From: a virus
Lineage: Duplodnaviria; Caudoviricetes
Strand: one strand, 5' to 3'
Length of the DNA: 64,000 bases
IMG/VR virus record: IMGVR_UViG_3300020120_000082
Span: 32,001-96,000 of that record
Shown here: positions 1-64,000 of the stretch, piece by piece
How the letters are laid out: each line of letters opens with the position of its first letter
How positions within the stretch are numbered: position 1 is the first letter of the stretch
Program-made: the position numbers and the translations under genes
The notes under the pieces: generated by a model
Seen by the model: only the letters and a program-made list of their open reading frames with translations
What the model was told of the DNA's origin: nothing
Databases searched by the model: none

Positions 1-905
1 GCATGGTAGGTGCGGCTGGCCTAGATACCACCCAGGTTCAGAAAGTCTTCTGGGATCCGGTTACCAATACCCTGCGTGCTATTCATGGCACCGAGACAGC
101 CATCCAAATTGCTACAGAAGAAGCTGCCAAGCTGTTGCAGCAGCAAATCACCGGGACATTTAATGTTCCCGCTGGTGGCGAAGCAGTGGTGGCATTCTTC
201 GCGCTACAGCAGGGATTCGTTCCGGGTGGAGCAGGTGGTCCAGGCGCGGGTGCGGGTGGTGGTGCCGTTGCCCTGAATGGTTCAGCCACTGCTTTGAACA
301 CGTCGGCCAATTACTTGAGCGCTTCAGCCCAGGCGCTGTTGCTGGCTGCTCAAAGACTGGGTGGTCCAAACGGCGACATTCTGCGTGAGATTGCCGCGCA
401 TGAATATGCCAATACGTCTTTCCGGACTCCTGGAACTTCCCCTTATTATCACAGTCCAAATGCGGGTTCGGCAACAGGTTATCTTGGAGAATTTCACACA
501 CCACAGACTTCTAACTACAGTGCGACTACTTCTCATCCAACATTGCCGCCGCCGAATACCAATCAGCATTTCGAAAGCCCTGGACATAGAACTGGGCCAG
601 GCATCAGCCAGGACGACCAGTTGTACCAGGTCTTTCACCAGCGCTTTAAAGAGATGATCGACAAGCTGATTGGAATTTACCCAACCAATGGAGAACTTGC
701 TTCCAAGACGGCTTCTATTGGTCCGACCGGCATGGGCGGCAGAACTACTGGCGCAACGAATACTAACCTGTCTGTTAACAACGCAATCCGAATCAACATC
801 GATGGTCGGCAGATTGCATACTACATGAACCGCAAAACCTATCGGCAATTCGAGTCAACTCGAAATGCTGTAAGCGGCGTTCCTAACTCAGTGGTGACTC
901 TATGA
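1..905 (+). CDS. Tail tape-measure-like protein, C-terminal part (5' truncated by window)
   Basis: Gly/Ala-rich ORF ending in a typical TMP C-terminal pattern (LSVNNAIRINIDGRQIA); directly upstream of tail hub genes. Confidence 0.55.
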   Translation, partial: MVGAAGLDTTQVQKVFWDPVTNTLRAIHGTETAIQIATEEAAKLLQQQITGTFNVPAGGEAVVAFFALQQGFVPGGAGGPGAGAGGGAVALNGSATALNTSANYLSASAQALLLAAQRLGGPNGDILREIAAHEYANTSFRTPGTSPYYHSPNAGSATGYLGEFHTPQTSNYSATTSHPTLPPPNTNQHFESPGHRTGPGISQDDQLYQVFHQRFKEMIDKLIGIYPTNGELASKTASIGPTGMGGRTTGATNTNLSVNNAIRINIDGRQIAYYMNRKTYRQFESTRNAVSGVPNSVVTL

Positions 906-1258
906 GCCATTCTCTGGCAGGCGTTACGATCTCGATGGATGACAGCCAGTTGGTGGAGGTTACCGAAGCTAACTATACGTTCCAGGATGTTCTGGATGCT
1001 ACTTCGGAGACCATCTCCTACTTCGGGGCCAAGTCTGATCGATTTTCGATCACGTTTTATATGGACGAAGACTTGAATGGAAATACAGGCCGAACAACCC
1101 TGAAGGCGGCTGTCAAAGCGAATGCCAGTGTCAATCTGACTGTCGATACTGGCTCGCTTGGAAACGTTCGCATTCTTAGTTTTCGGTCAACGCGTAGACA
1201 GGCGCTGAACCATACCAATGCTGTCTACATCTGCACAGCCGAGTTGGTTGAAGTATGA
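902..1258 (+). CDS. Putative distal tail/tail-tip protein
   Basis: 118 aa, beta-rich, ATGA overlap with the TMP-like gene; position-based call. Confidence 0.45.
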   Translation: MSHSLAGVTISMDDSQLVEVTEANYTFQDVLDATSETISYFGAKSDRFSITFYMDEDLNGNTGRTTLKAAVKANASVNLTVDTGSLGNVRILSFRSTRRQALNHTNAVYICTAELVEV

Positions 1259-2244
1259 CTGATCATTTGCGCATGGCTTGCACCGGAACCTCGGGCATCA
1301 AAAGCATTGAAGTTACGGAAAGCTATACCCAGGCAGTGGTGAATGCCGAAGTGACATGCACCACGCATAGCCTGGCGATTGGCGATTTGGTGACCGTTTC
1401 GATGGGAACAGATGTCGTTTACACAACCATGATCACCAATGGGATTGTCAAGAAGATTGTCACTCGCGCACCCGAGTTTGACTATGTTATTACAATCCAG
1501 GATCAGCTAAGTCTGGCGGTTGACTTTTTTATTGCGTCGGATGATCCCAACAATCCGTATAAGGCGCACAACATTGAAGCGTCGGCCCTGGCTGTTTACC
1601 TGCTGGGTTTGGCTGGGATAACTAGCGTAGTTTCGGAAACAACCATCTTTACCTATGGAACAGTTGGGGATGGGGTGCCAGTCAACCTGGTTTCTGTCTG
1701 GAGCATGGTTGATACGATTTCCAGGGTGTGCGGTTTTACAACTTACTGTGACGCTTCGGGGGTAATTCATTTTAGGGAACGCAAACCCTATGTCACAACG
1801 TCGGATACCGTCTCGACACATTCGTACACAACCGGAAATGGCGGGGACATTCTGACCATTGAGTACGATCGCAATACCGAAGGCCTGATCAACAGGGTGG
1901 TGGTTTATGGTGGGGTGGGGAACACAGTCCATTCGACCGCGGAAGCGGCATCGCCCTATCTCCCGGCTGGCTTTTTCAAGGCAACGGTGGTAGCACATCC
2001 GCTGATTGACAATCAGGCCGCAGCCGATGCAACTGCCAACTTGAACCTGGAAATGTTCAACCGCTTAACTGAAACTGTATCAATTCAGGTCAAGGGAAAT
2101 CCAACGGTCAGAGTCAGGGATATTGTGGACGTGACCGAGTCGTTCACTGGCTTGACATCATCGACGCTCTGGTTGGTGTTTGGAATAACGCATACCATTT
2201 CCCAGACCGAAGGGTTTTCGCAGAAGATTACGCTGATCAAATGA
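1255..2244 (+). CDS. Baseplate hub / tail protein (gpD/Tal-like)
   Basis: 329 aa; hub-like motifs YCDASGVIHFRER, LINRVVVYGG, VKGNPTVRVRDIV; ATGA-coupled. Confidence 0.65.
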   Translation: MTDHLRMACTGTSGIKSIEVTESYTQAVVNAEVTCTTHSLAIGDLVTVSMGTDVVYTTMITNGIVKKIVTRAPEFDYVITIQDQLSLAVDFFIASDDPNNPYKAHNIEASALAVYLLGLAGITSVVSETTIFTYGTVGDGVPVNLVSVWSMVDTISRVCGFTTYCDASGVIHFRERKPYVTTSDTVSTHSYTTGNGGDILTIEYDRNTEGLINRVVVYGGVGNTVHSTAEAASPYLPAGFFKATVVAHPLIDNQAAADATANLNLEMFNRLTETVSIQVKGNPTVRVRDIVDVTESFTGLTSSTLWLVFGITHTISQTEGFSQKITLIK

Positions 2245-4505
2245 CCACGCCGCTTTCAGCCCAGATCACCATTGCGTCGACCGATTACTCGGCGCACTTG
2301 ACGTCCCTGGTGCGTGAAGCCAGCCTGGAGAAAGCGGGCGCTACGGTCACCATGACGATGAAGTCATCATTTCCGTTTGCATCCATCAACCCCTGGGACA
2401 ACCTGGTTGTTTACGAGAACGGGGTAAAGACGCTTACTGGATATGTGACGCATATCATTCCCAGACGGGCTCCGGCTGAAGTCGAAGTTCAGGGAATGGA
2501 CACGTTCAAGCGTTGTCAGGATTGGTTTATCAGCGACAACTTGTACACAGGCGGGCCTGATGCTCAGCTAACGACCGACAAAACAACTCACAATGTTGGG
2601 TATTACGTCGGCTATCTGTGCAATCTGTGCGGCATATCCTACTCGATTAGCGATACCAGCGGCTCACTGATAAAACTGGCGGCTGATATTCCACTGGGTT
2701 TGCGCTCCGTGTCAGACGCGCTGGTTACGCTGTCGGCTGTCGGACAGTGGAATATTAGAGTGGATCCGAACGGCGTCTTGCGATTCGATCATATCAATGG
2801 GCCGACCGTGGCCGATTACACCCTTTCCTCGGTGACGCATTTTGAAGAAGAGTATAACGATACCGACACCCGCAATCAGGTGAAGATCTGGGGGCTTCAG
2901 GACTTCAGCCCATTGACCAGCGGCTCTGCTTTCTCGGGCGGCGGTCAAATTCTATGGTCTGAAAGCCGAGCCGTTACTGGGGTATCACACACCCGAACTA
3001 TGGTGGTGGCCGAACCGCATATCGATACGCTTCTAAAAGCGCAGCAATTGGCCAAAGCGGTATTGGATCAATGGGCGAGACTTGAGCATCTATTGTCCAC
3101 CGAGTCGGTTGGAAACCCCAACATTCGGGTTGGCCAGTCTGCCCAGCTTTTTCATAGAAGTCTGACTTCAGGGAGCTACTTTGATGTTGTGACGGATCTG
3201 CGCACAACCATCAATGCAGGTGGATATAAGCAGGACATCACTGAAGGGCGTAGGGCTTACCGATATCCGTACTGGCCAATGCCGACCACTCCGCCAGAAG
3301 AGTGGGGCAATGGAACGCTGCTGGGTGCTGCTTACGATTGCGCGGTTTATGGAGATTCGATCTATTCGGCTGGACTTGTGTTTCTGAACAATGACATCTA
3401 CCGGCGTCAATGCTGGCACATCGAAAGAAGACTGCTGACAGATGGAACTCTGGTATGGCAGAAGACGATCGACCATGTGACGCTGAATCCGCTTGTCAAT
3501 GGTGGCAACGTTTTCGCGCATATCAACGGCATTGAGATAGCCAACGGAATTATCTTCGCCACCGGAGTCATTTACTTCGACGAGCTAAACGCCAGGGCCA
3601 AATGGCAAGTTGAAGCATACGACACGGCTTCCGGGAACACGCTCTGGACGGACACAATTCTGTATGGCCCCAGTAATGGCTCTATGGAGACAACCGGATA
3701 CGATGTCGTGGCAACGGCAACCCAGGTCTTCGTTTTGGGAACCTATCCATACGAAATACCCAACCCAACCATGGGCGGAACGCTGATCATCGACATTGCC
3801 GCGCCAACGTTCAGGGTTTACGCGGCGGCTACAACAAAGACCGTATTGATAAGCCAAAATCAGCCGGTTAGAACTGCCGCGGCATTTGATGGAACAATAT
3901 TCACCACGCCTTATAGCAACTTCAGGCAGATTTGCCTGGATGCAGATGGCGGTCTCGTAACCAGCGGGGCATATAAATACTATTACCAGAAAACCATTGT
4001 CCCGGTTTACTGGCCACCAATCATTGCATATTACAACTACACCATCCGGCCATGGTTCGGACATTTTTCGAGTTCATTGGCCATCACCTGGGAAACGCTC
4101 TGGCCATACTCTTTGTCTGATCTGAATTTTGGTATCGACTACGCGGTTGGTGTAGACCAAAACGAAGTCAGGCAATACCGGCTTGGATCTGACAGTGCAA
4201 ATGGCACTGATCCTGGCGGACTTGGAAAATACAACCAGGTCAGCAATCTATGGCAGACAAACATTGGGTTCGGGGACCAGCACGGACACGTTGAGATTGG
4301 CAATTACGTCTATATCGCTCAAAACAGACTTGGTGCCAACAATCTCCGGTGGCATAACACCAGCGACGGATCGCTTATTGGAACTAGAGACGAGTCTGGA
4401 TTAACCACGCATGGGATCAAGCTGATTCAGGCCACCTCCCAGGTGGGATTGTGCGGTCAGAAGAACTGGATATTCTGGACTGTAATCTGGAACCAGCCAT
4501 CATAG
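2241..4505 (+). CDS. Second hub-like tail protein with C-terminal beta-propeller-like receptor-binding region
   Basis: N-terminal ~340 aa parallels the preceding hub (VDPNGVLRF, RNQVKIWG, VGNPNIRVGQ); C-terminus has PQQ-like W-containing repeats (DGTLVWQ, SGNTLWT). Confidence 0.55.
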   Translation: MTTPLSAQITIASTDYSAHLTSLVREASLEKAGATVTMTMKSSFPFASINPWDNLVVYENGVKTLTGYVTHIIPRRAPAEVEVQGMDTFKRCQDWFISDNLYTGGPDAQLTTDKTTHNVGYYVGYLCNLCGISYSISDTSGSLIKLAADIPLGLRSVSDALVTLSAVGQWNIRVDPNGVLRFDHINGPTVADYTLSSVTHFEEEYNDTDTRNQVKIWGLQDFSPLTSGSAFSGGGQILWSESRAVTGVSHTRTMVVAEPHIDTLLKAQQLAKAVLDQWARLEHLLSTESVGNPNIRVGQSAQLFHRSLTSGSYFDVVTDLRTTINAGGYKQDITEGRRAYRYPYWPMPTTPPEEWGNGTLLGAAYDCAVYGDSIYSAGLVFLNNDIYRRQCWHIERRLLTDGTLVWQKTIDHVTLNPLVNGGNVFAHINGIEIANGIIFATGVIYFDELNARAKWQVEAYDTASGNTLWTDTILYGPSNGSMETTGYDVVATATQVFVLGTYPYEIPNPTMGGTLIIDIAAPTFRVYAAATTKTVLISQNQPVRTAAAFDGTIFTTPYSNFRQICLDADGGLVTSGAYKYYYQKTIVPVYWPPIIAYYNYTIRPWFGHFSSSLAITWETLWPYSLSDLNFGIDYAVGVDQNEVRQYRLGSDSANGTDPGGLGKYNQVSNLWQTNIGFGDQHGHVEIGNYVYIAQNRLGANNLRWHNTSDGSLIGTRDESGLTTHGIKLIQATSQVGLCGQKNWIFWTVIWNQPS

Positions 4506-4519
4506 TATAGGAAAAACCT

Positions 4520-7500
4520 GTGAATAGAGTCCCAGAATTTCCACCGATGATGATTGAATATCTCAAGCTCGCCAAGCAGTCTGGCAGCTTGTCACCATTC
4601 TGGCTGGGTGGGACAGGCGGTGCTGGAGGCGGTGGCGGTGCGCCGCCTGGTGGTTTCATTGGCCAGTTGCCGCAAAGCCTGGTTACTTACGATACCACTG
4701 AAGCAGCCACCACGTCTGGCTCAAGCTCGCTAGTCGACAACCTGAATCATATACGCTACCAGCTTGCCAATGCTCAATACAACGCTGGCGTGATTGGCGT
4801 TGAATTTGCTCAGTCGGAGTATACAGCCGGGAATATCAGCCTGGGAACAACCGTTGATGGCGGCTGGGTAGATGTTGATAGCACCAATGCTGCCATCTCG
4901 ATCACCCCAAATAGCGGCGGAACGTTCCAAGCTACGTTTGGCTTCGTCTGGCTCAAGGGTTTTACTGTAGATGGCAACAGCATGACCATGTCCTTCCGCT
5001 TGACGGATGGGACTACCAATCTTGATCCGCAGACATTCATCAGCGGTGCGCAAGTCATTTCGCATCCAATTAACCTGAGTGGTTTGTTTTCCTGGACTAA
5101 CACCACAACCAGGACAATCAAATTACAGAAGTACTTAAGCGCAACCAGTACCGCGCCAACGTATAACCAGGTTACTGCTTCCAGTGGCGCATCTCTGCAC
5201 ATGGATATTTTCCGCCTGGGCTCTATTGCCACAGGCTTTGTATCCGGATCCGGCGCAGCGGGGCGGGTAGCTTACTGGACCAGTGGATCGGTTTTGGGGA
5301 ATGATAGCAATTTCACCTGGGATACAACCAACAGCCGACTGAGCATTGGCAAGCTGGCTCTGACAGCCGGATCGATGTCTATGGCTGGCAGCGTCTTTGC
5401 TTTAGATGCCAGCATGAAGATCGATCCAACCGGAGCGATTAACGGACAGGTTCTGGGTTACAACGGATCCAAGTGGGTGCCGGTTGTTTCGTCTGGATCT
5501 CAGGCCGGAACGACGGGATCTGGTTCGACTGGTCAGCTTGCGCTTTGGTCATCTACCAGTGCGCTGTTTGGTCTTTCAAGCCTGGATTACGTAACTGGAA
5601 CAACCACTAAAGTCAGGGTAGGGCATTCGGGAGACTCGTTCGCCCTGGGAATCAACGCCACCCCAGACGATTACGTCACGCTCCAGGTCACTCAGCCTAA
5701 TTGGGCGGGTGGATCGAGTCCAGCCGCCCTGGTCGTTTCTCCTGGAAGCCTGACTGCTCAGACAGGCTCTCCGGCTACATTCTTGTCTCAGTCCAGCATC
5801 ATTATCTGGAACAACGCCAACCTGCCGTCATCCTGGGCGGCGAACATCTTTAGCCCACCAGATGTCAGAGCGGTGTCATCCGGTGGTGTTATTCCGCTGG
5901 CTTCAACCCTGCGTATATCTGGAGCCCCAACATCCGGGTCAAATGTAACCATTACGTCGGCCTATGCCCTGGAAGTGACGTCTGGATCTGTCTTCTTTGG
6001 TGGCCCACTGTCTCTGGCGGGCAAGTTCTTCACGCTCGATGCCAACATGCGCATCGATCCATCTGGTGCTACCAACGGGCAAGTTCTGACGTACAGCGCT
6101 GGAACGGGCAAGTGGATTGCGGCAGCTTCGTCAGCTTCTGGCGGTGGTGGTGCATCCAGCATTTCTGGCGCTGGTGCTTCCAGTCGCATTGCTTACTTCA
6201 CTTCCGGATCGGTCATTGCCGGAGATACTAACTTCTCCTGGGACACCACTAATCAGAAGATGATCATTGGCGGAACTCCGGCGAGTGTTCCTACTGGATC
6301 AACTTCATCTCTGGTTCTGATCAAAGAGTCTGCTGCGGTCAGCCTATCTCTATTTGAATATGGATCATTTCAGGCCAGTGTTCTGACATCCAGAGCTAAT
6401 GGAACAGCCGCTTTGCCGTCCAATCTTTTGTCTGGAGATACAGTTGGCGGTCTATTTGTATCGGGATATGGATCAACAGGATTCGCGTCGTCACCGCGGG
6501 TAAGGATCCAGGGCATAGCTGCGGAGAACTGGTCAGACACCGCCCAGGGCATGTATCTGGGGGTTACTGTCACGCAGCCCGGAACCACGACGGCAGTTGA
6601 CGCGTTCGATGTCAAATACGATCGCGTCTCCATTGTTGGCAAAGACCTGATCCTGGATGCCAGTATCGAACTGGATCCAACGGCGGCTGTCTCCAATCAA
6701 GTTTTGACTTACAACGGATCGAAGTGGATCCCGCAGACATTCTCCGGGATTTCTGGCATATCCGGATCCGGTGCAACAGGTGACATCGCTTTCTGGACTT
6801 CTGGATCGGTTATCTCTGGAAACAGCACGCTGTTTTGGGACACCGCCACCACACCCAACAGGATGATTATCGGATCTAACTCTGGCGTAGTGACAGGACC
6901 GCAGCTAATCCTGGTCAGCGATTCGGTAAGTGCTGGGCTTAGTATTGAAGGGTATTCAATATCGCCAACCATCGCCAGCTTCCGGGCCAATGGGAACAAG
7001 ACGTCTCCAACCAGCGTAACCAACGGCCAGACGATGCTAAGCATCAGCGCCAGGGGTTATCGATCCGGAGCATTCAACGGCGTTTCAACGGGTCGTATAA
7101 ACTTCGTAGCTGGCGAAGATTGGACATCCGGGAGCCTGGCAACCTATCTGTCATTCCTGACAACCGGCTCCGGGACCGCCACAACTTCCGAGTCTCTGCG
7201 CCTGACTTCGCAGCGGGCATTTTTCGGCAACCCGCTGAATGTTCCATCAGTCCTGAATACTGCCAACAGCCAGGGCCTGGTGGTGCATTCGAACACGGAT
7301 GGAATTAATTCCGAAATTGATATTGTTGCCCACGGAACGTCTGTTGCCCCAATTATTTCTGGGGCCAGAAGCCGTGGCACAACGACTGTGCCGACAGCCC
7401 TTCAATATCGCGATACGCTGTTGCAATTAGACAGCTATGGATATGACGGGTCCGCTTGGTCAAATGCACAATCATCATTACGTGTAACAGCCGAATCTGG

Positions 7501-10500
7501 TTGGAATTCCGGTGCGCACGGCACGGCTTTCGAATTCTGGTCGACGCCATTCAACTCAACAACCATGGTGTACATCGCCGGAATCGATGACACCGGAGCC
7601 TCGTTCTCATCGACTCGCGCTGGTCTGGGCGTTGACATGACGGTTGGCAATGACTCGAATGCCAGCGGCTCTGATGGTCTGGTTCAGATTTACACCACCG
7701 GCTCTGGTAATAGCAGCCCCTATCTTCAGTGGGAAACTACTGATCCCGCTCGACAAGCTACCTACACATTTGGCATTGATCACGGCGACGGCGATAAGCT
7801 CAAGCTGACTAATGCATTCTCTGTTTACAGTGGCGTTATCCTGTCCATCACTACTGGCAGCGCCGTGTCCTGGGCTCAAAATCAGCAGACCTGGGGCAAT
7901 AACCTGATCAGGTTTGACGCTGCCATGGAGCTTGATCCATCCGGCGCTACCAATAATCAGGTTCTTTCGTACAACGGCTCCAAATGGGTTCCCACAACCG
8001 TCTCTGGGGTGGGCGGATCGCTATCTGGATCCGGCACAGCCAACCAAATCGCTTACTTTTCTTCTGGCAGCGTCCTGTCCAGCAGTTCAGCTTTGGTGTT
8101 TGACGCGAACAAGCATGTAACCGTCAATCCGCCCGGAGTCTCGGGTGGCACCCCCACGCTGTTTACGGTCAGCCAATCATTTGGCGACTCTGGTCTGACT
8201 GGCGAGACCATCAATATCAATTTCAACCTGGCCCATAACTATCCATTCACATCGGGCTCAGCGCCAGTGACGCAGCGTGCATTCCTGATTCAAGGGCCGA
8301 CGTACTCTATGACGTCCGGCTCTGGAACAATCACCACTGCCGCCACAGTAGCGATCAATGGCGCTCCAATCGCAGGCACTTCACCCAATGCGATAACCAT
8401 TACCAACAGCTACGCGTTATGGGTTCAGTCCGGAAATGTGCTGCTGGCGGATGGGCTAGGACTGGGCTCGACCACATCCGGCTCAACCGGCCAGTTGCGC
8501 CAGAGCGCTGACAACCAGATCTGGAATGGTAAAGTTATCCGGTTCGACGCTGCTATGGAGATCGACGCCACCGGAGCGACGAATGGATTGTTCCTGGGGT
8601 ACAACGGAACAAAGTGGGTGCCTACATCTGGCTCCAGCAACGCCGTGACTAACTCGGGTGGCGGTGCGCAGTACCGGGTCATGATCTGGAACAGTGCTGG
8701 GACCGCTACTGGTGATCCTGGCTTTACCATGGACTCGATCACCACCACCATTAACCCGAACGCAGTGGTGCTCAATAACCCGCTCAAGACGTTGCTGGTC
8801 AAACCGCCACAGCACACGCTCTCGCACAACGAGAACGAGAACATCGGCATCCACTTTGACTTCAGCCAGAACCAGAGTGGCCCTGCGCCGACGTCCGGCA
8901 GCATTGCCTCTGAACGCGCCTTCCTGGTAACAGCATCCAATATTGGTTTCAATACTTCTGGATCCATTCTGGATGCTGCAACCATGGCCATTACCGGAGC
9001 GCCGATAACCTCCGGCTCGCTGACAACTGTCTCGCGCAGCCATGCCTTGTGGGTGCAGAGCGGCGAAGTTCTGTTTGCAGATGGCCTGGATCTGGGAACA
9101 GCCTCTGGGGCTACAACTGGACAGCTACGACAATCAGCGGCCAGTCAAATCTGGAATGGCAAGACCATCCAGTTTGATGCAGCTATGGAGCTTGATCCAT
9201 CCGGGGCGACAACCAACCAGGTGCTTGGGTATAACGGATCCAAGTGGATAGCTCAGACTGTTACGTCTGGTTCGTCTTCTGCTCCATTAGGCTGGTACAA
9301 CGTCAAGGACTACGGCGCAACCGGCAATGGATCGACTGATGACACAGCCGCGGTCAGTTCAGCTATTACTGCGCTAACTTCTGGCAGCGGCGGTGTGCTG
9401 TATTTCCCGCGTGGCAGCTACAAGACATCGGGCGGGTTTTCCATAACCGTGCCTACCATGGTAATGGGGGATGGAAACGCCGACTCGCATAGCGACGTTC
9501 TCTTGCCTAATGCGACAACGCGTCTGCTATGCACTTCAGCTTCAGCTAATCTTCTAACCCTGAATTCGGCTGGTTGCTCAATTCGTGATATCGCGCTGAT
9601 CAATACCACCAGTGGTAGCACTACAGCCGGGGCTGGCCTGGTCGTCGCCAATCGTGACGACAATATGCACATTAGCAGAGTCTCGGTCAGCCGGTTCTAC
9701 AACTGTATAGATGTTCAGACGGCTTTTATGTGGCGTATGGATGGGTGTCTGATCATCAACCCGTTCCATTACGGCCTTAAGATCGCGGACAGCTACAACC
9801 CCGACTGGGGCGACTTCTCGATCTCCAATACAGAGTTTACCAGCGGTTCGTTTGACGGTGCTACCGCTATCCGGCACGAGTCGGGTGGTGGCATGTACAT
9901 GGCCAACTGCAAGATCGACGGTTGGAAAGCCACAACTTCCGGTTCAGTACACCGCTTTGCGCATGCTTACGATCTTTCGCCTGCCGGGACAACCAGTTCT
10001 AGCATCATCGAGATGGCGAATTGCAGCCTGGAGAATGTTTCCGGTGATGTGATCTCGGTCAATACCAGCGGCAGCACGAACTGGAAGTTCCTGATCTTCA
10101 ACGGCTTGCAATTTGGTCTGTATGCGATCACCGGTCACGCCATAAAGCTTTCGTCGGATACGCTGGGCAATCTCTCTAACGTCCTGATCTCGAACAACAT
10201 CTTCTACACCGACTATGGATCAGCGGCCAGCGCCGTCGACCTGACCAATGTCCAGACAGTGCAATTGCTGAACAATCTCAGCACCGGGTTTACGCCTTTC
10301 ATGATGCAGAGCGGCTGTTCAGGCGTCGTGGACGTGGATACCCTGTTCCACGCTGACTATCAGCAAACAACTTACAGCACCGGTAATATTTTGCTGGGCA
10401 CAAGCACTGACGGCTCTTTTGTTGACGCTGACTCGACGAATGCCAAGCTGTCATTCACACCATCCAACGCCGGTAGATATAAAGTCACATTCACGTTTAC

Positions 10501-10774
10501 TCACTACCGCAAAGCTGCGGCTCTGTCGACTTTGTTCGAGCTAGATGATGGAACCACGCAGTCCACCGTACAGCAAAGCTATACCGCTTTGGCTACGGCA
10601 GACAACACCGTCATTATCACGCTCAGCTATATCTTCAACTGGACAGCTACTGCCCAGACGGTCAAGCTCAAGAAGAAAGTCACTACAGCTACCACGGTTA
10701 CTGCCAACGAGATTGAAACGTTCTCCGGCACCAGCCAGGGTTTGCAGATGGAAGTATTCCGGATCGGTATATAG
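4520..10774 (+). CDS. Large modular tail fibre/tailspike with pectate-lyase-like beta-helix (depolymerase) domain
   Basis: 2084 aa, Ser/Gly/Thr-rich; six DAxMxxDPxGAxNxQVLxYNGxKW repeats; Pectate_lyase_3-type start WYNVKDYGATGNGSTDDTAAV...GGVLYFPRGSY at ~9290. Confidence 0.85.
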   Translation: MNRVPEFPPMMIEYLKLAKQSGSLSPFWLGGTGGAGGGGGAPPGGFIGQLPQSLVTYDTTEAATTSGSSSLVDNLNHIRYQLANAQYNAGVIGVEFAQSEYTAGNISLGTTVDGGWVDVDSTNAAISITPNSGGTFQATFGFVWLKGFTVDGNSMTMSFRLTDGTTNLDPQTFISGAQVISHPINLSGLFSWTNTTTRTIKLQKYLSATSTAPTYNQVTASSGASLHMDIFRLGSIATGFVSGSGAAGRVAYWTSGSVLGNDSNFTWDTTNSRLSIGKLALTAGSMSMAGSVFALDASMKIDPTGAINGQVLGYNGSKWVPVVSSGSQAGTTGSGSTGQLALWSSTSALFGLSSLDYVTGTTTKVRVGHSGDSFALGINATPDDYVTLQVTQPNWAGGSSPAALVVSPGSLTAQTGSPATFLSQSSIIIWNNANLPSSWAANIFSPPDVRAVSSGGVIPLASTLRISGAPTSGSNVTITSAYALEVTSGSVFFGGPLSLAGKFFTLDANMRIDPSGATNGQVLTYSAGTGKWIAAASSASGGGGASSISGAGASSRIAYFTSGSVIAGDTNFSWDTTNQKMIIGGTPASVPTGSTSSLVLIKESAAVSLSLFEYGSFQASVLTSRANGTAALPSNLLSGDTVGGLFVSGYGSTGFASSPRVRIQGIAAENWSDTAQGMYLGVTVTQPGTTTAVDAFDVKYDRVSIVGKDLILDASIELDPTAAVSNQVLTYNGSKWIPQTFSGISGISGSGATGDIAFWTSGSVISGNSTLFWDTATTPNRMIIGSNSGVVTGPQLILVSDSVSAGLSIEGYSISPTIASFRANGNKTSPTSVTNGQTMLSISARGYRSGAFNGVSTGRINFVAGEDWTSGSLATYLSFLTTGSGTATTSESLRLTSQRAFFGNPLNVPSVLNTANSQGLVVHSNTDGINSEIDIVAHGTSVAPIISGARSRGTTTVPTALQYRDTLLQLDSYGYDGSAWSNAQSSLRVTAESGWNSGAHGTAFEFWSTPFNSTTMVYIAGIDDTGASFSSTRAGLGVDMTVGNDSNASGSDGLVQIYTTGSGNSSPYLQWETTDPARQATYTFGIDHGDGDKLKLTNAFSVYSGVILSITTGSAVSWAQNQQTWGNNLIRFDAAMELDPSGATNNQVLSYNGSKWVPTTVSGVGGSLSGSGTANQIAYFSSGSVLSSSSALVFDANKHVTVNPPGVSGGTPTLFTVSQSFGDSGLTGETININFNLAHNYPFTSGSAPVTQRAFLIQGPTYSMTSGSGTITTAATVAINGAPIAGTSPNAITITNSYALWVQSGNVLLADGLGLGSTTSGSTGQLRQSADNQIWNGKVIRFDAAMEIDATGATNGLFLGYNGTKWVPTSGSSNAVTNSGGGAQYRVMIWNSAGTATGDPGFTMDSITTTINPNAVVLNNPLKTLLVKPPQHTLSHNENENIGIHFDFSQNQSGPAPTSGSIASERAFLVTASNIGFNTSGSILDAATMAITGAPITSGSLTTVSRSHALWVQSGEVLFADGLDLGTASGATTGQLRQSAASQIWNGKTIQFDAAMELDPSGATTNQVLGYNGSKWIAQTVTSGSSSAPLGWYNVKDYGATGNGSTDDTAAVSSAITALTSGSGGVLYFPRGSYKTSGGFSITVPTMVMGDGNADSHSDVLLPNATTRLLCTSASANLLTLNSAGCSIRDIALINTTSGSTTAGAGLVVANRDDNMHISRVSVSRFYNCIDVQTAFMWRMDGCLIINPFHYGLKIADSYNPDWGDFSISNTEFTSGSFDGATAIRHESGGGMYMANCKIDGWKATTSGSVHRFAHAYDLSPAGTTSSSIIEMANCSLENVSGDVISVNTSGSTNWKFLIFNGLQFGLYAITGHAIKLSSDTLGNLSNVLISNNIFYTDYGSAASAVDLTNVQTVQLLNNLSTGFTPFMMQSGCSGVVDVDTLFHADYQQTTYSTGNILLGTSTDGSFVDADSTNAKLSFTPSNAGRYKVTFTFTHYRKAAALSTLFELDDGTTQSTVQQSYTALATADNTVIITLSYIFNWTATAQTVKLKKKVTTATTVTANEIETFSGTSQGLQMEVFRIGI

Positions 10775-10795
10775 CAAAGGGGACCTAACGAGAAC

Positions 10796-12832
10796 ATGAC
10801 AACCGCGACGTTGGGACAAGATGTGGCCGGAGACAATCAACCGATTGGGAGTATGAATTACCCCGGCTGGTCGGCATCCGGTTTCAAGTTTGGCTGGGTG
10901 CAATTTGTACGTGGAATTAGGGTGATCAAAGATGCTATGGCTCATCTCCAGGGCATGCAGTCCAATGGATATCATGCGGCTGGGTATATCAATATCAGCC
11001 ACGGTGACACTGCTGGCCAGATGCGAACATTCCTGAGCCTGGCACCAGCCACGGATTGGCCCGATATGCTGGACGTGGAAGAAAGCACACTAACCGAGCA
11101 GGATGTTCGCGCTGCCTGTGACGAACACGATCTTAGTGGGCGCGACCTGGTGATTTATACCGGGTACTTTGCCTGGTTGGCGATTGTCCCGTTAGCAGCG
11201 CGGGCTCGCTACAAGAAATACAAAGTCGTGATCGGCGCTTATCCCAACGACACCCCACCGGGACAGACTATCCCAATGGATCCAACCAGCATCGCCAAGC
11301 GCAGCACACCACCTGCGGTTTTCAAGCCGCCTGTCCCATCGCCCTGGACGATTGACGATGTGCTCAGTCATCAGTACACCGGACAGGGAAGCCTGATGGG
11401 CAACAATGGCAAGCTATACAGTTTCCTGGATCTGCACCTGCTCAACCCGAATATCCAACTAGGAGATCCTATGGCATCGACCAATCTTGGATGTCTTTTG
11501 TTTGGCCATACCCAGGGCAATAGCTCCATCATATCCATCTATCAAGATATCCAGGCCAGGGCCAAAGCGCAGGGCAAGGTGGCTCGACTGAAGTTCATTA
11601 TCTCGGATGAAGATGGCGGCAAGATGTTGGACGCTGCCAATCTTAGTGTCGAGACAAGGATCAATCGCAAGCATCTTCCTGAAACGGGACCTAATCACTG
11701 GATGGAAGCTGGCGGAGATGCCGATGTACCACTGACAGATCAGCAGAAACAGGACTTCATCAACACGGCCAAAGCTTTGCCTTATAAAGCCAGCCCGGAC
11801 GAATTCAAGATGACCACTCATTTCCAGGTGACCGGAAATGAGTGGGAGCGCAACACGCCGCAGCAATGGCTGGACTATCTGGACCTGATCCAGCAAGTCA
11901 TCATTCAGGGCAAGCAGCTTGGCATTCACGACAAGGCTATGCTCATGGGCGTTCCAGACTCAGTTGCCGCCACGCTTGGTCCAGTGCATTACGCGATCCC
12001 GGTGTTCAATGCTGGATCACCGCACACCTGGGAGATGTACGAGGCGATCGCCGCCCATCCGATCTGGCCTATGGCTCAGGCTGAAGGTCACCTGCTGTTC
12101 TGCCACGAGGGCATTGCTTTCGACCAGCCATTTGATACCGGCGAAAACCAGCCAGTTGAACCAGGAAAGCCCATGGCACCCGGAGCCGGAACTGTCAATT
12201 TCCGAATCTTCAATCTGCTGTGGCTGTTGTGGCAGAGGGGGATTCGCGTCAAGTGGGGTGTGGGTGAATGGTACGACGGGCGTAAGCCCAGAGGCAGTGA
12301 TGTTGCGACTCGGGTGGCCAACATGATCCGGCACGACACGCTGCTGTCGCAGAGTCCATTCTCAGCGGATTGCGTCGGCTATGGACAGTTTCAGTTCGAC
12401 GACAACCCGAACAGCCCCTGGTATCCGCAGGACTGCACTGTTTTGTGGCAAACTGATGCCTGGCAACAACACGTTATTGATGTTAGCGAGAGGGTCAATG
12501 GAGGATCCGCCATGCCGTATTACACTGATCAGCAAGTCACGCAGATGAAAACAGCTTTCAACACCGCTATCGCTTCTGGAAACCAGGGCCTGGCCATTCT
12601 GGGGCAGGGGCATATCTGGAAAGCCGGAGATATTGCCCTGGCGAATGTCAATCCGCTGGTGACATTCAATGCGCCCAATGGGACAGTCCACGATCTCAGA
12701 CCACCGACTCCGCCTGGTGGTCCGATGATTACTTATGATCTGACAGTTCTGGCTGTCAGCCCAGATGGATTGTGGCTCCAGGTGGCCACAAACCCGCTCT
12801 GGGTGCGCACCGTGGATGTCAAGCCGAAATAA
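10796..12832 (+). CDS. Multi-domain endolysin: N-terminal GH25 muramidase-like domain, middle unknown/GH-like domain, C-terminal SH3-like region
   Basis: GH25 hallmarks GQDVA, LDVEE (DxE), VIYTG, HQYTGQG, LDL; follows the tail genes. Confidence 0.7.
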   Translation: MTTATLGQDVAGDNQPIGSMNYPGWSASGFKFGWVQFVRGIRVIKDAMAHLQGMQSNGYHAAGYINISHGDTAGQMRTFLSLAPATDWPDMLDVEESTLTEQDVRAACDEHDLSGRDLVIYTGYFAWLAIVPLAARARYKKYKVVIGAYPNDTPPGQTIPMDPTSIAKRSTPPAVFKPPVPSPWTIDDVLSHQYTGQGSLMGNNGKLYSFLDLHLLNPNIQLGDPMASTNLGCLLFGHTQGNSSIISIYQDIQARAKAQGKVARLKFIISDEDGGKMLDAANLSVETRINRKHLPETGPNHWMEAGGDADVPLTDQQKQDFINTAKALPYKASPDEFKMTTHFQVTGNEWERNTPQQWLDYLDLIQQVIIQGKQLGIHDKAMLMGVPDSVAATLGPVHYAIPVFNAGSPHTWEMYEAIAAHPIWPMAQAEGHLLFCHEGIAFDQPFDTGENQPVEPGKPMAPGAGTVNFRIFNLLWLLWQRGIRVKWGVGEWYDGRKPRGSDVATRVANMIRHDTLLSQSPFSADCVGYGQFQFDDNPNSPWYPQDCTVLWQTDAWQQHVIDVSERVNGGSAMPYYTDQQVTQMKTAFNTAIASGNQGLAILGQGHIWKAGDIALANVNPLVTFNAPNGTVHDLRPPTPPGGPMITYDLTVLAVSPDGLWLQVATNPLWVRTVDVKPK

Positions 12833-12871
12833 GCATTATAATCAGCCCAACCCACCATAGGAGATTAGGCC

Positions 12872-13114
12872 ATGAATTACGATTTACGTTTGCAGAGTGT
12901 CAGCCAGGAGTACAACCAGCTTTTAGCTCAGCTTCAACAGCCCCTGTCTCGTCTCAGCTTTCTTCAGGGACAGATTGACATCTTGATGAGCATGCGAGCC
13001 GAAGACGAAGCGGCCAAGAAAGCTGCTGCGTCTGTCCCGGAGCCAGCCAAGTTCGGGGCCGTTCCCGAGCCAACTGAAACGGAAGCTCCGCCTGCACCAG
13101 CACCGCAAGTGTAA
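12872..13114 (+). CDS. Small coiled-coil hypothetical protein
   Basis: AGGAG RBS; last gene before the terminator. Confidence 0.6.
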   Translation: MNYDLRLQSVSQEYNQLLAQLQQPLSRLSFLQGQIDILMSMRAEDEAAKKAAASVPEPAKFGAVPEPTETEAPPAPAPQV

Positions 13115-13118
13115 GCTT

Positions 13119-13158
13119 AAACAAAAAGAGCCTGCTGAATAGCAGGCTCTTTTTGTTT
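13119..13158. terminator. Bidirectional intrinsic terminator between convergent operons
   Basis: Perfect inverted repeat AAACAAAAAGAGCCTGCT-gaat-AGCAGGCTCTTTTTGTTT with U-tracts on both strands. Confidence 0.92.
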
Positions 13159-13175
13159 TCCGTGTTTCAGATTTC

Positions 13176-14867
13176 TTATTCCGTCTCCAACCACTTCTCG
13201 GCTGGGCTTAGCGGTCTCAGCAAAAGCACCAGGTTGTCCACCCAGCCATCAGGCGTACAGGTGACGATCGTTGTCCAGTTGTCCAGGAGATCGGACATGA
13301 TCCGATCGTTCTTGTCGGTCACGATCATAACTTGCGCGACCACATAGGGCGCATTGTCAATCAGCAGGCGATCGCCAGGTTTAGACTGATACAAAATCGG
13401 AGCGAACGATTGATGGATGCCAAAATCGTTGTCACTGACGGCTCCAGCCACACTCAAAACGTGATGGAACGTTCCATCAGACCAGACTGAGCCATTGGCG
13501 ATCGAGATATTCAATCCGAGTGACGGATAGACGATCTGGCCGACAGGCACAGCATAACCATCCGCGGCAGTGCCTTCGTCCTTCACCCTTACAGATGGCG
13601 TGGCAATTGGCGTCAGATCAACGCAGGGACCGAACGTCCCCAGGCCAATTGAGCCAGATCGGCCCTGGTTATCCGTCCAGTCGGCGGTAGCGGTGCCGGA
13701 AGTCGACAGGATCTCATTCCAGCCTACTCCAACCGTCTGAAAAACGCCAATATTACCGCGCCAGATCTCGGATCCATTCAAGTACAGGATCACCGAGATA
13801 CCAACGTTGGCATTGTTGGTGATGATCGCCCCATCGCAGCTTGAAACGCCAGTCGGCGGTGTAAACGTGTGATTGACCGGCGTTTCGGTAGGTGTAACCG
13901 TCCCGGTTGGCGTTGGAACGACGGTTGTCGTCGGCGTTCCAGTTTCAGTCGGCAGCGGCGTATTGGTGGGCGTCACCGAAGCAATTGGCGTGCTGGTTGG
14001 GCTGGCCAGGGGCGTTTGGGTGGCTGTGGACGTGTTTTCAACCTGGGTTTGGCTGGCTTCAGGCGTCCTGGTTGCAGTTTGGGTGCTGGACGGCAAAAAC
14101 GTGGGCGTTTCGCTGGCCAGAGCCGTTTCTGTGGCAGTGGACGTATCGGAAGGCGTCTCCGTGTTCCCAGGCGTGTTCGTGGCCGATGGGGTAGCAGAAA
14201 TCACGGGATTTTCGGTGGTTGTTGGCGTTCCAGACGGCTCATTTGTTCTAGTCTCGGTCGCCGTGGGCTCCTGGGTGTGCGTTTGGGTAGGAGTGGCACT
14301 GGGAGCGGCTGTATTGGTCTCACTGGGGGCCAAAGTCGGGGTATTGCTAGGAATTTGGCTAGGAGTGGGCGTTGCGCTCGGAGTTTGGCTGGGAGCAACC
14401 GTATTGCTGGGCGTTTGGCTTGGATTTTGGGTATTGGTCCCGGTAGAAGTTGGAGCAGACGTCCCAGTTGGGGTGCTGGTGGCATCTGAGCCGCAATTCA
14501 GGCTGGGACTCTTGGTGTGCAGCGTATCCCCGCCGTCTTTGTCGAAAGCATCGACCCGGTAGTGCGGTCCACCGCCCCACTGTGATAAATCCAGGCTGTA
14601 GTTGTAGGGGCTGCTGGCTCCAGCCGGAACATCGGTAAAAATCAGCGGGTCTGATTGGACAAAACCGTTGCCCTGCCCCAGGTGTTGATCGAACAGCCGC
14701 AGTTCGAAACCCACGTTGTTGCCGTGAAACGTGACGGTGCCAGTCCCGTCACAATTAGCGGTGATGCTGTCAATCACCAGATCCCACTGGGGTAGGGCAG
14801 GGGGCTGACCGAGAAATGCAGACAGGGCTAAGATAACCCCTAGCGCCCAATATATGATACGTTGCAT
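13176..14867 (-). CDS. Exported Thr/Pro/Ser-rich protein with C-terminal sortase-like domain
   Basis: Signal peptide, ~200-aa TP/SPT stalk, C-terminal GIH..FAPILYQSKPGDRL...TIVTCTP sortase signature; AGGAG RBS. Confidence 0.7.
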   Translation of the reverse strand: MQRIIYWALGVILALSAFLGQPPALPQWDLVIDSITANCDGTGTVTFHGNNVGFELRLFDQHLGQGNGFVQSDPLIFTDVPAGASSPYNYSLDLSQWGGGPHYRVDAFDKDGGDTLHTKSPSLNCGSDATSTPTGTSAPTSTGTNTQNPSQTPSNTVAPSQTPSATPTPSQIPSNTPTLAPSETNTAAPSATPTQTHTQEPTATETRTNEPSGTPTTTENPVISATPSATNTPGNTETPSDTSTATETALASETPTFLPSSTQTATRTPEASQTQVENTSTATQTPLASPTSTPIASVTPTNTPLPTETGTPTTTVVPTPTGTVTPTETPVNHTFTPPTGVSSCDGAIITNNANVGISVILYLNGSEIWRGNIGVFQTVGVGWNEILSTSGTATADWTDNQGRSGSIGLGTFGPCVDLTPIATPSVRVKDEGTAADGYAVPVGQIVYPSLGLNISIANGSVWSDGTFHHVLSVAGAVSDNDFGIHQSFAPILYQSKPGDRLLIDNAPYVVAQVMIVTDKNDRIMSDLLDNWTTIVTCTPDGWVDNLVLLLRPLSPAEKWLETE

Positions 14868-14904
14868 GCCTATTCTCCTGAGCTAAATCACAAAAGCATG
14901 CAGA

Positions 14905-14920
14905 ATTCCAGATCTGGAAT
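14905..14920. repeat. 16-bp palindrome ATTCCAGATCTGGAAT, copy 1 (intergenic)
   Basis: Exact match; upstream of the sortase gene. Confidence 0.95.
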
Positions 14921-14941
14921 CCTGCTTAGGGTAAAACTGAT

Positions 14942-15277
14942 CTACTGCGGATCTTCGCCACGGGTGACAACCGTGCCATCTCCGTGTACGGCCACGACTT
15001 TTCCAGGTACACCCGGAACGGTGTCACCAATCGCAGGTTTCTTCGGACCAGCCTGTAAGCCTGGGGAAGCCAGCTTTTGATCGACGACTCCAATGCGGTT
15101 GTTTAGCCTGCCTTCAAGACTCTTCAGTTCTCCCCACAAATCCTTCTTCAGATTGGCCAGTTCTGCTTTCAAGGCGGCAACTTCATCTGTCAATGACGAC
15201 TTCTCTGGTACGACATTCTCTTCAACGGGTGTTTCGGTTGCGTCAGATGTAGCATCTTTCTTGGTTTGGGGTGGCAT
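14942..15277 (-). CDS. Hypothetical coiled-coil protein
   Basis: GGAG RBS, tiles with neighbours. Confidence 0.7.
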   Translation of the reverse strand: MPPQTKKDATSDATETPVEENVVPEKSSLTDEVAALKAELANLKKDLWGELKSLEGRLNNRIGVVDQKLASPGLQAGPKKPAIGDTVPGVPGKVVAVHGDGTVVTRGEDPQ

Positions 15278-15288
15278 ATTTGATCTCC

Positions 15289-15678
15289 TCAGAGTTTCTT
15301 ATCGCCGTGACGATAAGGGCGAGTAACGTTGTATTCCATTTTCGCGGAAATGGCATGCTGCAAGTTTATTCCGTAATGCCCAGCCGTATCCAGGATGCGA
15401 ATAATGCAGTCGGCCAGTTCTACGGGGATCCCTTCCGGCTTTCCATCTAGGCCAAAGTAGATTTCGTTGTAGCCATGGCCATTGCGATACTCTTCCAGGG
15501 CTTCCGAAATCTCCGAGTGGAACATGGCGATCTGTTCACCAAAACTCTTCTCCTTTCCCTTTTCCCACCAACCCTTGCCAATTGCCCATTCGTTGACGGC
15601 ATGTGACAGGGAATTGATGGTGCGGCTCGAATCGAAACGTTCTACCCAGAGCTTCTCTTCTTGAACGACGTCAGACAT
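15289..15678 (-). CDS. MazG-like / all-alpha NTP pyrophosphohydrolase
   Basis: HSEISEALEEYR...GIPVELADCIIRILD...AKMEYN motifs; start placed at MSDVV (TAATG overlap). Confidence 0.8.
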   Translation of the reverse strand: MSDVVQEEKLWVERFDSSRTINSLSHAVNEWAIGKGWWEKGKEKSFGEQIAMFHSEISEALEEYRNGHGYNEIYFGLDGKPEGIPVELADCIIRILDTAGHYGINLQHAISAKMEYNVTRPYRHGDKKL

Positions 15679-17048
15679 TAGTTTAGATCTCCCAGACTGC
15701 CGAATGGTCCATCCGAGCAATGATTGGAACTCAGTTTGAACTGCGATTGGACTGGCGTCATGCCAAAATCTGTAGCCATGGGAATTCCCAGTCCGCTGTT
15801 ATTTGAAACACTCTGCGTCAATGGCCCATCGGCCACAACATGGCCGTAAGCATCCGTGGTAAACATCGTTTGCTCGCTGCTGGCGTTGTACCAATAAACC
15901 GGGCCGACATAGGCTTCGCGTTTACAGCCTTTCCACGGACCAAGGCCAAAGACCTTGTTCTGCGCGGCGTAGTTTTTTGTCAGATACAACGGATGCACAC
16001 CGGGAACATCCAGCGGATTGAACAGGCTGATTGGATCAAACACAGCCGGTGATCCCAGCGCTGTCACGATTGTCCCATTAGCTCCAATGACACTGAATTG
16101 CATCGACCAGATCTCATAGTCGGATGGCGGCTGGCACAGATCTGCCCCTGGCACAGCCATGGCTGTTTTCGAAGCTCTGGGATTGGCGCAGATATTGGCC
16201 ACACCGCCCGCATCAGCCAGCCCCTGCACATGCACAAAATGCCCATCCGGGGCAACCACATCCAGGATCATCGAGTGGTACTGGGTATAGAAACGAGCCG
16301 CGCCAGACGTGCCCATGTGAACCACCAGCCGATTGCTGGTTAGCGCCGTGCGGCCATCGTTATTGATCACGCCAGCGTTTTGGACAAAGACCTTGAAACC
16401 TTCGTGTGGTTCATTGAAGCCCGCCAGTTGCCCGATGCGCTCGAAAGCGGGCGGAGTGTTATTGGCCAAACTGGTGCGGTAATCATCGCCATGCTCGTGA
16501 GCGAAAGTACAGGTTGGGCCATTTGGATTACTGATGTCGATCGGCACAACCTGCGGATGCCAGGTGCGATAAGTAATGCCATTGACCTGAACCACATAGC
16601 GATCGTGAATGGCCGCGGTACAAGTTCCCAATAGCAGCGGATTTACCGGCTGCATGCCCTGGACAGGCGTTGCTGGTATAGCCGTAACCGCCAGAGTCGC
16701 GCTGGGAATTGGCGTTGAAGTGGGTGCGCTCGTCGAGGCGGAAGTCGACGTAGCCGTTGTGGTGGCTGTCCCGGTTGGCGTTGGCGTGCCAGTTGGTGTG
16801 GCTGTGTCAGTCGGCGTGGGCGTTGCTGTTGGCGTATCTGTAAACGCCGGAGTGTCCGTAATGGAGTGCGAGGTGCATTCCAGGATGACACCCGATTGGG
16901 ATGGACCAACTGTAACGCAAGCTGTGACTTGCTGCGTTGGTTGAATAGCCTGGGCCAGCCTAAGCCAGGGCACAGATACTTGCCCAGTGCAAGCTCCTAC
17001 AAGACCAATGATGATAATAAGCACTGATCTAAATAGTCTGAGTTTCAT
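15678..17048 (-). CDS. Putative lipoprotein with Thr/Pro linker and His-rich C-terminal domain
   Basis: Signal peptide with lipobox-like VGAC; PT repeats; TWHP, HEHGDD, EPHEGFK motifs; GGAGG RBS. Confidence 0.7.
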   Translation of the reverse strand: MKLRLFRSVLIIIIGLVGACTGQVSVPWLRLAQAIQPTQQVTACVTVGPSQSGVILECTSHSITDTPAFTDTPTATPTPTDTATPTGTPTPTGTATTTATSTSASTSAPTSTPIPSATLAVTAIPATPVQGMQPVNPLLLGTCTAAIHDRYVVQVNGITYRTWHPQVVPIDISNPNGPTCTFAHEHGDDYRTSLANNTPPAFERIGQLAGFNEPHEGFKVFVQNAGVINNDGRTALTSNRLVVHMGTSGAARFYTQYHSMILDVVAPDGHFVHVQGLADAGGVANICANPRASKTAMAVPGADLCQPPSDYEIWSMQFSVIGANGTIVTALGSPAVFDPISLFNPLDVPGVHPLYLTKNYAAQNKVFGLGPWKGCKREAYVGPVYWYNASSEQTMFTTDAYGHVVADGPLTQSVSNNSGLGIPMATDFGMTPVQSQFKLSSNHCSDGPFGSLGDLN

Positions 17049-17057
17049 AGCGCCTCC

Positions 17058-17996
17058 TTATTTGAATATCTTGTGGTGCGCATCGCGAAGCTCTTCTGGG
17101 TATATGGTAGCGTAAATTCTAGTGACATCACCACTTTTATGACCGAGAAGATCCTGGGCTAGGGCAACATTGCCGGTTTCACGCAAGATTCTGATCGCGA
17201 AATCATGCCGGAAACTATGGGGCGTGAAACCGTGTGGAGATACGCCAGCTAACCTGCAAGCTTCCAGGACGACGTTGTAAATGCTCTGGTCGCCCAGAGC
17301 AGTGCTAGATATTTTTCCACCCCTACGATGCTGACAAAATACAGGGTCGTTGCTTTTTACAACACCACGCTCGGAGAAATACATTCGAATTAGATCCGCT
17401 GCCTCTTGGCTGAAAAACACGGGACGGCGTTCACTATTTTTTCCGATAACGGTTCCGCTTTTTTCATCCAGATCTATGCTGTTTACTTTCAACCGAGCAA
17501 GCTCAAAGCGACGGCAACCAGAAGAATACAGAAAAGCAATGATGGCCCGATCCCGAACCAATGGCAACTGGCGTGAAGCAAGATGGACTTTATCAGCATC
17601 GCCCTTCGCAGGGATACGCGGAATATAATCTCCACGCTTGCTTTGAAGCAGGGCAGGCGCTTGTTTGAGACGCAATTGGTCAGCTTGATCAGGCTGCAAA
17701 TGACGATGCATGATCAGCCAGTCTACGAAATGCTTGACTGCTGATATGTAGACAGTGGTGGTTTGTTTGGCGTATTCGCGCTTGGCAAGCCAGGTATAGT
17801 AGCGAATAAATACGTCGACAGATACCTGCTCCGTGGTTTCTATTTTTTCTTGACGCAAGAAATCACGGAACCTTCCCAGGCCATTGTGATAAGAACGGGT
17901 TGTATTGCGAGGCTTTACCAGAGAAATTTCCTTGAGACAGGTTTCTATAGCAACATTGATGTCCATGGAAGCTATTTTATCACATAGCTTTACCAT
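17058..17996 (-). CDS. Tyrosine recombinase (XerC/D-like integrase)
   Basis: RDRAII..LYSSGCRRFEL, GKNS.RR, TPHSFRHDFA, LLGH, TRIYA catalytic motifs plus N-terminal SAM-like domain. Confidence 0.93.
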   Translation of the reverse strand: MVKLCDKIASMDINVAIETCLKEISLVKPRNTTRSYHNGLGRFRDFLRQEKIETTEQVSVDVFIRYYTWLAKREYAKQTTTVYISAVKHFVDWLIMHRHLQPDQADQLRLKQAPALLQSKRGDYIPRIPAKGDADKVHLASRQLPLVRDRAIIAFLYSSGCRRFELARLKVNSIDLDEKSGTVIGKNSERRPVFFSQEAADLIRMYFSERGVVKSNDPVFCQHRRGGKISSTALGDQSIYNVVLEACRLAGVSPHGFTPHSFRHDFAIRILRETGNVALAQDLLGHKSGDVTRIYATIYPEELRDAHHKIFK

Positions 17997-18028
17997 TTAC
18001 AAATTATCACTAATAGATAATTCAACTA

Positions 18029-18226
18029 CTATCGCCTGTTTTTAGTCACCAATGAACCGCCAACCAGAAAGTGCCCCAAGATTCCAAAGGCGATTCCAGC
18101 AACAAAACCACCAGCCAGGTGAATATTAAGTCCGACTAAGCTTTCAACAATCACTATAGCGATTGCTGCACCTATCTGAAAAGTCATGAATAACCAAAAT
18201 CTGCGCCAATCTATTTTTATGTGCAT
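18029..18226 (-). CDS. Small two-TM membrane protein
   Basis: Two hydrophobic segments; tiles with neighbours. Confidence 0.55.
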   Translation of the reverse strand: MHIKIDWRRFWLFMTFQIGAAIAIVIVESLVGLNIHLAGGFVAGIAFGILGHFLVGGSLVTKNRR

Positions 18227-18562
18227 CTATTGTACCCTTATCAACGATTGTACTCTGTTTTTCTTGCGCTCTTCAATCCAGCAGGTATCGACATATGTAA
18301 CCGGGAAAGCTCCTGGCCCAGGTTCGACTGGGCATTGCGCCCACATCTGGCCTTCGTCATCCCAGGGTGTCAGGCGCATATACCAGTGCTCGGCGCGTAA
18401 GCCAGAGTAATTCAGTAAACAATCTCGCTCAAAGTAGAAATGCTCCCACAGCGCTGCCCAGAATTCGGCTGGCTGATGATGTCCGCGGCTGTAGTAAGCC
18501 ATTGGCGGACCACTACTTTCTAATTCATATATCGGCACAATTTCAAGCGAGTATTGTTTCAT
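18227..18562 (-). CDS. Hypothetical protein
   Basis: Abutting minus-strand ORF. Confidence 0.6.
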   Translation of the reverse strand: MKQYSLEIVPIYELESSGPPMAYYSRGHHQPAEFWAALWEHFYFERDCLLNYSGLRAEHWYMRLTPWDDEGQMWAQCPVEPGPGAFPVTYVDTCWIEERKKNRVQSLIRVQ

Positions 18563-18937
18563 TTAGGCACCCAATGGCCATTTCTCAGCTATCTCTTGGA
18601 TCTCTTTCTCGACCAAACCGGCCTGGTGATGCAAATCGTTCAGTCTGTTGTGAAGTTCTTTGGCCTTGTAATGCCAGGCGTCTTTCTCGCTTTGAAAAAC
18701 GAGATCCAGCGAATAATCCATAACAGACTGTCTTGTATTTCCACTTCCATAGTCCATGGTGTGTGTTACTTCGACCGAGAACCACTGATCTTCATCTACA
18801 TTTCCAGTGAACCCAGTAATAATTCCCTGGCGCGGATTGCCGTAGATAGTCCAGACTCTATCCCCAACTCCAACCCACATACCTGGCTTGATCTCATACT
18901 TTATTGGTGGCATTGTCATTTCTAAATCCCGCCCCAC
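18563..18937 (-). CDS. Hypothetical protein
   Basis: Abutting minus-strand ORF; start may be ~18919. Confidence 0.6.
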   Translation of the reverse strand: MGRDLEMTMPPIKYEIKPGMWVGVGDRVWTIYGNPRQGIITGFTGNVDEDQWFSVEVTHTMDYGSGNTRQSVMDYSLDLVFQSEKDAWHYKAKELHNRLNDLHHQAGLVEKEIQEIAEKWPLGA

Positions 18938-19239
18938 TCTTTGATCTTCCTGGACCTGGCTTGACCGATTTCTTTCCTGGCTCTTCGAGCGGATATTCCA
19001 AACTGCTCCCTGATTTTTCTCACAACCTGATCGACCTTGATGACATTCCCCAGGCCGTTGACATCAACCAGGCTGTCCATGCTCTTGTCAATTCCAATCT
19101 GTAACTTGATGCATTCGTCGCACTTTGTTTCATGCCAGTAGCTAGTGTCTTTATTGTACTGTCGACCATTCTCATCGTGCGTCAGGCCACATAGAGTCCT
19201 GTAGCCCGTTGGCGTTTCCGTTGGCTTGAAGATCGGCAT
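18922..19239 (-). CDS. Hypothetical protein (Cys/His-containing)
   Basis: Tiling ORF. Confidence 0.6.
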   Translation of the reverse strand: MPIFKPTETPTGYRTLCGLTHDENGRQYNKDTSYWHETKCDECIKLQIGIDKSMDSLVDVNGLGNVIKVDQVVRKIREQFGISARRARKEIGQARSRKIKEWGGI

Positions 19240-19240
19240 A

Positions 19241-19657
19241 TTACTTTCTCTTCTTGGGATCAGCCAACATAGATTTCAATTGCTCCCCGTAAACGCTTTT
19301 GTGCAGTGAGTTCTTTTCGACCTGGGATTGTAGATAATCGATGTATTTCTGGCTTGGCCCAACTCTCCCTGGCTCTTTCAATCGATACAACCAGGCCGGA
19401 ACCATGTACGTTCTCAGTTCGGTGGTGTAACCACGATGGCATTTCGGGCACCAGGTAATTGAATGGCCATTGGCCCACAATCTTTCTTCACAAGCGCAGG
19501 TAATGTCTACCGTATCATCCTGGGATCCGGCATAACCAGGCCAGTTCTCTGTCTTGAAAATCCTGGCGATCAGTCGATACCACCACTTAGTCCCGCCAGA
19601 CAAACCTGGACGATAAAGAGACGTGCTTTCTTCGTTCATCAGTCTAATAGACCCCAT
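19241..19657 (-). CDS. Hypothetical Zn-ribbon protein
   Basis: CxC...CPKC motif; tiling; start probably 19639. Confidence 0.55.
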   Translation of the reverse strand: MGSIRLMNEESTSLYRPGLSGGTKWWYRLIARIFKTENWPGYAGSQDDTVDITCACEERLWANGHSITWCPKCHRGYTTELRTYMVPAWLYRLKEPGRVGPSQKYIDYLQSQVEKNSLHKSVYGEQLKSMLADPKKRK

Positions 19658-19857
19658 TCCGGGCTACGTCGATCGCAATGCCCGCAGCCCATATCCGAGA
19701 AATCAAAAATGTTTTTGTCGCACCAGGGACAAAAGTCTTCGTCAGGCTCTTCTTCGTCCCAGTTCATTTCATCATCCCAGTCGTCATCATGGATTAGATC
19801 TGGATAAAGTTCTTCCGGCAACAATCCCATCCCGTCGTCATCCGATCCGTTTGACAT
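19639..19857 (-). CDS. Small acidic Cys-rich protein
   Basis: CPWC..CGHC; AGGAG RBS. Confidence 0.6.
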   Translation of the reverse strand: MSNGSDDDGMGLLPEELYPDLIHDDDWDDEMNWDEEEPDEDFCPWCDKNIFDFSDMGCGHCDRRSPEWGLLD

Positions 19858-20118
19858 AGTTACTCCTGAATGGGGACAATTGGTTACCAGCTTCTACCCT
19901 TTGGCCCAGATGGCTTTTTGAAAGACTCGATCTCGGCTGCGCAGATCTGCGCTTCCAACGCAAGATCTTTGTGAATAGGGAATTCTTTCATCTTTTTATA
20001 GTGCATCTTTTCGCGCCTGTTACATACACCAGTTGACAGGATAATGGCGGTGTTGAAACCGGCTCGATAAGCGAGTTCTAGATCCGCAGCGCGTGTTTCG
20101 CGAGAGATATTGGCCATG

Positions 20119-20817
20119 TCAAGCCTGTGCCCGATGTCGCTCTGATTTCCAGATGCCGATATAGTCGATGTCAAACCAGGCTGGCCAGGGAAAATTAGAT
20201 GCCGGTGTTCCGCCAAAACTACCTGGCTCGGAGATCGAAAACGAGAACAACAGGTGGTGATAATCGTAAACTGCGTTGAACTGCGTCTCCTGAAACGTTC
20301 CACACAGGATATCATCGAAGAAGAAGTCAATGCCGGTTGGATGCCAGTCGACACCATAACGATGAAACGCCGTGGATAAATTCAGGGTGGCGGGATACAC
20401 ACCGCCATACGAGCCGCTGTATTTCAAATCTGGTCCCGGATAGGCTCCACTATGGACATTGTAATAGTGGCGCTCGGGATGGTTACCATGCTCTTCAAAC
20501 CAGTCGATCTCTTGCCAGGTGTTCTGCAGCAGGACGCTCGTCAACGTCCAGCCTGCTGGCCAGAACCCTGCCCCCAGCGGGACTTTGGCCCTGGCTTCAA
20601 TATAGCCATAGCGGAAGTTGTATTTCCCGACCGATGAGATCTCTCCGGAGCTAAAATCGGAGTCGCAACGCAAGCGGAGCAGGCCATCCTGCAAGATGAC
20701 ATGATTGGCCCAGAACTTCTCCTGGCCATAGCCCTTCTTATTGTCAGACGCTGTCCATTTGGAAGCGTCCAGAACTGTTCCTTCAAAATCATCCCAGAAA
20801 ACAAGTGTTGATTCCAC
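20119..20817 (-). CDS. Glycoside hydrolase family 16 (beta-glucanase/laminarinase-like)
   Basis: FWDDFEG..LDASKW, FRYGYIEARAKVP.GAGFWPAGW, catalytic EIDWFE, FHRYGVDW, DIDYIGIW. Confidence 0.9.
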   Translation of the reverse strand: MESTLVFWDDFEGTVLDASKWTASDNKKGYGQEKFWANHVILQDGLLRLRCDSDFSSGEISSVGKYNFRYGYIEARAKVPLGAGFWPAGWTLTSVLLQNTWQEIDWFEEHGNHPERHYYNVHSGAYPGPDLKYSGSYGGVYPATLNLSTAFHRYGVDWHPTGIDFFFDDILCGTFQETQFNAVYDYHHLLFSFSISEPGSFGGTPASNFPWPAWFDIDYIGIWKSERHRAQA

Positions 20818-20827
20818 TGATGGTCTC

Positions 20828-21295
20828 CTAAAGAAGTGGCGCGATTTTTTTTATAACGTCCTGATACCACTGATCTTCTGGCTTGCCATGTCTCATCGCA
20901 TAGTAGGCATCTTGCAATGCTTTTTCAAGCTCGGTTATGCGTGTGTTCTTTTTGTCCCAGTTATTCATGTTGGCCTGAACGGGACCAATAGGAAGAAGAT
21001 TGGCATGCTCCCTGCCCTCTTCTTGCGCCCAGCGTATTCCTTCGGGCCAACCACCAGCCCGAATCTTATCTCGCAAGCGAACCACTTGGTCCCAGTTCAC
21101 CTCTTCGCCGTCAGCGCAGGCATAGCAGAATGTGTCATTCAACAACAAACATGGAACAATATGACCATCTGGTCGGCGGTGAATGTAGAACACTTCATCA
21201 TCTGCCGCCAGTTGAATGCTGGCTTTCAACTGTTCTAAATTGTCCGGGAGATTGCCGTCAACAGCACTCGGAGCATTTGTGTCTTTGATAAACAT
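20828..21295 (-). CDS. Hypothetical protein
   Basis: Tiling ORF with AAGG RBS. Confidence 0.6.
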   Translation of the reverse strand: MFIKDTNAPSAVDGNLPDNLEQLKASIQLAADDEVFYIHRRPDGHIVPCLLLNDTFCYACADGEEVNWDQVVRLRDKIRAGGWPEGIRWAQEEGREHANLLPIGPVQANMNNWDKKNTRITELEKALQDAYYAMRHGKPEDQWYQDVIKKIAPLL

Positions 21296-21490
21296 AGATC
21301 GCTACCTTGTATCAATTAAGTCAACTGATCGAATAAACCAGGCCATTGGGACTTTGCTTCTTTGACCCGCTTTTCCCGAATAACCCACATGCGTTGCGCC
21401 TTGTTCCTGTTCTTGCTGTTCTCGTCGGTTGGGTCTGCAATCTGCTTATCCACAGCATCACATAGATTTTCCCAGGCCCACCGCTCGTCC

Positions 21491-21787
21491 TCAATCAATA
21501 CTTTTGCTGTTTTTGGTCCCACTCTCTTGCTCCTCACTGGGGACTATGACGCCTTGTTCATGCATCTTGGACAAAAGCCCGAATACCATATCTCCAAAAG
21601 AGCTTTCATCTACCACCTTGATATCATAGGAGTCGCGTAGAAAATCAACTAGCGAATCATTGAGACCCGGACGTAGAACAGAAATCGTTTCACCGTTTCC
21701 CGCATCCACTTGGTCAAACACCTGGGGATATGAGAAAAACATTGGATCAAAGCAATTGTGGTATTGTTCTTCATACTTCCAGCACAT
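21491..21787 (-). CDS. Hypothetical protein
   Basis: AAGGAG RBS; tiling. Confidence 0.55.
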   Translation of the reverse strand: MCWKYEEQYHNCFDPMFFSYPQVFDQVDAGNGETISVLRPGLNDSLVDFLRDSYDIKVVDESSFGDMVFGLLSKMHEQGVIVPSEEQESGTKNSKSID

Positions 21788-21799
21788 AGACTCTCCTTA

Positions 21800-22070
21800 C
21801 TCCCCGCCGCTCAGCGCGTCAGTGTCAACTACCACCAGAAAAGGTGAGCCATCTCCAACCCACGCTATGTGGCCCAAAGACAGCAGGCGGTGTACTGCTT
21901 CGGAGCGAACTCTATATTCTGATGGGCCACGCTTATTCAGTCGCCAGCCCACGGTTCCATTTGGATAGTGCCGTGCCCACAGTTTGTAGCCGCCAAATCG
22001 CATCAGATGTTCCAGGACTGTGCTGCTACTGAGCAGTTTCATCATTTCGTCTCCCCGCCGCTCGGCGCGT
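21800..22070. repeat. 20-bp direct repeat (CTCCCCGCCGCTCRGCGCGT) at 21800-21819 and 22051-22070, flanking one small gene
   Basis: 19/20 identical; both copies encode the gene ends SGGE. Confidence 0.8.
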
Positions 22071-22385
22071 GGGCTGCGGCCAGCCGCTTGATGGCGTCGG
22101 CGCACTCTTCGGCTTCGTCACTGCGGTTGCCCCAGGCGTGAAACTCTGGCGAACCGGATATGTACTTTGCCAATCTGGCGTCGTTCTGATTGACCCGCTC
22201 CCGGCACACGCGCTCCGCCCGCTCGTAGGCGTCGTTCTCGGCAGCGGCGATGGCGAACGCGATAGCATCCCGCAGCATGCCGCGCTCACTTTCAATTATG
22301 AACGGCGCGGTTTTTGCATCGCGCCAAAAGTATTCTCCAATGATGGCATTGGCCTGTTGTTCAGCGTCTGTCACTGACTGGGAAG

Positions 22386-22961
22386 TCATGGGTGAGCGTC
22401 CAGGGCGATACGATGCCATTTCACATTCTGACCATCATCGCTAAACTCAAACACCAGCCCCAGGTGGGCCTCGATCACGGCCCGATCTTCCGGTGTTGCG
22501 TCTTGCAGATGCACCGAATAGAACTTGCCATGTGTGGTTGCGCTGGCTGGTTGTCCAGTTTCCGCCCACCAGTATTCAGGTTCGCCGGTGCGTGAATTGA
22601 AACCGCGTTGTACGCGCCGCCACTTGTCAGATTCGTCCGGGTTGGGCATATCACTACGCGATGCCCGACTTTCCAGAAGGCCAACGTGGGGATTGGGGAT
22701 ACCGTCAAAGTATGCCTTATGTGGCCAGCCATATTTGCGATCTGCCCACTCGCCGCGTGCGCCAGATTTGATAGCGGCAGCTACATCAGCCGGGTGCATT
22801 GAGCCGCAATACGAACAATGCCGAAGAAGTCCTTGGCCGCGCTCATCCATGTCGCCCGTTAGGTTGGGTGGAGATTCATCGCCCCAGGGAACCAAGCCAT
22901 CCGGCCACTGTTGCAGACCATAGATATTCATATCGTGCTTGTGCGCAATACTAGTTTCCAT
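22386..22961 (-). CDS. Hypothetical phage protein
   Basis: 191 aa; CSYCGSMHP, WADRKYGWPHKAY, KFYSVHL. Confidence 0.7.
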   Translation of the reverse strand: METSIAHKHDMNIYGLQQWPDGLVPWGDESPPNLTGDMDERGQGLLRHCSYCGSMHPADVAAAIKSGARGEWADRKYGWPHKAYFDGIPNPHVGLLESRASRSDMPNPDESDKWRRVQRGFNSRTGEPEYWWAETGQPASATTHGKFYSVHLQDATPEDRAVIEAHLGLVFEFSDDGQNVKWHRIALDAHP

Positions 22962-23195
22962 CGCTCCCGCCTCTCTCCGCGCTCATCTCAGCCATTCGTC
23001 GCTCCGTTCTCGGACAGCGCGGCCCGGACATTCAGCAATACACCCAACCCGTTATCGCTCAGACCATCACCGTCAATCTCGGCTTCCGTCCAAAGTTGGT
23101 ATAGGTCCGCCAGCAGTACCGCCAGCGCCTTGTTAGCGGCGCGGAGAGCGTCAAGTTCTGCAATCTCTATAATCGTTTCTGTGTCAGGGTTGAAT

Positions 23196-23414
23196 TCAGG
23201 CATGTGGTGTGCGTCTATTCCAGGTCCCAATTGCAATCGTGGCAGTAGCCCGCGTTCCGGTATTCAAACCGCAACGCAAACAACTTACTATTGGGCGCGG
23301 TACATCAGCATCTTTCAACTGAACATCGTCGGAACCGCAGCACGGACACGGCAGTAGTGCTGTATGATCGGATGTTTTCTCAATACGTTTAGTCAGACGT
23401 TGATTGAAAGGCAT
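23196..23414 (-). CDS. Lar-family restriction-alleviation protein
   Basis: LLPCPCCG...VSCLRCG...AIGTWNRR pattern. Confidence 0.75.
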   Translation of the reverse strand: MPFNQRLTKRIEKTSDHTALLPCPCCGSDDVQLKDADVPRPIVSCLRCGLNTGTRATATIAIGTWNRRTPHA

Positions 23415-23423
23415 TTCAATCTC

Positions 23424-23660
23424 CTATAGGTCATTACTTACGGATGGTAAAGTCTTATGCTTGGCATCGTCCGGGCAAATCCACTTACCCTGTTTATTCT
23501 GGTGCCATCCCGCCAGTCGCGCCGCTGTTTTTGTTCTGTTACTACGCAACATCAAGGCATCCTCTCGACCACACAAGTAACAGTCGATGGAATAATCTCG
23601 ATAGTAATGACCCTGGTCCCAAAACCCATCGCAGTAGATGTTGCCTGTTACGCTTGTCAT
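23424..23660 (-). CDS. Small Zn-finger hypothetical protein
   Basis: CYLCG...GW...WICP. Confidence 0.55.
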   Translation of the reverse strand: MTSVTGNIYCDGFWDQGHYYRDYSIDCYLCGREDALMLRSNRTKTAARLAGWHQNKQGKWICPDDAKHKTLPSVSNDL

Positions 23661-23685
23661 GGGATTCGAATTTACACGCCTAAAG

Positions 23686-23982
23686 TCATGATCCCTGTAG
23701 CCTCAACAGCCGGTCTATCTCAGCCGCAATCAGCGCCCCTGCCTTGGCAAGGTTGCGAATAGGGTCAACGTCGGGCTTCCACCAGTCCGGCGAGAATTCC
23801 CACCAAGTAGGCGCTTCGGGCCTAATGACGCCATGCTCCTGATCGACCGCGCCAAGTGCATAACTAGCACCTGCTAGAGCTAATTCGCCCTCAGTATGCT
23901 GGTCGTCATGGGTCGACGTAAAGCCTTCATGTAACACTTGGCGCATCCGTTCACTTTCGATTAGACCTATTCCAGTTTGCAT
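23686..23982 (-). CDS. Conserved phage protein of unknown function
   Basis: ER.RQ..EG....HDD.H..GELA.A...WWKP...NL.KAGALIAAEIDRL pattern common in phages. Confidence 0.75.
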   Translation of the reverse strand: MQTGIGLIESERMRQVLHEGFTSTHDDQHTEGELALAGASYALGAVDQEHGVIRPEAPTWWEFSPDWWKPDVDPIRNLAKAGALIAAEIDRLLRLQGS

Positions 23983-24434
23983 TTTGCCTCTTTGCTCGTG
24001 ACTTTATCCATGATAAATCTTATCCTCCGCCTACGCCGATCTTCTTCTCAACCCGCTCAAGCTTTTCCAGATATTCCAGGCAGTTTTGGCATGTCACCCT
24101 GGATTGAACCTGCGTGACATGAGTGCCCTTGATCGTATGGTGACAAGCTGTGCTGTAAAACCAGGCTGGATCATCCACCGACCAATCAAACGGCTGTATC
24201 ATGTGAATTGTTTTTACTTTATTCACTGTTAAATCCACTGTTCCTTGGGACAGAGTGTGACAATTTGAAGATCATTGATGCTGACCACATTGCGCTTGGC
24301 CAGCCTGGCGACAGATTTTTCAACATCTTCTCGCCTGTACCCGGTTCGACGTATCAAGTATTCGAGCGTTTGTTCCCCGGATCGGCTCCTGGTTAGGAGT
24401 TGAACCAGGAGATAGTCCAGGCCTATAAACGTGG

Positions 24435-25001
24435 TCATTTTTCGTTCTCTTCGGTCATTTCTGTGTTCGCTGTCAGCACTTCATCCAGTTTCAGGAATGC
24501 ATCATAGGGACTGAAGCCGACTGACAGAAGATGCTCGCGTGCATACCGGACAATTCCAGCCGCTATGTTTATCTGTTCCTGCGCCATAGCCAGGCGCGTT
24601 TCGGCAACGTCGGCGGCTTCCTGAGCAATAAACAGGACACGTCGCAATCTCAAATCGGACTCGTTCCAACTGGATTTTGTTTTCTTTGCGTTGTTACGCC
24701 AATTCCAGGCCGAACGTCTCCACGCTGCGGCCCACTTGCGAGCCATGTTGCGCTGCCAGATGGCGTTGCCAACATGATCGTCAATAAACGCGGCTACTGG
24801 TACACCATTTTCTTCTAGCAGGATACGGATTGCGTTGTGCGCGTCATCGGACAACTCGCGCCAGCCCTTCTGCTCTCTGGCATCTTTCAGTGCTGCGTCT
24901 CGCTCGGCAGTCAGGATAGCTATTCTTTCTGCGTCTTCGCGATGCTCGGCTCGCGCAGCGCCTTCTTCGTCCAACGCACTCCAATTATCAGGTCTGTTCA
25001 T
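24435..25001 (-). CDS. Coiled-coil hypothetical protein
   Basis: ATGA-coupled tiling ORF. Confidence 0.65.
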   Translation of the reverse strand: MNRPDNWSALDEEGAARAEHREDAERIAILTAERDAALKDAREQKGWRELSDDAHNAIRILLEENGVPVAAFIDDHVGNAIWQRNMARKWAAAWRRSAWNWRNNAKKTKSSWNESDLRLRRVLFIAQEAADVAETRLAMAQEQINIAAGIVRYAREHLLSVGFSPYDAFLKLDEVLTANTEMTEENEK

Positions 25002-25366
25002 TCGCCCTGTACCTCGCGGTAAACCGGCTTGCCCAGAAGTTTCATCTTGGAATAAAGATCGTCGCTGCCTTTGCTAACCTGGCTCATCGGTACGCGCAAG
25101 ATTATCGCAGCCTGCGCGTACAGGCTCATGCTGGTATTACGCGATGGACCGGCTTTCTTGCCAAGCATTTTCCAGGCATTTGGTGTGACCGGAAATGGCT
25201 TGACTGGAATGCCATGCGCCAGAGCCCAGAGTTCCCCCAAATGATCGACTCCATTGGGCTCTTTTCCGGATACCACTTCGGTAATTTCAAACCCGGAGCG
25301 ATCAATGGCATGCTCCAGCCAGGCCAGGTTGGTAATGGTGCGTGAACCTCCAATGATGACTTTTAT
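24998..25366 (-). CDS. SLOG-superfamily (YspA/DUF2493-like) protein, apparent ATA start
   Basis: Frame extends upstream of the listed ORF to give (I)KVIIGGSRT...EVVSG...GVDHLGELWA...GKKAGPSRNTSM...SKGSDD. Confidence 0.75.
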   Translation of the reverse strand: MKVIIGGSRTITNLAWLEHAIDRSGFEITEVVSGKEPNGVDHLGELWALAHGIPVKPFPVTPNAWKMLGKKAGPSRNTSMSLYAQAAIILRVPMSQVSKGSDDLYSKMKLLGKPVYREVQGE

Positions 25367-25986
25367 TCTTCGCCCCAGTTTGAGATCTTGCCGGTGAGAC
25401 GCACCGACTCCTGATCTTCCATAAAGATCGTCACGACGGCATCAAAGAGCGGCTTGCGATCTTCCGAGATTTCAACCGGCTTGCCATCGTCGCCAATCAA
25501 ACCAGCCGTAAGAGCGGTGTTCACATCACCGGGTAGATGTGAGAACTGCATGTGATTTTGTTCCCAGTAAGTCAGATGGGACATGGCAATAGCCATGCGT
25601 GGTGGCAGCTTTCCAGCCCGATAAGCCAGCAGAGCTTCAGGGGAAAGATTATTGAGTGCTTGTCTGAGTTTGTTGTTCATTGATGCGGAGATTCCACCAT
25701 GAATTGATAATGTGCTTCGCGCAGGATGGCCGCAAAGCAAACCTGACCATCGTTTCCATGTGTCCAATCGCCATGCCCTGTTCTAACCGCTGCTGAAATC
25801 TTTCCGCCAGCAGGATCCTGGCAGAGCGGGCACAGAACACCGCAGTCAAATTCAAACTGTTGCGAGATTGCCTGGGTGGCAATCATCTGTAAGATTTCCA
25901 CGCCATCCTTGACGCCTAGAGATTTGATAGAGCGCACAATCTCTGCCAGTGGATTGATAACTTCAACATTTTCTTTCGAAAGTGCT

Positions 25987-26262
25987 TCAGGCATTGTCAA
26001 TCTCCCGGTGCTGAATGCCAAGCTCTTTGGATTTGGCGGCTGTCAGACAATACTGAAAGCTCATGTATCCGAGATCGTCGAATGGCCTTTTGAGCAAAAT
26101 CCCCTTAGCCGCCAACTGCTTGCAGGACGAATTCCTGGCGGTAATCAGGCGCAGCTTTGTATAATCTTCTGGATCAAACCAGACACCTGGCTCAATGCAT
26201 TCCAGCAAGAGTCTCTGGTTGTTCGTCAGTCCAAACTTGTCGTAACTTGTCGTTCCAGCCAT
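25987..26262 (-). CDS. Hypothetical, possibly winged-helix protein
   Basis: Tiling ORF. Confidence 0.55.
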   Translation of the reverse strand: MAGTTSYDKFGLTNNQRLLLECIEPGVWFDPEDYTKLRLITARNSSCKQLAAKGILLKRPFDDLGYMSFQYCLTAAKSKELGIQHREIDNA

Positions 26263-27899
26263 TATTTATTTCTCCGATTGATTTGCAGATCAGGGTTGCG
26301 CAGGAATAGCTCTGACTTCCCCTGGCGCTCAATAGTCAAAGCGCCCAGTCCGGCCAGATTGCGCAGGGATGTATAGATGCTCGGCTTAGCCACTTTCTTT
26401 CCGCGGCGGATCAATTCGTCAAACGCCGATTGGCCATTCGCGCCCTTGTCGAAAAACCCTTCCGAGATTAGCCGCACCAGCCAGCCCTGAAGATCATCCC
26501 CCATCTCCACTACCGGGCGAACTGTCTCAATCTCGATCGTGGGGATCGTTACCGCCAACTTGATCAGGGTTTTGTCCTGGATCATGCGCCGAATGAATTC
26601 TTTGTACAGCGCATCGACATTCAGGCCTGAGATTCCATCTTCCTGGAACTTGTCCAGATTGACGTGCTGGGCTCCATTGCCATTCTCGGCAATAGGCGGT
26701 ACGCCCTGGTGATGCTGGGCATGGTTGGCCATCAGATCAACCAGCTTATCAAGCGTATCAATAATTCTTTCTTCAGCTTCTTTGCTCATCTCATCTCCTA
26801 AGTTCAGATCTTCAGCAGTCAATTCACCGGCTTGGAACTTGGATTCCAGATCTGGAATTTCGTCGGTTGGCGTAAAACCAATACTGAAATGGTTGGGCAA
26901 ATTAGGCACCAATGAACCGCGGCCTACCCAGGCTTGCTCGATCACCGCTTCGCCCATGGCCACTTTCTTGGCCTGTTCATCAGTCAGCCAGACTGGCTGC
27001 ACATAGGTCTTACGAACATGCTTGCCCCAGCAGGCAAAGAATTGGCCCAGTTCCAGTTGAGCAATGTTTTCCGGCCTGGGCCGCTTGATACCGGCTGGGA
27101 TCTCCGAGAGTGTGCGCTTGATTTCATTGGCTTCACGCTGCACACCCAGAATCCAGAGCGGGATGCTCTTCAGGATGATCTTCTCAACGCCCGCAATATC
27201 CTGGCTGTCCAGCCATAAGTAATTCCCAAGGCCAGCCGCTTGTCGAATGTAAGACTCGGCAGACAACTTAACTGGTGTCCCCCTGCCCTGCGGTATAAAC
27301 TTCCATGCTTCAGGAATAACAACCACGGTGTTGTTTTCATGTTCCAGCACCCAGTCTATGGATGACTTAATGACCAGGTGCTGCATCTCCGCGGAGATCT
27401 TGGTCAAGTCCATGACATTGATGCCTGGATCCAGGCTGATCGATTTGGCCCATTGGACTTTATCAATCGACGGCAGCACGTCTTCCAGGTAGGCTTCCAG
27501 CGTCAGATAGACATCGCCGCTCAAGCCCTTAGCTGTCTTGAGTGCGTTGCGAACGTTGTGGTAGACGTCGCGCAATGTCCGAGCGCCCTTGCTGGCCCTG
27601 ATAATCCAGGCTCGCTCGAATTTCAGTTTCTCGCCGCGGTTGACTTCCAGGATGCTGGAAACAAATTTCCAATCTGCTTGCTCGCGGAAGTAGGGATCGA
27701 TACGATGGGCATCGCGAAAGCCCCCTTCCCCACGCTTGGTAATAAAACTCAGGGCCTTGACGCCTGAGCGCTGTACCAGCGCCTCCAATGTACTCGTTTT
27801 ACCGGCCATTTGAGTCTGGCCGGTGATGACCATGTGGTTGATAGGGATCTCAACAGAATCTCCAGAGTCAACTTCATAGCCCAGAAGAACGTTACTCAT
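26262..27899 (-). CDS. HerA/FtsK-like P-loop ATPase with divergent Walker motifs and C-terminal wHTH-like region
   Basis: HMVITGQTQMAGKTST, VVVIPEAWKFIPQ, LWLDSQ, IAQLELGQF. Confidence 0.7.
   Translation of the reverse strand: MSNVLLGYEVDSGDSVEIPINHMVITGQTQMAGKTSTLEALVQRSGVKALSFITKRGEGGFRDAHRIDPYFREQADWKFVSSILEVNRGEKLKFERAWIIRASKGARTLRDVYHNVRNALKTAKGLSGDVYLTLEAYLEDVLPSIDKVQWAKSISLDPGINVMDLTKISAEMQHLVIKSSIDWVLEHENNTVVVIPEAWKFIPQGRGTPVKLSAESYIRQAAGLGNYLWLDSQDIAGVEKIILKSIPLWILGVQREANEIKRTLSEIPAGIKRPRPENIAQLELGQFFACWGKHVRKTYVQPVWLTDEQAKKVAMGEAVIEQAWVGRGSLVPNLPNHFSIGFTPTDEIPDLESKFQAGELTAEDLNLGDEMSKEAEERIIDTLDKLVDLMANHAQHHQGVPPIAENGNGAQHVNLDKFQEDGISGLNVDALYKEFIRRMIQDKTLIKLAVTIPTIEIETVRPVVEMGDDLQGWLVRLISEGFFDKGANGQSAFDELIRRGKKVAKPSIYTSLRNLAGLGALTIERQGKSELFLRNPDLQINRRNK
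26843..26858. repeat. 16-bp palindrome copy 2 (in ATPase CDS, encodes IPDLE)
   Basis: Exact ATTCCAGATCTGGAAT. Confidence 0.95.
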
Positions 27900-28624
27900 T
27901 TGGACAATGATTTCAACAAAATATCAATGATCTGCTCTCGACTCATACTGGCCATGACGGTTGCCAAGTCCACTGGTGCTGGATTAATTGGACCATTCCC
28001 ATTTCTGGCCTGAGGTTGGGTTGGCCTGCGTATTACAATCCAACCATCATATGGATGCGGAGATTTATTAAATTCCCACCCACCATTCTTCATTCCAGAT
28101 CTTATCCCACTAAAAAGTGTTCTGTTTTTGCCGGTAAGATTGGCCAAGATGGTGTCGGATGGTACATAGTCATTGTGAGCGCAATAATCAATGTATCTAT
28201 CTCGATAGCTAGTGCGTCTATCATCATCCGAATCGTCCAAAGCCGATTCCGTTGGCTTTCCGTGGCCATTGTCAGATGTGAATTCTCCGATCGGCTGTCG
28301 TTGTACGCCATTGCGCTTAATGGCTTTCATTATTCGTCCCATCCCAGTGGTTATTTCGCCACCGGACAGTTCCTCAGGGGTAACCGCCTGTCGGTGTTCA
28401 CCCATTTGTTTTTTCCAGGAGTCTATAAGCTCCCTGGCTTCAGGAACAGACTCAATGGCAGTACCATAGGCATAGCGCCTAATCTGAGTCATTGTTCTAA
28501 GGTTGCAAGTTTTAGCAGCCTGTTCATATGCCTGAAGAAATGCATCGACAACATTCATTTGCCTATTCTCCTTGTTTAGAAAATCCCATGCCGCGCCAAG
28601 CCGCACCATGCCAATCCCAGCCAT
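27896..28624 (-). CDS. Hypothetical protein
   Basis: 242 aa, GGAG RBS. Confidence 0.7.
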   Translation of the reverse strand: MAGIGMVRLGAAWDFLNKENRQMNVVDAFLQAYEQAAKTCNLRTMTQIRRYAYGTAIESVPEARELIDSWKKQMGEHRQAVTPEELSGGEITTGMGRIMKAIKRNGVQRQPIGEFTSDNGHGKPTESALDDSDDDRRTSYRDRYIDYCAHNDYVPSDTILANLTGKNRTLFSGIRSGMKNGGWEFNKSPHPYDGWIVIRRPTQPQARNGNGPINPAPVDLATVMASMSREQIIDILLKSLSK

Positions 28625-28651
28625 ACATCTCCGGTCTAATCCCGGCCAATG

Positions 28652-29374
28652 TCAGTCGCTATCCGCTCTTAGCCACTTGAGTATTAATCGGCCTATCATT
28701 TCCGGTAAATAAGTTCCCGTTTTGGATTGCTTGGGCTCGGTAGTTTCAGTGAACGTGATCAGGCACGTCCCCTTGATCACAATTCCGTTATCGTTTTCCC
28801 ACAAGACGTTAGCCATGGCGCGACCGAGTCGTTCGTCGTAAACGCCATCGGTAAAAAAGATGTGGTCTTTTTCGACCAGGCCCCTGACTGCGGCACGTCT
28901 TTCGCCAGGTCCAAGCGTATCCAGGCGCAAAGCAAATTCAGCCGGAGTCTCACCGCCTTCGGCTAACTGCGCTTTGACATCCGGCAGGAGTTCACCCTTG
29001 CCATTCTTGGTAAAGAGCAGTTTGAGATCTGTCTTGTGGGCTGTCGAGAAACGACCAATGCGCTCTTTGATTTCCGACTCAGTCAGCCCCATCTTCATCA
29101 GACGCTCGACTGCGCCCATGGTGTCATAGAAATCCTGGCGCGATGGCCCCCAGGCTTCCTTTGACAGATCCCCAAGCCAATCCACAAAGCGACCGGCATC
29201 GGCCTTAGCTCGCCAGAGATTGTCGCGATAAATTTCGAAAAGCGCCCACCAATACTCGCTGATATTGCTGGAGGCGGCATAGTATGCCGCCTCCACTCTC
29301 ACGATGCGATCATGGTAAGCAATATCCAGATCGGGGCTGACGATCGTCTGTCTATTTTTCGGCGCTGGCAGCAT
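28652..29374 (-). CDS. Hypothetical protein
   Basis: 240-aa tiling ORF. Confidence 0.7.
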   Translation of the reverse strand: MLPAPKNRQTIVSPDLDIAYHDRIVRVEAAYYAASSNISEYWWALFEIYRDNLWRAKADAGRFVDWLGDLSKEAWGPSRQDFYDTMGAVERLMKMGLTESEIKERIGRFSTAHKTDLKLLFTKNGKGELLPDVKAQLAEGGETPAEFALRLDTLGPGERRAAVRGLVEKDHIFFTDGVYDERLGRAMANVLWENDNGIVIKGTCLITFTETTEPKQSKTGTYLPEMIGRLILKWLRADSD

Positions 29375-30827
29375 TGGGACCGTAATTGGCTAGGATGTAG
29401 TCGACCATGGTCTTGAAGTCATCGCCATCCACCGGCAACCCCTCGGACAGCAATTGGGCCATGTTGCTGAACTGCTCAAAGTTAGCTGGTGTGTTGGCTT
29501 TCATGCCATTGTCCAGTAGAACCTTCAAGACATACGGATCGGGCAGCTTGGCCATGCTCTCGACAAACGCCTCGACTTCCTTGGACGAGATGCCAGCCTC
29601 ATTAAGATCTGCGGGAATGCCGTAGTAGCCCCGCAGCGGGCTAACCTGAGTGGATGGCGCAGGTGTGAATGGCACTTGCTCAACCGTGGACGTGGCGATC
29701 TGGCTAGTTGCAGTCTTGGTTTTTGCTGCTTCAGCCGCCGCTTCTTCTGGATACCAGCGTGGATCCGGGATACCATGCGCCTTCCAGGAGATCACTGCCG
29801 CCACTTCTTCCCAGGTCAGCGAACGCCAACTCATTTTGCCTTTAAAACGTTTCTTGAGATGGTTGCCCGCCTCGAATTGGTTGGGCTTGCCAGTCTTGGT
29901 GTCGATGAACAAGCCCAGCAATTGCTCAACCTGCTTATCACCCATGCCTGTTCCAGCCACTTTTTCGGCAACCTTCCAGACATTGCCGCCAAGCCGAACC
30001 ATCTCAACGTCATTCTCTTTGCGGTATTCCAGAACACCCTTGACATATTCCGGCGAGATGACAACCTCTCCAGGCTTGGCTTCCGGCTTTTTGGATTCTG
30101 CTTTCTTTGTGGCCGGAGCAGCCTTGATTTCGCCAGTGCCCTGATCAACCGTTTCGACAACTGTGGCTGGCTGTGTTGCGTCAAAGTCGGGACCGATCTG
30201 ATCTACGGTGTAAGTATCTCCGTCCGTCAACTGAGTCGTTGCGTTGGATGATGTTCGACCTTCGACAACATGGCCATTGGATTCTTTGGGCAAGCTCAAA
30301 ACATTGCCATCGACGTCAACATTTGCGCCAAGCTCTTCCGGCGTGTACACCGGAGCGCCAAACAGATCCGGGCAGAACCACTTGACGCCATTGCTCATAG
30401 CGCGAGCAAAGAGCATATTGCGCGGGAACTTGTCCATGTTCTTCGTGCCTGCCCGCTTGGCATCTTCGATGGTGAACTTGGATGTTCCCAGCACCCGTTC
30501 ACCATTCACAAATTCGATCTCCGCATAGTCATCGCCCAGGTGAAGAATGTTGTAGTCGTAACGCTTGGAATTGCGAACCTGCGCGGCCATGAGATTGGCC
30601 GAGAAAGTTACTCGCCCCTGAATAACGTAGATACCCGTCATGGCAGAAATTGCGGGGATTCCAAGTTCGCGGCCTGCCAAAACTTTAACGATTGCCTGGG
30701 AAGTCTTCTCCGCATCTTTGAAGTATCCTGATGCGACCAGCGTCTTGCCCAACTCCATCAGGGACAAGCCTGGATTTAGCGCCAGTTCTTTGGTGCCGGA
30801 TTCCTTGGTGCCATTCTCTTCAGTCAC
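29352..30827 (-). CDS. RecT/Red-beta-like single-strand annealing protein with long C-terminal extension
   Basis: GRELGIP...IYVIQGR..SANLM, FTIEDAKRAG, KFPRNMLFARAMS...CPD..G.VYTPEEL. Confidence 0.75.
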   Translation of the reverse strand: MTEENGTKESGTKELALNPGLSLMELGKTLVASGYFKDAEKTSQAIVKVLAGRELGIPAISAMTGIYVIQGRVTFSANLMAAQVRNSKRYDYNILHLGDDYAEIEFVNGERVLGTSKFTIEDAKRAGTKNMDKFPRNMLFARAMSNGVKWFCPDLFGAPVYTPEELGANVDVDGNVLSLPKESNGHVVEGRTSSNATTQLTDGDTYTVDQIGPDFDATQPATVVETVDQGTGEIKAAPATKKAESKKPEAKPGEVVISPEYVKGVLEYRKENDVEMVRLGGNVWKVAEKVAGTGMGDKQVEQLLGLFIDTKTGKPNQFEAGNHLKKRFKGKMSWRSLTWEEVAAVISWKAHGIPDPRWYPEEAAAEAAKTKTATSQIATSTVEQVPFTPAPSTQVSPLRGYYGIPADLNEAGISSKEVEAFVESMAKLPDPYVLKVLLDNGMKANTPANFEQFSNMAQLLSEGLPVDGDDFKTMVDYILANYGPNAASAEK

Positions 30828-30828
30828 T

Positions 30829-31050
30829 TTATTTCTCCTGTTTCCCTTCCCCCTGGATCTTGGCCTGCTTTTTCTTCTGGCTTTCCAATTCCGTGGTAAT
30901 GATTCTGTCCAGCATCCTTACCATCGTTTCACCCGACAAAGCAGCCGCTAAATGAAGTTGTTTCAGAGACGTTGTGTAAACCTTGATCGTGGTATACAGG
31001 GGAATTTTCTTGAGCGTTGGTTTCTCGTATGTTTTTTTGTCCATGGACAT
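30829..31050 (-). CDS. Small DNA-binding (RHH-like) protein
   Basis: Basic; TTIKV strand followed by two helices. Confidence 0.5.
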   Translation of the reverse strand: MSMDKKTYEKPTLKKIPLYTTIKVYTTSLKQLHLAAALSGETMVRMLDRIITTELESQKKKQAKIQGEGKQEK

Positions 31051-31067
31051 ATATATTACAACATTTA

Positions 31068-31331
31068 CTACCTGACGTCCAGTCCTTCTGGCGGCACATA
31101 TTTCTCGCCGGGGATCTCGATTCCATTGCGATTTTTGCCCAAAAACCTGATCATTCCGTGGCGCTCCATCAGTCTCAGGTTGTGGAAAATGCTGGTTTTA
31201 CCGTGTCCAGTCTCTCTGCCTATTTCCAGCATGCTGGGCGTTGCTCCACCGTACTTGATTTTGTACCTGACGATATAGTTCAGGATCCCGTCAAGCCTTG
31301 CCTTCGTTTCCGGGCTCAGATCTTTTTTCAA
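31068..31331 (-). CDS. LexA-type winged-helix DNA-binding protein (no peptidase domain)
   Basis: ILNYIVRY..KYGGATPSMLEIGRETG..KTSIFHNLRLMERHGMI. Confidence 0.8.
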   Translation of the reverse strand: MKKDLSPETKARLDGILNYIVRYKIKYGGATPSMLEIGRETGHGKTSIFHNLRLMERHGMIRFLGKNRNGIEIPGEKYVPPEGLDVR

Positions 31332-31524
31332 CTGATGTACTCCTTGCGCTCGATTTCATCGCGCAGTTCGACCAGCTTCTGAACAACATTCTTGGTCCTG
31401 ACAACCGATCGTGTTGAGACCGAATTCTCGGGCAGCGTATTCACAATTGCCCGAAGCCTGTCGATCTGCATGTACATAGAATTGAGAACGCCTTCCAGTT
31501 GATCGTTGAGTTCAAAGTTGGTGG

Positions 31525-32019
31525 TCACCGTTCTTTTTTGCTCCAAACAGCCCTGCCCTTTTTGCCCATGTCGTGCATATTTTCCAGGTGAGTTCCAACA
31601 AACAGATAACTCGGTCTTACGCATTTCGGATTATCACATTTATGACAGACTTCCATTCCGATTGGTATGGCTCCATTTGCGAGTTCCCAGGAAAGCCTAT
31701 GGGCAAGCAATCTTGGGCCATATTCTCCCTCTTTGTAAATGTACCCATATCCCAAAACACTTTTGGCCCCAGACCAGATCCAGCATGATCTGGTTTTACG
31801 AACGCGCTCCCAAAACCTGGTTTCAAGTTTCTTTCTTTGCGCTATCTTTCCGTCGCTAATGCTGCGTAGCTTCACACCATTCTTAGCTAAGATATTACCG
31901 ATCGTTACATCAGTCGTATCGTAAATCTTGGCTATTTTGTACGTCGAAAGCATTTTGACAGTATACAGGTCAACAATATCCGTCTCGTGTTCTCGAAGTC
32001 CAGGTCTTTTCGCTGCCAT
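31525..32019 (-). CDS. HNH homing endonuclease with N-terminal HTH
   Basis: RFWERV...CWIWSG...GYG...AHRLSWEL...VCHKCDNPKCVRP..L..GT..ENM.D. Confidence 0.9.
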   Translation of the reverse strand: MAAKRPGLREHETDIVDLYTVKMLSTYKIAKIYDTTDVTIGNILAKNGVKLRSISDGKIAQRKKLETRFWERVRKTRSCWIWSGAKSVLGYGYIYKEGEYGPRLLAHRLSWELANGAIPIGMEVCHKCDNPKCVRPSYLFVGTHLENMHDMGKKGRAVWSKKER

Positions 32020-32027
32020 AGAGTCTC

Positions 32028-33335
32028 CTAGAAATCAAAGCCGATATCGTCATACGCCTTCAAGCGCTTGATCTCTAATATTCGCCGCTTGATATCAATA
32101 GGGGTTTCTTCGTGAACCGTATCCAGTCTTCCGAAGAAACGATCAAGTTGAACACGGAAGTAAGCATGCGGTGGATCCTTCTTCTTGGGATGGCGTTTCA
32201 AAAAGATGAATTCATCCGCAGCCATTCCGACTCTGGCCGTTCCATAGAGAATAACGGGATCTCCTGTGTCCTTGCGCATCAACTTGGCGGACATATCGTT
32301 GGAAATTTGACCAGCCGTTCCAAGCCAGATCCCCTCTTTGTGTGAAAACGTCAAGAGCCAGTCAGCAAAGTCTCCGATTTCATCTTGCGTATTCGTTCGC
32401 TTCGATAGAAGATTTGGGATCTTCTTCAGATAGTCAAGAATTACAGCATTTGGCTTGTTCCACTTGACCAATCGCTTGAGCGCCTCGTCATTGCAATAGC
32501 TGATTGGATAAACCTTGATGTATTCATCAAGATATTGGAGAGTTTTCTTATACCTAACCTTGCGTTCTTCTGGACTCTCGCGATCAGTCCCAATGAATAC
32601 CCCTGGAACAACCTCCTTCATAAAGTCAATTCCTGAGAGCGCGGATGCTAATTGCGCCGACACAATTGCCGGGTCATTTTCGGTGGTTACAAATGTAACC
32701 TTGAATTTTTGCAAAGCAAGATCAATCGCCTGACTTTGCAATGTCATTGATTTTCCGTGCTTGGTGATGCCAGCTAGAATTACGAAATATGCATATCGAT
32801 AACCACCTCTCAGGATGTCGTCCATGCCGGTAATAAGAGATTTGGCGAACAGAGTCGGCAGTTGTCCTTCGGCCAGAACAGATGGGCGCGGATCATAGCT
32901 GTCGCCATCTCTGACCAGGGAGCCGATCTTGGATGCCTGCGTCACCAGCCATTGACGGGCATTGCGCGGATCCATTTGGGACAGGCGCTTCATCTCGTCA
33001 GCAATCATCTCGGCCTGGTGATTGATATAGATCTGATAGCTGTGGTCGATGGCGTCTTTCAGGTCAGCCTGGCCAAAGCCATTGTTGCAGATGTAGATCA
33101 TCTCCGGCAGCAATCCGGGAACGGATAGCTTGGCCCTGGAGATAATCGAGACGGCATTGATTTGCTTGCCATCGCGTGCCAGGGAGATGGTGGCATCCAG
33201 CAGGTTCCGACTCAGGTCGGTTTCCATCCATTCTTTCTTGTAGATTGATTTGTCAATTGCCTCGGCCTGCCCATGAATAGCCAGGCCCAACATTGTCCGA
33301 TCCGATTCCGGTATGAGTTTAGGGGTGAATGTCAT
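32028..33335 (-). CDS. DnaB-like (SF4) replicative helicase
   Basis: Walker A AGITKHGKS, FVTTEN, VILDYL, TAGQIS, AADEFIFL. Confidence 0.75.
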   Translation of the reverse strand: MTFTPKLIPESDRTMLGLAIHGQAEAIDKSIYKKEWMETDLSRNLLDATISLARDGKQINAVSIISRAKLSVPGLLPEMIYICNNGFGQADLKDAIDHSYQIYINHQAEMIADEMKRLSQMDPRNARQWLVTQASKIGSLVRDGDSYDPRPSVLAEGQLPTLFAKSLITGMDDILRGGYRYAYFVILAGITKHGKSMTLQSQAIDLALQKFKVTFVTTENDPAIVSAQLASALSGIDFMKEVVPGVFIGTDRESPEERKVRYKKTLQYLDEYIKVYPISYCNDEALKRLVKWNKPNAVILDYLKKIPNLLSKRTNTQDEIGDFADWLLTFSHKEGIWLGTAGQISNDMSAKLMRKDTGDPVILYGTARVGMAADEFIFLKRHPKKKDPPHAYFRVQLDRFFGRLDTVHEETPIDIKRRILEIKRLKAYDDIGFDF

Positions 33336-33493
33336 GTCTTTCCAAGAGCGCCATTTGCCTAAAATCTCCTATGGCGCATTTCTAGTTTTTCCAGGTTGGT
33401 TTCCAGGGTTGCATACTGCCCGACTCGTCCCCCACCAGCATGTATCTCAGGTAGGCTTCCACGGCTTCACGCCGGTTATCAAATTTAGATCGC

Positions 33494-34471
33494 TCAGCTT
33501 TCTGTAGATCCAGAAACGGACTGCCCTTGATATAGTTCTGGAAACGGCTGGGCAGTTGCATCCTTTCGACGTCGAGGTCGTCTAGCTTTTTGCCCGCCAG
33601 CAGGTAGCATGTCTGCCGGTTGCACAGACAACTCGGGATCAGCTTCAAGTTCGTCATAGTGCTTATTTTTCCGCTCTAACCATTGTTGATACTCGCTTTC
33701 GTAGAAGACTGGTGGTTCATTAGCACAGTATTCCTTCCACTGTGAAATCATAGGTGGTTCGCCCACCGACTCGATGGTTGAAATGTAGTGAATTTCAAAA
33801 CCATCTCCGATAACGCCATCCCGGATAGCTTCCAGGCATCCAGCAATCTCATCAGCGGTGTAACGCTGTAACAATTGGCTGGCGTGTTTCTTGACCGCCC
33901 CCCGATCGTCATCTGGAGATTTCCAATCACGCTTGAATATCTCACGCACCACCCATTTGGCCAGCTTCTCGGTTTGGCTTGCTTTACGAGCCACGTCTAG
34001 ACCCTTCCAATATTGGGATTCCAGGATCTCGATTTGATACACCGGGTAGGGCGACCAGTTGCCAACGGGATCATAAGCGCCCTGGTCAATATCCCGGCAG
34101 ATACGAATCCAGGCGTCGAACTCGGATGACTTGCCAACGCCGACGAACTTGGCTTCCGGGAATGATGCCAGGTAGGCGATGTCTTCCATGGACGCATTGT
34201 GAATCCACTCCTGGTTGTAGGCATGGCAACAGTCGCAGAAGAAACCGATCTTGATGTCCCAGATGCGCCAGCCCAGGTAGCGGTATTCCACAATCGACCA
34301 CTCAGCCAGCCGCTTCCGGGATTCCAGATCTGGAATTTCTTTCTCATCAGGCATGTTCCAATTCAAGCTGTTGATCTTCTTCGGCCCGATGCACCCGGAC
34401 CAGGGTGACGTTCTGGCTGGCCAGTTGCTCCAGATACTCTTCCGGCTCTTCACCGCCGACCACATATTCAA
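33494..34471 (-). CDS. Hypothetical protein upstream of helicase (possible replication/loader protein); true start probably MPDEKE at ~34354
   Basis: Long ORF; position-based inference. Confidence 0.55.
   Translation of the reverse strand: MNMWSAVKSRKSIWSNWPARTSPWSGCIGPKKINSLNWNMPDEKEIPDLESRKRLAEWSIVEYRYLGWRIWDIKIGFFCDCCHAYNQEWIHNASMEDIAYLASFPEAKFVGVGKSSEFDAWIRICRDIDQGAYDPVGNWSPYPVYQIEILESQYWKGLDVARKASQTEKLAKWVVREIFKRDWKSPDDDRGAVKKHASQLLQRYTADEIAGCLEAIRDGVIGDGFEIHYISTIESVGEPPMISQWKEYCANEPPVFYESEYQQWLERKNKHYDELEADPELSVQPADMLPAGGQKARRPRRRKDATAQPFPELYQGQSVSGSTES
34321..34336. repeat. 16-bp palindrome copy 3 (in CDS, encodes IPDLE)
   Basis: Exact ATTCCAGATCTGGAAT. Confidence 0.95.
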
Positions 34472-35057
34472 TGCGCTGCGGCAGGAACACGCAGATGATG
34501 GCCGGGATGTCTTTGGCTACCATGCGCCCAGTCGTCAACGCATGCCCCTGGATCATCGGCAAGCCTTTCTGGGGAGCGTCTTCGTCAATCTCCGGCACCG
34601 GAACTTCAATCGAATCTTCCGGGACCAGTTCGGTGAAAACCTTGGGATGCCCCAGCAGAACAACGCTCTCCCCAACTTTGAAATGCCGGGGCAGCGGGAA
34701 TGCAATGCGCTTGGAAATACCCAATTCGATGGCTTCACGGCGGAAGTCATCCCGAGACTTGTAATGCTTGGCCCCTACCCCAATCAGATAGCCTTCCCCG
34801 GTGCGATTGATCAGGCAGGCACGGCAGGCTTCCCGTGGATCCTTGCAATTGGCATGCGCGAATAGATTCTTGACATTGACTTTCTGCAACCCGCGAGTCA
34901 GCTTGACTTGAAGACCGCAGCACTCGCAGGGCTCCAATCTCAGCGGCAACATCCCACATTCCGTCATCCGGGCCGGATCAGTCCGGAGATAGAATCCGGT
35001 ATGACGCCATCCGCAACCTCGTTTGTGATCAGTTACATCTTGAATCTGAACAGTCAT
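34347..35057 (-). CDS. Cys-rich conserved hypothetical protein
   Basis: RGCGWR..G.YL, CECC, GISKRI. Confidence 0.7.
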   Translation of the reverse strand: MTVQIQDVTDHKRGCGWRHTGFYLRTDPARMTECGMLPLRLEPCECCGLQVKLTRGLQKVNVKNLFAHANCKDPREACRACLINRTGEGYLIGVGAKHYKSRDDFRREAIELGISKRIAFPLPRHFKVGESVVLLGHPKVFTELVPEDSIEVPVPEIDEDAPQKGLPMIQGHALTTGRMVAKDIPAIICVFLPQRIEYVVGGEEPEEYLEQLASQNVTLVRVHRAEEDQQLELEHA

Positions 35058-35446
35058 TGATCAATCTCCTGTGTGAGCTTGTTGATGAATTCGATATAAG
35101 ACGACATCTCGGACTCGCGCTTTTTCAACTTGTCTTCGTAGATTTTCTTTAACGCAACGAAAGCCATCTTCTTGTTTGGAAATATCTGGTTTGGATCGGA
35201 ATAGCTATTGACAGTAGTTGTGCCATCCTTCATCTCGAATAACAGCCTGATCACATTGTTGCTAAATTCCCGGACAACACCCTGAACAACCACATATTCA
35301 GTGCTGTGCTCTCCAGAGTATTCGCCTCTAATAATGACCTCAAAAAAGCTTTCGCTCTGCGCAATGACGTAAACCCGATCTCCAATCGATACGGGTTTAT
35401 CATCTGCGATCAAGACTTTCATGCAGACTTCTCCATTGATCTCCAA
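35054..35446 (-). CDS. Hypothetical protein
   Basis: Tiling ORF. Confidence 0.6.
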   Translation of the reverse strand: MEINGEVCMKVLIADDKPVSIGDRVYVIAQSESFFEVIIRGEYSGEHSTEYVVVQGVVREFSNNVIRLLFEMKDGTTTVNSYSDPNQIFPNKKMAFVALKKIYEDKLKKRESEMSSYIEFINKLTQEIDQ

Positions 35447-35907
35447 TACGAAACCCAGGCTTCTTGCTCAGCAAGCTCATCACACAGAACGTTGTATTCC
35501 TGAAAGGCCGAACGATTATTTTCTTTTGAATGCCCACGGATCCAGTTACCATGGATTTGGTGGATCTTTCTAAAATTGTCGATCTCGGTCCACATATCCA
35601 CATGCGCAACTTTCTTCCACTTGCGAGCAATCCACTTGTCTAACCATTCATTGACGCCTTTGACGACATACTGAGCGTCACAATAAAACTCAACCCGGCA
35701 GGGAATAGTCAGTTCCCGCAAACCACCAATCAGGCCCATCAGTTCCATGGTGCTGTTGGTCTCTGGATAGGAATGCCCACTACAGGTCTTCTCCAGAGAT
35801 CCATAGCGCAGAATGGCGCACCAGCCGCCATGATTGGCCCTGGTGCCGTACAAAGAACAAGAACCATCGCAAAATAGCTGTACCAACGGTAATTCCTGCC
35901 GCGTCAT
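35419..35907 (-). CDS. rnhA: Ribonuclease HI
   Basis: FCDGSC, GGW.AIL, TNSTMEL, CDAQYV..G..EW..KW, WIRGHS, N..CDELA. Confidence 0.92.
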   Translation of the reverse strand: MTRQELPLVQLFCDGSCSLYGTRANHGGWCAILRYGSLEKTCSGHSYPETNSTMELMGLIGGLRELTIPCRVEFYCDAQYVVKGVNEWLDKWIARKWKKVAHVDMWTEIDNFRKIHQIHGNWIRGHSKENNRSAFQEYNVLCDELAEQEAWVSYWRSMEKSA

Positions 35908-36579
35908 TCGTCGTCAAACGGCAGTTCGTTGGCGAACTGGACTAAATTGGGACGCTTGATCACCTTGAAATTGGTCTTATCCGTCAGTCCAATCTCCTGA
36001 CATCGAATACAACCTTTTTCGTGACGCCGGATGCTGGCCGGTGTCCAGCCGGTGCCATAACTGTTGCTGCGCTTGCCGCAGATGGGATACACCGGTTGCT
36101 TACTGGGCTTCCTGCGACTCCGAGAGCGCTTGTACGTTGTCATCGGATACCTCCTGGGACGGTTCGAATATCAAATAGATCGCCCCACTTTGTTGGCTGC
36201 TGACTGCGCCAATACCCCACCAGCCGCGGGACTTGAAGTCATCCACGACATTTCGGATGACATCGTTGATGTTGAGCGATTCATGATCATTGTGTATTTG
36301 CACCACTTCGAAATCAGGTAAATCTTTCATCGCATCGATCTCTCAAACGGGTTCTTTCCAAGAAAGCACTTGCCCAGCTTACCGATATAGTTCAATTGGG
36401 TATTAGCCAGCAGGAAAGCATTTCTGGGATCGCCATCCACCGGGCCAATGGCCATCAGGCTGTTCAAATCCACCAGGCTTGGGCTGGGCAGGTAGCTGTA
36501 GATCCGGCCCGCAAAAGCACCGCTAGGAAGTTTCATCACATCGATTCCGTAAACGTGGCCCTTGTGAGCCGAGTAGTGC

Positions 36580-36846
36580 TTATTTGGGGTTTTGCTCATG
36601 GATCTCCTGTATGCCCAGCTTGTCCATAGTGCGCTGCACATGGTCTTCGCGGTACATGACTCGCCAGCCCGTAAATCCAGACCGGGCTTGCGACCAGCCA
36701 TACTCGTAGGCATACGCGTGGATCTGGGCGCTGGTAAGCCCATAGCGCCGGGCAATTTCCGGCCCATTGATGCGCTTGTACTTCCCGCTCTTGGTTTCTG
36801 CGGGTGCGATACCTTCGTTGTTGTCTTCCGGCTCTTCCAAGATCAT
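36580..36846 (-). CDS. Small HTH (excisionase/MerR-like) protein
   Basis: EIARRYGLTSAQI...RVMYREDHV. Confidence 0.5.
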   Translation of the reverse strand: MILEEPEDNNEGIAPAETKSGKYKRINGPEIARRYGLTSAQIHAYAYEYGWSQARSGFTGWRVMYREDHVQRTMDKLGIQEIHEQNPK

Positions 36847-37045
36847 TTTCTTGCTCCTAGAAACCTATGTTTGAGTTCGCCAATTTCCATGTCTGCCATC
36901 CAGCGGTCAAAGTCTGTCGGGAAATCCTGATCCAGGTAGACCGCTATGAAACATTGCAACAAGTCTGCGTTTCCCATCTGCCGTAAATCTTTTTGGTATT
37001 CCTGCTTGCGCTCTTTGGATTGATCGTATTGTCCGTGCTGCATGC

Positions 37046-38923
37046 CTAGTCCTTGACGAAGTAGAGTGCGTTGCGCGATCTCGTATATGCGACATAAATT
37101 ATGTTGCGCTCTTGTTGGACTTCCCAGGGCTGCTTGGCTTTAGCGAAGGGCATTAGATCTGGGCGCAAAATCCAAACTGTATTTGATTCCAGGCCCTTGG
37201 CCCGGTGGACACTCGACAATACAATTTCTCCGTTCTCGTCGCTGAAGATCGAGTCGATCCGTGGAACGATTTGATCGGGCTGATCGCATTCCTGAGCGAC
37301 TGCTTCCAGGGTGTCGATCTTGTCCTGCAAGGCCTGGATTTGAGTCTCGCTGGCGCGTCGGTTTTCCATGCGCGTCATTTCGCGGTTGGAGTAATCTCCC
37401 AGGCGGAAGAAGAACGACTCCATGTCCACGCAACCTGCTGACAGGTTCGCCGCCAGATCGGACAGGTTCTTGCCAATATCCTTGCCACGAATAACCGCCT
37501 TGATGCCCTTGCGGATCAAGCCAAAAGCGACCGGCACCAATGGTGCATTGGTGCGGCAGATCACCATGTCGCCACGCGTAATCAGCCCCTGCATCTTGGA
37601 GATGGTAGTGTCTTCGATGATGCCTTCGGGCGCATTCTCCCTGGCCTCGATCTGGGGGACGATTTCTTTGGCCAGCTTGACATGGCTGGTTGGACAGCGA
37701 TAGGTGATGCTCAGGGGGAGCGTCTGAGCATTGAGCGTGGCTACCAATTTTTGCATGGAGTCAACGCCTGCGCCACGAAAGCCATACAGTGACTGGAACG
37801 TGTCGCCCACTGCCACAATGCGTCCATTGGGTTTGACCGAACGCAGCACAAACTCAGCCTGGTTGTCGCTCAGATCCTGGCTTTCGTCGACGAATAGATA
37901 GTCGAACTGCTTCATGGGCAGTCCCAGGACTATCGGCAACCATTGCATATCGTCGTAATCGATCAGATTGGTGTGATCTTTGGCCGAATCCAAAACTCGC
38001 GGCAGGATCTGCAAGAAATAGTCTTGGTTTTCTTCCAGGTCCAGCCCATAGTGAGCAATCAAGGCCAGCACCTGGCTACGATTGTTGGCATCCGTCAGGG
38101 TGGCCTTGGATAGAGCCGCAAGATTCTTGAATGTGCGGCGGCGGTTATAGAGCTTGGCCCGCTCTTCTTTGGGGAGACGACGCGTCTCTTCAGTGACACA
38201 CAGATCAGAATATGGGCCGAACAGGAATTCCCAACGCCGATCTTCGTCGACGTCAACCTTTCCCAGGGCATCCCGAAGATCTTTGTAACCCAGTGAATGT
38301 AGGGTAGCGCTGTAGCACCACTTGGGCAGGCGCGTCTTCAACTCCGCCGCGATGTGCTTGTTGAAAGCAAAGAAACCGACGTCCAGGCCCTCCATCAGAT
38401 AATCAAACGACTTGAGCCGGACGGGATCACTGGCTTCAAAGATGGCCCGTGCCTCTTTCTCTCCGATCTCTTTCTTGTGAAATGCTACAGACAGCGGAAG
38501 ATACCGAACTGCCTGAACGCTGGTGGATGTTTTCCCGCTGCCCGCACAGGCCTCAACAACCGCATGCCCATCACCAAAAACGATCCACTCGAAGATTGCC
38601 TGTTGATATTTGCTGGGCGTGAACGGCTTGATTTCCTGGACAGGCTCCGGTTCTTTTTGCGCTATGGGAGCGTGCTGAATAGCGACTTCGCTGTCCATGA
38701 CAATGGTGCCGCCCTGGAGAGCAGTCGACTTGCTATTCTTTACTGCTCCAGCGTAAACCGTATGGGTATCTTGATCGTTCGGACATCGGCTATGTCCCCA
38801 TTTGCCGTTATCAAACTTAGTTACCTGCGTTCCGACTGGATATGACTGGCCACACTTAGAACACCGGCCTGGCCACTTACTTGATACTGAAAAAGCCATA
38901 GAGTCCTTTCTAATTTCGATCAC
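37046..38923 (-). CDS. UvrD/Rep-like SF1 helicase with N-terminal Zn ribbon (likely start 38899)
   Basis: EACAGSGKTS, AFNKHIA, TLHSLG, VDESQD, VGDTFQSLYGFRGA, LSITYRCP, CRTNAPL, SSVHRAKGLE, YVAYTRS. Confidence 0.93.
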   Translation of the reverse strand: MIEIRKDSMAFSVSSKWPGRCSKCGQSYPVGTQVTKFDNGKWGHSRCPNDQDTHTVYAGAVKNSKSTALQGGTIVMDSEVAIQHAPIAQKEPEPVQEIKPFTPSKYQQAIFEWIVFGDGHAVVEACAGSGKTSTSVQAVRYLPLSVAFHKKEIGEKEARAIFEASDPVRLKSFDYLMEGLDVGFFAFNKHIAAELKTRLPKWCYSATLHSLGYKDLRDALGKVDVDEDRRWEFLFGPYSDLCVTEETRRLPKEERAKLYNRRRTFKNLAALSKATLTDANNRSQVLALIAHYGLDLEENQDYFLQILPRVLDSAKDHTNLIDYDDMQWLPIVLGLPMKQFDYLFVDESQDLSDNQAEFVLRSVKPNGRIVAVGDTFQSLYGFRGAGVDSMQKLVATLNAQTLPLSITYRCPTSHVKLAKEIVPQIEARENAPEGIIEDTTISKMQGLITRGDMVICRTNAPLVPVAFGLIRKGIKAVIRGKDIGKNLSDLAANLSAGCVDMESFFFRLGDYSNREMTRMENRRASETQIQALQDKIDTLEAVAQECDQPDQIVPRIDSIFSDENGEIVLSSVHRAKGLESNTVWILRPDLMPFAKAKQPWEVQQERNIIYVAYTRSRNALYFVKD

Positions 38924-39026
38924 AGGGAATATGAATCCACGGTCCCCTGTTTTACGAAATATTCGATTGCCTTACCAACGTGCTGGTCACCTAATTGCGT
39001 GGTTCACTGCCAAGCGGGGAATAGAA

Positions 39027-39123
39027 AAGAGTCCCATTCGGCGCTGGCTGGTTGGGTTCGTTGCACGCAACGAGGTGGGGTGATTAAGTCCACCGACCAA
39101 GCCAGTCCCGAATAGGACTCTTT
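39027..39123 (-). ncRNA. Candidate structured RNA (three-way junction) in the ~290-nt leader of the helicase/replication operon
   Basis: ~30-bp imperfect stem (GAGUCCUAUUCGG/CCGAAUGGGACUC, CUGGCU/AGCCAG) enclosing two hairpins; G-U pairing favours the minus strand. Confidence 0.55.
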
Positions 39124-39195
39124 GGTTAGTGCGTGCATTTTACCCGATAAAGCTCGCCAAGAAAACAAGGGTAATCAGCCCTACTCGGCAATCCT

Positions 39196-39223
39196 ATTCT
39201 ATAGAATCTCTCCGCTTCGTCAA
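39196..39223 (-). promoter_or_regulatory. Sigma70-type promoter
   Basis: TTGACG-N16-TAGAAT on the minus strand. Confidence 0.6.
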
Positions 39224-39477
39224 TAGAAAAAATGTTTGTCGGTGTTTGTCCTACAGGCTGTCATCATAAATCTCATTGGTATAGACGTCAATCACCATAT
39301 CTTGACAAATTTGATACCGAAGGCCACAGGTAGCCTATCAAGATGCTGGCGATGCAGATCGTCAGGCCAGCCACAAAAACAATCCAGGCCAGGCCGACAT
39401 AATCGATCTCATTCTTCAGGATTGGAAAGCCGGGGACGTGTCCGTTGGGTTTAATCTTGGTTAGCATATGCGCTCCG

Positions 39478-39493
39478 ATTCCAGATCTGGAAT
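39478..39493. repeat. 16-bp palindrome copy 4 (intergenic)
   Basis: Exact match just after the macrodomain stop codon. Confidence 0.95.
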
Positions 39494-39494
39494 T

Positions 39495-39926
39495 CTATGG
39501 CAGCTTACAGATATAGCTGGCCGGGAAATAGTACTCCAACAGTTCTTGCACAATGTCCCAATCGCCACCACCCAGTCCGCAGCCGATTTTGTATGGGAAG
39601 AAAGTGTCTAAGCCATTAAATTCTCGGCCATCCAAAGTCTGTCTAAGCTGGAACAGGGCGCTTGAAAGAGCCCCGTAATTTGTCTGGCGACTCATATTCC
39701 CATATCCCAATTGGCCAACCAGAAATGCCAGGACCGGCCCACTGGCTTGTTGAAAGATCATGCAGCTTCCAAACGCTGGCCTTGCTTGCCGATAAGCGTA
39801 GATCGCACCGGGATATTGTTTGAAAGTCAGTTTGGCAAGACCAGCCCCGGCAATACCCAGAGAGTTCATTTGTTGAGCGATTACACCACGTTTAACGAGC
39901 AGAATGTCCTGGGTAATGTAATTCAT
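39495..39926 (-). CDS. Macrodomain protein (ADP-ribose binding/hydrolase, Poa1p/DarG-like)
   Basis: DIL...IAQQMNSLG.AGAGLAK...FPYKIGCGLGGGDW; ATGA overlap start. Confidence 0.85.
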   Translation of the reverse strand: MNYITQDILLVKRGVIAQQMNSLGIAGAGLAKLTFKQYPGAIYAYRQARPAFGSCMIFQQASGPVLAFLVGQLGYGNMSRQTNYGALSSALFQLRQTLDGREFNGLDTFFPYKIGCGLGGGDWDIVQELLEYYFPASYICKLP

Positions 39927-40333
39927 TCCAGCAAGCTTTCGTCGAATTCGGCAATCGTAATCTTGGCTGGCGCTATTTGAACCTTCCCGCCCAGGTAGTA
40001 TTCTTTCCAAATGTCATGGTTCTCTTCCCCTTCCCCAGAAAGAATGAATAGAAAGCCTGGATACTTTTCGCTGATGGCTTGCATATCTTCCCGGTGTTCG
40101 TACCACTTGCATTGATCAAGATTGCCGTCGACCAATTCGGACAGATCGTAATCGTTTCCGAAGTAACTCAGATGCTCCGCCATGATATCATCCAGGATTG
40201 GTAGCTGCTCGATCTTTTTCCCGCAGGCCGAGCAGAACTTACCATCGCCAGGAACATTGTGCAGACAGCTTGGCCGAGTTTCTGGACCAGAATGATGCTT
40301 GATTTCCAGTAAGTAGTTTGTGTAATAGCCCAT
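39923..40333 (-). CDS. Conserved phage hypothetical protein with Zn-ribbon insert
   Basis: MGYYTNY...KWYEH..DM..IS.KYP..LF.L.GEGEE..D.WKEYY.GGK. Confidence 0.7.
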   Translation of the reverse strand: MGYYTNYLLEIKHHSGPETRPSCLHNVPGDGKFCSACGKKIEQLPILDDIMAEHLSYFGNDYDLSELVDGNLDQCKWYEHREDMQAISEKYPGFLFILSGEGEENHDIWKEYYLGGKVQIAPAKITIAEFDESLLE

Positions 40334-40346
40334 TTTATTTTCCCTG

Positions 40347-40376
40347 TTGACAGATTAAATTTGAGTGCGCTATTAT
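40347..40376 (+). promoter_or_regulatory. Sigma70-type promoter firing antisense to the surrounding genes
   Basis: TTGACA-N18-TATTAT. Confidence 0.55.
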
Positions 40377-40382
40377 GAAAGC

Positions 40383-40500
40383 GCACCCTCCTTTCGCCCC
40401 CGGAGATGGTTTTTCTGGAGAGAAATCATCTCCGGGCCGTTCTTATAATCATGATCGATGCATCCCCTTCGGCCACTCGCCCCAACCAGGGAATTCTAGA
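40383..40500 (+). ncRNA. Candidate small RNA with anti-SD motif and 17-bp hairpin
   Basis: 5' CCCUCCUUU followed by hairpin 40399-40436 whose G-U pairs favour the plus strand. Confidence 0.4.
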
Positions 40501-40908
40501 TTAACCTGGCTGGGACGTTTGGTTTTTATCCCCTGTCCAGACGTAAACTCCCCGACTCTTTTTGAGCATCTTTGCGTCAATCAGACGATGGAATGCCAAC
40601 CCCCATGGCACCTGGAATTGAACAGCAATCACGGATACGCGAAGTAAAATCTCCGGCAGAACAATCGCAGCGTACTTCTCCTGCCATTCTAAGCCTGCAC
40701 CATGCACCCTGTTCTTCTTCTCCAAGGCATAGCCCTTCTCGAATTCATACCAGTCCGTGTAATTCATATAGCAGGCGATTTCATAAGCGTCATTGGCGAT
40801 TGGCTTCCACTTGACCGTGTGCGCCACCAGCTTGGCCAGACTATCGCATTGATTTAGTTCCGAGATGTATTCCTTGTCGCACTCGGATAGATAAGTGACA
40901 GCTTTCAC
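40501..40908 (-). CDS. Hypothetical protein
   Basis: Tiling ORF. Confidence 0.6.
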   Translation of the reverse strand: MKAVTYLSECDKEYISELNQCDSLAKLVAHTVKWKPIANDAYEIACYMNYTDWYEFEKGYALEKKNRVHGAGLEWQEKYAAIVLPEILLRVSVIAVQFQVPWGLAFHRLIDAKMLKKSRGVYVWTGDKNQTSQPG

Positions 40909-41159
40909 TCGAAGAACCCCATAGTCAGGCGGAATGCCAGATCGTCATACAGATCTACCAATAGCTGGCGTTCGCTTTTCGTAAGCTTCCTAAATGTTAT
41001 CCCCTTCTTTGCCTTCTCGTCATTGATCGCTTGCTCAACTAGCGGCACATACTCCAGGATGTCATAGAGAATTCTGGCAGTTTCAACAGGGACGTTCATA
41101 GTAAGAGATTGCTTCTTTTTTATGGACATCGTGTGTATTTTCCTGTTTGTATCTTTCAA
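40905..41159 (-). CDS. Hypothetical protein
   Basis: Tiling ORF. Confidence 0.55.
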   Translation of the reverse strand: MKDTNRKIHTMSIKKKQSLTMNVPVETARILYDILEYVPLVEQAINDEKAKKGITFRKLTKSERQLLVDLYDDLAFRLTMGFFE

Positions 41160-41595
41160 TATATTCTAATCTCCAGGATCCTTGTTCTTTGAATGTTTTT
41201 AGTCTATGGCACTTAACGCATCGTATCTCACATTTTTCCATTTCCTTAATGAACCTATCAATCGGACACCCATGTTGTATTGCTCTAGATATATTGAATT
41301 TCTTATCTTTGATGTGGTCAAAATCCAGAAAGACTATGTCACTTTCTCCACAATCTAAACATGGATGAGAAACAAGGTGGTTGAATGCTATTTCCCTTAG
41401 CCTTTTAACTAGATTGGCGTGCGAGGTTGCTACATTCGATCTGTAATCTGGGTGATCTTCATAAAACTTTTTTGACCTGGCTTGCATACATTTACAGCAA
41501 TTAGATTGATGCCCGTCGGATCTATTTTTGTCCTTGTAAAATTTAGATATATCTTTTGTTTCTCCGCAGTGACCACATCTCTTTTTCATGGGCAC
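41083..41595 (-). CDS. HNH endonuclease with N-terminal Zn finger
   Basis: KRCGHCGETK..SKF, PCLDCGE....LDFDH...EMEKCEIRCVKCHR.KT. Confidence 0.85.
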   Translation of the reverse strand: MPMKKRCGHCGETKDISKFYKDKNRSDGHQSNCCKCMQARSKKFYEDHPDYRSNVATSHANLVKRLREIAFNHLVSHPCLDCGESDIVFLDFDHIKDKKFNISRAIQHGCPIDRFIKEMEKCEIRCVKCHRLKTFKEQGSWRLEYIERYKQENTHDVHKKEAISYYERPC

Positions 41596-41600
41596 CCCTT

Positions 41601-41636
41601 AAAAATGCAGGGAGGCACTACCCTGTGCCTCCCTGC
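41601..41636 (-). terminator. Intrinsic terminator closing the protein+RNA cassette
   Basis: GCAGGGAGGCAC-agggta-GTGCCTCCCTGC followed by ATTTTT on the minus strand. Confidence 0.85.
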
Positions 41637-41940
41637 GGTATGCAGATTTCAAGTCTGCGTTGTATTGGCCTATTAGCTCAACAAGCTGGTTTTGACGTGA
41701 TTTGGGGCAATGTTTTATCACTAAACTACAGGGTCATGCGTTTTACTTCACCACCAGAGACCCCGCGAGGATTTAAACCTCGGATCTTTGCCCGCTGACA
41801 AAAGTCAACTTGTTTTTACCCAGGCCCTGAACTTGTTGGAGCAATAAGCTGAGTGTCAGCAACGTCCCGATTTGGGACCGTTGCTATTGTGACCTGACAC
41901 TGACACTGACGCTGACGCTGACAACAAGACTGCTCCCAAA
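41637..41940 (-). ncRNA. Novel structured RNA with permuted tRNA-like (YrlA-topology) module, hexamer repeats and anticodon-like hairpin
   Basis: T-arm 41766-41782, acceptor strands 41759-41765/41729-41735, D-arm 41712-41726, anticodon-position stem 41788-41793/41705-41710 extended by a long helix. Confidence 0.75.
41894..41923 (-). repeat. Five tandem hexamers YGTCAG
   Basis: Plus strand reads CTGACA CTGACA CTGACG CTGACG CTGACA. Confidence 0.95.
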
Positions 41941-41941
41941 G

Positions 41942-42691
41942 TTATTCGCCGTCGATATACTTGAAGATCTTTTCGGACAGCTTCAAATCGACAGCCTGGA
42001 TATCGTTACCGCGCTGGCGAGCCTGCTTGACTGCCGCCAGCAATTCATTCAACCGCTCCATGCGATCCGCCTTGTCCTTCGGAGACAGCATGCCGGAAGT
42101 CTTGACGGTCGTCCAGATTCCATCGCGCACATCCACATCGATCAGATTGACCTGGGCTGGATGCCGATCAGTGGCATCGGCCAGGACAATGCGCTCCTTC
42201 ACCTTCTTCGTGCGATAGGTGATCGACGGCGCAGTCTTGAAAATGTCGTTATCCGCATCCTTGGTCCATTCGTCCGTGATGCTGTTGGTGGGAATGGCTG
42301 CGTACACGCTGCGCAGATCTTCCAGGCGGCTCTCCAGATTCAGCAGCGCCGTCACGGTCATGCCCTGGAAAAGCACCGTCCCGCCATTCAGGATGACGTC
42401 AGCAGATGCACCCGGCAGGGAATTGGACGTTTCCTTGGACAAAACCAGGTCCAGGTAGCGGCCATATTCCTTCTGGAGTGTCCCCAGAACGTCCTTCACC
42501 TCGGCGCTGAGCGGCTTGACTTCAGCCGGAAACTTATCGCCCTTCTCTTCGTCCAGAGTCTGATAGGTCTTGACCTGGCCGACAAACAGCGCCTCGCCGG
42601 TTTCGAAAAGCTTCTTGGTTTCAGCCAGGACTTTCTTGCCCCTGATCTTCAGATCGTCTTCAACTGCCAGCAGTTCGTGGATCTTGCCCAT
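41942..42691 (-). CDS. Uncharacterised ~250-aa helical protein (resembles a widespread family I recall as DUF7873; unverified)
   Basis: K.HELLAVE, G.VKTY, ADVILNG, LLNLE..L, T.RTKKV, AT..HPAQV, SG.L, L..AVK.ARQ..N; AGGAG RBS. Confidence 0.8.
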   Translation of the reverse strand: MGKIHELLAVEDDLKIRGKKVLAETKKLFETGEALFVGQVKTYQTLDEEKGDKFPAEVKPLSAEVKDVLGTLQKEYGRYLDLVLSKETSNSLPGASADVILNGGTVLFQGMTVTALLNLESRLEDLRSVYAAIPTNSITDEWTKDADNDIFKTAPSITYRTKKVKERIVLADATDRHPAQVNLIDVDVRDGIWTTVKTSGMLSPKDKADRMERLNELLAAVKQARQRGNDIQAVDLKLSEKIFKYIDGE

Positions 42692-42734
42692 GTGCGCCTG
42701 ATCTCCTGATTTCCCGTTCGCTATGTTGGTCGTA

Positions 42735-42764
42735 ATATTACACCCGGAATGCTTTATCTGTCAA
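42735..42764 (-). promoter_or_regulatory. Sigma70-type promoter of the protein+RNA cassette
   Basis: TTGACA-N18-TAATAT. Confidence 0.65.
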
Positions 42765-42767
42765 CCG

Positions 42768-43241
42768 CTATTTGGGATGGTTGCGCCGATAATATTTCCT
42801 GGCATTTTGGATGGCACATTGTTTGCAAGTCCTGGCATATCCATCCCGGATCACATTCGAATGCCCAAATTCAAACAGGGATTTATTCTCGTGACAACGG
42901 TTGCAGTGCCGCAAGCCTAGTTTGATCAAGTCTGCGTTTCGATTGGGACGATGAGCGCCCAGATTATGAGACAGTGACGCAATTGAGTTTATGCTGTATC
43001 CAGTCTGATCGGCTATCTTGTCAATGCCGACTCCGTCTGAATAAAGACGAGCTACGACTTTCCTGATCGGCAATTTCCTGGCCACATTCAGTGCCCTGCT
43101 ATTGCCGATGCGAAGTCGAACCGCTTCCCCGGTAATGCCATAAATATCTGCGATTTGTTTGTTATTCTTGCCCTGGCGGCGAAGTTCAAGCATCTCTTCA
43201 TCACGCTGCAAGTAATAATCTCTATCTGGTCTCATTACCAC
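42768..43241 (-). CDS. Double-HTH plus Zn-finger protein
   Basis: KQIADIYGITGEAVR, KIADQTGYS, CNRC...CKQC. Confidence 0.65.
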   Translation of the reverse strand: MVMRPDRDYYLQRDEEMLELRRQGKNNKQIADIYGITGEAVRLRIGNSRALNVARKLPIRKVVARLYSDGVGIDKIADQTGYSINSIASLSHNLGAHRPNRNADLIKLGLRHCNRCHENKSLFEFGHSNVIRDGYARTCKQCAIQNARKYYRRNHPK

Positions 43242-43460
43242 TCGTTATTGAACCAGCTAAGCGTGGCGTGATAAACACCATCCGACTCGTCGGACATATC
43301 CAGGTCCAGGAACGGGTGGCTGTCGTAAGAGTCGTCTGTTTCGCGCCGACGCAGATGAATACAATCCGGACAGTTCGACAGATGGTCTTTCAGGGTTTGC
43401 TCGGTGAATGCCTTGCCACGTTGGCTGCGATAGCGCCCACAGGGAGAACGCAGCGCCGGA

Positions 43461-43664
43461 TTAGTGGTTGTCTTCAGTTTCGGCATCGTCTTTTACCACG
43501 GCTTGGGCATAGCGGTATTCGATATCATCATACTCATCTTTAAAACAAGTCACGCTGACTCCGCCCTGCAATTTCCAGCCATTATCAAGAAATTCCTGTA
43601 CATCTCTCAATACTTCCGAATAGTTTCCCATGGCCAGATTGTATTGCATCATTTCCAACTCCAT
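43461..43664 (-). CDS. DUF1737-like small protein
   Basis: V...LDNGWKLQGGVSV...YAQAVVK. Confidence 0.6.
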   Translation of the reverse strand: MELEMMQYNLAMGNYSEVLRDVQEFLDNGWKLQGGVSVTCFKDEYDDIEYRYAQAVVKDDAETEDNH

Positions 43665-44293
43665 GAATGCCAGTAGGAATGTGTCTGATTATCATTGATC
43701 CAAATGCCCAGTATGTAGTTGTCAGTATTAGCTTTCCCCAGGCTCTCACCTTTAGGGCCTGAGAATTGGGGGCGCTCAGCCAAAGAGACTATGTGCCGCG
43801 GCGGATATTCCTGGAATAGCCCCCTGGATCTTCCCTGGGTGTGAGCAAAGTCAGTGGGCAACAGGAAACAGATGATCCCGTTTGGTGCTAGAAAGCTGAA
43901 CGACTTCCGGATGAAAGCTTCGGCCCACACAAACGGCGGATTGCCAATCACCAGGTCGGGAGCCATCATGGTTGGCATCCACTTTAGATAGTCGGTGCGC
44001 GGGTGCCAGAAATTGTAGTCAGCAGGCTGGACTTTCTTGCGTAACTCTACGCCAGTCAGAACAAGCCCCTGCTGAAAAGATGGCCCAAAGTGATCACGCA
44101 CCGCCCCACCCCAAACGCCACTTCCGGCTCCTGGATCCAGAACGTACTGGATATAAGTGTGTGGGAAGTGCGTGTGAGTTGTCAGCCAGTTGACAGTTGC
44201 CTTGGCCAATGATAGGGGTGTCAGATAGGTGTCGTGAGATATACGAGGTCTAAGTTTTCCGATAACGCTTGAGTCTCTAAATATTACTGGCAT
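43649..44293 (-). CDS. Orphan DNA amino-(N6-adenine) methyltransferase
   Basis: DTYLTP, VLDPGAGSGVWG (motif I), IGNPPF (motif IV), FLLP. Confidence 0.85.
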   Translation of the reverse strand: MPVIFRDSSVIGKLRPRISHDTYLTPLSLAKATVNWLTTHTHFPHTYIQYVLDPGAGSGVWGGAVRDHFGPSFQQGLVLTGVELRKKVQPADYNFWHPRTDYLKWMPTMMAPDLVIGNPPFVWAEAFIRKSFSFLAPNGIICFLLPTDFAHTQGRSRGLFQEYPPRHIVSLAERPQFSGPKGESLGKANTDNYILGIWINDNQTHSYWHSWSWK

Positions 44294-44489
44294 GTTATAT
44301 TTTAGTGGTTCTCGTTGTCGAAATAGTACACCCTGGCAGTCCAGAAATTCTCATCATCCAGAGTGAGCACGACATCGTTGACATGAATAAAGCGACGATA
44401 GAGATCGTCTAGAAATGGACGCATTTCGTTGAATAGATCGCTGACTTTCAGGTGTCCTGCTGAAAAGTATTCGACTTCTAATTTCATCA

Positions 44490-44963
44490 TTAGCCTTTCT
44501 TGATCTTGACCTCTTTGGGATGTATCGCTCTGCCCTTCTTGGGCTTGCCCTTCTTTTTGCCCTCGCCGGTTTGAGACTTAGTGTCCTTGCTCATCTCGGC
44601 TTGAACCTTGCGTGGAAAGTTGATCTTGTCTTGCTCCCATTGTTCATGCCAGCCCTCCGGCATGACAGGGTGTCGCCAGATATAGGGATCCGGAATTGGC
44701 AGGCCCTTGGCATGCAACATCAGCCCAATAGATGACTGACGGCGCTTGAGTAAGTCGATCTTGTCCTGGTATTCCAGATCTGGAATCCAACCATGCTCGT
44801 TATTCTGTCGGATGATGCTAATCTCCGAGTCCAACCCAAGCCAACGGCATTGTAATGGGTGCAGATCGCCTGGGCGAGCCGCTACCATCACGCTGCCGCT
44901 GGTTGGGTTTAGCATGGGCTCGGAGAAGTATCGATTAAGCGCGTCGATCTTCCCCTGATCCAT
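44490..44963 (-). CDS. Hypothetical protein with basic C-terminus
   Basis: Tiling ORF. Confidence 0.6.
   Translation of the reverse strand: MDQGKIDALNRYFSEPMLNPTSGSVMVAARPGDLHPLQCRWLGLDSEISIIRQNNEHGWIPDLEYQDKIDLLKRRQSSIGLMLHAKGLPIPDPYIWRHPVMPEGWHEQWEQDKINFPRKVQAEMSKDTKSQTGEGKKKGKPKKGRAIHPKEVKIKKG
44771..44786. repeat. 16-bp palindrome copy 5 (in CDS, encodes IPDLE)
   Basis: Exact ATTCCAGATCTGGAAT. Confidence 0.95.
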
Positions 44964-45460
44964 TACAGTTCCCAGGAAATGCCTTCCAGAATCGCAACGA
45001 CTTCATCATGCCAGTCTTCGTTTTCATCCAGGTTGCTGATCTCATTGGCAGCTTCTTCGATTGTCTGAACAGTCGACTCGCACATATCGGCCCGCTCCTG
45101 CAACATCTCGCCAGTCGGCCCTTCCTGCAAGCCCTGCGGCATGTTGTCCCGCTTTTCGGTTTGCTCTGCTCCAAGCTGCCTGACTTCATCTGCCAGGGCT
45201 TGCAGATCTCCCTGAATATCATCGATGAAAGTTATCTTTTTCCGCACATCATCGACTAGCGCAATCAGTGTATCTTCCAGGTCATAAGCCTGGGCCTGGA
45301 AGTCGCTGCTGGTGGTTTGGGAGCGCTTGGGCTGCGTCTTGAAATACTGTTTGACAAACCGACCACCCACCTGGTGCGACCATATCCAGTACTGATCGCC
45401 AACTTTTATACCTGCGGCCTTATTCTCTTTGCGTGCCTTCTTGACGTGAATGACTGTCAC
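44963..45460 (-). CDS. Conserved phage coiled-coil protein
   Basis: VKKARK...IK.GD.YW.W, DNMP.GLQEGPTGE.LQER. Confidence 0.7.
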   Translation of the reverse strand: MTVIHVKKARKENKAAGIKVGDQYWIWSHQVGGRFVKQYFKTQPKRSQTTSSDFQAQAYDLEDTLIALVDDVRKKITFIDDIQGDLQALADEVRQLGAEQTEKRDNMPQGLQEGPTGEMLQERADMCESTVQTIEEAANEISNLDENEDWHDEVVAILEGISWEL

Positions 45461-45609
45461 TCGACCACTCCTGTTGGGTAATTTCTAGTGTATGTTTCCA
45501 GTCTCGAATTGCCGCACCACCCCCGGTTTGGGAACTGAACCGCCAGCAAGACACCCTGGCATCGACAATTTTGTTTTCCCAGGATTTCTCCAGTGTGTCT
45601 TTCTCGTCC

Positions 45610-45975
45610 TCATCCATCGATGATATCCTCTGCTGGGCCAGAAACTTGAGCCGGTTGTGGCTTGAAAAACGCCTCCGAGATCAGCGGCAGATCCGCCTTT
45701 CTGTAGTGCATGGCCACTTTCTTGGCCAGCTTGCGATCCGGCAATAGGCTGATGTACTTCAGCGTGATCGGCAATGGCGCTCCGCTCAGGAATTCAACCA
45801 GTTCGTTGACGCTGCACTTCCTGAGCCGCTGATCCAGGCTGGGATCCACTTTCACATGCTTGGTGTCTGGATCCTCCCAGAAACCCATGGCCAAGTCCCA
45901 TTTCACTCTGGTTTTAGGGTCTTCGATCTTGGCTCGTATACCCCAGTATTCAGCATAAGTCAGAGTCGCTGGCAT
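45610..45975 (-). CDS. Hypothetical protein
   Basis: Tiling ORF. Confidence 0.6.
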   Translation of the reverse strand: MPATLTYAEYWGIRAKIEDPKTRVKWDLAMGFWEDPDTKHVKVDPSLDQRLRKCSVNELVEFLSGAPLPITLKYISLLPDRKLAKKVAMHYRKADLPLISEAFFKPQPAQVSGPAEDIIDG

Positions 45976-45984
45976 GTTGTAATC

Positions 45985-46317
45985 TTACACCAATCCGCTC
46001 CTTGCAGCAAACTGATCCATGGCCAATTCATTCTCTTCCAGTGGAACATAATCATCGGGAACATCCTCCCATTCCCACTCATCAATGTCGTCTACCGTTG
46101 GAAAACCTTCCCAATTGAAATACACCTCGACATATTCCGGTCCAAGTGGCTCTCGAAACTGATTGTCGCCAAAGACATTATGCGACTCGGGCAAAATCTT
46201 GGAAAGCTTTTCGACAGCCTCTTCTTTGCTCATGGCCAGCACTCTGGCGCAATAGCCCACTGGCCCATTCGTCGAATTGCCAAGCGAAAAGTGATACGAC
46301 TTCATGCGCCTAGTCAT
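45985..46317 (-). CDS. Acidic hypothetical protein
   Basis: Tiling ORF. Confidence 0.6.
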   Translation of the reverse strand: MTRRMKSYHFSLGNSTNGPVGYCARVLAMSKEEAVEKLSKILPESHNVFGDNQFREPLGPEYVEVYFNWEGFPTVDDIDEWEWEDVPDDYVPLEENELAMDQFAARSGLV

Positions 46318-46867
46318 TGATTAGATCCTTTCCCTTGAATGACCACTGATTGAATTTGACATTCCGCGGCTTATGCTTTTTGGCGTATTCATTCCAGAAG
46401 ATCCTGAATTCCTTATCGATTTCATTCATCTTTCGACTATGCAAACTCCAATCCCAATTGAGTTTCTCGCAAGCATCTGACCAGAGCTTGATCCTTGCTT
46501 TCAATTCATCTGGGCCGACTAATACAACGCAGACGCCCACGTTTCCATCCGGATACATCACCAGGACATCTTTCTTAAGATCGAAAGTCTCTACAAACTT
46601 ATCAACGCCATGCTGGATAGTCTCTTCTTCGGTCAGCCAGCCAAAACAAGTTTCCCCGGCTTTGTGCTTTTCCGAATCCCAACCTAACTTGTTGAGAGTG
46701 GCAGCATCTTTTTTGGAAAGCTTGCCGTACACACTTCTGGTTTCTCTTGCTTGATAATCCTGCTCTCCCTTGCGTTTTGGCCGTTCCCACTTCAGTTCCG
46801 CATAATAATGTTTGGCACCAATAGCTGATGTGCCAATATAGGACCTGATTTCAAGTTCGACAATCAT
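46310..46867 (-). CDS. Hypothetical protein
   Basis: Tiling ORF. Confidence 0.65.
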   Translation of the reverse strand: MIVELEIRSYIGTSAIGAKHYYAELKWERPKRKGEQDYQARETRSVYGKLSKKDAATLNKLGWDSEKHKAGETCFGWLTEEETIQHGVDKFVETFDLKKDVLVMYPDGNVGVCVVLVGPDELKARIKLWSDACEKLNWDWSLHSRKMNEIDKEFRIFWNEYAKKHKPRNVKFNQWSFKGKDLIND

Positions 46868-48025
46868 TGATTACTTGCCCTTTACTAATTTGAACCGACG
46901 AAATTGTTCTCTGGCATCAGCCTCCAGGGCCTTCGTCCAGGTTTCTCCGCGATGTTTCATCTTGCTCCAGACCAGGTAATCCGTTTCTCTATTTTCTCGA
47001 ACCAGAGTTTCGACGTAGTTCCAATCATCTGACACCTGTTCCCGTATTCGCAGGGCTCCGTGATATTCTTCCAGCGCGAATTTCAAAACGGTTTCTGGAA
47101 ACATGCCAGAATTTGATCTAGCGTCGGCCATGCGTAGAATTGCACCAAACCAGTGCGCTTCATAAGCCATCAGCGCGAATTCTTTTTCAGTGGTTGTCTT
47201 CTGAATTGGCATGTTTGGCCTACGCGCACCACTCAACGCTGACAATACTGGTAATGTCCAGCGGCTCTATTTCAATCCACATGGTTTTATTCTTTAGTCT
47301 CTTCAGATATTCGATAGAGCGATGCTGTAAGTATGGATTTCCATCGCTCTCGTGGTAATCATGCCCAGCGCACCAACGTAAGCCTGCCAAAAGTCTCTCC
47401 TTGGCTTCGTTTTCGTCAGCCCCATAGACTAATTCGTTCACCGGGATGTAGTGTTCGCCTCGTATCCGGACAATGAATGGTTTCGAATTGCCTGGATCTT
47501 TCAGGTCCGGAAAAACATCTATCCTGGTACTGCCATTGCGCCAGTATGTGATGCTGTGATCTCCAAGATCCTGGATATGCTCACGCTCGGTTATTTTCAT
47601 TGAACACCCAGTCGTTATCAGCAATCAGATCCGGCCTAAATTCTTTCAGAACCAACGCCAGAATACGTTTGCCCATATCTATGCACTCTTCCTCGGATGG
47701 CCATAAGGCTGGTGTGAACCCATCCGGTTCCTGGCTGTCATACAGAAAGATCAGGGAAGCGATCTGCTCTTCAACTGAAACCTGATGATCTGGATCAAGC
47801 CAGTCTTTGTAGCTCATGGTTTCCTCATACTTTCTGCTCTGATTTGGAGCACTTCACGCTCAGTAAATCCAGCCCGCTCATTGCGCTCGTCGCACAAACG
47901 CCTGGCTAGTTCCCAGTCTTTGCCCCAGCGCCAATCTGTTTTCCAGTAGCCTGTCTCTCCGCGCTTGGCAATGCAGGGAATGATCTGGCCATCTTCATCA
48001 ACTGCCGTTTCCATCACAAAAACAA

Positions 48026-48643
48026 CTAGATCGTTACTTGATGCGTTGTCCATATCTTGATCGCCTTTCTTGCTGACTCGCGGATCTGATTTTTTGTTGG
48101 CTCAATGGTTATCCAGCGCCCAATAACGCAGGACAGCAGGTAGAACCCAACCAGGTGTGGCCAGGGCTTGATGGTGTCCGGTGGTTTGAGAATAGATTTC
48201 AGTTCTCCATAATCTTTGGCCACGGTCAGCAGATGATCTAGTGGTTTATCAGGATCAAGCTCCAAATACTCCATAACATGCTTAGGCAGTTTCTCAGCCG
48301 GTAAGTTGGCATCTCCGTACTTGCGACCGGTGTTAACAATCAGTCCAGATTTGCTCTCGAAAATCTGGAATGTCCACTTCTCAAAGACTTGCTTGTTTTC
48401 TGAGCGACTGAAATCTTCAAGCGGATCCTTGCCATTCTCGTAAACCCATTCGGCATATTCCAGCCAGGCCCTATCTTGCTCCTGATCAGTCGGCAAGCTA
48501 TCCGATAAAGAAAGCTCCCAATTGCCGTCAGCGTCACATTCCCAGATTTCCCCTTCGGACTCGTCGTAAAGAGACTTGTGCCAGGTATGGCAGTCATCAC
48601 AGTAGTACGGGAGTTCAATGTATTCAGATAGTCCCATTCTCAT
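48026..48643 (-). CDS. Hypothetical protein with N-terminal CxxC
   Basis: 205-aa tiling ORF. Confidence 0.65.
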   Translation of the reverse strand: MRMGLSEYIELPYYCDDCHTWHKSLYDESEGEIWECDADGNWELSLSDSLPTDQEQDRAWLEYAEWVYENGKDPLEDFSRSENKQVFEKWTFQIFESKSGLIVNTGRKYGDANLPAEKLPKHVMEYLELDPDKPLDHLLTVAKDYGELKSILKPPDTIKPWPHLVGFYLLSCVIGRWITIEPTKNQIRESARKAIKIWTTHQVTI

Positions 48644-50233
48644 GCCTCGATTTCTCTGCGCTCAACCGGCCTACCATCCGAGAATGCTACGATCTGTCCA
48701 GTCTTTTTGCTGACCAATGCGAACTGGGATGTGGAATAGGGTTGCCAGTGGTACAGTTCGTAAAACCTGGCTGCACCCCGCTTGCCTAGCTCAACAAAGT
48801 AATCTCTGCCCTTGAGTTCGAACAGTTTTCTACCGCCTGCGCTGCCCATAGGCCATCTCGAACATTTTCTGTTGATAACTTCCTTCCCAATACGCATCTA
48901 CATCCTGAACCAAACGCTTTTTACAGATATGACAGTGATACATCTCGTCCTCGTCATAATCCGGATGATCATCATCCCAGGAAAAACAATTACCTCTCCC
49001 GTCCGGACCGTCACCTAGATAGCCATACCACCCGAATGCATCCGCTTCCGTCTTTGGAAAATCGTCGATGCAAAAATCGAGTGGATCAGACTGGCTGGTG
49101 TAAATACGTGGCATTAGTCAGACACCTCCAGGCGCTTGCGGCTAATCATCTGGTCTCTCGTACTGCCTGATAACCATCTCTCCGCCCTTGATCTCATTTT
49201 CCAAGAGCAAATCCATCATAAAAACATCACGGCCTAGACTGGCCAGATCAATATCACAAATCAAATCATTGACCAATTTCTTGAGAAGCTCTGCTAACTC
49301 ATCGTCGTCCACAACGTCGATTTCAATTTCCACACGCAACCTACTCATCTATCCTTCTCCATCCAGATTGTCCATGGCACTCTCAATATCCTTGCGCCAG
49401 GCACTTACATCTTCGATGACTTCCAGCAGCTTATCCAGAGTATCGACCATTGCTGGTGTAGGGCTGGCCCAAAATGCGTTCGAGAGCTTCTCGTACTCCG
49501 CTCTCAATACGGTTTCAGACTCGATTGCCACGGCAATCGTTTCGTGCCCGCTCTCGCTGATGCTGTCTATAATGCTCATGTTCTACCTCCATGGAATTGC
49601 GTATCCAGCGGAATAACTCGCACCTACCAAGAGTTCCTGCACTTCTTTCCCCCGCTCGAATGTTGAGTACTGGCCAATCTCAACGCTATTGTAGAAATTG
49701 CCGTTGTTGTCCCAGATGTCCATCTTCAAGCGATAGCGATGGCCATTATCAGAATATGGGTGCAGGTTATATTCAACGCGAAACCGATCTGCCATTCTTA
49801 CTTACCTCCGCTTCCAGCATGTCGATGATCTCGTCCAGTGGAGCAATGATCCAGGTATTGCGCCAGTTACGTGTGCCCTCGCGAACTTCTTGCGTAAATT
49901 TCTCGTTTTCCTTAGAGAATACGCTGTAACCTGGCCTAGTAAAAGATGCCTTCTTCATTTCCGAATGTTCGCGTATCTGCTTCAACTCATCAAGAATGTG
50001 TTTAGTTCTCACGATTGTCTCTCTCTAAATTCTCCGGGTGAACCGGGATAGTGGACACGTATAGCTGCTGGTTTTCAAAGTCCTCGCCATTTTCAAGCTG
50101 AACCAGATAGCCGGAGATCATCGCCTGTCTCCATCCACCCTTGGGGCTTCGAACATCTCCTAGCCATCGACCATATCCACAAATTGTTCCGCGGATCCTT
50201 CTATTCACTATTACTGGTGTATTCAATGGTAGT

Positions 50234-51154
50234 TTACCGGCTGGGAACGCTTTCATTGTAGTTTTTCATCCTGTCTTCTAGTTCGCGCTCGGCGTCATCT
50301 GTCCCGTAGAATCCGTAGCACGAGTCTTCATTGAGCAGATCGCCATTGAAATCATGCTCCTGAATGACAACGCCATAGACGCTGCCATTCATGTATTCGT
50401 TATATACTTTCACGGCTTGCTTGGCCCATTCGACCATCTTCTCCCGGCGTTTCTTACCAGTCAGGCCATTGGCTTCATCCACCCGCAGCACTTTATCCGG
50501 CACCCATACGGCTGCACCCCAACTCCAGTCGAACATGGCATCGACGCGATAGTCCAATGTGCCGGGAACTTCGTACATCTTGCCGCCATGCTCATAGATG
50601 TTTAGGAATACAGCATCGGGATCCCCAAAATCACCCCAGGCCTTGTGCTGCTCGATAATCTTGTCCCACTTGCCGCGGTAAGGACGCTTGATATTGCTGC
50701 GCTCCGCCTTGGCCTTGGGATCAATCAAGAGATCTGGCCAGTCTTTATAAGTCTGATTGGGCCAGACCCATTCCACCAGTTCTTGCAGGGCATTGTCGAT
50801 ATCAAACTTCTGATCGCCATAACGATCTAGTCCAGCCGCTTCGCGGTAAATATCCTGGATATCATTCCGAACTCGACTACCGCGTTCACCAAACTTTCCG
50901 AACCCGTCGCAGTCGCTGGTGGGATCCAGCGGATCTTCGTCGTTTACCAGATATCCGACACGATAGCCAGTGCTTGTTCTGGCTATCTTGATCCCCCCGC
51001 CATAATACTCACTGGGCTCGTGCGCCAACTCAATTCTGATGGAGTCGCTACTTGGATCACCCGACGCGATGCTTACAAAGTTGTCGATGGTATCCACTTC
51101 CCCCTCAATTTCGACATAGCGACTAACTCGCTTGTGAACTTTAGAGATTTTCAT
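50234..51154 (-). CDS. Conserved phage hypothetical protein
   Basis: 306 aa; YEHGG, YNEYMNGSVYG, EDSCYGFYG. Confidence 0.7.
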   Translation of the reverse strand: MKISKVHKRVSRYVEIEGEVDTIDNFVSIASGDPSSDSIRIELAHEPSEYYGGGIKIARTSTGYRVGYLVNDEDPLDPTSDCDGFGKFGERGSRVRNDIQDIYREAAGLDRYGDQKFDIDNALQELVEWVWPNQTYKDWPDLLIDPKAKAERSNIKRPYRGKWDKIIEQHKAWGDFGDPDAVFLNIYEHGGKMYEVPGTLDYRVDAMFDWSWGAAVWVPDKVLRVDEANGLTGKKRREKMVEWAKQAVKVYNEYMNGSVYGVVIQEHDFNGDLLNEDSCYGFYGTDDAERELEDRMKNYNESVPSR

Positions 51155-51485
51155 TTACATTCTCCGTGAAGAAACTTCTAGACAAGATCCAGGTCAAACG
51201 ATCCGTCATCGTTATTCCAGACTGTCAAAAGATAATCCGCTGGATATTCTTCTTGGGATGAAAACTTGATGCTTTCGACACTAAATCTTCCAGCCGGTAA
51301 ACCGTACATGTCTTGTGCTTCTTGAATCTCTTTGACAAGTTGGATGATCAGGCCCTTGTCGAACCTTACGGGATGTCTTTTGGAATGATCCCAATCTTCA
51401 CTCAGGTATCTGGTGAATTGAACTGTAATGCAATATTCATCTTGCAATCTGCTTGCAATAAAATCGTACTGCTCATCAGAAATTG

Positions 51486-51725
51486 TCATTTGGTCTCCGT
51501 TTCTGGCTTGTACGCATCTTCAATAACCTGCGCAATTTCTTCATCGAATTCAACATCCGCTCTTGGATGTTCCCAATGAGCAGCAAATTCAGGAATGGAG
51601 TCGTCATCGTGATCGATAATCAAAACATCGATCAAGCGACCGGCTCCACGCGCTGTCCATTGCACCACGCCACCGTCGATGTAGATAACAACGGTATTCT
51701 CTGGCAATTCTTTTGCAGTTATCAT
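51486..51725 (-). CDS. Small hypothetical protein (paralog of the next gene)
   Basis: VVIYIDGGVVQ...VLIIDHD. Confidence 0.6.
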   Translation of the reverse strand: MITAKELPENTVVIYIDGGVVQWTARGAGRLIDVLIIDHDDDSIPEFAAHWEHPRADVEFDEEIAQVIEDAYKPETETK

Positions 51726-51950
51726 TTAGTAAGCCTGTTCTCCCCAAACAACCCTGCCCCACTGCACCCCATCTTCTTCGAAATATGTAATCTCGGCGTC
51801 GGGATGAACATCCAGGTCCAAAATCAGTGGCTCAATGCCGTTTGGCGACTGAGTATCCTGAACCACTCCGCCCTTGACTTCGATAATGACAGTCACATTC
51901 GGATCAAATACGTATTCGCTATCGTCGTCTTCGATCTCTTCTGGTTCCAT
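51726..51950 (-). CDS. Small hypothetical protein (paralog of the previous gene)
   Basis: VIIEVKGGVVQ...PLILDLD. Confidence 0.6.
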   Translation of the reverse strand: MEPEEIEDDDSEYVFDPNVTVIIEVKGGVVQDTQSPNGIEPLILDLDVHPDAEITYFEEDGVQWGRVVWGEQAY

Positions 51951-53538
51951 TTTCTATTCTTCCTCGGTCTCTTTCAGAATTTGGATCAAGTAATCGGGGT
52001 GAATTTCCTCGATCACTGCTTCTAATTCCACGATGTAAAACCTTTCGTCTTCGCCCTCGAAAACAACTCGGCCAAACACGTTGCTGCCGAATAGTTCTGG
52101 AGAGTCCATCAATCCACCAGCCCATTCCATAAGCCTGTCTGTGTTGGTAATAATCAGACGGTCACCCGCTGTCAAAAAACCGTGATCAATCCAGCGCTTG
52201 ATCTTCATTCATGGTCCTCGAAATCATCCTCATCTTCCTGGTTGTACACAAACACCCAGGCCATTACATATGCGCCATATTCTGCGCCCTTGGAAACCAT
52301 GGCGTTATCGTCAATTTCGACATGGCCGTAGTCCATAATTTCATCTCTGGCTCTATTCACATACAGCAAATCATCCTGGTCAGCGTACTCAGACTCGACC
52401 TGGATGGCAAACTCAATGTCTTCGCGAACCTTCGGCGGTAGATAGGCATTGGGTAGCTGCTCAGCCATCCACCGAATCGTTTCTCGGTTCAGATGTGTCC
52501 AGATCACGCATTCCTGGCGATCTTTGATCTTCACATCAAATGGCATCTTCTTCCTCCACCCCCGTACCATCGTCGCGTAGTTGGAAGAACTCCGGTTGAC
52601 TGCCCGCAGCGTACAACGCATTAGCCATTTCCTTGCCGGTCAGAATTTCATCTTTGCTAATGTCCCAGGTTCCAACATACCCACCCTCCATACACTCTCG
52701 CCAAATATCATCCAGATCTGCTCCAAAATAAAACTGCTCTTCTGTCAAAACGGTCATAGTGATTGTATAACGGTGAAGCTCAGCCATTGACTTCACTCTC
52801 TTTCTTGATCTGCTCTACCAGGAACGTTTCCAGCCTGCCCCGGATTCCATTCTCTCGGCCTGGATCTAGCCACCAGAAAGATGACGGAACTAATAAGCTA
52901 TGTAAATCTTCCAAAAATTCACACAGCAAAGCAATCTGGGACTCCTCGTTCCAACCCGCATTCCAAGCAGCATCTCGAATGATATCTTCTACCCATTGCA
53001 CATCAGAAGAACGATCGTTCATTTGTCATCTCCGTTATTCGCGACCACTTCCGGATCGACATCTTCTTCGGTCTCTTCTTCTTCCGACTCTTCTTCCTCG
53101 TCAATCTCATCCTGGATTTCATTCCAGGCTTCGCGCAATGCTTCTTCAACTGCTTCCCTGACAACAGCCTGCAACACACCATGGGCTGTGCCATCTGTCT
53201 CAAAATCTGGGACAGTAGTAGCCAGCCAATAGTTATCGACTGCCAGTTGCATCAGATCGCTGACATAGTTCGGAACAGATGAGTCGGCAATCTCGGAAAT
53301 CTGATCACCAGGTGCATAACCTGGATTATCTTTGGCCCACTCCTTGAGTTCAGCAATGGCGTCTTCGACAATGGTGTACATCTCGCCACTGTAGCTGGTC
53401 ATTCCGCGGCCCATCCTTTCACTATGAACATGTCGTATCCCTGTTCGATCAGTGCAACCAGAATGCGCTCGACCAGCTTGGCATCTTCAACTTCCAGCGT
53501 GATCTTGCGATTGTTCGCATTGCTCGCAGTAATGTAGA

Positions 53539-53826
53539 TCATTTCTTTTCCTCCAGATGGTGCCGCTTGAGCATGGCGGATACTTTCTTTTCAAACTCAT
53601 CCTGTTTCAACCGTCCGAATTTGTTGCCACCATCTATATAATTCAAATGCTTGCCGGTAGTAGTGGACCAATGGTTTTCGCTAACCACCAGCCCATCATG
53701 GAAATCTTGATAGGCAATCAGCGTTTTGTAGCTGAAGAATAGGGAGAGATCTCCAATGCCAACCTCGACTGCGTTATTGGTTGCACCGAATTGATCGACA
53801 AAGACCTTGCCTGCGCCACTTGTCAT
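53539..53826 (-). CDS. Conserved phage hypothetical protein
   Basis: FFSYKT.IAY...N.WS.TTGKHLN.ID. Confidence 0.7.
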   Translation of the reverse strand: MTSGAGKVFVDQFGATNNAVEVGIGDLSLFFSYKTLIAYQDFHDGLVVSENHWSTTTGKHLNYIDGGNKFGRLKQDEFEKKVSAMLKRHHLEEKK

Positions 53827-54318
53827 TTATTTTCTCCATGTTCGACCATGTCCGAAAATGGACCTTCAGACATCTCAATTAATCCAACTAATCTGTAACT
53901 GTCTTGCCATTGCATGTGACAGTTGTTGCAATCAACTACGCACCAAACGTAATCACCATCTGCATCCATTGTTCCCCCTTCAATCTCCCTTGAGCCACAA
54001 TAGGGACAGATTGTTCCGCCTTGACGAACATAATCCTTGATTTGTTCACCGGATAGAGTCATGGTCTGGCATACTCGCTTTCTTCAAAGAAGATGGTGAC
54101 TTCAAACAAAAGGTGATCCCATTCTTTAGGATCTCCAAAGAGATTGATGTCACTGGAGATGGCGATCATGCCTTTGGTTTCTTCTGGGTATCGCCCAGCA
54201 ATCTCCTCCTCAGCCAGATCTGAAAGCTTTTCGTTCAGACTGTCGTTGTTAAGCCTCCAGTCCATAGCGTCTCGAAACAGGAAAATAGCAACGGATTTGA
54301 ATCTTCGCGGTTCCATGT

Positions 54319-55041
54319 TTATTTCTTGCTGGCATTCCGAATAGCATTGAGCAGAGCCAGTGTATTAAGGCCCTTGCTCAAACCCTGCATCTCTAGATGC
54401 TCGAAGTTGGGATGATCCAGGATTGGAGCAGCGATGTTCCCATCTCCAAATCCATCCTTCAATGCCCCGGCAAATGCAGCAATCATGCTCAAATCATCTC
54501 CATGCGTTGCCGCCAGGGCCTGGATATCGCGATCTTCCCAGTAATCCCCTTCGTCAGAAACGTGCTCGATCAAGCCATGATCGTCGAACCAATCCAGCAT
54601 GGCCACTACCATCAGGTGGCACTTGACGAATTCATTGGCATAGGTGGTTTTGCAGAACGACGACCAGCGCCAGCCAGATAGCCGAGTCTTGATGCGCTGA
54701 CCATTGAATTCAGTCGTCGCCGGGTAGGAACACAAACCGAAGTTGGCCTCTTCGCACCCCTCGCCTGGCCACATGCGAAACAGATAGGCTTCTTTGGGAT
54801 AAACGGGAATGGACGATCTATCGCCAATATCGATGTATTCACCAGACTGAATTACTGACCAACGCCAGTCTGAATTGACATCATCTTGGTGTTGCTTAAT
54901 TTGTTTCCCGGTGAAGTGCTTGACCTGGGAAAGTTCCTTTGGCTTGATCTGCTGAGCAGCAAACTGCTGCGCTGCCAGCATCAGGGCCAGCTTGTCATCC
55001 GTCTTGCTCGCTTTCAAACTGTAGTGAATTGTGAGTCCCAT
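54319..55041 (-). CDS. Conserved hypothetical protein
   Basis: AAGGAG RBS, MGLTIHY, PGEGCE, SFCKT.YA..F.KCHL, VSDEGDYW. Confidence 0.7.
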   Translation of the reverse strand: MGLTIHYSLKASKTDDKLALMLAAQQFAAQQIKPKELSQVKHFTGKQIKQHQDDVNSDWRWSVIQSGEYIDIGDRSSIPVYPKEAYLFRMWPGEGCEEANFGLCSYPATTEFNGQRIKTRLSGWRWSSFCKTTYANEFVKCHLMVVAMLDWFDDHGLIEHVSDEGDYWEDRDIQALAATHGDDLSMIAAFAGALKDGFGDGNIAAPILDHPNFEHLEMQGLSKGLNTLALLNAIRNASKK

Positions 55042-55051
55042 GGTTTTCTCC

Positions 55052-55717
55052 TTAGCTCGACCAATGTAGATAAAAGATAGTTGGATCCGGTTGCGCCAGA
55101 ACGTACTCAATGGTTTCTTGCGCGATTTCCAATGCCTGGTGATAGAACTCCCATTGATTATCGGTCTTGAAAACGACATACGAACACGGCTGTTTGCCAA
55201 GAATGCGGGTATAGCCGGGAATCACTGCCACTACTGGGATCGTATCCAGGAAGAAGTCGCCAATATGGTTGCCATAGCTGTTTCCAAAGGGCGGCGCTTC
55301 TTCTTTCCTGGCAAGCTCTTCTGCGAAAGCCTGAAGAGCCTGTTCGTCCGAATTTATTTGCGGTTCAGAGAACATATTGAACGACACGGTCATGACGTCG
55401 TATTTTGAAATCGGCTGCTTCAGGTAATTGTCAAGCTGCTCGATGGCATCCTTGGCATTCTCCAGACACACCGACCAATCAGGACAAACCTCATACTCAT
55501 CGCCAGGCTGGACAATGTCGTATAGATTTGGCAAGCGTGCCCGATCCAAGACGCTATTGATCCCGCCATCGTTGTAGGATGATCGCCAATAGCCAATCTT
55601 AAATAGGTGTTGGGGGTACTTGACACTATCGATCTCGATTTTATTCTTCCCCCAGTCTTCCCGGTTATCGCTGTCGTAGCCATCTGGCCCATTGAAAAGA
55701 GTGACATCCAGTCCCAT
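55052..55717 (-). CDS. Conserved phage hypothetical protein
   Basis: MGLD..., GYWRSSYN, YLHWSS; AGGAG RBS. Confidence 0.7.
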   Translation of the reverse strand: MGLDVTLFNGPDGYDSDNREDWGKNKIEIDSVKYPQHLFKIGYWRSSYNDGGINSVLDRARLPNLYDIVQPGDEYEVCPDWSVCLENAKDAIEQLDNYLKQPISKYDVMTVSFNMFSEPQINSDEQALQAFAEELARKEEAPPFGNSYGNHIGDFFLDTIPVVAVIPGYTRILGKQPCSYVVFKTDNQWEFYHQALEIAQETIEYVLAQPDPTIFYLHWSS

Positions 55718-55726
55718 GATTTGCTC

Positions 55727-56407
55727 CTAGATATGCAGATCGCAAACAACAGCCATGCAATTGGCGTACTCATTCAGAATGGAAATGGCTGTGTCTTTCC
55801 AATCATCTTTCTCGCCATGCGCAAATCCAAACCAACCCATGCTGCCCTTCTCAAGCCACTGCCCTTCCGGCGTGACAATGGCGAATGGAATGTTGTCCAG
55901 GAATTCATTGGCCAAACGCTGCCGCGGAGAAATATCGCCCCAACGACCACCCATGACCCACCAGTCCCACTTGGAGTTCGGGTTGTATGTGGAACGATAG
56001 GTGCCGGTGCCATGACACTCACTGCAATCTGGATCGGGCTGATCTTTCAGCGGGTTCTGGCTGATAAGCTCTTCGATACGCTGGCTGCGCGGGCCACCAA
56101 ATTCTTTCTCCCAGATCTTGTCTAGCTCATCGCGATGCGCCCAGAATGCATCTGAGCCAACTTCCATGCCTTCTGGCAGGGGATGATCGGCATGGAACTG
56201 ATTGCGAATATCGTTGATATTTCCCATTTCCCGTGTGACCTGTTCCATGGCTTCCGCGCTGGCAATCTGCCCAATGCAATAACACTTGCGATCGTATTCG
56301 GGAACTTCCAGGTGTTCGCTATATGGAGCCAGCAACGGCTCAATGTCGTCTTCGGTAATCCGGCCAGACTCTTTATCGACAATGACCAGCGTGTAAAAGT
56401 GTGACAT
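55727..56407 (-). CDS. Conserved phage hypothetical protein
   Basis: MSHF..LV, YNPNSKWDWW..GGRW, FAIVTPEG.W.EKG.MGWFG, VCDLHI. Confidence 0.75.
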   Translation of the reverse strand: MSHFYTLVIVDKESGRITEDDIEPLLAPYSEHLEVPEYDRKCYCIGQIASAEAMEQVTREMGNINDIRNQFHADHPLPEGMEVGSDAFWAHRDELDKIWEKEFGGPRSQRIEELISQNPLKDQPDPDCSECHGTGTYRSTYNPNSKWDWWVMGGRWGDISPRQRLANEFLDNIPFAIVTPEGQWLEKGSMGWFGFAHGEKDDWKDTAISILNEYANCMAVVCDLHI

Positions 56408-56528
56408 GTTTTATCCTAATGAATAAGAACCGGGATCCACAACCGAAACGCTGCTTCCATAGAAGCAGTGGCTGCGCCTGCCAGCATAATCAAAACAAAA
56501 ACTTGGAATAGCGTAAATTGTTTCTTGT

Positions 56529-56795
56529 TCACTCCATCTCCGTGTCTTTGCAAACCAGGATGTTGCCGACCAGGAAGTCTCCTGGCAGATAGCGTGAGAA
56601 TTCAGCCGTCGCGTTCGCGTTGTATGGCAAGCCATTCAACTTGCCTTCTTCATTGCAAACAATGAGTCGGCCAGGGATGTACACAACCTCGATATAGCCT
56701 CCAACGATCTTGGAAAGCTGCTCTAGCTCAAACGTCTTGCCGTTCTCGGGCTGCACTTCTTCGGTGGAACCATCGGGGTGATAAATCGTAGCCAT
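56529..56795 (-). CDS. DUF3846-like protein
   Basis: LEQL..IVGGYIEVV...CNEEGKL.GLPYN..AT...LVGN. Confidence 0.75.
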   Translation of the reverse strand: MATIYHPDGSTEEVQPENGKTFELEQLSKIVGGYIEVVYIPGRLIVCNEEGKLNGLPYNANATAEFSRYLPGDFLVGNILVCKDTEME

Positions 56796-58428
56796 GCGCC
56801 TAATCTCCTGTGTGTAAATCGCGAAAAACAAGTTAAGTGTTCAAATCTGAACGACTTCACATAAAATAGTTCCGAGTTGTCTAGCGAGTTTTTATCTCCC
56901 GAAAATGATGCAGAAAATGCCGTGTTTTATAATTACATAAACAACAGAATCAAGCCATGCGGGCTCAGGATTTTCCGCGGATCAAAAACTGTACTAAGCC
57001 ACGCTTGTTTAACCTGGGCCATCGTAGGGGCATTTTTAGGGATGATCCAGTTGGGCCTCTGTAAAAACAACCTTGGGATTTTTTCTACCAACCAGGCGTG
57101 ACCAGATAGAAGACGGTGCTGGAACATCTCCGTTCTGCATCCAGAGCAGGGCGTCTTCGGCTGCGCCGTGACAGTCGCCATCTGAACGATCGGTTTTGTC
57201 TGGCCACCAATGATCGATCTGATCCAGGGTGTATTCCCACTTGAGAGTCTGGATCTGGGCGGTAATCATCTCCCAGTTGTCTTCGCCCAGGTGGGTGAAG
57301 TGCGGCACCTGCTTTTTCAACTTCTCAAGCGCCAGGTACTCTGCCTGGATCTCTTTCTTTGGCTTGGAGCGGGTGATGAGTTCCTGCTTCTTGGATTTCT
57401 TTTTCATATGACTTACTTATCCAGTTCGATGTGCCAATTGTTGTCCGTAGTGATCCACAGCCCTGAATTAGTCTCAACATAGCAGCCGCCAAACGTTTTG
57501 AATTGAAAATGTCGCGACGGATTAAGCGTTGCCAATTCATGGCATTGCGCTTCGTTGAATCTCAGAATGATGTATCCAGCACCAGCAGTCAATCCCCCGG
57601 ACAAAACAATAACCAGGAGAATAGTGATAATCAGTTCCTTGTTCCGTCTCAAAATTTTCATAACCCCATCTCCCCGTCATCAATGACGTGCTGCATAGCA
57701 TTCTCGAAATTGTTCAGGTCTCGCCGCATGGATTGGATCAGGTTCACAATGTTCATGATGGTCTCTTCGCCATCACCATCCACAAAGCAGCTATCACAGC
57801 CAACTTCAAGCTCTGCCATCATGCCGTCGACGCGGTTGGGATCCCCGGCACGCATCCAGACGTTTTCCATGAAGTTCTGGAATTGCTCTATATCCATCTC
57901 AACTCCCTATCTGCAATTCAACTTGATCGCCATTCACAACTGCGCCTTCAAGAAACAGATCGTCCAGCCCATGCCCCCAAACGCCATACTTTTCCGGATG
58001 CTCATAGATAGTTTGGTAGCCATCCAGAATGCACATGAACAGACTCAGGCGGGTAAACCCAGACGGATTTCTGTACGGAAATTCGGCATCGATGTCTAGT
58101 GGATAGTCGTAGTGAATGACGATCTTGGGATAGTTAATAACCAGATCATTGGGATAAGCCAAATCATCTGGATCATCCAGGACGAGCATGGTTGTCTTGT
58201 CGATCCGATCCTGGAATTGAATGCTCTTGCTCATTTCAATCTCTTTCTCATAATAGCAATCTCATATATGTCGGCAGCAAGGCATAAAGCGAAACCGATT
58301 GCGAAGAAAAACGCAGCGGTATGATCAAAGTCGGTTCGCAATAACCACTTAATAAACAGCGCCAAAGCTATAGCGATGACGGTTCTCATTTTGTCAGCCC
58401 CAAAAGATATTTCATTTATGTCTCCCTG

Positions 58429-58444
58429 ATTCCAGATCTGGAAT
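58429..58444. repeat. 16-bp palindrome copy 6 (intergenic)
   Basis: Exact match just after the stop of 58448..58963. Confidence 0.95.
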
Positions 58445-58447
58445 TTT

Positions 58448-58963
58448 CTAATTCTCGTCGCCTTCATCCAGGACCAGTTCGTTGTACAGTTTCTGGCCCA
58501 GAAGATTTCTGAACTGCTTGGCCTGATCGCCCAGTGTTCGATACTGCGTCTCCGCGGATCGGCTGTCACTGTCATAGCCCATATCCCTGGCCCAATCTTC
58601 GAAACTGCCAGCCGAAATGTAGCTATTGGAGTCGCTTGCCAGACATTCCAGGATGTCTTCAATTCCAGGAGCCAGAATTGCATATTTACGTTGAGCTTCG
58701 GTAAACTGCCACTGAAGACGAGCATTGTCGGGAACAACCATTTTGCGTTGACTATCCCAGTGATAACCCTGGGCTCGTTCGCCAGTCTTGATGTTCTTAA
58801 TCCAACCAATGCCAGTTGAGAACTGGAATCGCATGACTTCTGTCCCATGCATCAACGTGACGTTGTAATGAATTCCTTCACCTGTCCAGTCAGAGCGAAA
58901 TCCGGTTCGTTCCAACTCCATCTTGATGCCATTCTTCTCGGTCCACTCAACCAGAGTTGTCAT
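58448..58963 (-). CDS. Conserved phage hypothetical protein
   Basis: F.TG.GW, DILECLASD, FEDWARDMGYDSDSRSA. Confidence 0.7.
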   Translation of the reverse strand: MTTLVEWTEKNGIKMELERTGFRSDWTGEGIHYNVTLMHGTEVMRFQFSTGIGWIKNIKTGERAQGYHWDSQRKMVVPDNARLQWQFTEAQRKYAILAPGIEDILECLASDSNSYISAGSFEDWARDMGYDSDSRSAETQYRTLGDQAKQFRNLLGQKLYNELVLDEGDEN

Positions 58964-59427
58964 TCCATCTCCTGTTCAAACTCGACGTCCAGTAGCTCGG
59001 CCATGTCATGACGAAACAATTCTTGCAGCTTAGACAGGCGCTCGATCAGATACGCCTTGACATCCGCATTGGTTTCCAGCGTCTGATATTCGTCATCTTC
59101 CAGCGCACCCCAGACGGCGGTGCTTCTGAAGTATTCGATCTGGCCATTCTCCAGGTGATACATGCTGTTAGCCAGGTAATGCATCGGTCCGCTGGCGCTG
59201 CACAGATGCCAGCGCACATACTTCTTGAGCATCGGGAATTCTTCTTCAATCAGTTCCGAATTGGATCCGCCTGACACAAACAAGCCCGCCCTGGAATACT
59301 CGGTATAGGTGATCGAGAAGTACGGCTCCTGGTTGTGAAACTCTTGCATCTGGGCAATGACAATAAGCTCATGCCCATACGCAATCGGCTTCCTAAAAAC
59401 TTGGCTCTTCGTCATCGCCTTCTCCAT
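58960..59427 (-). CDS. Conserved phage hypothetical protein
   Basis: YFSIT, FP.L...RWHLC...GPMHY.AN..YH. Confidence 0.7.
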   Translation of the reverse strand: MEKAMTKSQVFRKPIAYGHELIVIAQMQEFHNQEPYFSITYTEYSRAGLFVSGGSNSELIEEEFPMLKKYVRWHLCSASGPMHYLANSMYHLENGQIEYFRSTAVWGALEDDEYQTLETNADVKAYLIERLSKLQELFRHDMAELLDVEFEQEME

Positions 59428-61384
59428 TCCCTTCTAGTGGATCGATAAATTCTTGCTTGTTTTCGTCCCAGGTATTGGCAAAGAACCCATCCTGGTCCAT
59501 GTCTTCCTGGAAATAGTCCTGGATGTCGTCGCTGTCGCAGTTGGCTTTTATGAAATTCAGAAGATCTGCGGTAGTTATGCCACTCAAAGAATTACTGGTG
59601 CGCACCTCTGTTGCCCAGTCCAGCCATTCAAATGCATTAGCCCAGCGATAGCTCATTTCTTTGCCTCATCTTCCAGGTCCATCATCCAGTTGTACAGATT
59701 GTGGTAGTAGCCGTCATCGGGGCCGACAAAGTTAATAATTGGGCCGATTACATCTTCGCGAATTTTTATGCCGCGCTCTCCGTCTTCATTAGCGACTTTC
59801 TCAAGTTGAGATAGAGCCATATTGATAGTGTTGATAGCTACTGTAACGTTATGGAGTTTCGTTCCAGCGTTCATTTGATCCCCAGTGCGCTGGCAATAAG
59901 CGCCAATCCGATAACCAGGACAGCCCCCAGCGTGAAGCATACGCCCCAGTACGCCAACGCTCCCTTCCAGCCGAGATCGCGAATGGTATAACCGATAACG
60001 GCAACAAAGAACGCTGCCGCCAAGACTATTCCGGCTATCAATTCAAATTGTTTTGTCATTTGTAACCAATCGCCTTTTTGTATTCTTCAAGCTGGGATCC
60101 GAATAAAGCACCTTCGTAATACTGCGTGGTTGCTACATCTACTGTAAATTCTTTCCAATCATATGACTCGCCGTTCAGCAACCTACTTAGCCATTCAACC
60201 AGCAACGGCACTTCATCCCGGCAATTTGGCACCTCAAAATGGTCGTCTACTTTGCCGAAGTGATCCAGCATCATGCGGATATTAGCTAACTTCTGTGCGT
60301 CGGAAACCATTCAAAAACTCCTTTTGGTCTGCTCTTCAAGCAGGATGGCCATTTCAAGCTGCCATTCGTCCCAGGTAACGCCCATCGATTTGTTGAGATC
60401 ATGGCAATGTCCGCAGAACCAGTTCCGATCATCCGGGAACTGATCGTATCCCTTCCAGTTATCACAGCCATCGCAGCCATGAATACGGTGTTTGATCTGG
60501 CAATAAACGCAAACGTCCCGAAGTACCCCATCGTGATCGTTGTAGTAATTGATATCGAATCCTGACTGGAAATTGCGGTGACATACATCACAGATAATTA
60601 TGTCTTCGTCGAACGGATGAATCATTACTCCCGCTCCCACCTGGTTCTCAGGATATAGTGCCTGCGTTGGACATTCGAGTAGGGAAACTCCGGGCTCCCG
60701 GAACAGGTTGGCATTCCATCGGAATACCAGCAGGGAACCAGCCAGATTTGCTCGACGCATTGCTTTCTCCAGTAAGCCAGTTCTCTATCAATCTCTAATT
60801 GTGGAACATCGGCCCAGGTTGTATCTAACATTAGTCATTTCCTGTTACTGGACAATTCAGCGCCACCGCATCGCCAAAAATATCAATCTCATTTGGCATG
60901 GGGTTAGTGATTACCATAACTTGAGCTGGACAATCCAAGCACTTGGCTATGGCATGAGTCTTGGAACTCCAAAATTCAATGCGGCGAAAGCGTCCCATAC
61001 GATGTCCGCGAAATTCGCAACTTTCCAGGGCTTCCAGCTTGAGTCGTCTCAGTGTGGTTGGCATCTTCTAATCCTCAAGCACAATGGCGGGATGGATTTC
61101 AAAGACCTCTCCAGATTTGAAGAAGTATTCTTCGATATCCTCGTCCGACAAAATCTCTGGAACTGGCCTGTAATTTGCATCGGTCTCCAGAAATTCTGTG
61201 TCCCACCAATAGCGCACAAACTCCTTCAATTTCTTCTGGGCTACCTCTTCCGCCTTGCAGACAAATGTGTCGACACCATGCTCGTGCTCAATAACTAGAA
61301 CCGAAACTTGATCGCTCATCTTTTTATCCTGTATACAGCCAATCAATTGCGCTGGAGCCTGTGACAGCCACAGCGCAGATGCAT

Positions 61385-62503
61385 TCAGTCGGTCGTAACC
61401 GATGCGTTCTGCAATTCCTTGATGCTCATTACAATTCCCAACTGGTTTACGCTGGCAGTCAATCTTTGCCCAATACTCAAACTGTCCCAACGAGCTTCAT
61501 CCAAAGAAACCTGATATTTCTTGCTTTCTTTCTGGTCTATCAGGTAAGCGGTGTATCCTTGAGTCTGCAAACCGACTCTTTGATTAGCACCGATCGAATA
61601 GGCTGGCCAGAATGGCTTGTGATCATTGGCTCCAGCATGCGCTACGTAATCCGGAACCCATTTCTCGATGTTGTAGGTGTACCAGGTGCCATAGACTGGA
61701 TCGTCTCGGTAGACAGGCACCTGTTCGCTATGAGTGTGCTCTTCGTAAGAATAAGTGGGCGTACAGACATCTTCTGAAAATCCATTCCCACTATCTTCTT
61801 CGTGGCAACTTTGGCCAGTCTGAACACGATCATTAGTTGTCCAGGTGCGAGTCTCATAGTGATCCAGCACATGATCGTAGCTTTCGATGCGCTGCTCACT
61901 GCTTACCAAGCGACCGCCAGGCGGGAGCGACCAACCCGACTCGGTGACTGTCCGGTAAGCTTCTATCTGGATATCGCGTGACCAGCTAAAGCCGGTGACG
62001 GATACCTGGATCTCGCGGGTGCTGAAAAACCAGAACCCGCCCAGAACAAGACCCAGGATCAGCAAGACTCCAGCGCCCCACTTCCAGGCGTCAGCCGGTA
62101 TCTCTGGGAATTTGAATGGCTCAGGCCCTAAATTCTCTGGCGGTGGCGGCTCCGGTTGGGGCGTGTATGTCCTGTGAATAGGAACGGGATCTGGAGCTAC
62201 TGGTGGCAGTGGATCTCGATGACTGGCACCACATTGAGCGCACTTTTCATCGCTGGCGATGTTGGCAGCACCGCAGAACTTACAATGCCAATCACGGCCA
62301 GCTTTTGCCAACCTGACCAATCCGGGATCGGAAACCGAGTCCGAACTGTGATGTGGCCCATCAACGGCTTCGCCCTCAAAGCCAGCTTTGAAGAACTTGA
62401 CGCTGTCTTCCCTGGGTTTGCCGCAGTTCTGGCAAACTTTATAGCGCCCCAGTTCTTCAGACTAGCAGTAACGACAGCGCCAGTGAAGTTCGTGGATAGC
62501 CAT
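61385..62503 (-). pseudogene. Double RanBP2-like Zn-finger, single-TM membrane protein interrupted by an in-frame TAG at codon 14
   Basis: ATG at 62503 gives MAIHELHWRCRYC*SEELGRYKVCQNCGKPR..., continuing in frame into WHCKFCGAAN...CAQCG, a TM segment and an extracellular domain. Confidence 0.65.
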
Positions 62504-62833
62504 CTAGTCTTCAAACTCCGAATAATCAACGTGCGTGTACACTTCCGCGGCCAGCGGAGAATTGCGGTCCATCCACGATTTACCGCAACAGCCGCACGTC
62601 CATTCGTAACCGCTGCACGATGGAATGTGATACACGTTCGGCCAGGAGTTCTTATTCACCCCGTCAATGCCGCAGTAGTAGAACCGCTGGTGCGGCGTAT
62701 TGGGCTGCATGTTCGAGTCTTCCCAAGCATAGGCGTTCCAGGCTCCACAGTCCGGGCATTGTTCTATGTCTGGGTTATCGCTAATGATCAGATCGTAAAA
62801 GTTCTCGGGATAGCCAAAGATGTACTCGGTCAT
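62504..62833 (-). CDS. Zn-ribbon hypothetical protein
   Basis: CPDC...CGCC. Confidence 0.6.
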   Translation of the reverse strand: MTEYIFGYPENFYDLIISDNPDIEQCPDCGAWNAYAWEDSNMQPNTPHQRFYYCGIDGVNKNSWPNVYHIPSCSGYEWTCGCCGKSWMDRNSPLAAEVYTHVDYSEFED

Positions 62834-63300
62834 TTTGCCCCTGCAACTTCCCCGCCGACCGCAAAATCAACAAATGTAGCCACGGCCTCTTCACAAGTCA
62901 GATCGAAATCCCAAACCAGATTTGAAAGCCAGCGAATATCCTTGAAGTCCCAGTAGATATAGTCCCGCTCGGTGCCCTCGTATTCATATGCGCCATGGAG
63001 TTCCAGATGCCCGTTGGTTCTGCCACCAAAGAATATCTTCCCGCCTGGATGTTTCTTCTCAAAATCATCCAGAACATCTTGCACAAATGAGAAGATCAGC
63101 GGATTTTCAAGCTCATCAAAGCAAGCGTTTTCCTCTTTGCGTGTCAACGGAAGATGGGTGATCTTTACCGTCCGAGAATAGTGCGGCTCGCTAAACATTC
63201 TCTCGGAATGGGTTGGATGCTTGAGCAAGAATTCGATCATGTCCTTGCGAGTCTGCGGTCTGCGACCAGAGAGATTGAGATAGTTGCTCATCCTTGCCAT
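62830..63300 (-). CDS. Hypothetical protein
   Basis: GGRTNGHL motif; tiling. Confidence 0.65.
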   Translation of the reverse strand: MARMSNYLNLSGRRPQTRKDMIEFLLKHPTHSERMFSEPHYSRTVKITHLPLTRKEENACFDELENPLIFSFVQDVLDDFEKKHPGGKIFFGGRTNGHLELHGAYEYEGTERDYIYWDFKDIRWLSNLVWDFDLTCEEAVATFVDFAVGGEVAGAK

Positions 63301-64000
63301 CCTAATCTTCTTGCCTCTTCAGTAGAGCAGCGGCACCGCCAATGAATGCAACGCACCAGGTAACGCTCAGAAATACAGCAATCACTACTGACCAGGTGTA
63401 ATTCCATTCCAGTCGGCCAAATAACTCCATCAGAAGTTGATAGATGACGAGCGGAAGAACAAACGTAACAGCTAGATAGACGCACATTATGATGCCAGCA
63501 ATGGCACCGATTTTCCAATCATCAAACAAACCGGGTTTATTCTTCATTTCGCCCTGATCTCCTTACTCGACATATATGTTCCTTCGGCAACTTCGGTCTT
63601 ATCTTTCTCGTAAGTGACAATGATGTCCTTGATGGTCACCGTATACTCACGTACCCAGCCATTCGGCTTGCAAATTTCTAACGCCCCCTCCACCGTGTTC
63701 CTACGCTCTCCGTCAGGGAAAACCAAATAAACAATCGTGGTTGATTTAGTCACGCGCTTGATCTTCTTCACTTTTTTCCCACTCCAGTTGCAGCATATTT
63801 TTCACTTTCACACCCTGGGACTGAAGAATGAGAACTTCCTTGGCCCTGGCAACGGCCTCGGCATGTGTTGGGTATCTGCCGTACATATCCAGGTCGTACT
63901 GAATGACTAGCGAGTTGGCTTTATATTTCTTCTTCTTGGGAAAATCCAAAACGTTGCAGAAATGACCGGTCGGCAAATGCTGTATAAATGTTTCGTAATC

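Follow-up and report, generated by a model that had tools for sequence, protein, structure and literature searches.

A palindrome dispersed along a phage chromosome

Why a phage should carry the same perfect 16-bp palindrome over and over, in the gaps between its genes as well as inside them, is the question raised by the 64,000-nt stretch of DNA analyzed here (the window). The window comprises bases 32001-96000 of a 138,808-bp record (G000) from an uncultured soil phage of ~139 kb; the record is ~88% complete. The palindrome, ATTCCAGATCTGGAAT, occurs exactly at window positions 14905, 26843, 34321, 39478, 44771 and 58429, just as an earlier reading of the sequence alone had listed, and matches with ≤3 mismatches number 7 in the window vs. 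0.35 expected from shuffles. That reading had also suggested a count of exact and near matches over the whole genome, which yields 10 exact copies and 1 copy with a single mismatch. ATTCCAGATCTGGAAT is the most repeated 16-mer of G000 and the top dyad by a wide margin, and no other long palindrome is repeated in the genome. The sequence-only reading had noted no exact copy in the virion operon (1-13 kb); this is true of the window, but the structural arm directly upstream contains two exact copies (genome positions 10693 and 27461). A possible degenerate copy at 8512..8527, within a 2084-aa virion gene, has 3 mismatches to the 16-mer and 1 to the 12-bp family core, TCCARATYTGGA; because one-mismatch core copies are no commoner than chance, its membership is uncertain.

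All copies in G000 are identical through 17 bp. The asymmetric flank previously noted for the six window copies is present in every one of them and extends to all 11 sites, each of which reads W-[16-mer]-C in one orientation (chance ~0.25^11). This flank lies 4 times in the plus and 7 times in the minus orientation, and it follows the direction of the gene at 8 of 11 sites, which is not significant. Identity over 17 bp, together with the likeness of three copies over ~40 bp, could be explained by a functionless copy-and-paste cassette or scar spread by illegitimate recombination, or by an assembly artefact. We regard this explanation as highly improbable, given that the core is kept, with two apparently orthologous positions, across genomes whose GC content spans 51-62% and whose proteins are 40-55% identical, that spacing is non-random in two genomes, and that no Y1 transposase was found. 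An assembly or adapter artefact, which the earlier reading had named as a danger, is ruled out because reading frames stay intact across the copies and independently assembled relatives share the same core. We know of no adapter sequence that the motif matches.

Placement at cistron junctions and in tolerant coding stretches

Intergenic DNA makes up ~10% of G000, and 7 of the 11 sites are intergenic, five of these falling between a stop codon and the next Shine-Dalgarno sequence (SD). The sites lie at cistron junctions within operons and not at predicted promoters. Under our gene reading the window copies divide as previously described, into three intergenic copies and three coding copies that are all read as IPDLE. 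The exact intergenic copy at 14905..14920 lies between a minus-strand ORF, whose stop is 21 nt upstream, and a 563-aa gene (13176-14867), whose AGGAGA and ATG follow at 38 nt; its flank opposes the gene direction. At 39478..39493 an exact palindrome lies between stop codon and ribosome-binding site: the TAG of a 171-aa gene (39495-40010, minus strand) precedes it by 1 nt, and next come the GGAG and ATG (39467) of a gene for a small hydrophobic protein. The exact copy at 58429..58444 follows the TAG of another 171-aa gene (58448-58963, minus strand) and belongs to a ~40-bp cassette of stop, palindrome, SD and ATG; downstream come CAGGGAGACATAAATG, an ORF of 9 codons that starts at 58415 and, from 58389, a membrane-like gene of 52 aa. 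Three G000 sites have this cassette in common, and GGAGACATAA occurs only 3 times in G000, each time directly after a palindrome.

The coding copies sit in tolerant stretches. The exact palindrome at 26843..26858 is read within a 545-aa ATPase gene (26262-27899, minus strand; no match to its product in PDB, Pfam or NCBIfam). Its IPDLE codons belong to a linker where two 50%-identical homologues (L015 and L016) have a gap, and PDLE stands at this position in just 1 of 119 other homologues. These observations bear out the proposal that the site is imposed on the proteins at the DNA level. A second exact copy (34321..34336) spans codons 7-11 in the gene for a 286-aa protein (33494-34354, minus strand). 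The start ATG of this gene, at 34354, overlaps the stop codon of the gene that precedes it (34347-35057), and its peptide begins MPDEKEIPDLES. The third (44771..44786, exact) is read WIPDLEY in a 157-aa ORF (44490-44963, minus strand), the frame of which was checked by open-frame lengths; here too the flank opposes the gene direction. In all, 2-3 copies of the palindrome are deep within genes.

This placement raises the alternative that the palindrome is an RNA-level, start-associated element: an mRNA hairpin just 5′ of the ribosome-binding site where a protein, or the hairpin alone, would tune translation, coupling, or the processing and stability of the mRNA at selected junctions between cistrons. 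The Cluster K start-associated sequences (SAS) and extended SAS (ESAS) offer a precedent (PMC3203893), and the stop-to-SD sites and shared cassettes fit it. Eight of the 11 sites are ≤45 nt from a start codon (7 upstream of it, the 34321 copy 18 nt downstream), and 53 nt downstream of the copy inside the ATPase gene, too, there is an in-frame AGGAG and ATG (SD 26799, ATG 26789-26787) ahead of a C-terminal winged-helix-like part. However, with ~10% intergenic DNA such proximity to starts is expected of any non-coding site. Promoters were rejected as an explanation: there is no sensible -35/-10 geometry, and in the relative G003, described below, the motif overlaps the SD. A promoter of a phage single-subunit RNA polymerase would lie upstream of the whole 5′ UTR, and the G003 motifs, which overlap the SD or directly adjoin the ATG, leave no room for a transcript start. 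The model for T7-like RNA polymerase (PF00940) gave no match, and its control likewise matched in no genome.

Conservation of the core in related phages

The sequence-only reading had made conservation in related phages a test of the motif, and the core is indeed present in relatives. G003, a syntenic 84-kb relative of 61.5% GC, contains TCCARATYTGGA 9 times vs. ~0.01 expected. Relatives other than G003 have 1-2 core copies each, with 2 in G004, and the metagenome relatives together have 6 core copies in 331 kb vs. 0.08 expected. Two positions are apparently orthologous between G000 and G003, one of them with a mismatch in G003. In a small 84-aa gene upstream of TerL the C-terminal codons read IPDLE in G000 and VPNLE in G003. 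At the junction that precedes the tail-chaperone gene, the G000 copy is exact and the G003 copy has a single mismatch; a copy in G004 is ~100 nt away. The closest relatives by TerL are P0002-P0005 (67-69% identical); our comparison of sites covers G003, G004 and the metagenome relatives.

Wider searches returned the motif at chance levels. The exact 16-mer has just 10 single-copy matches in IMG/VR, the 14-mer TTCCAAATTTGGAA gave single chance matches among the IMG/VR matches listed, and the 17-mer matches 596 Gb of prokaryote genomes 77 times vs. ~69 expected. Three of these matches are in Ktedonobacter racemifer but give no host signal, because they and further near copies are all repeats of a single IS-like 238-aa ORF, in which the word is read FQIWNE. 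Cultured phages gave neither a DNA match nor a helicase match, and the prokaryote genome collection contained no TerL relative. Seeking relatives by the helicase or by the 563-aa gene alone yielded none, a capsid-based scan recovered only the same two viral records, and no homologues of the 84-aa gene beside TerL were found. A literature search with the motif sequence brought up primers only.

Half-site structure points to a duplex site

The 12-bp core is common to the phage family, and each of its half-sites is independently TCCAGA or TCCAAA, with the general form KTCCARA; G000 carries the long form ATTCCAGA on both halves. Across G000 and its relatives the centre of the core is therefore GATC, AATT or the mixed GATT, and the central GATC is not conserved. 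The suggestion that GATC methylation might switch binding finds no support in relatives with AATT or GATT at the centre. We also rejected a GANTC created by the C flank as a general feature, since it is absent in G003 and in three further relatives (L034, L040 and L067). Independent variation of the two half-sites is what one would expect of a dimer bound to duplex DNA. Half-sites on their own show no enrichment (TCTGGAAT occurs 4 times and ATTCCAGA 8 times vs. ~7 expected each). A Chi-like hotspot, a single-strand word active on its own, would have enriched half-sites, and this candidate was discarded.

The same data bear on the RNA-level element. Folded as RNA, the palindrome forms a weak hairpin (-4.2 and -3.2 kcal/mol), which many shuffles equal, and the dyad symmetry of the central 4 nt is unneeded by a loop. 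The SD at two G003 sites comes from the right arm, TGGAG, and T/G flank pairs in this genome would be U-G wobbles in RNA; in the sense direction, however, the four mixed sites of G003 set A against C, which do not pair, and the T/C flank combinations match half-site mixing rather than pairing. Moreover, the G000 copy at 44771 and the G003 site at 80803 are deep within genes, and a start-associated element does not predict even spacing. We therefore consider it unlikely that the palindrome acts as RNA, although the cassettes of palindrome, SD and ATG and the right-arm SDs of G003 fit a role in RNA or translation as well as they fit a duplex site. The best reading of the palindrome, as proposed from the first, is that of a protein-binding site: it is probably a site in duplex DNA for a dimeric protein.

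Even spacing along the genome

Sites occur about every 10 kb in G000, and they are spaced more evenly than chance in both G000 and G003, with no gap <5 kb. In G000 the coefficient of variation of the gaps is 0.41 (P=0.004) and the smallest gap is 5157 (P=0.006); in G003 the smallest is 5528 (P=0.001). This spacing is kept while individual positions turn over. One possible, if unlikely, account is that the palindromes form a grid of ~10-kb genome domains, with one docking site per domain for a reader other than ParB, in which sites would turn over in position as long as spacing is kept. The reader of such a grid would be a new genome-organising or genome-silencing family of phage proteins, possibly the protein with two helix-turn-helix (HTH) motifs and a zinc ribbon that is paired with a methyltransferase, described below.

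Even spacing near known ParB spreading distances, together with parS-like length, also recalls ParB and KorB. In this explanation, the sites would be loading sites for a CTP-dependent clamp sliding ~10 kb, or N15-like dispersed centromeres, and the clamp would silence, organise or, through a fused methyltransferase, modify the genome. The half-site TTCCA occurs in Bacillus parS too. G000 encodes ParB_N only as a fusion to an N6/N4 methyltransferase ~1 kb from the site at genome position 116769. However, neither G003 nor G004 has a homologue of this fusion; ParB_N is absent from both in a six-frame search and from 86 G003 ORFs in a Pfam sweep. The half-site spacing is also 2 bp off that of parS. 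The ParA model PF13614 (AAA_31, the sole model used) found nothing in the ~88% of G000 that is available, in G003 or in G004, and its controls matched in 14 of 14 genomes. The parS comparison made at the outset, and with it the search for ParB or ParA elsewhere in the genome, thus ended with the one fused ParB_N in G000, and we judge a system of this type quite improbable. With no ParB found in site-rich G003, the reader is very probably something else.

Candidate readers and genes that co-vary with the sites

The 157-aa product of 42768..43241 (minus strand), which combines a CxxC...CxxC zinc ribbon with two HTH motifs (Pfam HTH_7 3.4e-6, HTH_23 and GerE), is a candidate reader. In PHROG it matches HTH DNA-binding proteins as well as endonuclease VII/HNH families, the latter in their zinc-ribbon part. 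A 32%-identical homologue is present in site-rich G003, and none in site-poor G004; this correlation makes the protein a candidate only. Nearby, at 43649..44293 (minus strand), is a DNA methyltransferase-like gene (phrog_799, 2.4e-19; contains GNPPF) that is 39% identical to a gene in G003, where it too adjoins the HTH/zinc-ribbon gene. G000 also encodes a tyrosine integrase at 17058..17996 (minus strand; phrog_1, 4e-30). Both site-rich genomes, G000 with 11 sites and G003 with 9-10, contain the integrase family PF00589, which is missing from G004 with its 2 sites. The pair of HTH/zinc-ribbon and methyltransferase genes is distributed in the same way, so that site number appears to track both the integrase and the pair, a correlation across three genomes.

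The LexA-like winged-helix protein at 31068..31331 (minus strand; LexA_DNA_bind 0.0012, weak and below cut-off; TIGR00498 7.8e-4) had been put forward as a binder. It has no detected homologue in G003 or G004 and is therefore unsupported as a reader for the family, site-rich G003 included. No HTH family was matched at E≤0.001 in the Pfam sweep of 86 G003 ORFs, which counts against the best reading, as does the derivation of the candidate links from three genomes. No immunity repressor or attP was found. REP elements with a RAYT transposase were rejected, the Y1 (IS200/IS605-like) transposase family PF01797 being absent from G000, G003 and G004.

A further alternative is that the sites are enzyme targets, cut, nicked (as in T5, phiKMV and tf) or recombined by the integrase or by homology to shuffle modules. 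Localized nick sites in T5-, phiKMV- and tf-like phages are short conserved words, a handful to 14 per genome, at similar positions in relatives (PMC3517423), and the spacing here is like theirs; the integrase co-occurs with high site number, and Cluster O repeats sometimes flank indels (PMC4351075). Conserved gene blocks are permuted between G000 and G003, and a site falls in each of three breakpoint intervals, a coincidence that is not significant (estimated chance ~0.13). The nick words, in contrast, are asymmetric and on one strand (PMC3517423), whereas here the core is palindromic and the flank runs both ways at 4:7; recombination among eleven sites that are identical and symmetric would leave the genome scrambled. 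The endonuclease VII matches cover just the zinc ribbon of the HTH protein, with no catalytic His-Me motif visible. An enzyme target is, in our estimate, very unlikely.

How a duplex site might act

If the palindrome is a duplex site for a dimer, a homodimeric, sequence-specific DNA-binding protein of the phage lineage would recognise it, and selection would maintain about one site per 10-kb stretch of chromosome. The site would go wherever 16 bp are tolerated, mostly in the gaps between stop and ribosome-binding site of long operons, and the remainder in a protein linker or terminus where it is read IPDLE. The bound protein would act on expression along operons and not as a promoter operator, perhaps as an elongation roadblock or a silencing grid in the lysogenic state, like stoperators and the conserved inverted repeats (CIRs) of phiC31. 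We infer the dimer as reader, its being encoded by the phage and the effect of its binding. About half of our confidence in a duplex site carries over to a roadblock or lysogeny role, and we propose only tentatively the reading as a whole, that of duplex sites for a phage-encoded dimer forming a genome-wide expression roadblock linked to lysogeny. At one site per 10 kb, a silencing grid would be thin, and the pointer to lysogeny is the integrase alone.

In Cluster A mycobacteriophages, which are temperate, stoperators (L5 gp71) repeat a single repressor site many times in short within-operon gaps across the genome, where they affect elongation and not initiation; they are asymmetric 13-14-mers, read by a monomer, oriented with transcription and present at ~1 per 2 kb (PMC9283540). 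The stoperator-like comparison made earlier holds for placement, since our sites too occupy short intergenic gaps of operons. It does not hold for form and density: the site is a perfect palindrome at about five times lower density and is not clearly oriented.

Comparison with other dispersed sites

In phiC31, a temperate phage, the 17-bp CIR is found in many places in the genome and is read by the repressor, mostly in association with early promoters and terminators. Our sites differ in lying at cistron junctions throughout, virion arm included. As a dispersed exact 13-16-bp palindrome, our site resembles those of KorB with the 12 OB operators of RK2, ParB-parS, Noc-NBS and N15; some KorB/ParB-type sites are far from promoters or within genes and act at a distance, and the KorB clamp with its dispersed OB sites is a precedent for ParB-type loading (PMC11790492). 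Unlike in those systems, neither a ParB-family protein nor ParA was found in 9-site G003, and the fused ParB_N of G000 is lineage-specific. The SAS and ESAS of Cluster K are likewise conserved elements directly upstream of the starts of unrelated genes, and ESAS are inverted repeats 5′ of the SD-containing SAS, much as our cassette joins the palindrome to GGAGACATAA(A)TG (PMC3203893). However, SAS are asymmetric, contain the SD and nearly always have one orientation, and ESAS arms are 17 bp, imperfect and separated by a variable spacer, whereas our element is symmetric and some copies are deep within genes.

Dispersed exact phage palindromes have been reported before, as in Cluster O, without a known reader or purpose. 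This case adds a core word that survives very different GC contents with half-sites that vary independently, spacing that is significantly even despite turnover of positions, and searches that found no ParB across the family. Finding the reader could reveal a new phage way to silence or organise a whole chromosome and would provide an orthogonal 12-16-bp protein-DNA pair. By analogy, the closest described case is the 17-bp dyad repeat of Cluster O (Corndog) mycobacteriophages, 5′-TGTTCGGNNNCCGAACA, with the word TGTTCGG-N3-CCGAACA in >30 copies per genome; its authors predict that a dimeric DNA-binding protein reads the repeats, the function of which is not known (PMC4351075). The Cluster O sequence and arm spacing are different (there is no spacer here), copies number ~34 per genome vs. 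11 in 139 kb, sites crowd towards one end where ours are even, and the phages are without an integrase. Both repeats have invariant inverted arms and genome-wide dispersal in short intergenic gaps, near gene 5′ ends and within genes. In both, most sites are away from promoters, one site is at the tail-chaperone gene, and glycosyltransferase genes are found among the head genes.

A dispersed palindrome and its family word

Exact copies of the 16-bp palindrome ATTCCAGATCTGGAAT had been placed at six window positions by the sequence-only reading, and we find an exact copy at each. With ≤3 mismatches allowed, the window holds 7 matches, compared with 0.35 expected from dinucleotide-preserving shuffles. 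The whole-genome count that this reading proposed gives, in the complete IMG/VR phage record (G000; 138,808 bp, GC 51%, estimated to be 88% complete, with the window at 32001-96000), 10 exact copies (G000 10693, 27461, 46905, 58843, 66321, 71478, 76771, 90429, 101841, and 116769) and one copy with a single mismatch (137098). ATTCCAGATCTGGAAT is the commonest 16-mer of G000 and its sole long palindrome with more than one copy, and it stands well above every other inverted repeat in a dyad screen. The reported asymmetric flank is present throughout: in one orientation, W precedes and C follows the 16-mer at each copy, so an 18-bp palindrome never forms; simple base odds give a probability of ~0.25^11 for this pattern at all 11 sites. 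It is highly unlikely that the copies are artefacts or belong to a cassette that has no function.

G000 has no close relative among cultured phages. Its large terminase has relatives in metagenomes, and an alignment of these was used to retrieve 2 viral records and 53 metagenome loci. The viral record G003 (83,826 bp, GC 61.5%) shares broad synteny and many early genes with G000, with 62% identity in the capsid protein and 53% in the terminase. As the search among related phages suggested earlier now shows, the motif recurs: G003 carries 9 copies of TCCARATYTGGA (~0.01 expected), the second viral record G004 (74,968 bp) carries two copies of GTCCAGATCTGGAC, and the metagenome loci L034, L040, and L067 carry 1-2 each (6 in total in 331 kb, 0.08 expected). 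From these copies we derive the family word KTCCARATYTGGAM. The centre is AATT in five G003 copies and mixed, AATC or GATT, in the other four, the fifth position of the half-site being A or G, chosen independently in each half. The central GATC, proposed earlier as a methylation-sensitive feature, is therefore not conserved among relatives.

GATC itself is 2 to 2.8 times over-represented in the whole of G000, G003, the locus of an unrelated 45-kb phage sharing the ATPase gene (L015), and another locus with an ATPase homologue (L016), with 518 counts vs 248 expected in the window and 820 vs 293 in G003. A search of G000 for a Dam-type gene (PF02086) found none. L015 also contains a single 16-bp palindrome, CTTCCGGATCCGGAAG (G001:C1:18696-18709), of the same TTCC-N-GATC-N-GGAA shape as in G000, which as one copy only may be chance. 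The G003 large terminase (41548-44397, L026; P0012, 950 aa) contains an intein (PF14528/PF14890), and that of G000 does not. Apparent motif enrichment in Ktedonobacter was rejected as a host signal, being an IS copy-number effect: the 16-mer, read FQIWNE, lies close to the 3′ end of a multi-copy 238-aa ORF (K. racemifer L164, L166, L168, L171, L172, and L174; Ktedonobacter sp. L165) that probably encodes an IS transposase.

Placement of sites relative to genes

Site anatomy was taken along the direction of the local genes, whose calls are our own crude ORF choices and least reliable in the high-GC relatives. At five sites (27461, 71478, 90429, 101841, and 116769) a stop codon lies 0-3 nt upstream and a Shine-Dalgarno (SD) sequence with ATG 7-15 nt downstream. 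The last three share a ~40-bp cassette of stop, palindrome, and then GGAGACATAA(A)TG, and GGAGACATAA is confined to these cassettes in G000. Site 46905 is intergenic with an ATG 38 nt further on. Site 10693 adjoins an intrinsic terminator at its T-run, and a TTGACA-N17-TATGAT promoter follows ~75 nt downstream of the site. At site 137098, the palindrome covers the final codons of an 84-aa gene, and the large terminase ATG comes 7 nt later. Site 66321 corresponds to codons 7-11 of its gene, and sites 58843 and 76771 are truly gene-internal. The IPDLE frame noted for coding copies is used by all 4 of those in G000. In the 545-aa ATPase (window 26262-27899, minus strand), IPDLE belongs to a linker that shows as a gap in homologues of 50% identity, and PDLE occurs at that place in only 1 of 119 others. 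Overall, the sites are located within operons, not at promoters.

Three further features lie close to individual copies. An in-frame AGGAG and ATG inside the ATPase gene (window 26787-26799, minus), 53 nt past the palindrome, could allow the winged-helix-like C-terminal domain (175 aa) to be made on its own. Directly after one palindrome-SD cassette, the nine-codon ORF MKYLLGLTK (window 58386-58415, minus) overlaps a 52-aa membrane-like gene at its start by ATGA, suggesting a leader peptide or coupled start. Two strong tandem sigma-70-like promoters (TTGACG-17-TATGAT and TTGACG-16-TAGAAT; window 39196-39291, minus) lie downstream of the window 39478 palindrome, at a distance of ~190-280 nt.

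Signs of selection and the nature of the site

Two site positions appear orthologous between genomes. The pre-terminase site lies within the C-terminal codons of small ORFs that are homologous to each other: G000 reads ...LPIPDLENK, and G003 reads ...ALVPNLE-stop. At the junction before the tail-assembly-chaperone gene, G000 has an exact copy. In G003, a 1-mismatch copy precedes the homologous start by 20 nt, and a match of this kind turns up in ~0.3% of random 300-nt windows. The G004 copy is ~100 nt off, where the next gene junction falls. Other sites lie in the same neighbourhoods at different junctions, indicating that positions turn over. Spacing is evener than chance in both G000 (gap CV 0.41, P=0.004; smallest gap 5157 bp, P=0.006) and G003 (gap CV 0.52, P=0.055; smallest gap 5528 bp, P=0.001).

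We predict that the palindrome is probably recognised as duplex DNA by a homodimer, because its dyad symmetry is strict up to and including the centre, its two halves vary independently, isolated half-sites are not enriched, RNA hairpins are weak (G000 form, -4.2 kcal/mol; G003 form, -3.2 kcal/mol), copies inside proteins sit in a tolerated frame, and spacing is even while positions turn over. The main rival, an RNA-level element associated with starts, draws support from the stop-palindrome-SD-ATG cassette and from G003 sites whose right arm provides the ribosome-binding site. It is rather unlikely given the even spacing, the copies deep inside genes, and the A-C non-pair that mixed sites show when read as sense. 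Nick or recombination targets are very unlikely: known nick systems keep to one strand, a rule that the sites do not follow. The order of conserved gene blocks differs between G000 and G003 by permutation, and every breakpoint interval contains a site, an association that is not significant.

The nearest published case comes from Cluster O mycobacteriophages: a 17-bp dyad repeat with 34 invariant copies in intergenic and coding sequence away from promoters, to which neither a reader nor a function has been assigned (PMC4351075). Stoperators (PMC9283540), SAS/ESAS (PMC3203893), KorB-OB (PMC11790492), and localized nick sites (PMC3517423) each match some features of the palindrome sites but fail on others. 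Bound by the predicted homodimer, the duplex sites might act as an expression roadblock or silencing grid tied to lysogeny, a tentative role that we favour because they lie in operons, not at promoters, and their number tracks with an integrase.

Candidate readers

A G000 gene beyond the window (114462-115748, plus; L020:2462-3748) encodes a circularly permuted N6/N4 DNA methyltransferase with a fused ParB_N domain. This fusion is lineage-specific: neither G003 nor G004 has a homologue, and ParB_N is missing from both. When 86 G003 ORFs were swept with Pfam, no ParB and no HTH family appeared at E≤0.001. As a reading for the family, a ParB/KorB-type clamp grid is quite unlikely, as G003 has its sites without ParB. 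Neither ParA nor a Y1 transposase was found in G000, G003, or G004, and a search of the three for T7-type RNA polymerase gave no match, as did its control search. The LexA-like protein (window 31068..31331) put forward as a candidate binder has no homologue in G003 and is not supported as the family-wide reader.

Few non-structural genes occur in both site-rich genomes, G000 and G003, but not in the site-poor G004. The most notable of these are a tyrosine integrase, a 157-aa protein carrying a CxxC...CxxC zinc ribbon along with two HTH motifs, and a small DNA methyltransferase (GNPPF) that adjoins this 157-aa protein in both genomes. As a link to site number these three, drawn from three genomes, are a lead. 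The methyltransferase and HTH-HTH-zinc-ribbon pair (window 42768-44293, minus; G003 71189-72311) has stayed adjacent in both phages, which have only ~45 genes in common.

Follow-up and report, generated by a model that had tools for sequence, protein, structure and literature searches.

To our knowledge, every Y RNA with a tRNA-like domain described to date is a partner of the Ro60 protein. In plant viruses such as TYMV, tRNA-like structures at the 3' end follow the normal order of a tRNA; their CCA end is free, they mimic the anticodon arm, and they are aminoacylated (see also bioRxiv 10.1101/312249). In bacteria and phages, the RNA that partners Ro60/Rsr is YrlA (Y RNA-like A, RF02553) (Chen et al. 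2014, PMC4201824; Wang et al. 2018, bioRxiv 10.1101/312249). The acceptor stems of most YrlA RNAs are described as poor substrates of RNase P. In M. smegmatis, where the YrlA stem has 7 bp, RNase P cuts the RNA and CCA is added (PMC4201824). The RNA described here has the topology of YrlA, as a sequence-only reading of the locus had proposed, with T arm, closed acceptor stem and D arm in the same permuted arrangement (PMC4201824; bioRxiv 10.1101/312249), and it is encoded next to a gene for a DUF7873 protein. It belongs to a large, uncatalogued family of tRNA-mimic RNAs that travels with DUF7873. We define this family here as the DUF7873-associated tRNA-mimic RNA, having found no published name for it, and a literature search on permuted tRNA in phages found nothing relevant.

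The locus lies on the minus strand of a 64-kb window, the whole stretch of DNA that was analysed, which comes from a phage record of 138.8 kb with an estimated completeness of 88%; all coordinates below refer to the window and to that strand. When the sequence was re-read, every element that the sequence-only reading had listed was found in its place. One promoter-like site and one terminator bracket the DUF7873 gene and a structured non-coding RNA of about 340 nt. The promoter-like site, of sigma-70 type (TTGACA-N18-TAATAT, 42735..42764, 10/12 matches), stands immediately 3' of the stop codon of the upstream ORF, and AGGAG at 42707-42703 lies 11 nt ahead of the ATG (42691) of the DUF7873 gene (41942..42691, 249 aa). 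No second promoter-like site occurs in the interval between gene and RNA, and the unit ends in a terminal hairpin that is also an intrinsic terminator (41601..41636), with a stem of 12 bp, 9 of them G-C pairs (41636-41607), a conserved loop, CAGGGUAG, and then AUUUUU. The 346-nt region has a folding energy of -126 kcal/mol compared with -98.7 for shuffled sequences (z -5.5). A Pfam search of ten neighbouring genes gave no RNA-related match, ARAGORN called no tRNA or tmRNA gene in the 64-kb window, and no tRNA lies near the RNA.

The circularly permuted tRNA-like domain (41704..41794), which begins 147 nt past the DUF7873 stop codon, is supported by a layout descriptor, a covariance model and covariation, and between 41792 and 41706 it reads as previously noted. 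It opens with the 3' strand of the anticodon stem (GGCAA, 41792-41788) and a variable segment (AGAUC, 41787-41783), followed by the T arm (CGAGG-UUUAAAU-CCUCG, 41782-41766), the acceptor 3' strand (CGGGGUC, 41765-41759), a 23-nt acceptor-closing loop (41758-41736), the acceptor 5' strand (GACCCUG, 41735-41729) and UA, the D arm (GUUU-AGUGAUA-AAAC, 41726-41712), a single A, and the 5' strand of the anticodon stem (UUGCC, 41710-41706). The domain folds into the L-shape of a tRNA, with the T and D arms as its elbow, and the loop closes an acceptor stem of 7 bp. A strict layout descriptor gave a single match over both strands of the window, and a covariance model built from relatives, with the window excluded, likewise gave a sole, full-length match of 37.9 bits (E 4e-8), at the low end of a family that ranges over 42-84 bits. 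The two flanks of the domain form a duplex of -31.4 kcal/mol, versus -18.2 in shuffles (z -3.4), which supports replacement of the anticodon loop by a long helix; its 5' strand (41795..41826) rests on this flank pairing and its 3' strand (41667..41705) on the predicted fold as well. This bears out the earlier description of an anticodon stem that has no loop and continues as a long helix, and the domain thus has no anticodon. One segment of the helix is GGCCU/AGGCC in the window versus GGUCU/GGACC in the relative L089. Directly after the acceptor 3' strand the window has UCUG, with no encoded CCA, and only one tRNA-like head is matched at E values up to 10. In the place of the first tRNA-like domain of two-headed relatives stands a variable hairpin of 28 nt (41858..41885), whose length and sequence differ between close relatives; the closest relatives are likewise single-headed. 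The copy in the window is a derived, single-headed variant, in which the first head has been reduced to a hairpin and the encoded CCA has been lost.

Comparison with the relatives indicates that the structure is under selection. In a model-based alignment, 96% of cells are paired and 21/21 base pairs have a compensatory change, compared with just 37-49% of cells paired in slid controls, and the acceptor stem has 7 bp in the window and in the model-aligned relatives (99% of cells paired). With RNAalifold, nine full-length RNAs aligned by MAFFT gave a misaligned T arm and one spurious helix, so the model-based alignment was relied on. Among its 76 distinct sequences, 71 have C56 with GG, and the only three whose T loop has U56, namely the window, L018 and L023, all have A19 for G19; the same U56/A19 change occurs in L089, which lies outside the alignment. 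As judged from these aligned sequences, the unusual T-loop U56 of the window is compensated by the D-loop A19, and the L-shape is under selection.

The sequence-only reading would have been undermined if homologs of the protein did not carry the fold, and the link is in fact close in phages: the covariance model found the same fold downstream of the gene in 83/85 phage or viral DUF7873 loci, and likewise in 6/6 of the closest relatives. These viral loci came from a contig scan with an alignment query; a single-protein query gave none. With the strict descriptor, 48 matches fall in 68 kb downstream of the genes on the same strand versus 2 in 577 kb elsewhere. The term "self-contained cassette", used in the earlier reading, does not hold throughout the family. 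In bacteria, 30/57 DUF7873 loci have no adjoining element, several having a plain terminator directly past the gene, and the complete chromosome of Bernardetia has an unlinked copy: three tandem RNA units, sharing leader, tRNA-like domain and terminal hairpin, lie 134 kb from its single DUF7873 gene. RNA and gene nevertheless occur together in bacterial genomes. Among 121 Cytophagales genomes, a strong RNA match is present in 19/22 with DUF7873 versus 11/99 without (Fisher 9e-12), in statistics that ignore phylogeny and in which tandem tRNA genes can yield false model matches. The pattern is the same in TROVE-negative (5/7 versus 8/83) and TROVE-positive (14/15 versus 3/16) genomes. Carriers of the family include cultured phages of Gordonia, Rhizobium, Klebsiella and Vibrio, such as Gordonia phage Phendrix and Rhizobium phage RHph_Y1_11, and in 14 cultured-phage records the element is unannotated, save for a suppressor tRNA called over it in Klebsiella phage vB_KpM_FBKp24.

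The protein matches DUF7873 (Pfam PF25283) over its full length (E 1.2e-69, 235 bits where the cut-off is 27, covering positions 1-241 of a 244-position profile), an assignment that the sequence-only reading had suggested checking. Its description there as a helical protein is half of the picture: the AlphaFold2 model (pLDDT 91) has four long helices, but also a beta sheet with a long hairpin. DUF7873 comprises about 2,500 sequence clusters, and a literature search found no paper that names it. Pfam at E up to 1 returned DUF7873 and a sub-threshold RENR_N match only, without TROVE (PF05731); PHROGs, NCBIfam and PADLOC gave zero matches, and a profile search matched no PDB sequence. Foldseek searches of the model against the PDB and BFVD gave no notable match, and no solved or viral relative of the fold was found, while a wide fold search returned only helical-bundle matches (Z up to 7.3) and an Atlas search only the DUF7873 cluster itself. 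None of these fold and profile searches recovered a recognisable RNA-binding fold. Weak Foldseek rows for Cas7 raised a possible link to the 6-nt periodicity described below, which was dropped as all Cas7 chains fell below Z 2. A homodimer model reached an ipSAE of 0.45, against 0.00 for the best control, with contact agreement of at least 92% between runs and a partner pLDDT of at least 68. In a benchmark, the 0.45 mark was reached by 20/30 solved homo-pairs and 1/23 single chains. The modelling thus supports pairing of DUF7873 into a dimer but does not show it.

Outside the tRNA mimic, the RNA has conserved parts of its own. Just 3' of the stop codon, GGGAGCAG (41930..41937), shared with close relatives, is unchanged in all seven closest relatives that have it (alignment A6). 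It is complementary to UUGCUCC of a later motif, and since both are invariant, their pairing allows no covariation test. Formed together with the helix P1, this pairing would yield a pseudoknot with too short a third loop. The next segment (41893..41928) consists of the P1 5' strand, CUUGUUG (41928-41922), and five GUCAGY hexamers (41922-41893), which overlap by one base. The P1 3' strand, CAACAAG (41838-41832), lies within the conserved motif UCAGCUUAUUGCUCCAACAAGUUCAG (41827..41852), whose columns are mostly invariant in alignment A6, and compensatory changes in P1 are seen in L090, L088 and L016. Family-wide, YAG recurs in the leaders with a 6-nt periodicity (z 12 at lag 6, with no signal at lag 3). 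The leader in the window agrees with the family in having both the YAG/GUYAGY periodicity and a UUAUYGCUC-type motif, and its GUYAGY hexamer track is the longest of the 72 leaders compared. A small ORF through the hexamers (UUG UUG UCA GCG..., 23 aa in the window) was rejected as a candidate; its frame has a stop at the third codon in L090 and is therefore not conserved. A motif related to UCAGCUUAUUGCUCCAACAAGUUCAG, UUAUCGCUC, occurs in Gordonia, Arthrobacter and Rhodococcus phage loci, and the junction motif UUAUUGCUCC is conserved alongside the terminal hairpin loop. Towards the 3' end, a small predicted hairpin, GCAGA-CUUGAAA-UCUGC (41642..41658), is kept in position but not in sequence among close relatives. 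The stem of the terminal hairpin covaries and its AGGGUA loop is retained in L090, L087, L091 and L016; AGGRWA-loop hairpins are about 12-fold enriched 3' of DUF7873 genes (22/78 loci).

The pair of DUF7873 gene and RNA recurs in numerous phages and bacteria that have no Ro60, the sole known partner of such RNAs, and so probably marks an undescribed RNA-protein system. The reading that we favour, at slightly better than even, is that the promoter-to-terminator unit encodes a Ro60-independent RNA-protein particle, a DUF7873 dimer with the RNA, that presents a tRNA shape; we infer the binding, its site and its target. Genome-level co-occurrence in the Cytophagales and the unlinked copies of the RNA speak for it; the many bacterial DUF7873 genes with no RNA beside them, and a protein in which no RNA-binding fold is recognisable, speak against it. 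The RNA would act as an independent molecule with the DUF7873 dimer and no Ro60. The protein would sit on the parts outside the mimic, namely the hexamer track, the UUAUUGCUCC junction and the terminal hairpin, leaving the tRNA-shaped domain exposed to engage some factor that recognises tRNAs by their elbow or acceptor arm, and the setting would be a contest over tRNAs during infection. A more specific version is possible but doubtful: a new class of ribonucleoprotein parallel to Ro60-Y RNA, in which the dimer reads the GUYAGY hexamers and the junction and presents one or two L-shaped mimics, with which an elbow- or acceptor-recognising factor would be captured or sensed; the particle's role in phages would lie in the conflict over the tRNAs of host and phage. 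The candidate roles named in the earlier reading were a decoy, a scaffold and a translation modulator; that of a scaffold for phage RNA-repair enzymes finds no support in this phage, in which no RtcB, RNA ligase or CCA-adding enzyme was found.

One may argue that the RNA works in cis, as a 3' element of the DUF7873 transcript: an RNase P processing signal and a stable 3' cap, which would shield the message or part it from tRNAs transcribed along with it, with the protein physically unrelated to the RNA. Gene and RNA do share one promoter and one terminator, and the family is found inside phage tRNA clusters, with real tRNAs between mimic and terminal hairpin at some loci. The 7-bp acceptor stem also fits, as does the NCCA that is encoded directly past the acceptor 3' strand in 33/44 strict matches of relatives, given that M. 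smegmatis YrlA, with its 7-bp stem, is cleaved by RNase P and has CCA added (PMC4201824). However, the tandem units of Bernardetia are free-standing, 134 kb from the gene; the window keeps the fold and the compensated elbow pair with neither CCA nor a nearby tRNA; and the hexamer track, the junction motif and the terminal loop would be superfluous for a processing signal. We consider this explanation unlikely.

It is less probable still, indeed improbable, that the RNA is an ordinary YrlA-type Y RNA, with Ro60 supplied by the host or by the missing part of the phage and DUF7873 as a bystander or accessory. The permuted topology is identical, relatives score 32-43 bits with Rfam YrlA (threshold 69), and the relatives-based model also matches true YrlA arrays beside TROVE genes at 35-47 bits, so that the core in the window does not by itself separate this RNA from YrlA. 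Moreover, TROVE is present in 15/22 Cytophagales genomes with DUF7873 versus 16/99 without, and a link to Ro60 in cells may therefore exist. Yet in the window Rfam YrlA has no match at gathering (69 bits), and a search of 451 nt gave none even at E up to 10; 41600-41944 does not contain GNCGAAN0-1G, the Ro60-binding motif that YrlA has in the 5' strand of its terminal helix (PMC4201824), and the motif occurs in 23/73 family loci, at about the chance rate; and a TROVE gene (PF05731) is found neither in the window nor elsewhere in the 138.8-kb record, which is 88% complete and was searched with positive controls that matched, nor in five complete cultured phage genomes or the complete Bernardetia chromosome. 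In both Cytophagales strata, strong RNA matches follow DUF7873 and not TROVE. On these results the RNA is not a plain YrlA. The resemblance is nonetheless extensive: both RNAs have a permuted tRNA-like domain whose anticodon stem is extended by a helix holding the RNA ends, both keep the elbow pair, in which position 3 of the T loop meets a purine of the D loop, and both occur in phages and close to tRNA genes. Unlike YrlA, the phage RNA has no Ro60 gene or GNCGAAN0-1G motif and stays below threshold in Rfam, is about three times longer, carries, besides GUYAGY hexamers and the UUAUUGCUCC junction, a terminal hairpin that is conserved, is tied to DUF7873, and has a 7-bp acceptor stem throughout, mostly followed by NCCA in relatives.

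We regard as very improbable a permuted gene for a working adaptor, similar to a two-piece tRNA or tmRNA, in which the acceptor loop is cut, CCA added and the product aminoacylated. As in the two-piece tmRNAs of alpha- and beta-proteobacteria and cyanobacteria (RF01849-RF01851), the T arm and acceptor 3' strand precede the acceptor 5' strand and a long helix stands where the anticodon arm would be; the permuted beta-tmRNA model partially matches relatives at their acceptor junction, the NCCA is encoded in 33/44 relatives, and the acceptor stem has 7 bp. In contrast to those tmRNAs, the phage RNA has a full D arm and no tag frame, pseudoknot series or G3:U70, pair 3:70 in the window being C:G and not G:U. 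The window lacks CCA, with UCUG after the stem, and an anticodon loop, ARAGORN calls neither tRNA nor tmRNA in it, and the only frame that stays open through the hexamers stops at the third codon in L090. From tRNA itself the RNA differs in its permuted order and in flanks that form a helix without an anticodon loop; no Rfam family, tRNA (RF00005) and tmRNA included, matches in the window at gathering, and E values up to 10 yield just an 18.8-bit match to the tRNA-like mascRNA. Its position resembles that of the TYMV-type structures, a tRNA-shaped fold 3' of a viral coding region, but the phage acceptor is closed and the anticodon mimic absent. A decayed, functionless relic, in which recombination in a tRNA cluster juxtaposed tRNA halves by chance, has next to no probability, because, although adjacent tRNA genes can mimic the layout and give weak model matches (a mimicry also noted in PMC4201824), no tRNA gene lies near the RNA of the window, compensatory change has kept all four stems as well as the tertiary pair 19:56, and the position 3' of the gene is conserved in 83/85 loci.

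In summary, an inside-out tRNA shape has been selectively kept in an RNA about three times longer than YrlA, beside a different protein family, and in phages without Ro60. The finding bears on annotation, the element being largely unannotated in the cultured-phage records examined (n=14). If the DUF7873-RNA particle proves true, it would offer a second such system, independent of the first, for studying what an anticodon-less tRNA mimic does. Work on it would be easy, the protein having 249 aa, the RNA 340 nt, and the phages being in culture.

For the minus-strand unit at 41601-42764, the analysis establishes a conserved permuted tRNA-like fold that is linked to DUF7873 in the absence of Ro60. 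The unit opens with a promoter-like site, TTGACA-N18-TAATAT (42764-42735; 10/12 matches), and an AGGAG (42707-42703) upstream of a DUF7873 ORF read from the sequence as 249 codons (42691-41942), and it ends in a terminator (41636-41607) made of a 12-bp G+C-rich hairpin followed by AUUUUU, all on the minus strand. No credible ORF was found in the ~340 nt between gene and terminator. Nothing that convincingly resembles a promoter or terminator lies between the gene and this non-coding stretch, so the simplest reading of the sequence is that they form one transcription unit. The gene content of the window is phage-like (HNH endonucleases, helicase, methyltransferase), and the parent viral record is 138.8 kb long with an estimated completeness of 88%. 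HNH-type endonuclease ORFs lie on both sides of the cassette, one downstream (41083-41595, minus strand; phrog_2255 match, 2e-28) and one upstream (42768-43241, minus strand) with an HTH at its N-terminus and an HNH-like C-terminus; the cassette may have been moved or framed by homing endonucleases.

A strict descriptor, running in the order anticodon-stem 3' strand, variable region, T arm, acceptor 3' strand, loop, acceptor 5' strand, two bases, D arm, one base and anticodon-stem 5' strand, finds one site on the two strands of the window (41792-41706), and the letters there match exactly the permuted tRNA body described in the sequence-only reading. R1, a covariance model of this domain (the "head" or mimic) trained on 19 elements from other phages with the window excluded, likewise gives one full-length match at 41704-41794 (minus strand; 37.9 bits, E 4e-8). 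The sequences on either side of the domain anneal to one another at -31.4 kcal/mol vs -18.2 for shuffles (z -3.4), so a long helix does replace the anticodon loop, as had been proposed. When 76 distinct sequences are aligned on the structure, 96% of alignment cells are paired and 21/21 pairs show changes on both sides, whereas sliding the 3' partner by 1-3 columns lowers pairing to 37-49%. U55-C56 in the T loop occurs with GG in the D loop in 71 of these sequences; all three sequences with U56 (the window and L018 and L023, loci of relatives) have GA in the D loop, i.e. A19 for G19, and A19 with U56 is also found in L089, the window's closest relative. Thus, the odd loops of the window are explained by tertiary covariation of the elbow pair 19:56. 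In the crystal structure of YrlA, a Y RNA with a permuted tRNA-like domain and a partner of Ro60/Rsr (TROVE proteins), the elbow is built by the third T-loop base pairing with a D-loop guanine (10.1101/312249); together with this pairing, the covariation indicates that selection preserves the L-shape itself, beyond the cloverleaf alone. Two other relatives (L016:1563-1636 and L017:2332-2405) carry G55 for U55 in the T loop and A18 for G18 in the D loop (UGCGAUU with AGUAGCA), a possible second elbow covariation.

Searching by tblastn with the window protein returned 75 cultured phage records (27-37% identity), whose hosts or names include Gordonia, Rhizobium, Arthrobacter, Rhodococcus, Vibrio, Klebsiella/Serratia jumbo phages, Ralstonia phiRSL1, Pseudanabaena and Microcoleus. 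Fourteen records were inspected: in every one the gene is followed 3' by 350-700 nt that carry either no gene annotation or nothing more than short hypothetical ORFs or a questionable tRNA call, and in most of them it lies within or beside a phage tRNA cluster. With 71 further viral contigs (85 loci in all), the strict descriptor gives 48 matches in 68 kb of downstream same-strand sequence vs 2 in the remaining 577 kb (these 2 also lie downstream), and an R1 element starts at most 1,100 nt downstream of DUF7873 in 83 of the 85. Among the six closest relatives (metagenomes, 50-57% identity), five have an R1 match by joint search and the sixth, L089, has one once filters are off. The only cultured-phage locus lacking a match (L012:2854-3063; Microcoleus phage My-WqHQDG, OR578707.1) carries, directly 3' of DUF7873, a HEARO/IS605-type RNA (Rfam RF02033, 129 bits) together with a 425-aa ORF, plus a lone T-arm remnant ~90 nt past the stop, and its tRNA-mimic RNA may have been interrupted by a mobile-element insertion. 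In Klebsiella phage vB_KpM_FBKp24 (MW394391.1), an annotated 'tRNA-Sup-TTA' (L013:3018-3097) overlaps a second permuted domain (R1 match 3059-3155) and is probably a mis-call due to the mimic. Four viral contigs (L019, L029, L037, L059) show a normal-order tRNA-like stretch between mimic and terminal hairpin, 60-150 nt past the domain; by eye, that of L037 looks like a complete tRNA-Arg(UCU). Thus mimic and tRNAs appear to share a transcript in some phages. Gordonia phage Phendrix carries a standard one-piece tmRNA (L001:72-600; Rfam, 89 bits) in the same tRNA cluster as its DUF7873 cassette, which excludes the mimic as its tmRNA.

At bacterial loci, the self-contained cassette described earlier is not a rule: an R1 element adjoins DUF7873 in only 27 of 57, mostly Bacteroidota, and several Cytophagales DUF7873 genes have a plain terminator directly 3'. 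In Bernardetia sp. OM2101, three tandem RNA units of ~530 nt (about 2,738,600-2,739,750, minus strand) lie 134 kb from the sole DUF7873 gene in a chromosome with no TROVE gene, and each comprises a YAG-periodic leader, a UUGCUC motif, the permuted domain, a real standard tRNA and a terminal hairpin. Across 121 Cytophagales genomes, strong R1 matches occur in 19/22 with DUF7873 vs 11/99 without (Fisher 9e-12), with kinship uncorrected and with tandem tRNA genes able to give false R1 matches. The corresponding counts are 5/7 vs 8/83 in TROVE-negative genomes and 14/15 vs 3/16 in TROVE-positive ones. This co-occurrence argues for an independent trans-acting molecule that tracks DUF7873, more than for the tail of its message. 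The main rival is that the RNA acts in cis, on the putative transcript it shares with the gene, as a signal for processing or stabilisation; this is unlikely though worth keeping in view. TROVE itself accompanies DUF7873 beyond expectation, in 15/22 DUF7873 genomes vs 16/99 others (Fisher 3e-6, kinship uncorrected), and the two genes are non-adjacent in the cases inspected.

Of the systems described so far, YrlA with Ro60 comes closest. R1 also matches true YrlA arrays adjoining TROVE genes (35-47 bits), so the core of the window RNA belongs to the same structural class, whereas its flanks and its partner differ. Rfam YrlA (RF02553) finds nothing in the window even with E relaxed to 10, and on relatives it reaches 32-43 bits where the threshold is 69; the window RNA lacks the Ro60 site GNCGAAN0-1G. 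The absence of a TROVE gene, noted earlier for the window, extends to the whole 138.8-kb record (88% complete), five complete cultured phage genomes and the complete Bernardetia chromosome. A plain YrlA is thus rejected, and a Y RNA dependent on host Ro60 is improbable. One locus (G002:C27:1108869-1114228) holds about a dozen permuted tRNA-like matches in 5.4 kb directly beside a TROVE gene (1107129-1107854), apparently a tandem array of YrlA-type Y RNAs of unusual length.

In the window clade, the full RNA begins past the stop codon with an invariant GGGAGCAG, followed by CUUGUUG, whose pairing partner CAACAAG comes 85 nt further on (helix P1, with compensatory changes in relatives L090, L088 and L016), a GUCAGY hexamer track, a variable hairpin, a nearly invariant motif AGCUUAUUGCUCCAACAAGUUCA, the long helix bearing the tRNA-like domain, a small hairpin, and a terminal hairpin with a covarying stem and a kept loop CAGGGUAG. 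Among 72 non-redundant leaders, YAG recurs every 6 nt (z 12 at lag 6, 9 at lag 12, 5 at lag 18) and lag 3 is silent; the hexamers (consensus G-U-Y-A-G-Y) are thus not a coding signal. They are a feature common to the family, the longest in-phase run, six, being that of the window. Hairpins with an AGGRWA loop are ~12x enriched downstream of DUF7873 (22/78 loci). Many relatives, e.g. Gordonia, Arthrobacter, Rhodococcus and Klebsiella phages, have two permuted heads, whereas members of the window clade, the window copy included, have a single head, with a plain hairpin at the first-head position. NCCA directly follows the acceptor 3' strand in 33/44 strict elements; the window has UCUG there and its near relatives UCUG, UCCA or UCAG, so the encoded CCA is decaying in this clade, while the acceptor stem of the window stays at 7 bp. 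The M. smegmatis YrlA, with a 7-bp stem, undergoes RNase P cutting and CCA addition in vivo (PMC4201824), and by analogy RNase P cleavage of the CCA-bearing relatives is plausible. A chargeable two-piece adaptor is very improbable, and a relic scarcely credible; both, like the host-Ro60 reading, are less likely than a cis-acting element.

The window ORF is a full-length Pfam DUF7873 member (E 1.2e-69) with no family in PHROG, NCBIfam or PADLOC searches. The family numbers ~2,500 clusters at 50% identity, and the best 150 are stand-alone proteins of ~245 aa, a few truncated forms excepted. A confident AlphaFold2 model (pLDDT 91, pTM 0.81) predicts four long helices and a sheet with a long hairpin, and searches of solved and viral structures found nothing like it except generic helical bundles. 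The homodimer prediction (ipSAE 0.45; best control 0.00) reaches a mark attained by 20/30 solved homo-pairs vs 1/23 single chains, with contact agreement of at least 92% between runs, partner pLDDT of at least 68 and a symmetric interface (residues 107-108, 119-130, 209-217 and the C-terminal helix 238-248). The modelling thus supports pairing of DUF7873 as a homodimer.

No paper mentioning DUF7873 was found in the literature and no Rfam family for the window RNA. New in the present analysis are the tertiary covariation at 19:56, the single-headed variant lacking CCA, a GUYAGY consensus for the hexamers, conservation of the terminal loop, a predicted dimer, RNA arrays unlinked to the gene, and the stratified co-occurrence across genomes. 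On balance, we lean towards a particle assembled from the RNA and a DUF7873 dimer, in which the protein would cover the conserved non-tRNA parts of the RNA and the tRNA-shaped head would be displayed to a factor recognising the elbow or the acceptor arm of tRNAs. Given the tRNA clusters in relatives and that no RNA-repair enzymes were found in the 138.8-kb phage record (88% complete), a role in tRNA metabolism, or in conflict directed at tRNAs, would suit the phage context.
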